A stretch of DNA of 45,577 nt, counting the filler, from Jimgerdemannia flammicorona (taxonomy: Eukaryota): NCBI GenBank assembly GCA_003990765.1. It is 2 parts of 2 records of this genome, joined end to end, with 100 filler letters (N's around TTAATTAATTAA, not from the genome) between each part and the next. Parts side by side here need not be neighbours in the genome. Positions count along the whole stretch, not along the records: positions 1 to 22,740 come from RBNJ01001210.1; 1 more part is not named here. One strand, 5' to 3'. Positions 1 to 45,577 of this stretch are shown here, in pieces. The translations under genes were made by a program, and so were the position numbers. The notes under the pieces are model-generated. The model was not told where the DNA came from. It was given only the letters and a program-made list of their open reading frames with translations, and made no database searches. Positions within the stretch are counted from its first letter, which is position 1; every line of letters begins with the position of its first letter.

Positions 1-188
1 CTGGTCTTACAGTTGAGCAAGTCCTCAAGAATGCACCAGAGGTCAGGCAAAAATTCCTGAAAGAAGCCAAGGAAGATACCAAGAGACTTCCAGTCCAAGG
101 ACCACACACTCAAGAACCTAGTACTATCCACACAGTCCATGAGAGCCAGCGACATGAACATCAATCTACAAGACTCGCCAATGGAAAA

Positions 189-530
189 GTGCATGGTGAA
201 AATGCCAGAATTCTCATCGATACTGGAGCAGCAGTATGCATCATCACCCAAAGAATGTTGGAGCAAATTGGATGGGGAATAGATGAAGGAACCAAAGCAA
301 GAGTTATCATGGCTGACAGATCAGCTTCCACACCCCTTGGACTTGTCAGAGATATCCCCATTCAAGTTGGAAAGGCCTGCCTCAATGTACCCAAAGCCAT
401 TGTGACCCCCACAACCTCCTATGACCTGATCCTGGGAACTGACTGGTTAAGCCAAGTTGGAGCCAATGTAGATATCAAGAAACAACTCCTGGTCTTCTCC
501 ATTCATAGACAGAAGCACAAGGTGCCCATT
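189..530 (+). pseudogene. Retropepsin aspartic protease of element A
   Basis: ARILIDTGAAVCII ... YDLILGTDWL. Confidence 0.93.
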
Positions 531-830
531 GACTTGAAAGGATTACCCAAAAAGACGAATCAAGCCTCAGAAACAGAATGGCAAGGATATGGTGACACCC
601 CCACTACTACCGAGGATGAAAGTGAGGCCAATTTCCTACAAGAACTAGGAAGTGATTTCGATGCCCCAAGGGACCAAGAAAGCGAACAAGAAGACTCTTT
701 CATTGGAGTTATTGGTGTTGAAGGCCTGGAAGAAAGCATTGATAGAGCCATTAATGCAAGGGCAGCACTTGAGTTTGCAGGACCTTCTGCTCAACCACCA
801 CCACCACTGGTAGAAAATTGGATCATGTGA

Positions 831-1640
831 GTCTTTCATCGAGGCATATGTGAACATTTCATCAGCTTCTACTCACCAAGAGATGATTGCAGCAATTGCC
901 GAATCCTGGATCTCAAGAAGGTTCCAATGCCAGAAATTGATGACAAGGATGAATTGAAGCAAGCACCATCCTACAGCCGAATACAACCTCCAATCCCGAA
1001 GACCTTCAAGAAGACCTATAAGGAAGGACAGAAGATTCTCACCTGCCAAACATTCAAGTCCCTTACCATCGAAGGAGAAAGCAACAGCTCTTACACTATC
1101 ACCCAGGCCCTCTAGATCACACAGCCTACTTATGACAAGTATCGGAAGAGATTCCCTACCAGTAGGGAGATCAAACAGTGAAATGAAGACTTTGTCAAGA
1201 AGGGACATTGTGATTGTGGAAAAACCTTTACCTGCTCCTGGTGTGAACATCGAGATATTCACCTCAGCAAAGATATCTACAAGAGTCGAGTCAAGAGAAA
1301 GGATCCCACCCTGCAAGAACCTCGAATTCGCTGGGCCTGTCAGAAGTGCAAAGAAATCAACCATGAAGGAGATTGCAAGTTCAAGAGCCAGACCTCTATC
1401 TGGGACCTACCATTGAAAGTTCTTGCCATCATTTGCTAGTACTGCTGCCCTCATCAAGGAAAAGAAGGTATCAATCTTGCCTTCATCCTTATGGAAGCTC
1501 TGGACCCTCTAGGAAAGACTGGATTCAATTACACAAGAAACTCAAAGACAGGAGCTCACTGGCCTTTCTTCAAACTGGAGTGCATGGACTTCTCACCTAC
1601 AATGGCAACAGCTGAAGTGCCATTTCTCAAAGCTCAACCA
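831..1640 (+). pseudogene. Unknown in-frame polyprotein domain between PR and dUTPase (Cys/His motif and F-box-like segment)
   Basis: Same frame as PR and dUTPase; GHCDCGKTFTCSWCEHRDIHLS (1203-1268), CQKC, SIWDLPLKVLAIIC*Y (1395-1442), EALDP..TGAHW; homologous segment in C1 at ~25760-26100 (-). Confidence 0.7.
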
Positions 1641-2051
1641 ATTATCCAGGTCAAGCTGCTTTCACCCTGGGCACAGCCACCTCTTGTATAAACAGAAGGA
1701 TCAGTTGGTTATGACCTCTGCCTCCCCTACCAAGCAAGAATCTGACCCAGAAGTACCAGGACTTTTGACCTACAGATCGTACTTGCTATACCATCTGGGC
1801 ATTATGGACAATTGGCCTCAAGATCCTCATTGGCAACCAAAGGAGTCACAGTAGAAGGAGGAGTCATCGATCAGGACTACCGAGGTCCCTTGAAGGCCAT
1901 TATCTACAATTCTAGTAGAACCAGCCAATTCTTCAGTCCTATGGAAGCCATCTGCCAAATTCTGTTTATCAAGACATTACAGCTGACCATCCAAGAGATA
2001 GACCAACTAGAAGATACCAACAGAGGACAAGGAGGCTTTGGAAGCACCAAT
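1641..2051 (+). pseudogene. dUTPase of element A (between PR and RT)
   Basis: All five trimeric dUTPase motifs: SVGYDL, ASRSSLA, GGVIDQDYRGP, EAICQILF, TNRGQGGFGST; two in-frame stops. Confidence 0.95.
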
Positions 2052-2509
2052 AGAAATCTACGGACACCACCTATCGAGGTTCATTTAGCAACAGTTGCTC
2101 AATTCCAACAAATGAGACCCCACATCTGCTGCCCAATCCGAGCAAGAGAAGACATCCTCCTGCAGCCCTACTAGCAAAAAGGCCTAGATGTGCACCTACT
2201 AGTAGAAGCAAACAACTTGATATTTGCACCATCACTGGAGCTTCAAAAGGAATACCACATCCTCCTGGCTAAAGAACGAATTCATGACCAGATGTCACCG
2301 ATCCACATCCCTATCAGAAACTTGGGATTCGAAGTGATAACTATCCCCAAGGGAACAACACTGGGATATTTCGAACCACTGATAGACACCTACGAGGAAG
2401 AAGTCTTCGAATTCTTGGGAAACAGCAAGTCCTCTCCGGTGAGACTGATGGTACCAGGGAGGAAGACTCAGCAAATTCAGCAACCAAAGCCATCAACATC
2501 AAGACAACT

Positions 2510-3890
2510 CTAACCAAGGACCAGCAACAACAGATACAGGAGTTGATAGAGGAGTATAAAGATATATTTACCACCACATATGATAACTTCCCACCATATC
2601 AATATGGAGAACACCCTATACATACTGGAGATGCAAGACCAATCCGACAATGACCCTACCGAACACCACATCATCTGATTGAATTCGAACAACAACACAT
2701 AGATGAAATGCTATGAAATGGAGTCATCAGACCATCATCAAGCCCCTGGGCTTTACCAGCAATCATAGTACCAAAGAAAGGAGGATGGAGATTAGTTGTG
2801 GATTTCAGAAAACTCAACAAAGTCACCACAGAAGATACCTACCCACTGCCAAGAATTGATGACCTCATCAATACCCTTAGAAAAGCCAAATACATGACCA
2901 CTACTGACCAGTTCCAAGGACTCCAAGTAATACCCATTGCCAAAGAAGATATCTGCAAGACGGTCTTTATCACCAGACAAGGACAGTATGAATACCTATG
3001 AATGCCCTTTGGACTCTGCAATGCACCTGCCTCATTCCAACAAATGATGAACTATGTCTACCGAGACCTCATTGGAAGAAATGTACTAGTATATATAGAT
3101 GATGTAATCATCTACTCTGAGACATTAGCAGCATTTACAAGACCTCTGCAAAGTATTTAATACCATTTGAAATTCAGGACTCAGACTCAATGCCAAGAAG
3201 TGCTTCTTCGGAAAACATCAAGTCGAATATCTGAGATATGTTGTCTCAGCTCAAGGAACACATGCTGATCCCCGCAAGGTGGAGAAAGTCAAGAACTACC
3301 CAACCCCGACCTCAGCAAAGGAGACCCTATCTTTCCTTATGCTGGCATCCTACTATCGATGATTCATCCCAAGGTTTTCAGATAAGGCAGCACCTCTCCA
3401 AGATATCTCCAAGAAGGACCAACCATTCTACTGGAAAGAAGGACAACAAAAGTCATTCGACCTACTCAAGAAGGCCCTTACTGAAGCCCCTGTCCTAGTG
3501 CAACCAGACTTTGGCAAACCATTCATCCTGGCAACTGATGCCTCAGCCTTAGGACTTGGATCAATTCTGTCTCAGCAAGATGACCAGAAGAGGGAGCATG
3601 TTATCGAATATGCTAGCAAGACTACAAATGAAACTCAAGCAAACTATGGAGCCACTAAGTTGGAATGCCTAGCAGTAGTTTGGGCTGTAGACCACTTCCG
3701 ACACTATCTCTTGGGAAAGAGATTCGCCCTCATCACTGACCATCAAGCTCTACAATGGTTGTTCAACAAGCCGGAGCCCTCTGGAATCTTCGCTAGATGG
3801 ATCATATCTCTGCAAGAATATCAGTTCACTATTGTCTACAAGAAAGGTGCTAAGAATTCCAATGTCGATACCCTGTCAAGAATTCCATAA
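2510..3890 (+). pseudogene. Reverse transcriptase and RNase H of element A
   Basis: [32 protein letters not shown] (3092-3103), LATDASALGLG, LECLAVVWAV, TDHQAL. Confidence 0.95.
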
Positions 3891-4109
3891 AACTGACAAG
3901 AAGGGAAAGAGCCCCCACAAGAGAAGGCTACTTCCCGCTCACCCAAATGAACCAAGAATTGTGCCTCACCCTCACCTAGAGTCTGTACCATAGAAGCTTC
4001 AAGAAAGGAATCCAACCAGCCCACAAGTTGTTTATCCAAAGAAATTTTAAGAAATTCTAAGAAGGTGATGGTGAACTTTGGAGAGTAGAAGGAGAGCAGT
4101 ACACCCGAG

Positions 4110-5166
4110 TTCCAAGAGAAGAAGAAATATTGAAGATCCTGATAACAAATCATGACCCAAATGCACACCAAGAAATTGGCACCACAATCGCAAGAATCAA
4201 GAAGCGATACTGGTGGCCCAAGATGAGAAAATAAATTTCAATGCACATTCAACAATATGATACCTGCCAAAGATACCGACAAAAGCCTACTGACAGAGTA
4301 CCATTAATACTGATTACAGCACCAGCTGGAGTCTTTCAAAGACTGGGAATAGACATTATTGGACCCCTACCAGTAACCAGCCAAGGAAGACACTATATCC
4401 TCACTATTGAAGACTACCTGACAAAATGGCCTGAAGCCTTTGCCATTGAGACTGCTGATGCCCAGACAATTATTGGGATCCTGTATGATGAAATTTTCAG
4501 CCACCATGGTGTGCCCAAGGAAATCATTACAGATCAAGGCCGAGAATTCATCAACCAAGCCATGAAGACCTTTGCGAGCAACTTCAAGATCAAGCTACGA
4601 CCAACAACAGCCTACCACCTACAGGCAAATAGACTTACTGAACGAATGAACCAGACCATCAAGCGAGGTCTCAGTAGAACCGGAGATCAACTAAACTGGG
4701 ATATCTATCTACCGGCAATTCTGTTCAGCATCCGTACCTCTAAGGCAACTGCTATCCAACAGACCCCCTTCTATTTGGTGTATGGCTGAGAAGCATATGA
4801 TCCTACTGAACCAGTCCAGCTAGATCTGTCAAAATGAGTCACAGAAGAGATCATTCGGTTACACGACATACACCACAAGCACAAGGATTTATTGCCAAGG
4901 CACAAGAATGACAAAAGAGGTACTACAACTGCAAAGCTGACCTCGAACCCCTACTCATTAGACAAAAGGTTCTGGTGTACTGTACCATCATAGAAGGAAA
5001 TTGGAGTATCAAGCTTGAACCAAAATGGGAAGGCCCCTATCTCATACACCAAGTATTCCCAAACCACACTTATCAACTCAAGACCTTGGATGGAGTTATA
5101 CTCAAGACTAAGATACACTGCAACTGCATAAGACTCTACTACTCAAGAGAAGCAAAACGCATTTAA
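4110..5166 (+). pseudogene. Integrase of element A (HHCC, DDE core, C-terminal SH3-like part; no chromodomain)
   Basis: RYWWPKMR..DTCQ, GIDIIGPLP, ITDQGREF, LTERMNQT, TPFYLVYG, KLEPKWEGPY. Confidence 0.93.
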
Positions 5167-5479
5167 ACAATCCTGTTCACTCTGTCTGTGTCATCTCTAT
5201 TGGAGATACAATGGATGTTTCACTCGGAACTCAAGAAAGCCAAGAACATTGGAACCAGACTCAAGCCCATCTATGTGACAGGCATTGTTACTAAGAAATT
5301 GCCTCAGATTACAAGAAATACTATTTCCAATGGGTTTGAACCCCCAGCCATGACTATGGGAGGCCTTGCCCTAGACAAGGATGGCCAGTCCTCACAAATG
5401 CACTGACATTCTGCTCATCCCTTGAGTTAAGACCACCCAACTCTGTGTAACCCTCACCGCCAAGGATGGCTCTAATTTT

Positions 5480-5491
5480 GCAAGAGGCAGA
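5480..5491 (+). promoter_or_regulatory. Degenerate polypurine tract of element A
   Basis: GCAAGAGGCAGA immediately before TGTG; preceded by the AGGA-loop hairpin also found before the PPT of B and C2. Confidence 0.7.
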
Positions 5492-5572
5492 TGTGATGTC
5501 TATAATCGACCGTGTCCAAATTCGGAGTATCCTGTGACCACAAGATCAGATGACATTATGGTGCGATAACTG

Positions 5573-6694
5573 GTGACCAGCCCAAACCGTCAAGTGATTT
5601 CACCAAAAGAAGACAAGATGATCCAAGCCAAAATGAAGACCACATTATTTAAGGAACCATACTCTGCCTCAGGGATCAGTATCAAAGAACCAAGTACTCA
5701 CCACACAATACCTCCCATTCGCCGATCCAACCAGACCTCCCACCACTCTACCCCTTTGCCTGGCCCAAAGACCCTGATCTTTGAAGCTATCAAGAAGGCC
5801 ATCTGGTGCCCAGATACTTCCAAACACTTGAACTTCTATATCGAGGACCTTGGACACTTCATCAACTACTGGTATACAATGACCCAACAGCTCAAAGACA
5901 CTACCGAACGAATGACCCTCTGGCATGACTACGAAATCGGACACCGCCTTCACAATGAGACTCAAGAAGACAACCAGGAAGACCTCATTACTGAATTGAT
6001 AACCACCAGCCAGCTGATCAAGAGAGCTCTCCATGTTCATCAGATATTCTGCTACATCCCCTAGGCCATAGCATACTTGCAAGGAGTAACAGCCGGCAGT
6101 CTTGCCCATCTCTCAACTGAAGATGCAGACTGGATAGAATCAGAAGTAGCCAACTCTATTGGTAGCAACTGGGTCACTGTAGGAAGCCAACAAACCAAAC
6201 CTACTTAGCCAGGTTTCCACACCACCCCACTCCGAGACAACCATCAAGGTCACCTAATGAGTCTTATGGAGATATTTGAAGGACTGCCCATTACCATAGA
6301 AGTACCCATTGGAGCTACCCCAACCACCCACCACCCTGTCAGCCACAATTTACATCTCATCATTTGGGAACCGAATCAAGAAGAAGCTCAAGAGGTCCCT
6401 GTCTTTGAAGAGGAAGCCCAAGAACTCCAAGACCCTGCCCCTGAAGAAACCCCCTCTGATACTGAAACTGACAAGTCTTCAGAAGAAGAAGAGGAGCAAC
6501 AGAGAGTCTACCAGTCCTCTGTCCGCATTCAAGCTGTTCAAGGGTTGGAGAATATTGTTGAAGATGACTGGCCACTTTTCTACCCCCTCATCTCTTGGCC
6601 AGCACTTCCCCCTTTTGAGGAGAGGTATGATGAAGAAGAAATCATAACCCAGCAAGATTTGCCCACCATGGATGAAGGGTACTATTCCCTCTAG
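5573..6694 (+). pseudogene. LTR-embedded accessory ORF (ORF-X), ~370 codons, conserved core plus acidic C-terminus
   Basis: ORFs 5573-6064 and 6257-6694 and the gap between them are one frame broken only by TAG at 6062 and 6206; core LWHDYEIGHRL...ALHVHQIF matches post-integrase ORFs in C1 and C2; true start codon uncertain. Confidence 0.75.
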
Positions 6695-6735
6695 AAATAC
6701 CACCTATCAGCCACAAGAATTGTACAGCCTTTATG

Positions 6736-7040
6736 TCAGCATTTTGTCAGCAAGTCTGAATCCAGCATTGCTACCCAGCACAACCATTTCCAGCATTGCT
6801 ATCCAGTGCCACCATTTTCAGCATTTTGTCAGCAAGTCCGAATTCAGCATTGCTACCCAGCACAACCATTTCCAGCATTGTTATCCAGTGCTACCATTTT
6901 CAGTGTTTTGTCAGCAAGTCCGAATCCAACGTTACTACCCAGCACAACCGTTTCTAGCATTGCTATCTAGTGCCACTGTTTTCAGCATTTTGTCAGCAAG
7001 TCCAAATCCAGCGTTGCTACCCAGCACAACCATTTCTGGC
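6736..7040 (+). repeat. 82-bp tandem repeat (~3.7 copies) in U3 of LTR A
   Basis: Units start at 6736, 6818, 6900, 6982 (TCAGCATTTTGTCAGCAAGTC...), each with two internal CCAGCATTGCTAYCCAG subrepeats. Confidence 0.95.
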
Positions 7041-7167
7041 AACAATCGTCATATCCATATCCATCCATGTCAGTAAGTCAGCCCTTCATATTGTGCAAGC
7101 CAATAGCATAGTGAAGTTCGCCACAACATAGTATACCTTAGCCCCCCCCCCATAGCTAGCAAATTTG

Positions 7168-7199
7168 TATAAATAACCCTATATCTTAGAGTGAATAAA
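7168..7199 (+). promoter_or_regulatory. LTR TATA box and polyadenylation signal
   Basis: TATAAA 7168-7173 and AATAAA 7194-7199 followed by CCTCAG, same layout as B LTR (TGTATAAATA...AATAAAGCCTCAG). Confidence 0.7.
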
Positions 7200-7202
7200 A
7201 CC

Positions 7203-7500
7203 TCAGTCAGACAGTTTTACAGAGAAAACACACTGCCTCCAAGAGACTGGAAAATTCTGAGAACAAAATAACAACCTAGAGCAACAGATCGCTCAGAAGT
7301 TTGAGTTAAGGAATTTCTCTTGCCACCTGAATTTCAAGTTTTGCCACCACGAAAAGGATTCAAGACCACAGACCACCCACAATTCAGTCAGACAGTTTTA
7401 CAGAGAAAACACACTGCCTCTAAGAGAACGGAATTCCAAGAACAAAATAACTAGAGCAATGGATCACTCGAGATTTGAGTTAAAGAATTTCTCTTACCAC
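7203..7500 (+). repeat. ~120 bp direct duplication inside LTR A (7203-7326 and 7384-7500)
   Basis: Both copies begin TCAGTCAGACAGTTTTACAGAGAAAACACACTGCCTC and end GAATTTCTCTTRCCAC. Confidence 0.9.
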
Positions 7501-8559
7501 AGAAAGAAAGAAAACATTACCCGACTGCTGACTGCTGCCATTCAAGACCACCATTCGAGATTCAAGACCCCAGCAATACAGCTAAAGAACCCAAGGAACC
7601 CAAGTTACCCAGCCAAAGGATACAAGACCGCTGCCAAAGATCTGAACGACTGCCAGAAACCTTTCAAGTTAACCAAGATGGATGAGTGAGCCATCAACCT
7701 CCATTTTCCCCAACCTACTGCACCATGGACTGCTTTAATTGACCACATAAAGAGCAAGACCATCAAGACCATCGCTGCCAAGTTATTTGCCACCCTTTTC
7801 CACTAAACAATTGAGCCATCGATGTTCTGAGCCAATGAACAATCGAACTCCCACTATCAATTATCATACGAATCGGATGAACCGATCACATGACCATCGA
7901 CCTGCAACCATCACAAATGCACTCAGTCATATACCGCGCACTCCACCAAGTGGCACATTGAGCCATGCCAGAAGCAACTAGGAATACAAACCCAATGCCA
8001 CAATATATATTATATATATTATTCTATATATATCCATACTTACTATAGTAATAGTAATTACTATTGAACTTAGATTTATATTTTTAACCTTATTGGTACT
8101 TCTTACCTTATCTATATAACCTGTAGAATACTTTCTTATCATCATTATTGCTACTATTTCCTTGATGTATCTCTTCATTAATGAGACTTATTATTATATA
8201 AATATAGTCTATAAGTTTTTTGCTTTTATATATAGCTATTATTATAACATTATATATCTCAGAGTAGTTCCTTATAAGGGTCAGAATCTTGTCTTCATTA
8301 CTGATATACTTATACTGACTCCTTGATTTTTTTAGTTGTGATATCTTAGTATAGAGTAGTATATAGTCTTAGAAAGGTATCTCTTACTAGCTGCTAACTA
8401 GGGCTCATAATCTTTTATTGTATCTTAGTTGAAAATATAGAGTAGAGAAAAAAGAGCAGTATTGTTTTTATTAAATATATATCTATTTATATATTGAGTA
8501 ATATAACTCAAAGATGACATAGTTATATAAAAGCTACATTATTGAGATATAATAATGAG

Positions 8560-9139
8560 AATTTCAATAAGATAGGATACCAGATGGCCTATGATGGTTC
8601 TTTTTGATAAAATAATACTATTTTAGTTTTAGTTAGTTGCTTGAGAGTACACAGAATTCATCTTATCAGAAAATATATATCCTTCTATATCAAGGTTCTT
8701 GAGATTCTTATTAGATTCAAAGAAGAGATTTCTAGGATTAGATAGTGCAAATATTTCAAAGATGGTCTGCTCTCTTGATTTTAGGATGAGATTCTTATAT
8801 AGCTTAACTAGTTAGTATTATACTTATTGAGAAGTATTCTTCTTAAAGTAGCTGATCTAGAGGAGATATACTTTTTTCTTATCTGAGCTTTTAAATTCTT
8901 TAGTTTGTCTTATACCTTGAGTCAGTTCAGAGACTTCTTATAGTTGGAGAGTCTTGACCTTTATGAAGATTGCTTGTATAATCTTTACTCTTTGTAGATT
9001 TAGTTCTATTCTATACTACTATTGTTCAGAATGACTCTAATTTTGTCTGTGTATTATTTCTCTTTCTATATTTATTTCTTATCTAGTAAGTCTGGATCTT
9101 GAGATCAGTTACATATAAGTTTCTTTGAGTGATTATATT
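8560..9139 (-). mobile_element. Heavily mutated family-C gypsy fragment (dUTPase C-terminal part and downstream linker)
   Basis: Colinear similarity to ~24975-25560 (C1). Confidence 0.88.
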
Positions 9140-9542
9140 TGTAACATTTTAGTGTAGTTTATTCCTTTTCTTTGTCTTTCTCCAATATTCTATGACCTTC
9201 TGGTACTTTCTGAATGCTTAGAAATCCTTTCTTGGTGCCAAGCATTAACTAGTACTTATTTAGTTAGTCCTGGAATGTCCTGGAAACTTGTAGAACTTTA
9301 TTTGTCATCATTTGTCATCTTTGCCGTGAACTTTCCTCTTGGTATTTTCCTTCGATTTCTCAGATCCTTCCAGATCCTTCTTTCAGATCTTGTATAAATA
9401 TCCCCTTTGTTCTCATAAATAAAGCCTCAGAATATTTTCTCCCAGAAATCCTTCGAGAACACTTGAATCCTTAGTATCTCTTTGAGCTACTTAGGACTAC
9501 CAGAATTAGTCACTTCCTCATTTAGAAACTAGAACTGTTACA
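9140..9542 (+). repeat. 5' LTR of element B
   Basis: Direct repeat of 14767-15169 (about 21 differences by hand count), TGTAACA/TGTTACA termini. Confidence 0.98.
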
Positions 9543-9544
9543 CT

Positions 9545-9556
9545 TGGTAGCAGTGG
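9545..9556 (+). promoter_or_regulatory. Primer-binding site, initiator tRNA-Met type
   Basis: TGGTAGCAGTGG 2 nt after the LTR; complementary to the ...GCUACCA end of eukaryotic tRNA-iMet. Confidence 0.8.
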
Positions 9557-9610
9557 TGAAGTTACACCTAGCCTTATCAAGACACCTCTCAAGATATCAG
9601 TCACAACACT

Positions 9611-10600
9611 ATGGAGGACAATGGGTGGAACCCTTCATACAGTACCTACAGTCCAGGCAATGCCTCTTACCACCAGCAAGAAGAAGAAGAGGAACAGCCA
9701 ATCCCCACCCAGTCAACTGGGTCCATCGAAAGTTTTTTGCAAACTGCATTAGCCCAGATCGCCCAACTTCAAGAACGTGTAGAAAGAAAGGAAAGCAAGG
9801 CCTCCGCTCATACCTCCGCACCTCCACCAACATCAATACATCCGACAGCAGTCACTATCAAGCCTCAGAAGCCTGACACCTTTGATGGTCAAAGAGGAGG
9901 ACTGTCTACCGATGCCTGGCTTTTCCAATTGGAGCAATATGGAGAACTGACCAATTTGGAAGAAACAACACTAGTCCAATTTGCTGCCACACTCCTCCGA
10001 GGGAATACTGCAATCTGGTGGTGAAATCATGTCCAGAATACCAGATTCTCTAGCCGAATCAAGACCTGGGGTGAATTCTCTGATGCTATTCAAGGCCAAT
10101 TCAAACCAGTCAACAGCACCAAGGCTGCGCGAGACCATCTGGCAAATGTCAAACAACTCAAGTCTGTACAAGCATAAAATGCACAATTCCTGTTAATCCT
10201 GCTAGAATTACCACATGTCACTGAAGATGAGAAGGTGGACAAGTACATCCAAGATTTGAAAGGCCAAACCCGAGTTCGTGTTGAACTAGAAGAACCCAAG
10301 GACCTAGACACAGCAATGAAAATTGCTGATAGGTTTGATGTCATCACCTATGGTCACCGCTTTGAACAGAAGAGACTGCCTTTCAACAACAACAACAACC
10401 ACAGAAGGGAGGAACCCAAAGTCAGAACTGTTGGACCTGCCCCCATGGACCTAGACACCATTGACAAGAGCAAGAAAGGCAAACTTACACCTGAGGAAAA
10501 GGAGCGCCTCAAGAAGGCTGGAGCCTGCTTCTTTTGCCATCAGCCTGGTCACATTGCAACCAAATGTCCCAAGAAAACTGCGGAACCAAAGAGGATCCTA
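9611..10600 (+). pseudogene. gag of element B
   Basis: KPQKPDTFDG, AWLFQLEQY, LRGNTAIWW, GPAPMDLD, zinc knuckle CFFCHQPGHIATKC; in-frame stops. Confidence 0.93.
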
Positions 10601-10639
10601 GTCCTGTCCAAAGACACTCAAGGTCAACTAGTCGAACAA

Positions 10640-11057
10640 AAAGTTGTACTCAATTTCATACAAGTCAACCCCAAGGCCCAGATCCCTCAAGCACAGTCAG
10701 AGGAGCCATTGGTTTGGACCTTCAAGCAGTACAACAAGTCACTATTCCGGCACATGAAGAAGGCTCATTCCAACTGGCCTTTCAGTCGAAATCTCCAAAG
10801 AACATTATGCAAGAATTGCACCAAGATCTGGCCTCAGCTTCAAGCACTCATTGGATGTTGGTGCTGGAGTCATAGACCCTGACTTTCGAGGTGAAATGCA
10901 AGTCCTGCTAGTCAACCACAAGAACCAGCCATATACTGTCAATGAAGGAGATAGAATTGCATAGCTCATTCTGGAGCGAGCCACTCTACCAGTTGTCAAA
11001 GAAGTTACCAAGCTGTCTTCCACCAAGCGAGATCAGAAAGGCTTTGGCAGCACTGAC
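10640..11057 (+). pseudogene. dUTPase of element B (between gag and PR)
   Basis: GAIGLDL, IAPRSGLS, GAGVIDPDFRGE, GDRIA*LIL, KRDQKGFGSTD; two 1-nt deletions and one stop. Confidence 0.95.
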
Positions 11058-11093
11058 AAAGTTGCAAGCATAGCTGAGAACTGAGCCAATTCA

Positions 11094-14000
11094 ATGCTCA
11101 TTTTCAAAGGTCTAGTCAAGGGACAAGAACTAGATGTTCTCATAGACAGCGGAGCTATTGGGAACTTCATCAACAAGAACCTCATCGACAAGCTCAAGAT
11201 TCTCACCAAACCAGCTGGCAAGAATGGTGGAGTTGTCACTATAGACGGCACCACCTTACCAATTGACTCAATTGCCACTAAACTTCTCCTCAAGATCCAG
11301 AAGTACTGGGAACGTTTAGATTTCGAGGTAGCACTACTAAGAGACCATGACCTGATTCTAGGCAAACCCTGGCTTACATGGCACAACCCTCAGATTGATT
11401 GGACCAAGAATGAAGTCACCTTGATTCAAGATGGAGTCAACATTACCATCAAACCAGACAAGACTCAGATGAGAACCCCAATTGCTACCCTTTCAGCAAT
11501 CCAGTTCAAGAAGACCCTCAAGAAAGCTACCTGTGCCTTTGTGGCACTGATCCGACCAAAGAAAGAAGACAAGAAGCTATCAATTGATGAAAGCATCAAG
11601 TTACTACTGAACAAGTACAAGGATGTCTTCCCAGACAAACTACCTGGTCTACCACCTTCAAGAGACCATGACCATGAAATCAAGTTGGTACCTGATGCAG
11701 CTATACCTAAGAAGAAAATGTACTGTATGTCTCCACTCGAAATTGAAGCAGTCAAGAAGGAACTCAATGAACTCATCGAGCAAGGAGCCATTCAGCCAAG
11801 CAAGTCACCCTTTGGCTCCCCAGTCCTATTTATCAAGAAAAAGGATGATACTCTGCGAATGTGCATAGACTACCGAGCACTCAACAAGATCACTGTCAAG
11901 AACCACTATCCACTACCACTCATAGATCAAATCTTTGATGCTCTCAAGAATGCAAAGTACTTCACCAAGATTGATCTCACCTCTGGGTATCACCAAATTC
12001 GAATCAAGCCAGAAGATATACCCAAGACTGCCTTCATGACACCCTTTGGACTCTATGAGTTTCTAGTCATGGCCTTTGGTCTCACTAATGCGCCAGCAAC
12101 CTTTCAAGACCTCATGCAAACTGTCTTTAAGGATCAGCTCTATATCTTTGTACTTGTGTACATTGATGACATCCTGATCTTCAGTAGCACCGAAGAAGAA
12201 CACCTCAAGTACATCGAACAAGTCCTCAAGATCCTCCGCGAGAACAAGCTCTATGCAAAGCTCAAGAAATGTGAATTTTTCAAGGATCAAGTCGAATACC
12301 TTAGACACATTATATCAGCCAAAGGAATTCAAGTAGACCCAAAGAAAATACAAGCCATTGAACAATGGCCTGTACCAGCAAACCTCACTGAACTCAGGTC
12401 CTTCCTTGGTCTGGCTGGATACTACTGTCGATTTGTCAAGAACTTCTCTGGCATCACAGAATCTTTGACAAACCTCCTGCGAAAGGAACCCAACTCTGAC
12501 CTCTATGTTCCCTACATCTGGGATATCTTCTGTCAACAAGCCTTTCAAGAACTCAAGAACTGCCTGACCCATGTACCTGTCCTTAGAAACATGGACCCAA
12601 ACTTGAAGTTCACGGTCACTACAGATGCATCTAACTTTGCCATTGGTGCAGTCATTTCTCAAGATGATGGTCAAGGACACCGACCTATTGCCTTTGAGTC
12701 AAGAAAATTGTCCCCAGTAGAACAAAAGCTGGCTACTCATGAAAAGGAACTCCTGGCAATCATACATGCCATCAAGACCTAGCGATACTATCTAGAAGGA
12801 GTTGAGTTTGACATGATCACTGATCACAGATCCCTTCAGTATATCAACACTCAACCAACCCTTTCTCGCCAACAAGCCAAGTGGAGTCAACTGCTTCAGA
12901 CCTTTACCCCAAACATCATCTACAAGCCTGGCAAAACTCTAGTTGTACCAGATGCACTTTCAAGGAGACCTGACCTTGCCACAATTTTACAAGTCATCAT
13001 GGTACCTGAATTCCTCAACCAGATCAAGAAGGCGTACGAACAAGACTCTCTGGTTCTACAAAGAAACACCAAGGAATTCAAGGAAAAGTACACCATCAAG
13101 GACAACCTCGTATACTATCAAGACAAAGTATATATTCCTGCCAACCCTGAACTATAATATAAGATTCTCCATGAACACCATGACTCTCCACTAGCTGGCC
13201 ACCTTGGAACTGAGAAGACCATCAAGAATATCCAACGAGACTACTACTGGCCAAACATGCTCAAGGAAATCAAGGAGTATGTCCAAAGCTGTGATCTTTG
13301 CCAAAGAAACAAGTCAAGCAACCAAGCATCTGCCGGTCTTCTACAACCCTTGTCAATTCCGACCAAGAAGTTCGAACAAGTCACAATGGACTTCATTGTA
13401 CAACTCCCATGAACCAAAACAGGCTATGATACTATTGTTGTGTTTGTGGACTGTCTCACCAAGATTACAATCGCCAAGCCAACCACAACCAATGCCACTG
13501 CCCCAGAAATTGCAAGAATCTTCTTCAAGACTGTCTTCCACCATTATGGACTTTCCCGAGTAATTATCAGTGACCGTGACCCCAAGTTCACAAGTCACTT
13601 CTGGCAAGCACTCTTCAAGACTCTTGGAACCCAAATTGCTATGTCTATGGCTTTCCATCCTCAAACCGATGGACAGACAGAGCAAATGAACAGAACACTT
13701 GAACAAATGCTCAGAAACTACGTGTTCTATGAGCAAGATGATTGGGACTACTATCTGACTTACGCCGAGTTCGCCTACAATAATGCCAACCAATCATCAA
13801 CTGGCCTTTCCCCATTTCAGCTACTTCATGGTCAAAACCCCAAGACCCCTGCAAGTTTAGTCCAATTCCAGCAATCCAGTCATACATAAGTCTCCACAGC
13901 CCAGAACCTTATCGACAAAATGGATTCTCTTCTCAAGATCGCCACTACAAACCTGCAAAAGGCTCAGCAATATCAAGCTAAGTATGCAGATAAGAAGCGG

Positions 14001-14453
14001 CAAGATGTCACATACAACATTGGCAATATGGTTCTACTCAAAGCCAACAACATCAAGGCTCAATCTCAAGTCAACCGCCAGTCAGCCAAATTCCAGCCCA
14101 AGTACCTTGGACCCTTCGAGATCACTGAGCAAGTCTCTATCTGGTCTTACCATCTCAACTTGCCAACAACCATGCATATACACCCAGTATTCCATATGTC
14201 ACAACTCAAGGCCTGGAACCAGTCACCCCCATACCCTGGCTGAATTCCGACACCATCAGCACCAGTCATAGTTGAAGACCACATCAAGTATGAAGTCGAG
14301 AAAATCTTAGACAAACAAGTCCAATACCATCGCACAGAATACCTAGTCAAGTGGATGGGTTACCCTGAATATGACGCCACCTGGGAACCTGCCGCCAACC
14401 TCAAGAACTCCCAAGACCTCATCCAAGAGTTCGAGCAAAAAGGAACTCATTGA
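11094..14453 (+). pseudogene. pol of element B: PR-RT-RNaseH-IN-chromodomain
   Basis: [61 protein letters not shown]; several stops. Confidence 0.97.
14289..14440 (+). other. Integrase C-terminal chromodomain
   Basis: YEVEKILDKQVQYHRTEYLVKWMGYPEYDATWEPAANLKN, aromatic cage Y/W/Y present. Confidence 0.95.
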
Positions 14454-14753
14454 CTGCCCGTGAGGTTCTCCCCTTGGATAGTAGATGACCTACTGTGCTG
14501 ATCAGGCACATTATGCATTGGGGCTCTCTAAGGGATACAGCATCAGAAGTAAGAGATACAGGAGAACCCTATAAATCCTGCAACCAATGAGGTTTGAACC
14601 AGTTCTCATCTGATCAAGATGATACTTTGGCCCTCACCTTATACAAGGATGGCCAATCCTTGCCAATGAGTCGGTATAGTTAATTTGAAGTTTCTTTTAG
14701 TCTTATTGTTTATCATGTGTATCTTTGAGAATTCAACGAGGACGTTGATTCTT

Positions 14754-14766
14754 AAGGAGGGGGAGA
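14754..14766 (+). promoter_or_regulatory. Polypurine tract of element B
   Basis: AAGGAGGGGGAGA abutting the 3' LTR. Confidence 0.95.
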
Positions 14767-15169
14767 TGTAACATTTTAGCGTAGTTTATTCCTTTTCTTT
14801 GTCTTTCTCCAATATTCTATAACCTTCTGGTACTTTCCGAATGCTTAGAAATCCTTTCTTAGCACCGAGCATTAACTAGTACTTATTTAGTTAGTCACTG
14901 AATGTCCTGGAAACTTGTAGAACTTTATTTGTCATCATTTGTCATCTTTGCCAAGAACTTTCTTCTTGGCATTTTCCTTTGATTTCTCAGATCCTTCCGG
15001 ATCCTTCTTTCAGATCTTGTATAAATATCCCCTTTGTTCTCATGAATAAAGCCTCAGAATATTTTCTCCCAGAAATCCTTTGAGAACACTTGAATCCTTA
15101 GTATCTCTTCGAGCTACTTAGGACTACCAGAATTAGCCGCTTCCTCATTTAGAAACTAGAACTGTTACA
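14767..15169 (+). repeat. 3' LTR of element B
   Basis: Direct repeat of 9140-9542. Confidence 0.98.
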
Positions 15170-18100
15170 TGTTTCTTAAAGAATTCATACTTCTTGAGCT
15201 TGGCATAAAGCTTATGTTTTTGCAGGATCTCCAGGACTATTTGAATATATTTGAGGTGTTCTTCTTTAGTTGTACTAAAGATCAGGATGTTATCAAGATA
15301 TATCAACAGGAAAATAAATAGTTGGTCCTTGAATGTCTTATTCATCAGAGTCTGAAATGTGGTGAGTACATTGGTGAGACTAAATGTGAAGACCAGGAAT
15401 TCATAGAGTCCAAAGGGGGTCATAAACATAGTCTTGGGAATGTCTTCTGACTTAATTCAAATCTGGTGATATTCTGACATAAGGTCTAACTTGGTGAAGT
15501 ACTTGGTATTCTTGAGAGCATCAAAGATTTGATCAATCAAGAGTAATAGATAGCAGTTCTTGACAGTGAGTTTGTTGAGTGCATGATAGTCTATGTATAT
15601 TTGCAGGGTACCATTCTTCTTCTTGACAAATAGAACTGGTGAGCTATAAGGAGATTTGCTTGGCTGGATGGCTCCTTATGTAAGTTGTTCTTCTAGTTCC
15701 TTCTTGACTGCTTCAACTTCAAGTAGTGATATGTAGTACATATATTTCTTGGGTAGTATAGCTCCTGGGGTCAGTTTGATTTCATAATCAACTTCTTGTA
15801 TAGGTGGTAGACCAGATAGCTTGTCTAGAAAGACATCCTTGAATTCTTCTAGTAGTAGCTTGATGTTTTCATTAACTGATAGTCTCTTGTCTTGTTTCTT
15901 GAGGTGAATTATTATAATAAAGACATGTATTGCCTTCTTGAGTGCTTTCTTATATTATATAGCTGATAGTGTTGCAATCTGGGTCTTACTCATAGTCTTG
16001 TCTGTCTTGATCATAATGTTGGCTCCATCTTGAAGTAGAGTAACTTCATTCTTATACTAATCAATATCTGGATTGTGTTTCATGAGCCAGGGTTTTCCTA
16101 AGATCAGGTTATGATCTTCTAGTAGTACAATCTCAAAGTCTACTTATTCCTAATATTTCTGGATCTTGATGGGTAGTTCGGTAACAATTGACTCAATGGA
16201 GTATAGAGTACCATCTGCAGTGACTATACTATTATTCTTGGGTGCAGGCTTGGTGAGGATCTTGAGGCTTTCGATGAGATTCTGATTGATGAAGTTCCCT
16301 GCAGCTCCACTATCTATGAGTACTTGAACTTCTTTTCCTTTGATTAGGCCTTTGAAAATGAGCATAGCTTGAGCTCAATTTTCACTAAGACTTGCTGCTT
16401 GATCAGTGCTGCCAAAACTCTTTTGATCTCATTTGGTTTCAGGGAGTTCTTGGACTTCTATAATCTTAAGTTGACTGGCTTTTTCCAGGATAATTTGTGC
16501 GACTCAGTCTCCTTCTTTAACTGTGTAGTCTTGATCCTTCTAGTTGACAAGCAAGACTTGAACTTGTCCTCAAAAGTCTGGATCAATAATACTAGTACCT
16601 ATATCTAAATGATGTTTGATACTGAGTTCTGATTATGGTGCAATTCTAGCATAATGTCCTTTAGGGCATTGAACTGCAATTCCAGTAGACACTAGAGTAC
16701 AACCCTTGGCTGGAATAGTGACTTATTTGACTGAGTGTAGGTCAAGACTAATGGCTCCTTCTGTTTGATATTGAGAGACCTGGGCCTTCAGATGAAGTTT
16801 CTTGATCTTGAACTCAAGTTGACTGATAGTGGAATTGACAAATATATCCTTGGACAACATGGTGACTGGTCTTGAGAGTTCGCTAGTCTTCCTAGGATAT
16901 TTGGTTGCAATGTATCCTGTTTGGTGATAGAAAAAACAGGCTGTGGATTTCTTCAGGTGGTCCTTTTCTTCAGGGGTGAGCTTGGTGTTCTTTTTGTTCA
17001 TAGTGTCTAAGTCCATTAGTGCCAGGCCAACTGTCCTTGGTTGGTTTCTGTAGCAGTTCTCAAAGTGGTTCTTCTTGTGGCATTCTGGCTCAAAGCAGTT
17101 ATCAAAGGTGATGATATTAAATTTATCAGTGATTCTCATAGCTTTATCAAGAGTTTTGGGCTCTTCTAGCTCAACCTTGACTTGTGTATTTCCCTTCAGA
17201 CCTTGGATATAGCAGTCTATCTTTTCATTCTCAGATACTGCTGGTAGCTTGAGTAGGATTGATAAGAATTGTATATTATAGCCTTGAACAGACTTAAGTT
17301 GCTTGATGTTTACTAGCTTGTCCCTGGCTAGCTTAGTGGCATTAGCAGACTTGAACTGCTTGTGAAGGGCTCTCTTGAAAGCTTCCCAATCTCTGATTCA
17401 TATATATGAGTATACAGATATAACCATAATATGATTGCACTACCAGATAGCTATATTTCCTTGGAGGAGTGTGGTGGCAAATTAGACTTATATGTCATCT
17501 TCCATTCTTATAAGTTTGAAGTATTGGTCCAACTAGAAGATCCATACATCTGTAGATAGTTCTCCTCAATGGCCATCAAAGATATCTGGCTTAAGTGGCT
17601 TGAAACTGACTAGTGCTATGGCAGGATGTGATGTTTCTATAGTTTGTATTTTCTGGTGTTCTACTTGTACTTGCAGTTCTTGAATTTGGTGGGCCATAGT
17701 ATTGATCATATCTTCTATGTTGAGCTGTAATCCTTCTACTTCTTCTATAGCAGAGGGGTCTGACTGATAGACTGACTCTTCATGGCTCATTTCAGGTTCA
17801 TGTGACTAGTTGTGACTGGTTTCTGAATTCATGTCAGTTTCTTAATAAGGCAAGGTATAATGACACTACTGCTACCAAGTGTAACAGTTCTAGTTTCTTT
17901 AAGAGAAAGTGGCTAAATCTGGAAGTTCTAGTTGATCTAAAGTAGTTTGAAGAGATACTTAAAGGTTCAAGTATTCTTGAAGAATTTCTGAGAGAAAATA
18001 TTCTGAGCTTTATTTAGGTAGAGAACAAGGATATTTATACATAATCTGAAAGAAAGATCTGGAAGGATCTTGGAAAGAAAGAGAAATGCCAAGAAATAGG

Positions 18101-18343
18101 TTCTCAGCAAAGCTGACTAATACTATTCTACAATGTTCTGAAAGGTTCCATAACTAGCTAAGACAAGATACTTGGTACCAAAAAAAGACAAGAATGTTCT
18201 AGTAGTGTCTGGGCACTGAGAGAAGGTTTCTAAGTAAGTAGAAGATAATGGAACATAGTAGAATGTTCAAGAAATAATAAGAAAAACCTAACTAAAAGAC
18301 ATAAAAATATATTAAGACTAAATATGACTGCAAAATTGTTACA
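15170..18343 (-). mobile_element. Older B-like element B' (5' LTR, PBS, gag, dUTPase ~16400-16820, PR, RT), truncated inside RT at the B junction
   Basis: [50 protein letters not shown] all match B; PBS TGGTAGCAGTAG at 17866-17877 (-). Confidence 0.95.
17880..18343 (-). repeat. 5' LTR of B' (464 bp)
   Basis: TGTAACA...TGTTACA termini; its 3' half resembles the B LTR. Confidence 0.93.
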
Positions 18344-21300
18344 ATATCTCTACTATAATAAGATATAAGAATGAGTAAGCAGGTCATCCATCTCCTACTA
18401 CTGATCAAGAAGTAGGCCCATCTACTCAGCCAGAAGCTGATATCCTCTTTGAAGAACCTAGTCAGTATTAGGATACATACTATCTTATCAGAGAAGAGAG
18501 TCAGATGAAGACTCAGAAGGATATCAGTTTAATGATAGCCAACAAGGAATAGCAGGTCCAGAAATCTATTAAGAATATATAGGTCAAGAAGATCAGACCC
18601 CAGAACCAATTCAGCCACCTATACAGAGGTTTGGTTTACTCACCCTTATAGAACTTTTTGATCTAATCTCTAGAAATCAAGTAATGCTAAGTTATATAGT
18701 ACTACAACCTCATCAGGCAGAATAATCTTCAGGAGAATCTACCCCTACAGGCCTACCACCAACAGTCAACATAATGGTAGATACTAATATTGCAGCTCTG
18801 ACTATCCAGCTGGCCACAATAGCATTAATAGTAGAACAAATTACCAAATAGAACAAACTAACTAAGATCTTACAAATTTCCACTTTTAGTAGAAGAAATA
18901 GTGATATTGAAATTTTCATTAATGTAGTAGATATAAGGTATCAAGCAAATCAATGGAATTATAACTAAGTATCTACTGGGATACTTACCAATAACCAAGA
19001 CAACACTCTTCAATAGCTATTTGCTACATCAGCAGTATAAATGGAAACAGTAGTCACATTCTTCACTGAAATAGTAGCTGAGTTCTGAAATATCTTAGAT
19101 GAATACCCAGTAATCTGAGAAGACCACCCTCAAGTCAATGGACAGATACTTGCTCATAATAGACCAGATTGGGATAACTATATAGCAGGCCCAGGCCTCA
19201 AGATCCTGCTACTGAACAAATTCTGAAATACAGCCTATATATAAGAAATTTGAAACAAACTAGCCCAGATGAAGTTTCACAAAAATAGTAAGGAGGATTT
19301 AGAAACCTTTGCCACTAAGATAGATACCTATATTAAAATTATAGGACTTATCTATTAAAAAAACAATTTGGCCATCAATGGTACCAGAGCTAACCATCTT
19401 TTTGTAGTCCTACCAGACTGACTCACCCAGAAGATTAAGGAACAAGGTCTCTTCTAAGGATGTTCCCACTACTTATAATACTTTGCCCAGATATAAAGAA
19501 GAGCCCATGAAATTCTTGTTATACAGGCCCTATGCAATTCAGAATACAAGAAGAACAACAAAGATAGAAGGAACCCTACTAGAAGAAATGATCAAAAGAA
19601 TAATCAAAGGAATGACCAAAGGAACCAGTGAAATTCCAGAGAACCAAGACCCCCTAATGAGGATGAAAAGAAGTAGTTTTGTGAAAAAGAATTATGCTTC
19701 ATTTGTAGGAAAGCAGGATATATCTCTATTAGATACTCTGAGAAGAGAAATAGATCAGATGAACCTAGTAACCAGAACATCACTATTATTAGAGAAGGTC
19801 CAGAAAAGAAGAACTCCAAGAATATTATCAAAGTACAGAAGATATGGTATAAGACTATTATCTCCACTAAAACCCATCCCACATATACAGGATATGACCT
19901 CTACAGTAGCCAAGACCTCACTATTCTACCAAGTATCAATACTATAGTGTATACTAGAATTACAATATAAGCTTCCAAAGGAACATAAATCCATCTTGCT
20001 AAATGAAGTAGCAAGGCCAAAGAATTCAACATAGGGCTAGAAGGAGGAGTAGTTGACCAAGAATTTACTAGTGAAATCTATATTATCTTATAAAATTTTG
20101 GAGATATCTCATTCAAAGTCAAAGCAGATCAAAGAATTGCCCAGGTAATTATCAAAAAAATCTGTTAAGATCTCACTATTGAGAAAGTCTCTGAGCTCTC
20201 CCAGACAGACTATAGCAAGAAAGAGTTTGGATCAATCAACAAACCCCTTAGTCAAAAGGTTACCACTATGAAGGAAGATGATAAAAACTAGTATAAGAGA
20301 ATTGTAGATAGTTATATATCATATAGATGATGTCATCATTCTATTTAAATATACTGTATAGAATATATTAGTGAATACTATGTATGCCTCTCCAAAGTTT
20401 TCAAAATCCAATCTAAGAAGTACTAAGCCTAACAGACTGAGGAATCTAAACAAGACCACCCCACTCTTCTTATAAAAGATAGGGAGAGGTTGACTTTGAG
20501 AAGACTGACAGCAATTAGGATAATGAGAGTGAAGAGCTCAATACTATCAAGAAGGAGGACAGTTGCATCAGGTTCACAGGTCAAGTTTACAGACAGAATG
20601 TCAATGTCTTACTTGACAGTAGTACTACTAGAAACTATATCAGCACTAAGACTATCAAGATAATTGGAGTCTGAAGCAGACCAGCTATTGAGAAAAGGAG
20701 TATTACCTTTGGTGATAGTAAGACTATACCTTTGACCAAGATCTGTGAAGACCTATTGCTCAGGATTGGTAAATATTAAGAGAAGTTAGACTTTAGTATC
20801 ATAGATCTTCTAGGATAAGATATTATTATAAGAAAGGTCTAGTTGACTCAGTATAACCCAGATATCAACTAGAGGACCAATGAGATTAACTTGATCCATA
20901 AAGGTAGAAAGATCACTCTGTTACCTTAAGAGGACACCAATCATCAAGGAATCAAAATCATCTCTACTATTCAAATGAAGAGACTCTTCTATAAAAAAGG
21001 AAACACATACTTCATCTATACTATACAAGAAGTTACTGAAGTCTAGAGTAGCCCAATCTCACCAGAAGTTCAAGAATTATTTAAAGAATTTCAAGATACA
21101 TTCCAGGAACCCAAAGGACTTCCACCTAAGTATCAAATCTAATATGGAATTGATCTCATTCCAGAATCTAAACATCTATATAAGAGTATCTATCAACTGG
21201 CCCAACCTGAACTCAAGATTCTTAAGAATGAGTTTACCAAACTATTGGCCCAAAGATATATTGAACTCAGCCATTCCTCATTTGAAGCCTTTATTCTATT

Positions 21301-22580
21301 TATCAAAAAGAAGGATAGCTCTCTATAAATATATATTGACTATAGAGCTTTCAACAAGATCACCATCAAGAATCAGTATACCTTGTCTAGGATTTATAAG
21401 TTATTGTACCAAATATTCAAGGCCAAGACCTTTTCTCTACTGGATTTGCAAAATTGTTACCATCAGATTCTCATTAATGAGAAGGACATTGAGAAGATAG
21501 CTTTCCAAATGCAGTTTGGATACTATTAGTTCTAAGTCATGCCTTTTGATTTAACTAATATATTAGCAATATTCTAGTATCTGATAAATAATATCTTTGA
21601 ATTACTGCTTAACATTTGTATTCTTATATATATTGATGATATACTAATCTATAGCAAAACAGTAGAGCTATACTATACCCATCTCAGGCAGGTATTAATC
21701 CTTCTATAAGAATACCAGCTCTATACTAAGATGAGTAAGTACAAGTTCTATCAAGACTAGATTGAGTATTTAGGGTATATCATTTCTGCTGAAAGTATTA
21801 ATATAGACTTTTGAAAGATATCAGCTTTCAAGGATATCTTTATCCCTACTATCCATAAGCTGCTCCAGCACTTCCTGAGTATTATTGGTTACTACTGAAG
21901 ATTTATCTAAGAATACTCTACTATTATAGTTCTACTGATTAGCCTGGCCTACAAAGGAGTGAACATCAAGACCAAATAGACCCCTGAGTACATCCAGGCT
22001 ATAGATCACCTTAAGAGACTCCTTTCTGAGACCCCAGTACTAATTATATCTAACTTTACTAGACCATTCACTCTGACTACAAATGCCTCTAATATTGTCA
22101 TTAGAGTAGTACTCAGTCAAGAAGATTACTCAGTGGCCTATCTCTCCCAAAAGCTCAAGCCAACTGAGACTCAGTATACTACTCATGAGAAGGAACTCCT
22201 GGCCATTGTTACTGCACTCCAGAAATGGTGCTATTTTCTCCTAGGACAACTATTTGTAGCCTATACTAATCACTATGCTCTGCAGTATATTTATACATAG
22301 CCCATACTGACCCATAGACATATCTGTTAGATAGAAATCATTGCTAACTTTGATATAAAAATCATATATATCTCAGGCAAAATCAACTATATGACTGATG
22401 GTTTCTCTGAGTATATAGAAGATGAACTTGTCTTTATGGTTAAGATAATTGGAGACCTTACTCAAATGATTAAGGATGACTATGCCTTATGTAAGATGTA
22501 CTAAAGATTCATAAGTAGTAACAAGCTACTAGTAGAACTTTTGCAACACCTGTCTATCCTGAGTTATAACTGAGATCAGA
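18344..22580 (+). mobile_element. Degenerate Ty3/gypsy element D: gag-dUTPase-PR-RT-RNaseH, both ends truncated
   Basis: CFICRKAGY knuckle (~19695), VLLDSSTTRNYI protease (~20600), IDYRAFNKIT, YIDD (~21630), [15 protein letters not shown]. Confidence 0.92.
19850..20243 (+). pseudogene. dUTPase of element D (between gag and PR)
   Basis: TGYDLYS, LAK*SS, EGGVVDQEFTSEI, DQRIAQVII, KKEFGSIN. Confidence 0.88.
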
Positions 22581-22585
<5 letters not shown>

Positions 22586-22625
<40 letters not shown>

Positions 22626-22740
22626 GTCGCTTGGACTCCTGTAATAGAACGAACGAACGAGGGAACAGATGGGACGCGACGAGCGACGAACGACGAACGA
22701 CGAACGACGAGCGATCACGTGACCCGGCGTGTTTTGTCGT
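22586..22740. repeat. T37 tract followed by a CpG-rich ACGA/CGACGAA repeat segment; possible end of a young non-LTR insertion
   Basis: Poly-T 22586-22622, then GAACGAACGAACGA, CGACGAACGACGAACGACGAACGACGA and TCACGTGA; ends at the gap. Confidence 0.55.
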
Positions 22741-22840
22741 NNNNNNNNNNNNNNNNNNNNNNNNNNNNNNNNNNNNNNNNNNNNTTAATTAATTAANNNN
22801 NNNNNNNNNNNNNNNNNNNNNNNNNNNNNNNNNNNNNNNN
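22741..22840. other. Artificial assembly gap/linker (N44-TTAATTAATTAA-N44)
   Basis: Exactly 100 nt, symmetric, central 12-mer gives stops in all six frames. Confidence 0.97.
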
Positions 22841-22859
22841 AAAAAAAAAAAAATATATC

Positions 22860-23300
22860 TATTCCATCATCTTCATTATCTGTACTATGGTCACTCTATT
22901 CCAAAGACTCCTCTTCTTCCTCAGAAAATAGAGTCTCAACTTGATGGATGATACTGAGGTAGATGGGTAGGATCATTCTTTGGAGATTATTCAGAGAGAA
23001 CTGGGCCTAGATCAGAGCTGAAGAGTTCCATTTGTAGATTGTATATAGTCTTTCTGCAGTAGTAGTGTCCCTTCTGTTCAGGCCAGTAGTATTGCAGACA
23101 TAGACCAGGTCTGAGAGGGGAAGATTCTGTAATTATTCTCCAATTGCATAGTAGGCCTACAGCTGGTGGACCTAGAGTAGTCTCTTAGCCAGAGTGAGGT
23201 TCTTTTAATGAACCTGGATTCTTTGGAGATATGTTCCATTGAGTGCTCAGAACTGTAGCAGAGAAATTGGTAGAGCTTAGAGAGAACTAAGGACAAGGGT
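22860..23300 (-). pseudogene. Post-integrase accessory ORF-X of C1
   Basis: L*AYYAIGE*L...AERLYTIYKW...acidic tail SEEEEESLE*SDHSTDNEDD; matches A ORF-X and C2. Confidence 0.7.
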
Positions 23301-25294
23301 GGGGAGAGGTATATCTTGAGGTAATTGATATATATTGGTATTCTCAGGGTTCATCCATCCATACTTCTTAAATAGATGCTAGTTCTTCTGATATTGTATA
23401 CAAGATAAGGTCCTTTCTATTTAGGCTCTAGTTTGGTAGCAAAGTTGGTTTCAATTATGCTTCTCCAAACTAGTATTTGATCTCCAATCTTAATATTCTG
23501 ATCCTTCTACTTCTGGTCAGAGTACTTCTTTTGTCTTTCTTAAGCTTTGATAATCTGAGCTTGGACTTGATTATGTAACTGTTCTGCCTTCTTGAGGAGG
23601 CCTCCAAAGTCCTTATAGTCAGTAGTTTTAGTTTTCTTAGCAAATATCATTTCAAAGAGCTTTTGTTTGGTGGAAGCAGTAGGGGTATTCTGAATTTCCC
23701 ATAGGATCTCAGGTAAGCAGAGGTTCTAGTTAGTAGGATTGACTCAGGCAAGTCCTTTCTTGATGGTCTGGTTCATTTTTTCTACCATACTATTGGTCTG
23801 AGAGTAGTATGATGTAGTGGATTTTATGGATTTGAATATAACTTGGAATTATATTATTGATGAATTCTGTGCCTCAGTCAGAGATAAGTTCTTCTGAGGG
23901 TCCATATCTGAGTGTAAGTCTATGGAGAAGGTCTATAATAGTTAAGATATCTGTAATTTCTATTGAAAAAGCCTTGGGCTACTTGATCAGATATTTTATA
24001 AATACAAAGATATACTTATTTCTTCTTGATATAACTGATAGGGGTCCAATTACATCTACTTCCCATCTCTGAAAGATATTGTCTAGTGGTATGATTGGTT
24101 GTAATAGTGCTTAGTAGTTCTTCCTTTCTTAGTACTTCTGATAGGTATTATATTTCTTGAGTATGTTCTAGACTTGTGTTCTAATATTGGACCAATGTTG
24201 GTGTATTGTTTGCAACTTTTCTTCTATATTTACTTGTCCTTGATAGGCTTTCTGGTATTCTTTTCAGATGAGATCTTCTTATACTTAAAGAGTTTGAGGA
24301 GCTTCCTTTAGAGTGTAGTTCCTCAGTATATCCTTCTTCTGGTTCATTAGAGTTGGCAGAAAAGTATATTAACATTGTTGTAAGCTTTCTCTGCTTTGTG
24401 GATAATAGTGATTTTGTAATCCTGAAGGATAAAGATCCAGCAGACTTGTAAAAAGGTCTATACTGCTGAAGTATCTAGTATCTTGTAACTGGTCCAAAAG
24501 GTCATCAATTCTGGGCAAAGGATAGGCATCCTTTTTGATTACTAAATTGAGTTTTCTGTAGTCTACACAGAGTCTCCATCCTCTTTTCTTTGGTATAATA
24601 AGTATAGGACTGGTCTAGGGGCAGGTTGAGGGTCAGATGACTCTATTGTCTAAGAGTTCTTAAATGTATTCCTTTTTGAATATCTTTAAGTGATGGAGTA
24701 TTCTATAGGGTTTCTACTGAATAGATATTGCATTTTCTATATTTATACTATAGTGATATGATGAGTTATAAAGCAGGTTATCATAATTTGTAGTGAAGAT
24801 ATCTTGATATTTGTTGAGGAGTTCTACTAGATTTTGCTATTGCTGGAGTATCAATTCTTCTCCAATGTTGGTGGAAGGCTTCACTGTCTCCTGGATTGCA
24901 GAGGGGCCTTTTCTTTCTTCTGGGACCTTTTGCTATTTCCCAATAAGTTGAGTTCATAGACTTCTCTATAGGTTTAGTTGAGAAAGAGCACTAGATGTCC
25001 TATGATGGTTTCTTTTGACAAGATAATGCTTTCCCAACTCTGGTTGGTTGCTTGGGAGTACACTGGGTTCATTTTGTCAGAAAATATGTATCCTTTAATA
25101 TTTAGATTTGAGATATCTTCATTAGGTTTGAAGAAGAGGTTTCTGGAGTCAGGTGGTACAAAGATTTCGAATGTGGTTTACTCTCTAGACTCCAGGATGA
25201 GATTCTTGTACAGTTTGACAGATTGGCAGTATACTTGCTGAGAATTATTCCTTTTAAGGTGATTGATCTGAAAGAGATATACTTCCTTCTTATC

Positions 25295-25700
25295 TGAGCT
25301 TCTGAATCCTTCAGCTTGCCTTGTTCCTTCAGTCAGTTTGGAGACTTCTTGTAATTGTGGGGTCTTGACTTTTATGAATACTGCTTGGGTAATCTTCTGT
25401 CCTCTAATGATTTAGTACTATTCTGTACTACTGTTGTACAGAATGACCTTAATTTCACCTATATATCCTGGATCTATAATTCCTCCTTCTATAGTTATTT
25501 CTTGCCTGGCAAGTCCAGATCTTGAGATCAGTTGGATATAAGTTCCTTGGGGTGGCTTTATGGCTAGTCTAGTTTTGAACATCAGTGTTCTTTCAGGCTT
25601 GATGGGTTTATTCTCCAGACTGTAAAGGTTATACCCTATATCTTCTTGGTGAGCTTTGGTCAGGGGTTTGGCCTTGGGATATAGCAGGGCATACTGGGCA
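25295..25700 (-). pseudogene. dUTPase of C1 (between PR spacer and RT)
   Basis: IGYNLYS, ISRSGLA, GGIIDPGYIGEI, GQKITQAV, TRQAEGFRSS. Confidence 0.92.
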
Positions 25701-28700
25701 ATATCCTTACTAAGTTTGGGCTATCCTTGGGCTAAAGCTCTACTAGCTAAAAGTCTCTAGACTCTGAGATTGAGGTGCAGCCATCTGGCTCCAGTAGGGA
25801 GATCTTGGAGGTAGTTGATTTCTCTCTTTTCTATGGGGTCTAGGGCTTCTATGAAGTTGGTGGCATCTTCTATCCATCCTTAGTGAGTTGCATGTCTTAT
25901 GAGAGCTAGGATATCTTCTCATAAATCTTAGATCTTAAGGATCATTCTTTCTGGCTTCTTTATCTGGCTTTTTCAGATCTGACCTCTATTATCTCCTCTC
26001 TTCAAGATATAAATCATGATATTCTGGCTGAGGTGAATCTTCTGATGTCTGTAGTCTTGGTAGTCTAGGTGTCTTCTATAATTACAATATCTCATTGCTT
26101 GGAAATACTGTTCCTGGTTATTGATCTCTTGTTATCTCAGAAATTAGTATCCATCTTAGTTATAAGTTGAGGAAAGAGTAGTCAAGAGATATACTTCTGT
26201 TTGGATAAAGAGACCTTATCTTCTGAATTAGCTTTGCAACTTGGTAGTAACTTCTTGAAAGGTGGTTAACTGTACAACTGTAGTTGGGAGTTCTAATCTT
26301 CAGGGTCTCTATCTCTCTTATTGGTCTAGTAGATGATACTGATAACAGTAGTCTCAGGGAGAGTGGAAGACTATTTGATATAGATATCTTCCTAGCTGAA
26401 AAGCTCTTTTTTGGTGTTTTTCTTGCTTAGGAATAATGGGGATTATACTGGATCCTTCTTTTATATTCCAAGGGTCATTATCTTGAGGTGGTTTCCAGTG
26501 AGAATCATCCCAGGGAATGAGTTCAGAAATCTTTTCTTCTTCAGGTACTTCTTGTTTAGAGATCTTCTGTTCAAGGAGTTCTTCTTCAAATAATGATTCT
26601 TGACCCCAAATTGCTTGTACTTCTGCAGCTTTGGCTGCAGGTGTCTCTGAAATATGTCTGCATTTCTTCTTCTTTCTTCTACACTCAGACAAGCTGTACC
26701 AGGCGAATTCCTTGTCCCAATGATCTTAGAGGAGTGCTTGGGGTACTTGTATCTCTTAAGGCAGATAGGGCATCCTTTGATCTCTCCTGCAATAGCTCCA
26801 ATAGTAATGGAGATGGTATTTCTGACCCACATATTGTCTTCTGGTCTGTTATTCACCAGGTTGATTTGGAGATTGAGTCTGAGATCATTTCCATCTTTGG
26901 ATTCTTCTTCCTCTTCTATAGTAGACTCTTCACTACTGGCATATTCTTCCTGGATAGTGATCTTCTTCTTCTTCTTCAATTACTCATAGCTGGTTACCTT
27001 AACTCTATACTTCTTGCCTCAGTAGTCAAACTTGAGTACTTGTTGACTGATATCAATAACTACATTCATTTCCTTCATTCAGTTGGTACTAAGAATTATA
27101 CATATCATAGATAATAGCTTTGGTGATAATGGCTTTCTGAATGGAGACCTGAATGTGTCCAAGAGAGATAGTGATGTTTTGTACTTCTCTAAGAGGTTGA
27201 GTTCAGGCTCTATCTGCTATTATGATGCTGAGGTTGAATGGTCTATTAATGGGCCATTAGAGAGTATCCAGGAATAATTTGGTAATAATACAGACAGCTT
27301 CTCCTATATCTATGAGGATCTTTGCCTTTTATCCTCCAATATCTCCATGTAAGTTCTGACATATCTCTCTGCAGCTTGGATAGAGGTAGGAGCTGGCTCT
27401 TACTGTGGGATCAGAACTTTACTAGTGCTAGACCTAGTAGTCTTTAGTAATTTATTTTGAACTCTAGCTAGTGTCAGTTGCAGGAACTGCAGAAGAGAGA
27501 CTTCTATCTTGGCTTCTTAAATCTTCTGCCAGGCTTTATTATAGATATCTCTGGGCATGATCTTCAGGGTGTACTTCTTCTTGGGCTTTGAGACAGCAGA
27601 TTTCTGTTTTTCTTATTATTCTCTAAGAGCAGCTCATTTGTCTCAGAGACAAAAGGTGAGAGAGATCAGGGAGGTATTTCTACTTGCTCCTCTTCATCTT
27701 TCTCTTGGATTCTTCTGCCGGTATTCCTGAATGGCCTTCCTGTAGATCTCTTCCTCTTTTCTACTGAGTAAACTGTTTTTTAGATAATGACTTTGGCTGG
27801 GTACAAGTCCAGGTCACTGTAGTCTTCACTATTGCTTTCTTCTTCAAAGTCTTTGACAGTATGGGCTTCAGTCTTATACTGGGTTTCATTCCTTTGGTTT
27901 GGTGGTTCTGAGTCTCTTCAGTATTATATTCAGTAGCATAGTGTCCAAATTGTCTATAGTGGAAGTATTGGATTTGGGCTCTATCTTAGATAGGGTATCT
28001 CCTTTCCTCTTACTGGTAGTTCCTGTTATCTCTTGGTGAATAACATTGGCTCCTTTATAGTGAGTATCCTCTGTTGTCTTGATAACTCCAATTTTCACAT
28101 GTAATAAGTTTTTCAATCTATCCAACCAATTGGTCCAACTTGGAACTGAGGTCTTAAATTTTGCTCCTATCCTTCTTTTCTTCTTTGGCTGGCCTTCTTT
28201 CTTCAGATCTTTCCTGTCCTTGAAGGAGTCCTTGTAGAGCTTTGACCAGGATGTCTTCTTTGTCATCATTCTTGTCATGGTCACTCCAGATAGTTCCTTG
28301 TCTGATATTAAAGAATCTTTGGGCTATATCTACTTATTCTTTAGACCTTCTAATACCTAGAGTGCAGATATACTGAGCAATGTTCAGAGGAATTCTATTA
28401 ATGAAGATCATTGGGCCTATGATGTCTTAGTTGGTAGCATTGAACCTGGCTGTATGTATTCTTTTCTGAATTCTTATGAAGAAGGCTCTGGGTAATTCTC
28501 TAAAATTCATCTTTATCTCCATGATGGATTCTTGAGCCCTCTGGTGGGTTTCATTTCCTATATATTTTTCAATAAGCCAGTGGACCATGGCTATGTATTT
28601 CTGCTGTAAGTTCTGAATGTAGGTCATTTGCTGTTCAGTGGAAAATTCCTCTGACTGGTTCTCCGAGCTGGGCCTTATAGATGGCAATTTTTCTTTTATC

Positions 28701-29353
28701 TGAGAGATTCCTCAGGACTGTGATTCCCTCAATTCTGTCAAGAAATTCTCTAGGATCTTCCTCTAGATATTCTGTAAAGATTGACAATAGGGTGGTCATT
28801 TCATCATCACTTTTTTCTAATTCTGGTTCTGGTCTAAATTCTGATTCAGATTCAGATTCTGATTTACTTTCTGAACTGTTATTAGAGATGAGAGTGCTTA
28901 GGTATCTTGAGGATAGTGTTATGGACCTTGGACAAAGTAGAATGAATCTAAGTATTCTTGAAGGAGCTACTTTTAATTCTGCAAGGACTGGTGATAAGGG
29001 TTCAATGAGTGAGATTAGTAGGACCTCTGTGGGATATCTGGCTGCAAGATACCAGACTTGTATAATAAGATCTTCTAGTTTTTGTACAAGTTCTTCAAAT
29101 AATTCAACAGGGCCACCTGTGTTGTCTGGTTGTTCTGGTTGAGAATTTTGGACTATACTGACTTCTGGTTAAAATCCTTCTAATGCTGGATAGTTGGCAA
29201 GTCTTGAGGTAATTACTTCTCTTCCTGTCCAAATGCTAGTGATGACTGGTTCTCCTGTAGTAATAGTAATTAGTATTATATATATCAAATATATTCAGTT
29301 TGACTATAGGTTCTTATGAGCTAAAAAGTCATATTGATTTTGAAATCTTTTTA

Positions 29354-29365
29354 GTTGAGCCTCCA
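29354..29365 (-). promoter_or_regulatory. PBS of C1, probably tRNA-Pro type
   Basis: TGGAGGCTCAAC, reducible by G->A to TGGGGGCTCG.. (tRNA-Pro PBS as in MLV); more degenerate copy at ~39635 in C3. Confidence 0.6.
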
Positions 29366-29367
29366 AA

Positions 29368-30896
29368 TATAATATACCTGACTCAATAGAGGCAAATTAT
29401 AAGATTGGGGGTTGGTGTAGTTTGGCTTAAGCTCTCACTTACTTTGTCAAAAGCAACAAAATATTCTAAGATTCCTGAGATCCTTGGTGTTTAGTAGTAT
29501 AATAGTCAATCTGGATATAGTAGTCAATTTGGATGTCAATTTTCTTATTTGGATAGTTCTCTGGATATAGTAGTAATTTGTATGTATGTGGTATGTACAG
29601 TATGCATACATAACAGTCTGGTAATTTGGCCATTTCCTTCTTGAATAGTAATCTTCAAAAGTATGTAATTTCTGCATGATGATCTTATATAGTATGATGA
29701 TCTCTATGTAGTATAGCAGGTTTCTTATGTATAATAGTCTAGCAATTTAGCAGTTTCCTTATGCAATTTCTATGATGATCTTGGTGGACTTCTTCTCAAT
29801 TTTGGCATAGATTCTCCTAAATCAGTGGCTTACTGAGAATAAAGAATGATACGGATTCTTTAAATCAGACTCACTAGGAATAGATAAATAATGCAAATAG
29901 TGTAGATAGCTTGGATAACTTAGAGGGTAGATAATTCAATAATCCAGATGTGGATAATTCAATAACTTAGATAACTCAGATAATTCAGATTCTTTTTGAA
30001 TTAGCTCTTCTGAGAATAGTAGCAAATAACTCAAAAATGATAAATGATATAGATTCTTTCTGAATTGGCAGCTCTCTAAGAATGATAGGTTTCTTGAGCA
30101 AAGTTATGTCAAGACTGGCTTTATTTACACAGAGTTACATCATTAGACTGGCTCTACTGCAAAGTTGTATCAACAGACTGACTTTGTGGCAAGATTCCTT
30201 ATAGTGAGCTCTCTGAAAATATGTGTTCTTCTTGAAAATAGCAGCTTATTCCTTAAGTGGCAGATTTTTCTTCAAAAGACAGTAAAGTTTTTTCTTGAAC
30301 TTTGGTGACAAATCTTTAGGTTTATCTGATAAGTGAACTAAGGCTTTGTATTAGAAAGTGGACCAAAGTGAGAAAAGAGGACCAATGTTTAATCTTTAGA
30401 GGCTTCTTTGGTTTATTCTTCAATTCAGATTATTCTCTTCTAGCTTAGTCTGGTAAGCATACCAAATCAGACCTTCAGACTTAGTCTAGTAAGTGTACCA
30501 ATCTTTGTATCAGAAAGTAGACTAGAGTAGAAAAGGAAGCTTTCTGCTTTAGATTCAATTTTGGACTAAGGTTTATTTACTCTTATCTCTGGGGTATTTT
30601 ATACATTATAGTTGCTATCTGATTGCTATCTGGATAATTATAGATTTACTATCTCTAGTAATGTTTGGATATATCTATAGGACATAAGTATATCTATAGG
30701 ATATAATTGTATCCATAGGATATAAGTATATCTATAGAACATAAGTGTGTCTGCCAAATACAGGTGTGTTCTCAAGATATAGATAAATAACTCTGATTTG
30801 GTGTTCTTGGCTAATTATCAGTATAGCTATCATAAGTAACTATGCTATACTGAGAATTTACATCATCTGGCTATATTATACTATTTGTTTATTACA
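29368..30896 (-). repeat. 5' LTR of C1 (~1.5 kb) with internal subrepeats, including a 19-bp tandem array at ~30670-30750
   Basis: Both ends match the C3 LTR (38508-39632) in reverse complement; TGTAAT start, adjacent PBS. Confidence 0.88.
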
Positions 30897-32081
30897 ATAA
30901 TTTGGCTTGATCTACTAGTTACTTTGTTAAAAAACAACAAAATATTCTAAGATTTCTTATTGATATTTAGTAGTATAATAGTCAAATCTAGATACAGCAG
31001 TTGATTCTGGCAGATTTTCTAATTGGGATAGTTCAGGTATATAGACAATTTATATATAGTACAAGTGAGTTTTCTTATATAGGATAATTTAATAATTTAG
31101 TAGTTTTTTTCTTGAGTAACAGATGATCTCTATATAGTATAGTAATTTCCAAAAGTAGATAATTTTGGTATAATAATCTTATTTCTAAAAGTATATAATT
31201 TCTATATAATGATCTTATTGCCAAAAGTATATGATTTCTATATAATAATCTCTGTATAGTGCAATAATCTCCAAAAGTATATAATTTCTAAAAAAAAAAA
31301 TGGTCTCTATATTATATAGGTAATTTGGCAGACTTTCTTAATAAGCAGCAGGTTGGCAATTATGATAAATAACTCAGATGGTAGATAACTTAATATTGTA
31401 AATAGCAGATTCTTAATAACTCAGATAGTATAGATTCTTCTCTTGGTAAAGTTATATTAAAGACTGGCTTCATTTGTATAAAGTTATATAAGATTTCATC
31501 AAATAAACTTACTTTATATTAGAAATACAGATAGACTTCTCAAATTCTTCAGGCTTATCTAATAAGTAGACTAAAATGTGACAGACTTCTTTTAAAAACA
31601 GCAGCTATTTTTTAAGCAATAGGTTTCTCTTCAAATGGTAGCAAAGTTCCTAACTTGAACTTGATAGAAAATCTCAAGCTTTGTATCAGAAAGTAGACTA
31701 AAGTAAGAATAAGACAAAGCTTACAACTTCTTAGCAATAGCTTATTAATAGATTTCTCCTCCTAAGTGTATTAGATAATAGGCTTTTGCTTTTAATTTTC
31801 AGACTAAGGTTTATTTATTCTTGCCTTTGAGATATTTTATACAGTTGTATTGCTATCTGGTTACTATGTAGCTAACTATTTTAGAGCAGATATTTGATAT
31901 ATAGTAGATATATACTATATAGTAGATATTTACTATATATGTAGTAGCTATCTACTATCTAGTAGACATTTCATATCTATTTCCTTCTTTGGTTATTAGG
32001 TTATTTATATAATTTCTGTAGGAATAACATAACTATGATATTTATATCATTTAATTATATAATATATTTTTGTATATTACA
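30897..32081 (-). repeat. 3' LTR of C2, cut ~50 bp before its end by C1
   Basis: Starts TGTAAT after PPT-like GTGGAGACTGA; similar to 29420-30896 along its length. Confidence 0.85.
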
Positions 32082-34195
32082 TCAGTCTCCACTAAAGAAT
32101 AGTCTGTCCTCAGACTATCCTTTAGTTATCATTCCAGTGGACATAAACATCTTTTGTACTAGTGCTATCATCTTCATTAGAGTTAGGGTAACTCTATTCT
32201 AATTCTGGATTCTCCTCTGATTCTCTAGAAAATAGAATATATACTTATTGGAGAATACTCTAAAAGATTATCTCATTTATCTTATAAATATTCATTAGGC
32301 AAAAGTGGGCTTATAATAGGCCTTCTTCACTTTATTTATATAGAGTATAGAGCCTTTTTGTAGTTCTGGCTTCTCAGCAGGCTATACTTGCTAGTTTTCT
32401 TATTTATGGTTATCTTATAATAGTTGTCTAATATTATAGAAGGCCTGCAGATAGTAGATCTGTAGAAATCTCTGGGCAATGATAAGGTTTCTTTGGTACT
32501 TTTAGATCAATTATATTAGGATTCCTTTAAGTGAGTGAAACTGAGGTAGAGAAATAGATAGGGCTTAGAAAAAGCTGAGAATGAGAGTTTGGAGATACTG
32601 GTCAATTCTTTAGTTTATAGTAGATAGAGATATAACTTAAGATAATTGATATGTACTGGTATTCTCAGAGGTTGTCCATCTATACTTTTTAAATAAAAAC
32701 TGGTTACTTAAATATTGTATACAAGATAAGCTCCTTCTTATTTGGGCTCTAGTTTGGTAGCAAAGTTTGTTTCAATCTTGATCTTCTGATCCTTCTACTT
32801 CTAGTTATAGTACTTTTTTTGTCTTTCTTGAGACTTGATTATCTGAGCTCAGACTTGATTATATAACTATTCTATCTTTTTGAGAAGATCTCTAAGGTTC
32901 TTATAGTTAGTAGTTCAGGTTTTTCTGATAAATATCATCTCAAATAGCTTTTGTTTGATAAAGGCAGTAGGGGTATTCTGAATTTCCCATAAGATCTCAG
33001 ATAAGCAGAGATCTCAGTTGGTAGAATTGACTTAGATAAGTTCTTTCTTAATAGTCTAGTTATTCATTCTATCATATCATTGGTTTGAGAGTGATATAAT
33101 ATAGTTTATTTGAGATAGATCTTGTGAATTTAGATATAGCTTATAATTATATTATTGACAAATTCTGTATTTTAGTCAGAAATCAGTTTTTCTGAAAATC
33201 TATATCTGAGTATAAGACTATGAAGAAGGCTAACAATAGTCAAGACATCTGTAATTTTTGTTAGAAAGACTTTAAGTCATTTGGTCAGATATTCTACAAA
33301 TACTAGAATATATTTATTCCTTCTTAATATAGCTGATAAGAGTTCAATAATATCTACTCCTTATTTCTGAAAGATATTTTCTGGTAGTGTAATTAGTTTT
33401 AGTAATACTTGATAATTCTTCTTTCCTTGATACTTTTGACAAGAGTCATAATTCTTAAGTATATCTCAGACTTATGTTCTGAGATTGAGCCAATATTGAT
33501 ATATTGCTCACAATTTTTCTTTTATATATATCTATTCTTGGTGAGCTTTCTGATATTCTTTTCAGATGAGATCTTCTTATGCTTTGATGATTATAGAAGC
33601 TTCTTTTAGGGTATCATACCCTTCTTTTGGTTCATTAAGATTGGTAGAAATATATATCAATATTGTTGTAAGCTTTTTCTATCTTATAGATAATGGTGAT
33701 TTTGTAATATTATAGGATAAGGATCCAGTGAGCAAGAATTCTGATAGGTTTCTTATAGTTGAATAGTTATTTGAGAGTAATATAGTTAGTTATCAGAGTA
33801 AACCTTTTTCTGATAAGGTTGTATTTGAATAGAATAACTACTCATATGACTATAAAACATTCTAATTTGGTGCTAATATAATTAGTTTGCTGCTGATTAG
33901 TAAATTGACTTATATAAGCTATCATATAATATTGCTGCTCAGATCCTTCTTGAGCTAGAACTGCTACAAGGCCATCTTTGGAAGTTCTATATAGCTTCTG
34001 CAGATTGGGTCATACAAGAATTGGTGCTGTAGTTATACAGTACTTGAGTTCTCTGAAGGCCAGTTGTTGTAGTTCTGTCTATTTGTATGGTACTCCTTTC
34101 TTGAGAAGGGCCCAGATTGGGGTGGCAATTTGAGCAAAGTTCTTGATAAATCTTCTGTAGTATGATACTAGCATGGTGAATAGACTTAGTGCCTC
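30897..34195 (-). mobile_element. Family-C element C2, 3' half: RT end-RNaseH-IN-ORF-X (~32165-32620)-PPT-3' LTR
   Basis: SYYRRFIKNFAQIATP at ~34150; IN colinear with C1; LQAFYNIRQLL...TKRLYTLYK ORF-X motifs. Confidence 0.9.
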
Positions 34196-34253
34196 TCTCT
34201 CCTCTACACCATTTTATGTACCTCTCATGCCTAATCTTCTCCTGTTCACAACG

Positions 34254-34272
34254 CCCCCCCCCCCCCCCCCCC
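34254..34272. repeat. C19 homopolymer at the left edge of the CpG-rich island
   Basis: Direct read. Confidence 0.95.
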
Positions 34273-34481
34273 TGACTGGAGGTGCAATGCATTTGAACTT
34301 ATTATTGCTTTGCTTCAAAACACGGAAAAGGAATCTGAAACCCGGTGCCTCTAGTCGCAATCCTCCACTCGCGCGCGTTTAACCTCTTAGGCTAGTCATT
34401 CGTCCCTGAGTCACGTGTTGAGCAGTTCCCGGCTCCTGTCCTTTCTTTTACTTCCCCCACTAAATTCCCCCGCCTCGTTTC

Positions 34482-34561
34482 CGCGAACTAGTGTAGAGGT
34501 TGCACACGAGATTCACCGACCGTGTGATTCTCGGGGGGTGGTTCGACTCCACCGTTCGTGA
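34482..34561 (+). tRNA. tRNA-like cloverleaf (Val-CAC-like; atypical, intron-containing or element-derived)
   Basis: Acceptor CGCGAAC/GTTCGTG+A, D stem GTGT/GCAC, anticodon stem CGAGA/TCTCG with TT-CAC and ~10 extra loop nt, T arm GGTGG-TTCGACT-CCACC; A box TAGTGTAGAGG, B box GGTTCGACTCC; C at 37, 3-nt variable loop and no adjacent T4 terminator are atypical. Confidence 0.7.
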
Positions 34562-35005
34562 ATAGGCAATACCCACGCTACTGTTTATTGCAAATCCCAT
34601 ATACTATCGCAGGACTGCACCCACATTTACCCCACGTCCACACTATTTCCCGACGTTCTCCGACATAGATGAAGAATTCTCTATCCTGTCTACGCTTTAA
34701 GGCTAAATACGTAATGACTGATTTGCAAACACGATTGTGAACGTGTACTACATTATCTTGGAGGCCCTCTGCCGCTCCACCTTCACCAAAGCCATTCGGA
34801 CCCCCCGATATATAAAACTGTCTGCATGAATCAACCCCCCATTTTTTATATATATTTTAGCCAATAAATTCCATCATCATCCCAGCTGCTGTACATCCTA
34901 CGGCAATGGAAAAATATATATTAAAGGTGAAATTATAGATAAAGTCTGGAACCTCCAACGAACATTGAGTGTTGCACTTGGATTTTTTATTATTTTTTAT
35001 ACGCG

Positions 35006-35110
35006 TTGTCGCAAGGTATCCATTGTCACGCCTTTCACATTGGCAGTGCTACCCTCCTCGCTGCGGCGGGTTACCCTGACCACGCTGGCAGTCTTCGCTA
35101 CATCCGGCGA
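35006..35110 (+). pseudogene. Tyrosine recombinase C-terminal remnant, DIRS/Ngaro retrotransposon type
   Basis: HAFHIGSATLLAAAGYPDH, then RWQS (35083-35094, shifted frame), then RYIR, matching the YR consensus HSFRIGAAT..AG.PD..GRW.S....YIR with small deletions. Confidence 0.8.
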
Positions 35111-35770
35111 CGGGAACCGCTGCTTCTGCAAACCGTACCCATCCTAGCGATCGGTCCCTTTCCCCCCGTCCCGAACGCAAACCAGCGCATTTCAGTTTCG
35201 GATGGAGACAGCGCAAGACGTTTGTGGAGCGATAGTCGGTTGGTGCGGATCGGCTGCTCATGGCAACCTTCCTGTTCTGTGCGCGAAGCGGCAATACGGT
35301 TAATCAAGTCCGAACGGATGGTTGTGATCTGACACCAAAAACTTGATGTTGAATATATATTGCTTAAAGCTCTCAAGCGTGCTTCTGAAATCAGGTCGAC
35401 GAGAGGCGGCGGATCGCCCTCGCATCCTGGTTCGGGGTTTCGGCTTAGTCTGGACAGCATCGCAAATGGGTGTGGCGAGGTTCTTGTGGAAATAAATTGT
35501 TGTCAAGAGTGACGGCCGTGCAGTAATATCATATTACAATGCACTGCGGTTGGGTTGGTTTGTGCATTATCATCACGAGAGCAACGCGGCAACGCGAGTC
35601 ACATCCGCAGTGTTGTCTTTCGCACTTTTGGTGGTGTCATCATATGGAAGCCAGCATTTTATTTCATTTCAAAAAATTGGTATTTCAAGTTGGTGTGTGC
35701 AAGCCCTCAAGGTTTTTCGAATTTTGAGAACCGATTACATATCGAACAACTAAACTACTTGCAACGTAGG

Positions 35771-36328
35771 CTAGTCGTGGTGGTCGTGCCCGGATTCAGA
35801 GCCGCCGACCTTCTTGATTGTGATCGGGCCGGCATAGAAATTCAGCTCGTAGCCGGTAAACTGGATGTAGTAGTCGTAACCGGCGAGGTCCGGGGGTACG
35901 GTGTAGGTCACGGTACCAGTTCCGATACTGACACTGTCTCTGATGGTCCTGACAAAATGATAGTCGCCACCCTCCAGCTGGACGAGATCAACGTGGATGT
36001 TAAAGGTCAATTCATCTGAGAACGAGATTGTTTGCACAGAGTCAGTATTTTAATTTCTTGTTGGAATACGTGAAGCGCGTGATCACAGCAGGATACATAC
36101 TTGAATAAAAGGAGGCTTGTTGCGTGGATCTGAAAATGGGAAAATGTGACAACCTGTCAGAGAATTTCGCCATACAAATACCTTATTATTTGACATCACT
36201 TACCCAGTGTCCCAAGTCGTTGCTCCAGTGGGAGACGAGACGTGGAAGAATTTGTTGTTGTACCAAGTAGGCGACGCGAAGGTACCGGCCACAAGGGCGA
36301 GTGTGACGAGGATGAAGATAGGCTTCAT
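35771..36328 (-). CDS. Small secreted protein, 132 aa, Kre9/Knh1 N-terminal Ig-like (PF10342-like); exons 36328-36204, 36129-36101, 36015-35771
   Basis: GTAAGT..CTGAC..TTTTCAG and GTATGT..TACTGAC..CTCAG introns join a 399-nt frame: MKPIFILVTLALVAGTFASPTWYNNKFFHVSSPTGATTWDTGSTQQASFYSNELTFNIHVDLVQLEGGDYHFVRTIRDSVSIGTGTVTYTVPPDLAGYDYYIQFTGYELNFYAGPITIKKVGGSESGHDHHD; signal peptide; SP..TTW..G, TYTVP.DL, Y.GP.TI motifs. Confidence 0.85.
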
Positions 36329-36420
36329 TTTTTTCTTTCGGTTGTTTGTTTTGTAAGGGATAGATTTACAGAACCGAGTGGATGATTGCGTTGATGAGGA
36401 CATTGGAAGCAATAGATACA

Positions 36421-36428
36421 GTTATATA
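36421..36428 (-). promoter_or_regulatory. Candidate TATA box of the secreted-protein gene
   Basis: TATATAAC on the - strand ~95 nt upstream of the ATG. Confidence 0.45.
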
Positions 36429-38089
36429 CCCACCAGCGGGGAGAGACACAGCTTAGCACAGCCCAGTCCGGTTCTTGTTTTTTGATTATCGCTGTCACAC
36501 GGCACGAACGGATCAGGCAAATGGTGGCTGTAGGGAAAACTTCACGCATCGCAGCACAGCCCAACTCATGGTGCGGGGCGTCCCTGAATAGCATTTTTGA
36601 CAGTATCCAGCCTCGATGGTGTGAGATTTGGAGAGAGGTACTGGCCGCGCCACATTTTTAAAAGCTGAGAGATATGGGATACCTTAGAGCACCAACGTTT
36701 TTATCCCCTCAACCCGATTTTTCCACCACTAGATTTTTTTCAGGGGATGCACCGATTGCATCATTTTTAGTCTTTGTGGGTCGCCCTATCTCTGAGCCCC
36801 CACCTTTCCATGTGCCATCCCATCCATATTGACAATGACAGCAACGCCGACAATGGCGACAACGGTAACAATGTTCATCCATCCATAATTGTTCATTTAT
36901 CCATTCTGAAATCCAGACTGGATATCGAGAGCGAAAAGGTATGTTATTTACGCTTCCAAGGACGGTTATTGGGGTCAGAAGTTGCTCCATTGTGAAGTTC
37001 AAATAAGTATGTATGTATATAAGGCAAAAAAAAAAAAAAAAAAAAAGACACGTGAACGCGTCCATGCATTTTATCAACAGAAATAGCGATGAACCCAGAG
37101 GTGGGCGATCCACAAAGACTAAACAAAAAGGACGTGATTGGTGTGGTAAAAACTCGTCCTCTGAAAAAATCCAGTGGCGGAAAAAATCGATTTGAGGGGA
37201 AAAAACGTTGGTGCTATAAGGTATCCCAGATATAGGTAATAGTTAAGTTTGCGTGACCCTGGATGTCGAAGAATGCAATGTTCTATTTGACCACATCACT
37301 TAATTGTAAGCCCGCATGGATCAAAAGCAAACATTGACTGTTTTTTGGTTTCGTCGATTCCAACCATACGTGAACGATTGACGCCGTGCTTTGTATTTCC
37401 ATGACGGATGGCAGAGCGTGACATTGGCTTCGGAGCGATAACGGCCATGCCATGGCACAGGCACATGAGTTTATGGTGAGCATTAGTGGCTGCCTCTCGA
37501 ACTGAGAACCATGATGCACGGCTTGTGTGTTGTAACGAAGATCTAGATCCCGAACAATACAATCAGATTCCGCGGATATAAATGGAATTAGGCTGGGTGG
37601 GAACAGGTGACCGATGACAGTCGATATCCGCCGAGTTCAAACTCGCGGGGTGGTCAATTTTCTAGATTCCAGGGTTAGGTGGCAATTGTGCATGAAATTG
37701 TGTATGGTATCACAGACAGTTAAGCCCCAGTAAATGCTGTTTACGGCGTCGACACGTCTCTCTCTCTCTGAGAAGCCCGGATGGATCCTCAGCAAGGATA
37801 TGATCTCCGCAAGTCGCGAGCTCAATGTACGCACGTATCAGTGTTCCGCAGCTCGCTCGACCCGATCCGGCTGAACCCGCGAATGCGGGTGTGGGACAAG
37901 ACTTCGGCTCGCCCCAATAATCATAATATCTCCGACAGAACTTTGCCTCCTTGGATTTTCGTAAAGCAGTCCGGTTAACGTCTATAGTTTCCATGGACAC
38001 TAAGCACGATGGCAACAATTCCCAGCGGCAATTTGGGCAGTGGATCTTGCGGACAATCCCGCACGTGTCAATGAGAACTTACATGGAGA

Positions 38090-38507
38090 GAATGCTAGGA
38101 TAGCTAACTCAAAATTCTAATATATTAACAATTTTATCTTATACTTGATTAATATTTTAACTTTAATACTAACTCGTAGTTATTAGAATTAATTTAGAGG
38201 GGTTTAATAGTATAAATATATTTTATAGTTTTTCTTTTATTGACAGTATTTTATATCTTATAATTATAAGATTAATTATATTTCAAAAATGTAATATATT
38301 TGAATTATGAAAGCTTATATATTTACTAATACTAAAGCTTATTTTATTAAGTAGTATTTTATAAAATATATTAATATATAAAAGTAACTTAAGATATTAA
38401 ATTATATATATAAGTTAGAGTTTAATATATAAGAATAATTTATATTTAATGATATTATTAAGAAATTATTAATATAATATATAATATTGTAATAAATTAT
38501 TATATAT
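38090..38507. other. Extremely AT-rich, unassignable hypermutated repeat relic
   Basis: Very low GC, TpA-rich, no recognisable motif. Confidence 0.5.
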
Positions 38508-41500
38508 TGTAATGAGTGGATAATATAGTATAGCCAGATAATGAGAACCCTCAGTAGAGCATAGTTACCTATATATATCTAGTTACCTATATATACTATT
38601 ACTTATAATTAGTAAGATATCAAATTAGGTTTATTGATCTATATCCTAAGGATACATCTGTATCCATTAGATATATCTGTACTCACTGAATATATCTATT
38701 CACTCTCTTTCTAAAATAATATTACTACATATTCTATAGTTAGCAATATAGCAACTAGATAGTAATCACAATTATATAAAATATTTTAGAAATAAGAGTG
38801 AATAAACCTCAGTCTAAAAATTAAAGCAAAAGTCAATTGTCTGGTTAGTTAAGAAGAAAAACCTACTAATGAGCTATTGCTAAAAAGTTGTGAGCTATTT
38901 TTTACTACAGTCTCTTTCTGATATAAAGAAGAGAGAATCTGAGTTAATATGCTTATTAGACTAAGTCAGAAGAATCTAAAAAACCCTACCATCTCTTGCC
39001 TAAAGCCAGTCTAGTATAAGATACACCTTTACAGTAAATCTATTTATACAAATAAAGCAGTCTTTAATATAACTTTATCAGTTAGTAAAGTTTGCTAATC
39101 TAGAAGAATCTGTACTATCTGAGATATTTTCAAGTAGTTCTCTAATTTAGAAAGAATCTATACTATCTGAGTTATTTTCAAGTAAAATACCAATTTGGAA
39201 AGAATCTATATCAATTAAATTATCTACTATTTCAGAAAAAATCTGCATCAACTAAGTAATCTACCAAATTGCCAACTTGTTACCTAATAAAGAAGTTTAC
39301 TAAATTATCTATATAATATCAGAGTATTATGTAGAAATTACATACATAAGGAAATCTACTTACATATATATACTATATATATAGAGATCACTACTACTTA
39401 ATCTACATTCTAAAGAATACTACCTAAAAAGAAAATTACCAAAATTGTTCATTATACAAATAAGAGAACTTATTCAAGAATCCTGTATTATCATTATATT
39501 ATTTAATATTAACAAAGATATTAGAAATTATTGAAAATTTTGTTACTTTTGGACAAAATAACTAGGAGTTTAAGCCAATCTATTTAATAGCCCCAATCTT
39601 ATAATTTATCTCTATTGAGTCAGTATGTTATATTTAAGAGCTCAACTGGAAAGATTTTCTTTAAATCTATATGACTTTTTAGCTTACAGGAACTCAATAG
39701 CCAAACTGGATATATTTGATATAATATTAATATCTACTACTATAAAAGAATAAGTTATTACTAATATTTGGACAGAAAGAGAAATAATCTCCTTAAGAGT
39801 TACCAATTGCCCAGTATTGAAAGGATCTCAACTAGAAGCCAGTATAGTACAGAATCCTCAACCAATACTAACAGACTTACCATAAGGAGACCTGATCTAA
39901 TCAGATCAATTATATCAATCAAACAATATAAACATCTCTACTTGAAACTTTAATGAGTTTATATAAGAATCTGAAGACCTTATTATATAATCTTAGTTTT
40001 CCTCAGAAGCTCTATTAGTCTCCTTTATTGAATCACTATTAGGATCAGTAACTACAGAATCAGAATACTCAGATCTTCTATATCTCACTTAAGATCAATA
40101 ATATTATTTTCAGAATACTCAAGTATTTCAAGCTTTAGTAATAACTTGAAAAGTAAATTAGAACTAGAAGACAGTGATGATAAAATGACCACCTCAATAC
40201 CAATCTTAGCAGAATATCCAGAAGAAGACTCAAGAGAATTCCTTGATGAAATTAAGAAAATTATAGCTTTAAAGAATCTCTCTGTCTAGAGAAAAGTCAT
40301 TATCTATAAGACTTAACTCATAGAATCAGTCAAGGGAATTTACAATTAAGCAGCAAGTGATGTACCTTCAGACCTTAGAGTAGTCATTTATATAGTACTA
40401 TCTTGAAAGAAGAATATAGGACCATGACCTACTAGCTTATTGAAAAATATACAGAAATCAAAACCTGTCATAAGGTTTAAGAATTTATTATGAGGATGAA
40501 GATAAATCTCAAAGAATCACTTAGGACATTCTTTATTAAAATCTAGAAAAGAATATATATAGCTGAATTCAATACTATCAATCAAGATATCATAGGTTCA
40601 ATAATCTTAATAAATGAGATCTCTCTATATATCTACACTCTAGATATTATAAAGTCTGAAGAATAAATAGATACAGCTTAAGGATTTTTTAATATCAGAT
40701 AAGAGACCATCTAGAGTAATTATAATAAGAAGAATAATAAGAAAGATATCTTAATTAAAACTCTATAAAGGCTCCTTCAAGAATGCAGAAAATCAGATAA
40801 AGAAAAGTCAGCCAAGGAGTAAAAGAAAGAGAGAAATAAAATCCAAGACCTTAACTCTAAGTTGGATCAATTGGTTGAGCAAATTGAAAACTTACTATAT
40901 ATGAAAACCAAAGCTATCTAGAGGATAACAGAGGGTATATACTATAAAGAAATCAAGACTACCAACCCAGAGTTAACAGGAACTATTAGCTATAAGAAGA
41001 AAGTAGGTATCTAATATAAGATAATGTCCAAGTCTAATGTTTTTACTGCAAAACAGTTTTGATACTATACTACTGAATATAATAACAGAAAAAGTGATTA
41101 AAGTAACTCAGAATCACTAAATTGAAAGAATATAACCTAGTATAAAAAGACTGAAGCTCACTTTGTTGGAGACTTAAAGAAGAAAGCAATAGTAAAGACT
41201 ACAGTAATCTAGATCTATACTCAATCAAGATCATCATCAGAAAAACAGTATATCTAGCTGAGATTAGTAGAAAGGCCATTCAGAAACACCAGCAGAAGAA
41301 TTATCCAAGAAGAAGATAAAGAAGACAAAGAGAAGTAGATTGAGATATCTTCTAGATCTCTCTTATTTTTTTTTTCTGAAATAAATGAATTATTACTAGA
41401 GGATTAAGAAATAGAGCAAAATAAATAAGAGTCTATTTTTCTGAAGCCCAAGAAGAAGTACATTTCAAGGACTATGTTCAGAGATATCTATAATGAAGTC

Positions 41501-42501
41501 TGGTAAAAGATTCAAGAAGTCAAGATGAAAGTCTCTCTCTTATAGTTTCTACAATTAATATTTGAAACAAACTATTGAGAACCACCAGGTCCAGCATTGG
41601 CCAAGTTCCAATCTTATAATAAGAACTGGTATAAACTACTATTCAGGCTATTATAGTAGTAGATGGAGCCTGAACTCAATATCTTAGAGAAGTATGAAAT
41701 ATCACTCTCTCTCTTAGATATATTCAGTTTTTTATTTCAAAAGCTATTATTATCAAAGCTGTCACCTATGATATAATCCTAGATATCAACTAGATGCAAA
41801 AAATGAATACAGTTATTGACTGACCAATAAGTACTCAAATTTGATTATAGAGAAAAGAAGTACAGAATTAAGATAATCAACTATGAGCTATTGAAGAAGA
41901 AGAAGAAGATCACTATCTAGGAAGAGTTTACTAGTAGTAAAAAATCTACTTAGAGGAAGAAGAAGAATCTAAAGATAGAAATGATCTCAAACTAAACCTA
42001 TGAATCAACTTAGTAGATAATAGACTAGAAGACAATAATGGATCAAAGATATATACTATTCATATTATAATTAGAGCTATTATAGAATAAGCTAGAGAAT
42101 ATTCCATCTGTCTCAAAAGATATAAGTACTTTAAACATTTCTCTAAGATTATTAGAATAAGAAATTCATCTGGTATAGTCTGCCCTAAGTATAAAAAAAG
42201 GAAGAAGAAATAAACTACTCTCTGAAGATATCTATAACTGAAGCTACAGAAGTACAAGTAATCTGAGATCAAGAATATCTAATAAAGAGACCTCTGAACA
42301 AAAGTTCCCAAGTAGAAGAAACTCTCTGAACTTATTCTCTAGAAAAACTCTCACTAAATACTATCAGAAAATAATAATCTCTAAAATACTGAAGAACTAA
42401 ACATAGTTGCTATTATTTCAAAATGAGAAATATATCAGAAAAGAGCCTTTTGACTAGAAATATACCAGTATTAAAAGATCTTCTGCTCTCCCTGAGACTA
42501 C
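38508..42501 (+). mobile_element. Family-C element C3: 5' LTR (38508-39632), PBS, gag, PR with active-site region deleted, part of spacer
   Basis: Colinear reverse-complement similarity to C1 30896->26350; ends at LINE poly-T. Confidence 0.92.
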
Positions 42502-45500
42502 TTTTTTTTTATTTTTTCAATTGAGTACTAAGCTCCTTTATTAACTAATTTATGGTTCTTATACTATATCAGTAGCATCAACGCAACCCCACTCTACTCT
42601 ACTCTACTCTAATATACTCTCTTCTTTTTACTCATATCCTCTTAAAAACTACTAGACTATAACCACCCCAATCTATCTACTACTTCTCTTATATATCTCT
42701 TTTATCAGATATTGATAATGACTCTCTTGAGGGCCCCACTCCTTCTACTAGTCTGTCAGTATATCTGCTTTTAATTCCTCTCATCTCACTATTCTTTTCC
42801 CTAATACTATTCATTTTCCATCCTCAAATATATATAGCTAGTATCTAGCCAATCTTACTCATACTGCTAATATCCACTCAATAGTGAGTTACTCATTACT
42901 GATATATCCCACCAACTACTCTATCAAGTTATCTCACCTCTTTCTCTCTCTACTATTTCACCTTCTTACTCTCAGATAATCCTCAATTATTTTCCAGAAG
43001 TTTCTAAGTATCTTATACTTATCTAGCTAATATTAAGATATCTATATAATTCCCCCCTCTTGCTCTACATTATAACACTTCTTGTACTTAAAGACCTTAT
43101 CTTTATTTCTATTGAAAATTCAATATAATGTTTCTCTGCAAGATACACTACTATATAATCTAGTACTTTAAAGGAAGTTACTATCATATCTCAGTACTTT
43201 AAGACCAAACTTCAGCCTAGTTCCATGTCTCACCTATGTCTGCCAACTGCTAGCCAGTTGGTCACAGATCTTGTTCCACTCTCTATTAATACTCCATATT
43301 AATATTAATATTAAAGTTCACTAGTAGAGAACTGCTCAAAAGAAGTCTGTCTTATCTTTATATTATAGGTCTCTATTGTATATCTCTCTTATTATATATT
43401 ATATTAATATAAATTAATATAGTGAGCTCTCTCTACCACCCTCTATCAGAATTCTCTGTATCTCAAGCACTTACTATCTCTCAGTCCAACCATCAATAAC
43501 AAATCTCCTAAAGAATCTCTAGGGAAGAATCTTGCCTTCCAGATCTTCTATATCAATAGTACCTACTCCCTATCCTACAACTTGATAGCTCTCTTCAAAT
43601 ATCAAGTCCTAAGGTAATATAACCTCTTTAAAAAGTCCACCAGACCCAGACCTCTTCTGTCTACTAGAGTCACTAATATCTCTCAATATATCTAACTCTA
43701 TCTCTTAGCCCAAATTCAGTTCTTAACTATCTTCAATAATCTCTTTATCACCTAAGCTAGAAAGTTCAAGTAATATACCAGATACTATAACTTTAACTAG
43801 TAAATATTAAAAATTGACATCTATCTGGCAAAAGTAATATATGTAGTATCCCTCCTAACTCTAAATAGCCTCTCTTTATTCCACTAACTTTCTCTCTTAC
43901 TAAGCTCTAGGTAAGACTGATCTATACTAATAAGAATAAATCCAGATACTATACTATCTCTCCTATAGAAACAATAGTCCTCTCAATATCTCCACCTATC
44001 AAACCATTCTCTAGCACTATTGTCTCACACTTATACCAGTTATATTAGTCTATAGCAGCCCTCAGCTTACTACTATTACTAATAGAACTAAGTTCAATTA
44101 TCATATTATTAGCAAATGTCCTTCTTTCAGACAACTCTTAAGATTAGAAGCTCTAATATCTTGTGATAAATTCTGTCTATCAATAGCTCTAATAACAAAG
44201 TATATAGAATAAGAGATAGGAGGTCTCTCTGAGAAACTCCTCCCTCTAATAAGTATAAGACACCCTAATGTCTATTGTACAAAATTACTACCCAACTGCT
44301 CTTTAATAGACTAATTATCAATAATCTTAATTAGTAAGAGATACTAATCCTTACTAATACCTTTTTCAGCCAAACTCATTATATCTAATTATAGGCCTTC
44401 TTTTGTTCCAGAAAGACTAACAATCTATTTAGTCTACTTGTCCTCACTTTCTCAATTATGTATACTATAAATCTAGGCCATCTTATCTCTAATTAGTCTA
44501 CTACTAATAAAATTCCTCTATTTGATATCTAATATCTATTAAGCTACTCTCTATAACCTTGCTATAACAACCTTTATAACTAACTTTCTATCTATATTCA
44601 GAAATATAATTAGTCTCCAATTTTTCCAATTCTCTCTTCTATCCTTATTCTTATATGGCAGTACTATCAGATCAAGATCCTGCCTCCCAACCCACTCTTT
44701 AGATATAAGAACTAGATTGTATAGTACTGTTATCTCCCCCAATACTCCAGAGACTCTTATCATCTTCTTCTAAAAGTCTCAAGATAAGTCATCCTCACTA
44801 AGAGCTGTGTCTTATTTTATAGCTAAAAAAATACTCAGAATTTCATTATCTTGGACTAGCTAAACTAAGTTCCCAAGATCAACTACCTGTAGAGAGTACT
44901 AATTCTCCAGAGAGCACTCAATAGTCTCTTCATCAGCATCTCCTTCTTTCTCACTCCATAGGTCTTCCTATTGATTCTTCAAAGAACTAAGATTCTCTAC
45001 ATCTCATTCACCAGAGTATTCTTCTCATTAAGCACTCCATTCTACCACTGTCTCACCCTCCTCACCTGAAGACGCCTAGATAGATACTTAGTAGATCTCT
45101 TACCTTTCTCAAGTCTCTGCTACCTGATCTAAGCTGCTATACCTTATATATAAATCTTCTCCTCTTCTTTCAACACTCTCATCAACTCTACTATCTTCAG
45201 CCAGGCCTATCCCAGCTTTCAATTTTCTACCTTCTTCTGCTCCAACATCTCTATCTACATACTTTAACTATAATTACTTTATCTTATAGAAGATCTACCC
45301 TACTTGTCATCTCTGCTTAGTCTCTTTAAATCTATCAGTTATACTTCAATATATCTTGGCAGTCTTCTTCAACTTCATCCAACAGACCCTTACTGAGGAT
45401 CTCTCATATACTCAATAAGCAATCTTGGTCCAATATTTACCACTCAAGCATTCTAACCCCCTCTCTTCTAATAAAGAGAAATTGAGATACCAATGTCCAG

Positions 45501-45577
45501 ATCCATCTTTATTCTTCCCAAACTAGTCAAACTTCAATAATAGTTCCCAATGATCAGACTATAGATATCTTTTTTTT
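42502..45577 (-). mobile_element. Degenerate non-LTR retrotransposon (L1/Tx1-like ORF2: endonuclease end and RT) with poly-A tail
   Basis: - strand SDH...GSGHWYLN (~45490-45560), IVLPYKNKDRRENWKNWRLIIFLNIDRKL, GGVSQRDLLS (~44230), FANN from FADD (~44110); T-tract 42502-42517. Confidence 0.9.

Follow-up and report, generated by a model that had tools for sequence, protein, structure and literature searches.

The dUTPase domain (DU) is near-universal among the Ty3/gypsy retrotransposons of the soil-dwelling Endogonales fungus Jimgerdemannia flammicorona, being present in 8/8 families. The explanation that we favour, with moderate confidence, is that these dUTPases are made within a Gag-containing polyprotein, that they descend from an old pool of mobile elements or viruses and not from the host, that their prevalence reflects the dominance of DU-bearing lineages together with probable exchange between them, and that a second, motif-less dUTPase fold (DU') arose by duplication in two families, A and C. 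Genome-wide, 8,265 DU candidates stand beside 7,947 candidates for gypsy RNase H, and DU was found in all eight sampled elements with both a protease (PR) and a reverse transcriptase (RT), a sample that omits one locus (L034) whose PR and RT belong to different elements.

The window, that is, the whole stretch of 45,577 nucleotides that was analysed, joins two contigs (C1210, positions 1-22740; C1211, the part after the N run), and families D and C, which lie on different contigs, are therefore not neighbours (Table 1). The PR-RT-RNase H-integrase order and the gypsy-type RT/RNase H identify its elements as Ty3/gypsy (Metaviridae). A chromodomain lies downstream of integrase in B (Pfam Chromo, 65 bits), F (L093) and B' (L073), and D, truncated and with no chromodomain seen, is placed in the chromovirus clade by RT alone (89/98). 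The six DU copies proposed by the first-pass annotation proved real, five by Pfam PF00692 (70-99 bits, curated cut-off 22) and the sixth by a local DU profile, and the two layouts that it described were borne out: PR-spacer-DU-spacer-RT in A and C, and gag-DU-PR-RT in B, B' and D. Its statement that DU occurs in all gypsy families also held, but its count of four did not, since B and B' (RT 66%, DU 57% identical) are separate families. The sixth copy (8878-9139) has no Pfam match, falling short of the PF00692 cut-off. It scores 31 bits on the local profile, and 8579-9131 is 75% identical in DNA to 24990-25554 of family C, for which reasons we read it as the decayed 3' two-thirds of the DU of a C copy, truncated at 9140 by the B LTR. 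The LTR check covered element B, the other window elements being truncated or without delimited ends; B is bordered by two different elements, with no target-site duplication. All window DU copies contain stop codons, with an additional frameshift in B; stop-free copies of A, B, C and D exist elsewhere in the genome, where the family A DU has at least 150 copies at 88% identity or more and the family C DU has 132 matches at 73% or more.

Table 1 Features of the window, in order of position
Feature	Position	Strand	Remarks
Aspartic protease, family A (non-chromoviral gypsy)	159..506	+	Pfam gag-asp_proteas, 44 bits
Cys/His module, family A, between PR and DU	801..959	+	local profile, 51 bits; alignment
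dUTPase domain, family A	1641..2054	+	PF00692, 99 bits; two stop codons in window copy
DU', family A	2109..2411	+	26-29% aligned identity to C DU'; predicted fold
G GGA AAC heptamer, family A	2417..2423	+	in phase with ORF1; probable site of a -1 frameshift into RT
RT, RNase H, integrase, family A	2618..4831	+	Pfam
Decayed family C fragment	8579..9139	-	DU 3' part (8878-9139) and DU' region
Full-length chromoviral element B	9140..15169	+	gag-DU-PR-RT-RH-IN-chromodomain
B LTRs	9140-9542 and 14767-15169	+	403 bp, 94.8% identity
dUTPase domain, family B	10640..11060 (start approximate)	+	PF00692, 89.5 bits; frameshift near 10,705, one stop
dUTPase domain, family B'	16399..16812	-	PF00692, 97 bits
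dUTPase domain, family D	19827..20243	+	PF00692, 70 bits
Cys/His module, family D, between DU and PR	20280..20444	+	local profile, 36 bits
Contig join	22741..22840		neighbourhood across join not real
DU', family C	24935..25240	-	ends at G GGA AAT heptamer 24935-24941
dUTPase domain, family C	25289..25699	-	PF00692, 85 bits
Cys/His module, family C	26276..26431	-	local profile, 22 bits
Aspartic protease, family C	27008..27400	-	Pfam on stop-free copy L155

Six stop-free DU representatives score 96-122 bits on PF00692. In the stop-free DUs of six families, which are 30-44% identical, the five motifs follow in the order 1-2-3-4-5 with their catalytic Asp, Arg-Ser, Gln and Gly-Phe-Gly-Ser intact. 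The Tyr of motif 3 is replaced by Phe in B and D, the Arg of motif 4 varies in A, C and F, and the Arg of motif 5 is Gln in one family B copy (L103) and Arg in the window B copy. By motifs and profile, the element DU is of the trimeric type and probably active. It lies in frame with Gag or PR, free of stops, in B (L103), F (L094, L096, L101) and E (L154), and in A (L129) and C (L155) the stop-free frame runs on from PR into DU. The copies L103, L094, L096 and L101 hold gag-DU-PR within a single stop-free frame, which continues through RT in L103, and a DU-PR-RT frame is stop-free in L095 (D).

In A and C, DU' is followed by a probable -1 frameshift site, GGGAAAC/T. RT lies in the -1 frame in 20/20 readable A loci and 15/15 readable C loci, and the heptamer is present in 18/21 loci; folding 3' of it is weakly stable (median z about -1.2, from crude shuffles). 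Since RT occupies the -1 frame behind the phased heptamer, the DU of A and C would be made at Gag level. DU would thus be synthesized as part of a Gag-containing polyprotein, probably packaged and released inside the particle by the element protease, and, by analogy with retroviral dUTPases, would break down dUTP and so lower the amount of uracil that RT incorporates into cDNA. The elements share with betaretroviruses a polyprotein-encoded, trimeric-type dUTPase and, in B, B', D and F, the gag-DU-PR order. In the betaretroviral NC-dUTPase, however, DU opens a pro frame of its own, shifted by -1, whereas the four fungal copies named above keep gag, DU and PR together; moreover, the RT tree places the elements in gypsy, and env was not seen in them. 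Betaretroviral and non-primate lentiviral dUTPases are described as limiting uracil in cDNA where host dUTPase is low (PMC4531489).

DU' lies downstream of DU in A and C and has no recognizable catalytic motif, one Asp near the motif 3 position being nearly invariant and no other. It matched no Pfam family at E up to 1, dUTPases did not outscore reversed controls against its profile, and hhalign related it to DU with a weak 61% probability. An AF2 model of the DU' family alignment, whose modelled columns hold DU' alone, reached pLDDT 77. With VIA-align, the first 22 rows all belonged to the dUTPase/dCTP-deaminase clan, the best at Z 10.8 (rmsd 5.1, 101 aligned) and the row after the clan at Z 5.0. 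Foldseek gave a best E of 1.2e-3, none reaching 0.001, and a single-sequence fold of DU-DU' was of low confidence (pLDDT 29.5). DU' is predicted to adopt the dUTPase beta-clip fold, catalytically eroded, and would stem from an old duplication in the A/C lineage. It has been conserved (C versus P0259 85%, C versus P0261 35%) and most likely serves as a non-catalytic partner or spacer. Such a second dUTPase-fold copy in a retrotransposon seems undescribed, as no degenerate or dUTPase-like domain in retrotransposons was found in open-access papers.

The herpesvirus monomeric dUTPase splits its motifs over two folds in the order 3-1-2-4-5. The fungal tandem resembles herpesviral proteins (EBV dUTPase, 2we1; HCMV pp71, 8qdo; MHV-68 ORF10, 7byf) in having tandem folds with motifs lost in one, but its first fold holds all five motifs in trimeric order and its second none recognizably, so that DU-DU' appears to be a duplication separate from the herpesvirus arrangement. 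A bolder reading, which we regard as tentative and rather doubtful, is that A and C carry an active and a dead dUTPase in tandem, DU' being kept as a pseudo-subunit or scaffold in convergence with herpesviruses, and that an eroded dUTPase fold would form the spacer before RT in many gypsy lineages. Atlas look-alikes at 0.93, rotifer and nematode members included, and the spacer of P0003 offer leads in this direction. The DU' profile found 8 matches among 1.84 billion representatives: three proteins with an A/C-like DU-DU', two short fragments resembling DU', two repetitive proteins that we regard as noise, and P0263. A wide spread of DU' is accordingly not supported. The RT-preceding spacers of 14 outside gypsy polyproteins likewise gave no significant DU' match (best P0003, E 0.016). 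That DU itself is kept mainly for a non-enzymatic role, trimerizing or spacing the polyprotein, with DU' as a copy in which catalysis was lost, is very improbable. The conservation of DU' without motifs would suit such a role, the best structural matches of DU' include the herpesviral dUTPase-fold proteins pp71 and ORF10, and viral dUTPases with non-enzymatic roles are described (PMC4531489), but the catalytic residues of DU are invariant over six diverged families, and DU' never occurs without an adjoining intact-motif DU in the full-length sequences seen.

Turning to the history of DU, the first-pass annotation had proposed at least two independent captures or transfers between elements. The DU and RT trees are indeed not simply congruent, but repeated independent gain or transfer is not firm. 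Because DU sits at two polyprotein positions, at least one non-vertical event is indicated. The chromoviral DUs (B, B', D, F) as a single clade were rejected in the larger set (AU p=0.014) and not rejected by the same test in a cleaned set (p=0.129), on a DU tree of 138 columns with long branches. The DUs of E and F pair (98/70), contrary to the RT tree. A small Cys/His module (G-x-C-x-H ... C-x-x-C) is common to the non-chromoviral and chromoviral clades, with 41-51% identity between non-chromoviral E and chromoviral D/F; none was found in B/B', and the E and D copies matched no Pfam family. Taken together, DU and Cys/His modules have apparently moved between distant gypsy clades, and transfer of DU between elements is likely, though not firm. 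A single old gain of DU followed by vertical descent, internal rearrangement shifting DU relative to PR and no transfer between elements strikes us as quite unlikely. One clade of all genome element DUs with four outside relatives was not rejected (p=0.38), chromoviral monophyly survives in the cleaned set, and PR-CysHis-DU versus DU-CysHis-PR amounts to a swap around one module. Against this, the larger set rejects chromoviral monophyly, the E module is more similar to that of D (51%, L095) than to those of A or C (20-21%), contrary to RT relationships, and many losses would be required, given that many gypsy lineages are without DU.

Capture of DU from the host DUT was considered and rejected (B with host DUT, p=9e-6). 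In both trees the host DUT clusters with DUTs of Mucoromycota and is joined by no element DU, and the best DU match in the genome (L001) is a copy of the host DUT gene that lacks introns, with no gypsy domain found within its 10-kb stretch. Relatives were found outside the genome both for the B-type gag-DU-PR layout (P0018, P0019; 100/93) and for the A/C type (P0259, P0261, P0264), and a search with the CysHis-DU region of family E returned 2 long proteins only. In the explanation that we favour, DU would have been acquired long ago from a mobile-element or virus pool and would have arrived with gypsy lineages that are known beyond this genome as well. It was probably exchanged between lineages at least once; an E-like element would have been the source from which F, and perhaps D, gained DU, the Cys/His module or both.

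DU would then be near-universal because DU-bearing lineages dominate the gypsy population of the genome. Its presence in 8/8 families over two deep clades exceeds easy lineage luck, an observation that counts against lineage dominance. The first-pass annotation had instead invoked a host in which dUTP is high or cDNA is restricted through its uracil, selecting repeated gain and spread of DU among gypsy elements. The 8/8 families and 8/8 sampled elements, the about equal DU and RNase H counts, the signs of exchange between clades and the minority standing of DU-less copia (1,188 RT candidates in the genome) all speak for such selection. However, in copia elements with open frames as long as 1,522 aa, the distance between PR and RT is too short to accommodate DU in 57/57 contigs checked (1,718-1,846 nt), and a complete copia copy (L070) is without DU. 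In addition, host DUT is intact, thymidylate synthase and a UNG fragment are present, APOBEC_N (PF08210) gave 0 candidates in a possibly incomplete assembly, four families show similar C>T rates on the two strands, and the same layouts occur outside this genome. We consider host selection unlikely; the proposed uracil-based restriction gained no support, and such a defence is not established. APOBEC-like cDNA editing was set aside on the same two observations, the lack of a C>T strand bias and of a PF08210 candidate. The strand-symmetric C>T pattern agrees with the earlier remark that DU would not protect integrated copies from C>T decay.

Ty3/gypsy elements with dUTPase are described in Postia placenta (PosPlaTy3-3, -4, -5), Phanerochaete and Tuber (Tmt1), with DU in few of more than 150 families (PMC2864245). 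In Postia DU occupies three positions, the N-terminus of Pol, between PR and RT, and the C-terminus, for which independent acquisition was proposed (PMC2864245). The presence of DU in several families and at three positions within a single fungus is therefore already published, and the rarity claimed by the first-pass annotation is not supported, given also that public sequences from beyond this genome contain both layouts. The high DU frequency within J. flammicorona was upheld; the occurrence of the two layouts elsewhere goes part of the way towards refuting the first-pass interpretation. Like Postia, J. flammicorona has several gypsy families with DU at varied positions; it differs in having DU in every gypsy family examined, in both clades and in thousands of copies, and the second dUTPase fold and the Cys/His module are absent from the available text of PMC2864245. 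In bdelloid rotifers, Juno, Vesta and TelKA carry DU between PR and RT, in 3/4 LTR lineages of the host, and Juno has an extra Zn knuckle downstream of DU (PMC5408684); a planarian giant gypsy is a comparable DU-bearing LTR element (PMC6431247). As in rotifers, most LTR lineages of one host carry DU; in contrast, rotifer and planarian elements show one DU position, in animal hosts and at low copy number. Among open-access papers, we found none on DU in Endogonales elements, and PMC3248453 makes no mention of dUTP.

The survey that described dUTPase in fungal LTR retrotransposons did not settle what it does there or where it came from (PMC2864245). In the present genome, eight gypsy families that carry DU, in two layouts, can be set against DU-less copia, a natural contrast in a single host. 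As DU' illustrates, a dUTPase fold in a retrotransposon spacer can escape profile searches, and Pfam surveys may therefore undercount it. If eroded folds do occupy gypsy spacers, the link between DU and gypsy elements would be ancient and under-counted, and this fungus would be a case of an active DU sweeping a whole gypsy population by exchange between elements.

Within this 231-Mb assembly (35,354 contigs), Pfam searches recovered a dUTPase domain (DU) at five of the six window places named in the first-pass annotation (70-99 bits; cut-off 22), and the sixth proved to be a decayed family C remnant. The window itself joins two of these contigs, with positions 1-22740 coming from C1210 and the sequence after the filler from C1211. 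The two layouts it had described were also recovered: protease (PR)-spacer-DU-spacer-reverse transcriptase (RT) in A and C, and gag-DU-PR-RT in B, B' and D. Every window copy carries stop codons, and that of B is additionally frameshifted near 10,705. Stop-free frames across DU were found outside the window for A, B, C and D, as well as for E and F; these two families lie outside the window. One more family, G, was found as decayed copies only.

Coordinates of the dUTPase remnant and of side observations (L handles are loci of this genome)
Feature	Location	Observation
Sixth dUTPase place	window 8878-9139, minus strand	3' part of a C copy; DNA 75% identical to C element; cut off by left LTR of element B
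Element B	window 9140-15169	flanked by C fragment and truncated B' copy, without target-site duplication; may reflect a deletion, two insertions that recombined, or a join made in assembly
Family A RNase H	window 3830-4110	frame stops ahead of integrase
Family E	L154:116-4312	single ORF ends directly after RNase H
PR-DU spacer, A	window 801-1450	extra Cys/His clusters besides shared module
PR-DU spacer, C	L155:1374-2090	extra Cys/His clusters besides shared module
82-bp unit	window 6736-7041	three tandem copies downstream of element A integrase
CpG-undepleted island	window 34000-38000	o/e about 1.0, within CpG-free repeats; short host-like genes with signal-peptide-like starts
Gene copy in island	window 36712-37242 (approximate), minus strand	one copy of the host-like genes
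Processed host dUTPase copy	L033:6595-7011 (G000:C6287)	intronless; 97-99% identity to exons of parent L032 (G000:C33350); CpG-type changes; roughly 430 nt downstream lies a poly(A) run

Genome searches returned at least 8,265 DU, 7,947 gypsy RNase H and 1,188 copia RT candidates. Because these first-look counts are unscored, we chose 59 contigs of at least 13 kb at even spacing and analysed the leading 10 kb of each (590 kb in total). Local profiles, which derive from DU-bearing families and could leave a divergent DU-less protease hidden, identified 18 PR, 16 DU and 15 gypsy RT, the RT profile also matching retroviral RTs. DU was present in all eight elements having both PR and RT (lower 95% bound about 0.63). 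Ten of the 15 RTs had DU upstream, four ran off the stretch, and one belonged to a truncated copy also devoid of PR; among the 18 PRs, 14 adjoined a called DU, one had a DU start at the stretch end, one lay near a contig edge and two were weak fragments. Copia elements served as the control, and a complete copia gag-PR-integrase (IN)-RT copy (L070) had no DU. The same PR-to-RT distance, 1,718-1,846 nt, was found in 57 of 57 copia contigs (150 RT rows matched by eye against 147 PR-IN rows), many with long open frames, and leaves no space for DU in that interval.

The first-pass annotation, whose observation of six copies in two layouts stood and whose interpretation was partly supported, overlooked a conserved segment after DU in A and C (A versus C, 24-28%; C versus the public proteins P0259 and P0261, 85% and 35%). 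This segment had no Pfam match and a weak hhalign link to DU (61%). Its AlphaFold2 model (ten-row alignment, modelled columns restricted to the segment) reached pLDDT 77. With this model, the rows listed by Foldseek were all dUTPases (best E 1.2e-3), and the top 22 VIA-align chains belonged to the dUTPase or dCTP-deaminase clan (best, EBV dUTPase, Z 10.8, rmsd 5.1, 101 aligned; HCMV pp71, Z 10.1; next row, Z 5.0). We conclude that the segment is a predicted second, eroded dUTPase fold (DU'), devoid of catalytic motifs; our literature search found no description of such a second domain in retrotransposons. ORF1 of A and C terminates just past DU', and RT lies in the -1 frame at 20/20 A and 15/15 C loci with both anchors found (30 and 20 supplied). 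A phased GGGAAAC/T was present in 18/21 (A) and 12/20 (C), the others differing by G>A; one contig per family is counted twice in these counts. Together, these features suggest that DU would be translated at the Gag level in both layouts.

Independent captures or inter-element transfers had been proposed for these domains. In the RT tree, B, B', D and F grouped with outside chromoviruses (89/98), apart from A+C and E+G. A 64-row DU tree joined B/B' to two soil proteins of identical gag-DU-PR layout (100/93); across a 96/85 branch stood A, C, D, E, F and G together with two outside proteins. A single chromoviral DU clade was rejected in this set (AU p=0.014). In a 39-row set that omitted the decayed copies as well as a number of long outside rows, E and F paired (98/70), but the same test gave p=0.129. 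One old origin is possible, since a single clade uniting every element DU with four outside rows was compatible with the data (p=0.38, group picked after the tree was seen). For B/B', an origin by capture of the host gene is excluded (with host dUTPase, p=9e-6, likewise picked afterwards); for the other DUs it is unsupported. The host gene (L032; three introns, motifs intact) was placed with Mucoromycota, whose dUTPases are its next named single-domain relatives; the protein itself has Jimgerdemannia flammicorona as its source label, a genus of Endogonales. The processed copy of this gene indicates that the host mRNA undergoes reverse transcription, yet no element DU appears to derive from it. 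Transfer between elements is likely, though not certain. A Cys/His module of roughly 50 residues, without Pfam family, follows PR and precedes DU in A, C, E and G, whereas in D and F it comes after DU and before PR; B, B' and the public protein P0018 lack it. The module of E is 51% identical to that of D and 41% to that of F, versus 20-21% to A or C, the opposite of the clade-based expectation, and appears to be a second marker of exchange.

The suggested uracil-based restriction of cDNA gained no support as regards deamination: C>T predominates among the differences that separate copies in families A, B, C and F, its rates being comparable on the two strands (CpG 0.14-0.30, CpA 0.05-0.11), and no APOBEC_N candidate was found in this possibly incomplete assembly. 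Such symmetry fits post-integration decay, not minus-strand cDNA deamination, and has no bearing on dUTP pools. Thymidylate synthase matched in two exons, and UDG in one 38-codon piece. By analogy with an idea from lentivirus work (PMC4531489), DU may benefit elements in this fungus where host dUTPase is low.

Contrary to the annotated rarity of dUTPase in LTR elements, both layouts occur among public proteins. Among 120 of 168 long proteins listed with the DU of B, the majority were polyproteins of retroelements. Their DU sits ahead of PR, in the PR-RT or the RNase H-IN interval, or past the chromodomain, and some are copia-type proteins. The PR-CysHis-DU-DU' layout, or its 3' part, recurred in P0259, P0261 and P0264. 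Four copia-type polyproteins (P0002, P0101, P0113, P0071) carry dUTPase between PR and IN or IN and RT, an arrangement not mentioned in the available portions of the retroelement dUTPase literature compared here; four plant proteins from Zingiber (P0063, P0084, P0093, P0110), possibly endogenous pararetrovirus-like, join it either to RT/RNase H or to a viral protease domain. In published reports, DU occurs at three positions in three Postia placenta gypsy families, with independent origin proposed (PMC2864245), in three of four bdelloid lineages (PMC5408684) and between PR and RT of a planarian giant gypsy (PMC6431247), and dUTPase domains are enriched in Entomophthora muscae (10.1101/2023.09.13.557621). 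In kind, then, the central finding was already known, and the dUTPases of these elements would work like fungal, rotifer and retroviral polyprotein dUTPases. Three features set this genome apart: the near-fixation of DU among its gypsy elements, a Cys/His module that appears to have been shuffled, and a predicted eroded dUTPase fold in tandem with DU.

Follow-up and report, generated by a model that had tools for sequence, protein, structure and literature searches.

Two Ty3/gypsy elements of different architecture

We analysed a 45,577-nucleotide (45.6-kb) stretch of DNA from Jimgerdemannia flammicorona, which is referred to in its entirety as the window. It is a eukaryotic repeat landscape that holds at least six decayed Ty3/gypsy elements, every one of them with a dUTPase. 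The stretch was present in 10 sequencing runs, in each at a small share (≤0.20), and 8 of these 10 runs are soil metagenomes, the other two being labelled organism A; none of the runs listed is from RNA. Within positions 1-34200 two dUTPase layouts were found: PR-dUTPase-RT in elements A and E (F looks A-like) and dUTPase-PR-RT in elements B, C and D. A passage in PMC2864245 describes the dUTPase position as variable among fungal gypsy elements. Two runs of 44 N (22741-22784 and 22797-22840) lie where the integrase of D and the post-pol end of E are missing.

The main parts of elements A and B are as follows.

1 to at least 7300, + strand: element A, its 5' end cut by the window
4235-4786, + strand: integrase core of A (Pfam match)
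4912-5166, + strand: last integrase segment of A (SH3-like C-terminus), from the ORF list, with a TAA stop at 5164-5166
9140-9542, + strand: 5' LTR of B, paired with the 3' LTR at 14767-15169
9545-9556, + strand: primer binding site (PBS) of B
14244-14453, + strand: chromodomain at the integrase end of B (Pfam Chromo, E 1.6e-19), with a TGA stop at 14451-14453
14754-14765, + strand: polypurine tract (PPT) of B, directly followed by the 3' LTR (14767-15169)

Element A has the order PR-dUTPase-RT-RH-IN and carries no chromodomain. Element B is complete: gag is followed by dUTPase-PR-RT-RH-IN-chromodomain in a single frame, which is interrupted by five in-frame stops and zero frameshifts, and its LTRs are about 94% alike over the first 300 nt compared. 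The two had originally been described as unrelated lineages. Their architectures do differ; both are, however, Ty3/gypsy elements that carry a dUTPase, and their identity is 41% in RT and 28% in the integrase core. Judged by sequence, A and B are different lineages within one superfamily. The nearest named relatives of the B pol are elements of plants and streptophyte algae (about 48%), and one metagenome protein is 94% identical to it; no relative was found in viral contigs.

Element C (15157-17877, - strand) is B-like, with 68% pol identity and a PBS that equals that of B save for one base. It ends at the 3' LTR of B, which suggests that B inserted into C. A target-site duplication of B was not seen, the 5 nt flanking it on each side not being alike. 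An 11-bp hairpin (14727-14753) adjoins the PPT of B and recalls the Sirevirus inverted repeat at the PPT/LTR junction.

An extra gene downstream of pol in element A

Downstream of pol, element A continues with a spacer and an additional open reading frame.

5167-5707, + strand: non-coding pol-ORF3 spacer of A, about 540 nt, with the motif described below
5708-6691, possibly to 6967, + strand: ORF3 of A, an orphan post-pol ORF

Between 5381 and 6967 frame 2 of A contains five stops, against 22 and 27 in the other frames. Translated with X at the stops, this frame matched one metagenome protein cluster, whose six members are 74-82% identical to it and open for up to 331 residues. Relatives are located on ENA contigs of 19.4 kb and 36.4 kb. 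In the aligned part, the window stops at ORF3 codons 228 and 276 are W and L in these relatives. The scarcity of stops in frame 2 together with the open relatives shows that ORF3 is a genuine extra gene of A. Three of the relatives have a complete N-terminus, and all three begin with a Met aligned to window codon 110, i.e. at about nt 5708, such that 540 nt of spacer separate pol from ORF3 and contain the A motif. The frame-2 translation of 5381-5725 gave no protein homologue. The N-terminus of ORF3 is rich in Arg and Ser and its C-terminal half is acidic. Searches in pieces gave no Pfam domain, the protein atlas no usable match, and an AlphaFold model (mean pLDDT 40.3) no confident fold.

Further features were noted around this gene. 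An intact A-type element on a contaminant contig of a prokaryote assembly (L056, 1777-5859) has a 1208-codon pol whose TAG stop is followed by an in-frame acidic ORF of 151 codons; the box pair described below is absent from it. Downstream of ORF3 in A lies an 82-nt tandem repeat of at least three units (6736-7041), followed by a duplication of about 180 nt (7205-7430). Related contigs of all four runs used below break at 7199, and one contig skips 7253-7440.

A pair of boxes shared by A and B

According to the original prediction, A and B share an RNA motif 3' of their integrase genes. Both motif strings were found in the sequence at the predicted places. The window contains the 13-mer ACAAGGATGGCCA exactly twice, at 5375-5387 in A and at 14643-14655 in B, and in both elements the 10-mer GGTTTGAACC lies 5' of it, so that A and B have one 13-mer and one 10-mer in common in the same order. 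The CATTGG further upstream is likewise present in both (5247-5252 in A, 14516-14521 in B). The predicted placement between integrase stop and PPT holds for B, where 98 nt separate the end of the motif from the LTR start at 14767, but not for A, where it sits in the pol-ORF3 spacer. The layout of the two copies is as follows.

5270-5400, + strand: stretch of A alignable to B (blastn-short reciprocal best match)
5327-5342, + strand: box 1 of A (CCAATG-GGTTTGAACC)
5343-5362, + strand: variable spacer of A, unalignable to the B spacer, with only a weak 4-bp hairpin
5363-5400, + strand: box 2 of A, 29/38 identical to B ungapped, including the 13-mer at 5375-5387
5378-5392, + strand: short hairpin in box 2 of A, 5 bp with loop GGCCA (MFE fold and pair counts)
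14527-14668, + strand: stretch of B alignable to A (blastn-short reciprocal best match)
14584-14600, + strand: box 1 of B (CCAATGAGGTTTGAACC)
14606-14622, + strand: B-specific 6-bp hairpin in the variable spacer
14631-14668, + strand: box 2 of B, with a 7-bp hairpin at 14644-14662 and loop GGCCA

The best local alignment between the post-pol regions of A and B covered 25/32 identical positions with a score of 34. Among 1000 dinucleotide shuffles of these regions (mean 18.7, maximum 31) none reached this score. Across the full elements the motif was the second-best nucleotide match between A and B, surpassed only by the catalytic region around the RT active site. Within the window, 5270-5400 and 14527-14668 were reciprocal best non-self matches (62% over 143 columns, E 3e-4). 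When gaps were made very cheap the evidence was softer, as the motif score was reached by 11 of 2000 shuffles and by 2 of the 152 real windows. The homology of the motif between A and B is real and goes beyond chance. A 13-nt sequence formed by the end of the A motif and the next 5 nt, TCACAAATGCACT, recurs at 7909-7921, 2.5 kb downstream; this exact match (E 5.9) is probably due to chance.

The similarity is concentrated in the two boxes. Identity amounts to 16/17 in box 1, which includes a 1-nt indel, and to 29/38 in box 2, i.e. 45/55 in both boxes against 8/30 in the spacer (Fisher p 1e-6, with boundaries chosen after seeing the data). Six of the nine differences in box 2 are transitions. 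From box 1 to box 2 the distance is 42 nt in A, compared with 52 nt in B. The conservation of the box pair thus sits in its primary sequence.

Box 1 is a 10-nt palindrome around TTCGAA. In box 2, a GGCC/UGGCCA palindrome occupies the 5-nt loop of the hairpin in the MFE folds of both elements, a self-complementary sequence in a hairpin loop being characteristic of dimerisation sites. The motif is located 3' of pol, outside the 5' leader and gag where known sites of this kind lie.

Related copies retain the segment as a module

Contigs of four sequencing runs (X1, X2, X3 and X7) were placed on the window at 80% likeness and covered both elements. Among the 40 listed of 1280 differences from the window, five fall within 5329-5363. 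At 5337 T is replaced by C at depths of 64.2 out of 95.3 in X1, 10.9 out of 10.9 in X2, 10.6 out of 16.1 in X3 and 8.39 out of 16.4 in X7. At 5363 every covering contig of all four runs has C instead of G. The change A>G at 5329 had a depth of 20.2 out of 67.6 in X1 and a higher share in the other runs, and A>G at 5350 and T>C at 5351 were minor in X1 and major in X2 and X3.

Many of the related copies therefore have CG at 5337-5338 and some at 5329-5330, which indicates that the window copy has lost CpGs. The predicted reversion of CpG decay to GGTTCGAACC is thereby seen in existing copies, via the change at 5337, and the C at this position turns box 1 into a perfect 12-nt palindrome. For the second proposed reversion, to CGAGGAC...GTCCTCG, the 40 listed of 1280 differences gave no support. 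In the B motif none of these 40 listed differences (of 1280) was located, an observation that carries no weight.

Coverage by X1 contigs was higher in box 2 than in the flank (20 contigs at 5363 vs 7 at 5282). Contigs of X2 and X3 match A up to 5401-5403 and continue with unlike sequence. As the similarity between A and B ends exactly there, the segment behaves as a module.

Searches for further copies

A covariance model was built from A and B and run on the window with filters off. It detected no third copy in the window, the next best match reaching 10 bits (E 1), and the search included E and F, both A-type, whose post-pol regions lack the motif. As a wider sample we used 79 gypsy loci of other hosts, which are contaminants of prokaryote assemblies with 33-60% identity to the B pol (RT); 27 of the 79 extend at least 300 nt beyond the last integrase match. 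Neither a fuzzy pattern nor the covariance model found a copy in these loci. A lineage-wide presence of the Sirevirus type was not seen, with 0/79 gypsy loci and none of E and F carrying the box pair.

Several candidates were rejected. One weak model match (L074/L075, 14.2 bits, E 0.47) lacks both boxes and was ascribed to chance. A pattern scan of viral contigs gave two matches, both in phage contigs without flanking likeness. In metagenome contigs, scanned with a pattern whose gap, N{12,42}, admits A-type spacing only and leaves out the 43-nt spacing of B, 17 loci matched; none has gypsy ORFs by tblastn and all were considered chance hits. The box pair matches no Rfam family, and a limited literature search, not made by the motif itself, found no description of it; conserved non-coding boxes in LTR retrotransposons as such are already known.

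A proposed cis element recognised by its sequence

The protein divergence between A and B excludes that the motif survived as neutral DNA by descent, such that its presence in both families requires selection or a later transfer from one to the other. Box/spacer contrast and modular behaviour of the segment favour a functional element that is read by its sequence. Our tentative best explanation is a sequence-recognised cis element, perhaps serving dimerisation or packaging of the genomic RNA, that came to be shared through recombination between families. This role is suggested by the two palindromes, one of them at a hairpin apex, by the likeness to the Ty3 dimerisation site and by a precedent among pararetroviruses (see below).

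Such an element would be a bipartite cis signal of genomic RNA or cDNA, placed immediately after pol in two Ty3/gypsy families of the same host that both carry a dUTPase. Box 1 would provide a palindrome of 10-12 nt around TTCGAA and box 2 a pyrimidine-rich run followed by a short hairpin with the GGCC palindrome (UGGCCA) at its apex, the 20-30 nt between the boxes being free to vary. A partner RNA or a protein would recognise the boxes by their primary sequence rather than by an autonomous fold. The likeliest role of the element would be in dimerisation and packaging, where two genomic RNAs would pair or Gag/NC would recognise it. The occurrence of the motif in two families whose proteins are 30-40% identical would be due to an exchange of the segment by template switching of co-packaged RNAs, which a common dimerisation/packaging signal would itself favour.

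In support of this explanation, the homology is confined to the post-pol region, boxes and spacer differ strongly in identity, both boxes contain palindromes, and the change at 5337 restores a CpG as well as the palindrome of box 1; the module edge at 5401-5403 and the excess of contigs over box 2 point in the same direction. Against it stands that the predicted gain from homodimer formation did not exceed that of shuffled sequences, the fraction of shuffles at least as good being 0.195 for B, and for A 0.120 as it stands and 0.095 once the read variants are introduced. The A copy has no stable fold, the motif is absent from E, F and the 79 gypsy loci (27 with at least 300 nt after the integrase), and the predominance of transitions in box 2 (6/9) is as in neutral decay. 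All dimerisation/packaging sites of retroelements known to us are located at the 5' end (5' UTR or gag) and not after pol. We also compared the motif with the leaders: its complementarity to the B 5' leader was not above controls (0.31 and 0.26), and its likeness to the leader and gag start of B or C gave scores of 17-21, equal to the shuffle mean. With only two independent sequences, selection on the box pair is not measurable.

Alternative explanations

The main rival, which we consider rather unlikely but serious, is that the segment is a neutral relic: a copy left by recombination, or an inheritance from an ancestor with a post-pol ORF, that is now decaying. The box pattern would then be an accident of where mutations and one replacement happened to fall. 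The small number of sequences (two), the transitions in box 2, the lack of structural or thermodynamic support in A, the absence of the motif from E, F and 79 other loci, and the shuffles that equal the whole-segment score under permissive gaps (11/2000) are all consistent with a relic. Against a relic stand the identities of 45/55 in the boxes vs 8/30 in the spacer and the related A copies that retain the segment while the flanks are replaced at 5401-5403. The proteins have moreover diverged too far for descent, such that a later transfer would be needed anyway.

Less of our confidence goes to the proposal that the box pair is a recognition signal linking the two families, either as a common dimerisation/packaging signal through which they would co-package and recombine or as a response element of the A ORF3 protein; taken together, these options appear improbable. 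With the ORF3 option, B would keep the element in order to borrow the ORF3 protein in trans, in a Rev/RRE-like manner. In either option, region-specific recombination would keep the signal alike in both families.

Similarly improbable is an expression module for the post-pol gene, in which a subgenomic RNA would be spliced at a 3' site made up of a pyrimidine run and AG, with the ATG of the 13-mer as its start codon. In A this module would act for ORF3, and B would retain a remnant of it. A genuine ORF3 does follow in A, and the ATG at 5381-5383, within the hairpin of box 2, is in its frame, which has 2 stops in 5381-5707 compared with 6 and 7 in the others. The ATG is flanked in both elements by a purine at -3 and G at +4 and follows a pyrimidine-rich run ending in AG, and PMC2829016 places conserved boxes of Sireviruses just upstream of the env gene. 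The relatives of ORF3 argue otherwise, as all three with a complete N-terminus start at about nt 5708 (codon 110), and a TAA at 5567 separates the ATG from ORF3. The translation of 5381-5725 is without homologue, B has no downstream gene and its ATG (14649-14651) opens 6 codons only, and none of the five changes after the ATG is synonymous in the ATG frame.

It is very doubtful that the motif is an accessory site for the primer tRNA, as in the bipartite PBS of Ty3, where box 1 would pair with the T arm and the sharing would reflect use of the same host tRNA. Box 1 is self-complementary and has what we take to be a likeness to the T arm or B box of tRNA; B and the B-like C use the same PBS with one base different. 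A passage in PMC5371799 describes how the T and D arms of the initiator tRNA pair with a second PBS segment at the 3' end of the Ty3 RNA. The Ty3 site is, however, located in U3 of the 3' LTR, a location not shared by either copy here: in B the motif precedes the PPT, and in A it is separated from the 3' end by about 1.8 kb or more. ARAGORN predicted 0 tRNA genes in the window, Rfam gave no tRNA match at E≤10 around either copy, and significant complementarity of the motif to the B 5' leader was not found. Pairing of the GATGG of both boxes with the T stem of the primer tRNA was dropped, since a 14-nt reading of the PBS in B and C points to another T-stem end.

We regard an autonomously folding conserved RNA, i.e. 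a ribozyme, a riboswitch-like element or a tRNA-like structure, as very unlikely. The original prediction of a cis-acting structured RNA, conserved or swapped between lineages, is borne out as far as the motif is real, non-coding and concentrated in two boxes; its structured or ribozyme nature found no support. The 94 nt of B do fold into a three-helix arrangement better than shuffled sequences (z -2.34 and -2.77), and when A is placed on this structure 86% of the cells are paired, so that much of helix 1 and helix 3 is possible in A as well. The 82 nt of A, in contrast, folded no better than shuffles (z +0.94, or +1.08 with the five read-supported differences). On the B structure, A shows 2 one-sided changes and 6 broken cells, and 0 of 25 pairs are changed on both sides, a count taken from only two sequences. 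The middle hairpin was said to keep its pairing despite different sequence; A has only 4 bp there, with no compensatory change. The two MFE folds have only the short box 2 hairpin (5-7 bp, loop GGCCA) in common. A comparison with Rfam gave 0 matches in the window at gathering thresholds and at E≤10 only unrelated ones of 12-16 bits (E>2), and the covariance model detected no further copy.

Protein-coding similarity or chance is hardly credible as the source of the match, chance being excluded by the shuffle test (0/1000) and the reciprocal best match (E 3e-4). In A a 79-codon open frame (frame 1, 5167-5403) in phase with the integrase runs through the motif, each frame of box 2 yields a common peptide (QGWPxLxN, KDGQS or MAxP), and two of the four changes are silent when read in the QGWP frame. 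A shared reading frame, which the original prediction had itself named as an alternative, fails nevertheless: due to the 10-nt difference in spacing and the 1-nt indel in box 1, no one frame covers both boxes in A and B. In B there are stops in or beside the motif in every frame, yet zero frameshifts across 3.4 kb of pol. The only match of the 79-aa peptide of A among 1.84 billion representative proteins was an unrelated repeat protein. Neither one open frame in both copies nor homologous proteins were found for the box pair, which is non-coding.

Significance and comparison with known systems

If functional, the sequence-recognised cis element favoured here would be a rare example of two deeply diverged families of LTR retrotransposons in one genome having a cis signal in common. 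Such sharing would point to co-packaging, recombination or trans-complementation across families, and draw attention to the orphan post-pol gene ORF3. To our knowledge, such cross-family processes are well documented for retroviruses and pararetroviruses and hardly at all for Ty3/gypsy elements. Even as a neutral relic, the segment would document recombination between very different gypsy lineages.

The closest parallel for the palindromes is Ty3 itself. According to PMC11381356, Ty3 RNAs dimerise through a site made up of a GC-rich 6-nt palindrome that caps a short hairpin, and packaging needs both UTRs plus POL. Like this site (DS/PAL6) and retroviral sites, box 2 presents a short GC-rich palindrome at a hairpin apex in a Ty3/gypsy genomic RNA, and, as with DS/PAL6, a second, longer palindrome is close by. 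Unlike these sites, the candidate here lies after pol, and its predicted dimer gain is not above shuffles. With the 3' PBS of Ty3, as far as the passage cited above describes it, the motif would share the nature of a 3'-side cis element of Ty3/gypsy RNA with a putatively T-arm-related box; the Ty3 site is inside U3, in contrast to the box pair before the PPT (B) or before ORF3 (A).

Sireviruses carry highly conserved non-coding boxes, some of them just upstream of env, according to Bousios et al. 2010 (PMC2829016). On this description they resemble the present case in that symmetric CpG-bearing boxes occur in non-coding parts of very diverged LTR retrotransposons and also lie just upstream of an extra gene. 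They differ in belonging to Ty1/copia elements and in being highly repeated CGG-CCG boxes of genus-wide occurrence, whereas here each element has a single copy of the box pair, and the families are two Ty3/gypsy families of the same host.

For the sharing between families, a precedent is found in grasses, where different pararetrovirus species in one host share non-coding regulatory sequences via region-specific recombination, as reported by Chen et al. 2017 (PMC5491270). The pararetroviruses described there come with non-autonomous partners, unlike A and B, which both carry gag-pol and for which the recombination route is our proposal. Both cases have in common an intergenic non-coding segment that is present in different reverse-transcribing species of one host.

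Follow-up and report, generated by a model that had tools for sequence, protein, structure and literature searches.

Positions 5708-6694 of the window hold, as judged from the sequence, a genuine accessory gene in mutated form, the post-pol third open reading frame (ORF3) of a dUTPase-bearing Ty3/Gypsy lineage whose host lineage is probably fungal. The window is the whole stretch of Jimgerdemannia flammicorona DNA that was analysed (assembly GCA_003990765.1; 45,577 nucleotides, filler included), in which positions 1-22,740 come from RBNJ01001210.1. The product of the gene, here called the A-type protein after its element A, represents a conserved orphan family that was previously unnamed. An earlier sequence-only reading of this DNA had proposed that the gene codes for a soluble accessory protein and that it had moved into the U3 of a 2.5 kb LTR. 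The first proposal, a soluble accessory protein, is borne out for a Ty3/Gypsy lineage with dUTPase by a conserved family without a TM helix. The placement inside the LTR is unsupported, since an LTR start after 6694 is more parsimonious in view of family C, the relative L001 and the U3 lengths.

Element A and its third open reading frame

Element A carries, on a single strand, the Ty3/Gypsy domain order PR-(dUTPase)-RT-RNase H-IN. The Pfam domains are PR at 3-827, dUTPase at 1746-2171, RT at 2717-2998, RNase H at 3363-3887 and integrase at 4235-4786 (E-values: dUTPase 3.2e-22, RT_RNaseH 2.7e-38, rve 3.6e-12, gag-asp_proteas 4.6e-12). The conserved block at the extreme end of pol (Table 1) is identical to L001 8-52 at 36 of 43 nt, a score that was reached by none of 500 shuffles. 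Its 18-nt match in element B is located at 14643-14660, ~100 nt 5' of the B LTR. When A 5330-5400 was compared with B 14590-14670, none of 500 shuffles reached the score, which was also the best among 290 B windows.

ORF3 is situated 3' of the pol stop at 5405 and 5' of the TATA box at 7168. The frame 5570-6694 (+) spans 375 codons and is broken by just two internal TAGs (6062-6064 and 6206-6208) ahead of the terminal TAG; the first of them aligns with a Trp of the relatives. An HMM of the A family matches the window at 5708-6688 (1.4e-130), and all full-length relatives start with MPP or MPA at the ATA codon of the window. The open frame with two TAGs that had been drawn from 5573 is thus real but its start is not, as the gene begins at 5708, where the start Met of the relatives is aligned.

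Table 1. Coordinates of the features in the window
Feature	Position	Strand	Details
Element A pol (Ty3/Gypsy)	1..5405	+	5' end cut by window start; stops and frameshifts; frame ends TGA 5403-5405
Conserved block, extreme pol end	5361..5403	+	Common to relative L001, partly to unrelated Gypsy element B
Purine-rich run 5480-5491, then TGTGATG	5480..5500	+	10/12 purines; PPT/LTR start in the sequence-only reading
pol-ORF3 spacer	5492..5707	+	TATA-like TATTTAAG 5646-5653; conserved A/C-rich leader directly 5' of start codon
Accessory gene ORF3, decayed copy, 328 codons	5708..6694	+	Start position ATA; stop TAG 6692-6694
Second PPT-like run GAGGAGAGG, then TG at 6628 and 6631	6617..6632	+	10/12 purines, 6 G; within last 22 codons of the gene
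Candidate 3' LTR, ~1.28 kb	6721..8002	+	TGTACAG 26 nt past stop codon; ends ...GCCACA at composition break
82-bp tandem repeats, ~3.7 copies	6736..7041	+	5' of TATA box; enhancer-like; copy number varies among relatives
LTR core	7168..7214	+	TATAAATA 7168-7175, AATAAA 7194-7199, R-start motif TCAGTCAGACAG 7203-7214
R-start region duplication, period ~181 bp	7203..7500	+	7203-7326 repeated at 7384-7500
C1 copy of C-type ORF	22853..23330	-	8 stops in 146 codons read; cut by N run 22741-22840
C2 copy of C-type ORF	32082..32560	-	Frameshifted; stop 32122-32124; C LTR start 32081 40 nt later

The A-type and C-type protein families

Relatives of the A-type protein were retrieved from two large collections: seven proteins with E <= 0.001 among 1.84 billion representatives (best 2.2e-90), and ten proteins in a search of 5.8 billion clusters, including the intact P0009 of 325 aa. 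Two cluster members, P0017 (324 aa) and P0021 (331 aa), are likewise intact, and the frames of L001 (291 aa) and L002 (323 aa) run without a break from Met to stop. Intact relatives from soil metagenomes comprise proteins of 324-331 aa at ~76% identity and of 247-342 aa at 25-33% identity, with E-values as low as 1e-124. ORF3 is retained intact at 25-33% identity, with the start, the core motifs and the tail motif kept, and an alignment of 15 sequences sharing 21-97% identity has 12 invariant columns and 10 that are nearly so. Differences per codon position 1/2/3 were 0.46/0.36/0.60, 0.56/0.44/0.66 and 0.56/0.50/0.69 in three DNA pairs; as this ordering (position 2 < position 1 < position 3) is typical of coding DNA, the ORF3 family is taken to be conserved under coding constraint. 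Metagenome contigs cross ORF3 free of gaps over 792, 420 and 357 nt.

The protein has a basic N-terminus (net charge of the first 40 residues +5 to +8 in P0009 and P0010, +1 in P0004), a helical core marked by the motifs WHEYEIGH and AKKIHQIFRHAP, and a long, probably disordered acidic tail. Over the last ~120 residues the same three proteins carry a strongly negative charge, and the tail ends in most relatives with a conserved hydrophobic motif, P-x-x-LNF-L. Acidic tails, which had been noted for A and C1, are found in both and in C2 too. The maximum 19-residue Kyte-Doolittle mean reached 1.07 for P0009 and stayed at 0.64-0.94 for three other proteins; none of the four has a TM-like window and no env Pfam family was matched, in agreement with the earlier statement that the product has no TM helix and is not env.

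No matches were obtained with Pfam (five relatives, E <= 10), with a PDB sequence profile search using the A-type family, or with Foldseek against PDB at E <= 0.001, and the ESM Atlas gave no usable match to the A-type protein. Because both AlphaFold models were poor (mean pLDDT 45.1 and 51.0) and Foldseek came back empty, no fold can be claimed. Viral contigs held no relative by the A-family profile, by integrase or by RNase H. A single match to the 17-nt core-promoter word among them, in the phage-like contig L003, was rejected as chance. Beyond short element-like metagenome contigs, no homologues were found in the searches of 1.84 billion representatives and 5.8 billion clusters, and the 17 relatives looked up all derive from JGI/IMG and ENA and carry no informative name; of these, P0019 is on a contig of 19,434 nt and P0004 on one of 4,848 nt. 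The literature, covered by word searches that cannot show absence, yielded no report of the family.

Sister family C has a real post-pol ORF of its own, ~172 aa long, with 12 intact relatives, among them P0025 (172 aa, 61% identity). The C LTR starts at 30896 (-), 38508 (+) and 32081 (-) were set by copies in the window with differing left flanks; the C2 stop falls 5' of the last of these (Table 1), and the earlier claim that the C-type ORF is located outside the LTR in the sister family is thereby supported.

The same reading had matched the core of the A frame to family C. The quoted motif strings are indeed present, in C1 from 23156 (-) and in C2 from 32444 and 32355 (-) with a frameshift; as to homology, the match finds weak support, at the profile level alone. 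Neither tblastn of the A ORF against the C copies nor the A-family HMM against C1 and C2, even at E <= 100, returned a match. With hhalign, the A/C P value went from 0.072 to 0.041 and then to 0.0029 as the C profile was enlarged, the final alignment covering 42 columns with a probability of 10.7%. The observed score was matched by none of 200 column-shuffled controls, and the reversed profile scored 14.4 versus 28.4. Such profile similarity weakly suggests that the A-type and C-type ORFs may be homologous.

Position of the gene relative to the 3' LTR

The sequence at 5480-5500 shares alignment columns with the verified junction of element B (PPT then TGTAACA, 14767), and 5492 is ~95 nt past the pol-end block common to A and B, exactly at the place of the B junction. 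The L001 counterpart is decayed. In L001 the R-start motif also flanks the ORF on both sides (28 nt; score reached by none of 200 shuffles and by no natural window out of 445), and a pre-ORF spacer with a decayed junction and an R-start copy makes 5492 look like the relic of an older LTR. What had been called the PPT/TG junction at 5492 keeps its junction-like sequence but is probably not the working LTR start, and we read 5480-5500 as a relic of, or an alternative to, the true PPT/LTR junction.

Within the spacer, TATAAAAG occurs 58-80 nt 5' of the ATG in L001 and L002, and A has TATTTAAG at 55-62 nt; a canonical pre-ORF TATA is found in only two of the three DNA sequences, and the final ~20 nt before the start are common to all three. 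The spacer is hypervariable in one metagenome relative, with 34 mismatches and 17 gap letters over 339 nt, and that contig, from X2, spans 5468-5806 unbroken, across 5492. Between the 9 nt from 5492 and the reverse-complemented final 9 nt at 8002 there are five identical positions and four transitions, a terminal match of which we estimate ~0.8 instances by chance over the TG sites in this region. A likeness of A 5492-5680 to the L001 LTR start, reached by 2 of 500 mononucleotide shuffles and, over its first 100 nt, by 5 of 500, was rejected because A pol windows score equal or higher against the same target.

By analogy with its relatives, the 3' LTR of A most likely starts at 6721; at its other end, GC drops from 0.44 to 0.26 at 8002. 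The LTR starts compared were those of L001 (TGTAAT, 11 nt past the stop), C2 (TGTAAT, 40 nt past the stop) and L002. Similarity of the A post-ORF slice (from 6724) to the L001, C and L002 LTR starts was not significant, so 6721 is placed by positional analogy alone. The top PPT/TG of the L001 contig is this post-ORF one, with 12 of 12 purines before its TGTAAT, in a tract near-identical to the verified PPT of element B. The A post-ORF junction is poor, with just AAGAA before TGTACAG, and in L002 no purine run directly follows the ORF stop. The second PPT-like run, at 6617-6632, is a weak candidate LTR start, since acidic-tail coding yields such runs by chance; the tails of close relatives diverge, with indels, just past it.

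The LTR core recurs in L002, with a score of 43 that none of 200 shuffles reached, and is conserved in the C LTRs as well; the TATA box is 3' of the ORF as had been stated. Joints of metagenome contigs in the tandem repeats step back by 119 and 54, and one contig skips 188 nt in the duplicated R-start region, from 7252 to 7441. The U3, from proposed LTR start to TATA, measures ~175-295 nt in L001, L002, C1 and C4; in A it would be ~450 nt with an LTR from 6721 (~250 of them tandem repeats) and ~1680 nt with one from 5492. No second copy of 5492-8002 was found within the window, which opens inside PR and so leaves out the 5' LTR.

Metagenome contig depth (~50 in pol, 145-196 at 5834-7368, 7-21 after 7369) was rejected as an LTR-like excess, with the caveat that runs found using one stretch cover that stretch by choice. 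The step at ~5834 falls at no candidate boundary, and the core promoter alone reaches ~900, by far the highest along the stretch, so conservation across families drives the depth. Contig or loose ends at 5294, 5401-5403, 5603, 6662-6666 and 7199 were likewise rejected as repeat boundaries, local divergence explaining them.

We give slightly better than even credence to the architecture pol, LTR relic, ORF3 and ~1.3 kb LTR, with the gene internal as in family C and probably in L001. The ~300-nt spacer would then be the relic of an older PPT/LTR junction, and the working PPT and 3' LTR start would be at or just past the gene end, at 6628-6721. Read-through or 3' transduction past the old LTR, which then decayed, could have brought the gene in. 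Its expression would proceed through a short subgenomic mRNA ending at the LTR poly(A) signal, which either starts at the gene's own TATA ~60-80 nt before the ATG or arises by splicing. If instead the 3' LTR were the whole 2.5 kb of 5492-8002, the entire gene and its own TATA would be part of U3, and thus of both LTRs and of solo LTRs, A having either preserved the arrangement left by the gene's insertion into U3 or reverted to the upstream PPT. This arrangement draws on the PPT-like run with TGTG at 5480-5495, the positional homology with the B junction, the TGTG...CACA termini whose next mismatches are all transitions, and the weak post-ORF junction in A. It is nonetheless unlikely, in that the LTR starts after the ORF in family C and probably in L001, where an R-start copy comes after the decayed pre-ORF junction, as a dead LTR would show. 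The U3 it implies also greatly exceeds the 175-450 nt of the relatives, the X2 contig runs across 5492 without a break, and the likeness of 5492-5680 to the L001 LTR start does not surpass that of A pol windows. It is similarly doubtful that 5492 works in the A lineage, with the 2.5-kb LTR as a self-contained gene unit (own TATA, 328-codon regulator gene, poly(A) signal). In that event every LTR, including solo LTRs left by recombination, could express the trans-acting factor of the family, and L001 and C would show that the PPT position, and hence the LTR content, can shift across the accessory gene. Solo LTRs would be expression units if the gene were in the LTR, and we know of no retrotransposon for which this is on record; word searches, by which absence cannot be shown, found no report of a fungal retrotransposon with a gene embedded in its LTR.

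The ORF could also be a passenger, a fragment of a host gene that was gained by read-through and stayed conserved for some time without serving the life cycle of the element. The LTR relic flanking the gene in L001 fits such a transduction origin and annotation searches allow no function to be assigned, but the two database searches found homologues only in short element-like metagenome contigs, the start, core and tail motifs are conserved in copies intact at 25-33% identity, and family C has retained an analogous ORF, all of which makes a mere passenger improbable. We give practically no credence to a frame that is open by mere chance within LTR DNA that does not code: Pfam, PDB and Atlas are without a match, as such a frame would be, yet the E-values down to 1e-124, the conserved motifs and the coding codon pattern refute it.

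Known systems and possible function

Extra genes of LTR retrotransposons are the raw material of the regulators of complex retroviruses; to our knowledge they are on record from fungi in very few cases, and a function is known for almost none. Among retroviruses, U3-encoded genes include MMTV sag, and HIV/SIV nef overlaps U3. If 5492 were the true start, the A gene would likewise be found between PPT and LTR TATA, as sag is, but an in-LTR placement is contradicted in the sister lineages of A and there is no sequence similarity to sag or nef. Sag, moreover, has a signal/anchor segment, which the A-type protein lacks. Foamy virus Tas (Bel1) is expressed from an internal promoter. Like Tas, the A-type protein is soluble, is coded near the 3' end and has an acidic C-terminal region; A has a candidate internal TATA promoter, and the pre-ORF region and LTR of L001 share short motifs. 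There is, however, no sequence or fold match to Tas, the likeness to an activator is one of composition only, and the host is fungus-like, not vertebrate.

Experiments on the C. elegans Gypsy element Cer1 have shown that its protein CERV acts in gRNA export (PMC10309623). CERV is a regulatory protein that is, like the A-type protein, novel, element-encoded and without a known domain; it is made from a separate, spliced mRNA and acts on the element RNA. The A-type protein, by comparison, is known from sequence alone, and no sequence relation to CERV was seen. The bdelloid rotifer elements Juno, Vesta and TelKA are described with varied ORF3s and a dUTPase between PR and RT (PMC5408684), and fungal Gypsy elements are drawn with an 'add. 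ORF' of unknown function (PMC2864245). Measured against these descriptions, ORF3 of A resembles known LTR-retrotransposon ORF3s in being 3' of pol and 5' of the 3' LTR promoter, in being lineage-specific, in belonging to an element with dUTPase between PR and RT, and in the separate message expected for it. It differs from the ORF3 types described there (env-like, TM, GDSL, DEDDy) in having no TM segment and no Pfam domain, and from those ORF3s in the apparent dead LTR junction 5' of the gene.

Two small orphan families are thus defined, A-type of ~325 aa and C-type of ~172 aa, which occupy the same position in Gypsy elements that are related and carry a dUTPase. Their intact soil-metagenome copies offer candidates for testing regulation or counter-silencing by element-encoded proteins, the host being one in which C-to-T decay inactivates repeats, and the dead LTR junction 5' of the gene suggests how accessory genes get captured.

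From its composition alone, we infer that the A-type protein may be a regulatory or adaptor protein, and the odds of particular functions are set on the same ground. It could be a transcriptional activator acting via its acidic/hydrophobic tail, which we put forward tentatively. A helper in RNA export or packaging would be a less probable role, an antagonist of host silencing would be equally so, and the rest of the probability goes to some other function.

As for the decay of copy A, the 41 rows listed, from a comparison with 482 more, include 36 T/C or A/G sites; with 5350 and 5351 omitted, 17 of the remaining 34 are in CpG context. The decay is therefore regarded as CpG-type, and classical RIP was rejected as its cause, half of the 34 sites checked being CpG. 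Separately, RIP-like indices are present in older AT-rich copies.

The accessory gene family

The stretch 5708-6694 (+), downstream of pol in the Ty3/Gypsy element A, belongs to a real gene family, referred to here as the A-type ORF. The open frame described in the sequence-only reading was recovered as 375 codons (5570-6694), interrupted by two TAGs (6062-6064 and 6206-6208) and closed by a terminal TAG (6692-6694). HMMER over all 1.84 billion representative proteins gave 7 matches at E<=0.001 (best 2.2e-90), and a profile search of a 5.8-billion-cluster collection gave 10, the top match being P0009, an intact protein of 325 aa with 76% identity; other intact proteins, of 324 and 331 aa, share its cluster. 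The more distant members, which measure 247-342 aa at 25-33% identity, are encoded on other metagenome contigs. In the DNA of two of these contigs, L001 and L002, ORFs of 291 and 323 codons run uninterrupted from Met to stop. The relatives all come from JGI or ENA metagenomes and none carries an informative name.

All full-length members begin MPP/MPA at a codon that reads ATA in the window, and the gene start was therefore placed at 5708. The first TAG is aligned with a Trp of the relatives; the window copy is dead. An alignment of 15 sequences contains 12 invariant and 10 nearly invariant columns. Differences rise from codon position 2 through 1 to 3 in 3/3 pairwise DNA comparisons (L001 and L002, positions 1/2/3: 0.46/0.36/0.60), and metagenome contigs of 792, 420 and 357 nt span the ORF gap-free at 4-8% divergence. 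CpG context was found for 17 of the 34 transitions checked against relatives (from 36 such rows among the rows listed; there were 482 rows more).

The counterpart in family C

Family C is a second dUTPase-bearing family with copies C1, C2 and C4 on both strands of the window. The strings quoted earlier for C1 and C2 as evidence of a homologous ORF were found in the sequence. With its 8 stops read as X, the C1 region has intact relatives of 172 and 137 aa, 61% identical to it, and a profile search with the C-type ORF gave 12 proteins; given these intact relatives, the ORF downstream of pol in family C is real, is ~172 aa long and has an acidic tail.

The proposed homology between the two ORF types appeared at the profile level, whereas tblastn of A against C gave no match and the A-family HMM found nothing in the window beyond A itself, even at E<=100. 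Profile-profile comparison consistently selects the stretch that had been pointed out from the sequence (YEIGH...AKKIHQIF against YAIGE...A-x-R-LYTLY), with P passing from 0.072 through 0.041 to 0.0029 as the C profile deepens. The deepest comparison covers 42 columns with a probability of 10.7%; 0/200 column-shuffled C profiles reach its score (maximum 24.7 vs 28.4 observed) and the reversed profile scores 14.4. We regard the homology as likely but not established, since the ORFs also share their position and acidic tails and lie in related elements, which have a common LTR core of TATA box, AGTGAATAAA and CCTCAGTC.

In family C, TGTAAT opens the LTR copies at 30896 (-), 38508 (+) and 32081 (-), and the sequences to their left are unrelated to one another. 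From the LTR start, C1 and C4 align with a score of 81 vs 27 +/- 5 for shuffles (0/500), and C2 aligns more weakly (59, 0/500 shuffles) because of heavy decay. The stop of the C2 ORF (32122-32124) lies 40 nt ahead of the LTR start at 32081 (-), which bears out the view that the C-type ORF is outside the LTR.

In the region 29410-32081, the C LTR runs from 32081 down to ~30950 (-), followed by ~45 nt of primer-binding site (PBS) and leader like those of C1 and C4; the next C LTR starts at 30896 (-), 4 nt (TTAT) further on. This order puts C1 inside the leader of the C2-side element or immediately behind it, as either a tandem pair or an insertion into the leader. Two 44-N runs (assembly gaps, 22741-22784 and 22797-22840), after a T-run, remove the C1 3' end just past its accessory ORF.

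LTR start in element A

The second Gypsy element, B, was used as the local standard for LTR, PBS and polypurine tract (PPT) structure. Its LTR termini are TGTAACA...TGTTACA, the 3' LTR is directly preceded by a 13-nt polypurine tract, and the initiator-Met-like PBS starts TGG, 2 nt past the 5' LTR. The pol of A has the Pfam domain order aspartic protease, dUTPase, RT, RNase H, integrase, and in translation its frame is closed by a TGA at 5403-5405; the right end of the element was set at 8002, where GC falls from ~0.44 to 0.26.

Features of elements A and B and of the shared LTR core
Feature	Position	Strand	Remark
Element A	1-8002	+	Ty3/Gypsy, truncated by window start
Aspartic protease of A	3-827	+	Pfam
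dUTPase of A	1746-2171	+	Pfam
RT of A	2717-2998	+	Pfam
RNase H of A	3363-3887	+	Pfam
Integrase of A	4235-4786	+	Pfam
Candidate LTR start	5492		10/12 purines, then TGTGATG
Candidate LTR start	6628		GAGGAGAGG-TA-TG, within last 22 codons of gene
Candidate LTR start	6721		TGTACAG, 26 nt past stop; poor purine run
82-bp tandem repeats	6736-7041		internal to 5492-8002
~181-bp duplication	7203-7326, repeated at 7384-7500		internal to 5492-8002
LTR core, A	7168-7214
LTR core, C	30560-30610	-
LTR core, C	31800-31850	-
LTR core, C	38770-38815
LTR core, L002	~1225-1260
Element B	9140-15169		both LTRs present, 403 nt, 94.8% identical

The sequence-only reading had taken 5492-8002 as a 2.5-kb LTR with the accessory gene in its U3. 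The purine run with TG (5480-5493) and the TATA box (7168-7175) are both present; a second copy of 5492-8002 is absent from the window, which holds internal repeats only. A block at the end of pol (5361-5403) is 84% identical to L001 8-52, with a part common to B (14643-14670), and ~95 nt past it the verified junction of B, A 5480-5500 and a decayed L001 version occupy the same columns of a three-way alignment. These shared columns speak for the 2.5-kb LTR and make 5492 a real or former PPT/LTR junction and no chance look-alike. Against that reading, the L001 counterpart has lost its TG and is immediately followed by a copy of the R-start motif (the motif at the presumed start of R), which recurs in the L001 LTR over 28 nt, a score that 0/200 shuffles and 0/445 natural windows reach; the pair looks like a dead, shortened LTR. 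Starting at 5492 also gives a U3 of ~1680 nt (~450 nt from 6721) vs ~175-295 nt in L001, L002, C1 and C4, and a single metagenome contig crosses 5492 uninterrupted. We consider the 2.5-kb LTR unlikely, and a gene inside the LTR unproven and on balance improbable.

L001 has an A-type ORF as well; 11 nt past the stop of that ORF lies the best PPT/TG junction found anywhere on the contig, a 12-purine tract near-identical to the verified PPT of B and followed by TGTAAT. The arrangement we somewhat favour for the A-type family is pol, dead LTR junction, accessory gene, PPT and LTR, with a window LTR of ~1.3 kb (6628/6721-8002) and the gene internal; consistent with it, the gene would have been captured by read-through beyond an old 3' LTR. 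Passenger or other readings take the small remaining share. Of an LTR-borne gene with homologues in a sister family, the gene and the C-type ORF outside the LTR stand, and the LTR placement has become doubtful.

A likeness of 5492-5680 to the L001 LTR start failed a control with natural sequence windows, and the metagenome-contig depth profile was unusable as a guide to the LTR start. The pol-end block (last ~15 codons) is far more conserved in DNA than neighbouring sequence (A vs L001, 84% vs ~30% for the accessory proteins), and may act in cis as a signal that overlaps the pol end and lies ~95 nt upstream of the (old) PPT.

Protein, expression and neighbouring elements

Neither the window pieces nor, at E<=10, 5 relatives had a Pfam match; a PDB sequence search of the protein gave zero matches, an Atlas search no usable neighbour, and Foldseek against PDB zero matches for its models at E<=0.001. 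Two AlphaFold models were poor (mean pLDDT 45 and 51), mostly helical over the first 200 residues and unstructured past ~225. No TM-like segment was found (maximum 19-residue hydropathy 0.64-1.07). Among family members, the first 40 residues carry a net charge of +5 in P0009 and +8 in P0010, but no more than +1 in P0004. The final ~120 residues are strongly acidic, and in most relatives the C-terminus consists of an acidic run and then P-x-x-LNF-L. Hydropathy, charge, models and tail motif together describe a soluble protein whose core is folded and helical and whose acidic tail bears a short hydrophobic motif. Many activation or adaptor domains have such a composition, and the protein could be of this type. 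If it lay in U3, the gene would resemble sag and nef in location; it may also resemble foamy virus Tas in its acidic tail and a putative internal promoter.

The family is real, new and orphan, and its general kind is already known: post-pol ORFs of LTR retrotransposons include those of rotifer elements that combine dUTPase with diverse ORF3s (PMC5408684) and an 'add. ORF' of unassigned role in fungal Gypsy elements, and fungal elements can have dUTPase between PR and RT (PMC2864245). CERV of Cer1 is one such protein, with a demonstrated regulatory role (PMC10309623). The accessory protein matches none of the described post-pol ORF types.

In L001 and L002, TATAAAAG sits 58-80 nt upstream of the ATG; A has TATTTAAG, 55-62 nt before the start, and the final ~20 nt of the leader are common to all three. 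A message started from this putative promoter would terminate at the LTR AATAAA (7194); a spliced message, usual for ORF3s (PMC5408684), would be equally possible. The LTR core of A and C also occurs in the L002 LTR, with a poly(A) signal between TATA box and presumed R start. Contig depth in soil run X1 is ~900 over this ~60-nt core vs ~50 in pol, which makes the core seem common to many families. Short motifs recur pre-ORF and within the LTR of L001 (258-276 and 1336-1354; 1420-1435 and 1455-1470), which also repeats a GCCAC-rich motif upstream of its LTR promoter, and a CAGTG-M-CCACC-like word occurs in the 82-bp repeats of A and at the start of the presumed L002 LTR. These motifs could be binding sites.

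The window consists of nested, decayed LTR retrotransposons. Between 34000 and 38100 (45-52% GC), both strands hold several ORFs, 90-177 codons long and without Pfam match at E<=0.01; the stretch may be an intron-containing host gene or a further, novel element. The AT-rich remnant 8003-9139 (26% GC) has RIP-like dinucleotide indices, and its part 8579-9131 shows a 75% match to the C1 dUTPase region (24990-25554), so an old C-like element adjoins the right end of A. Element B adjoins an inverted, more diverged copy of its own family (15167-18121, ~70-78% identity, truncated within RT), an arrangement suggestive of nested or head-to-head insertion.
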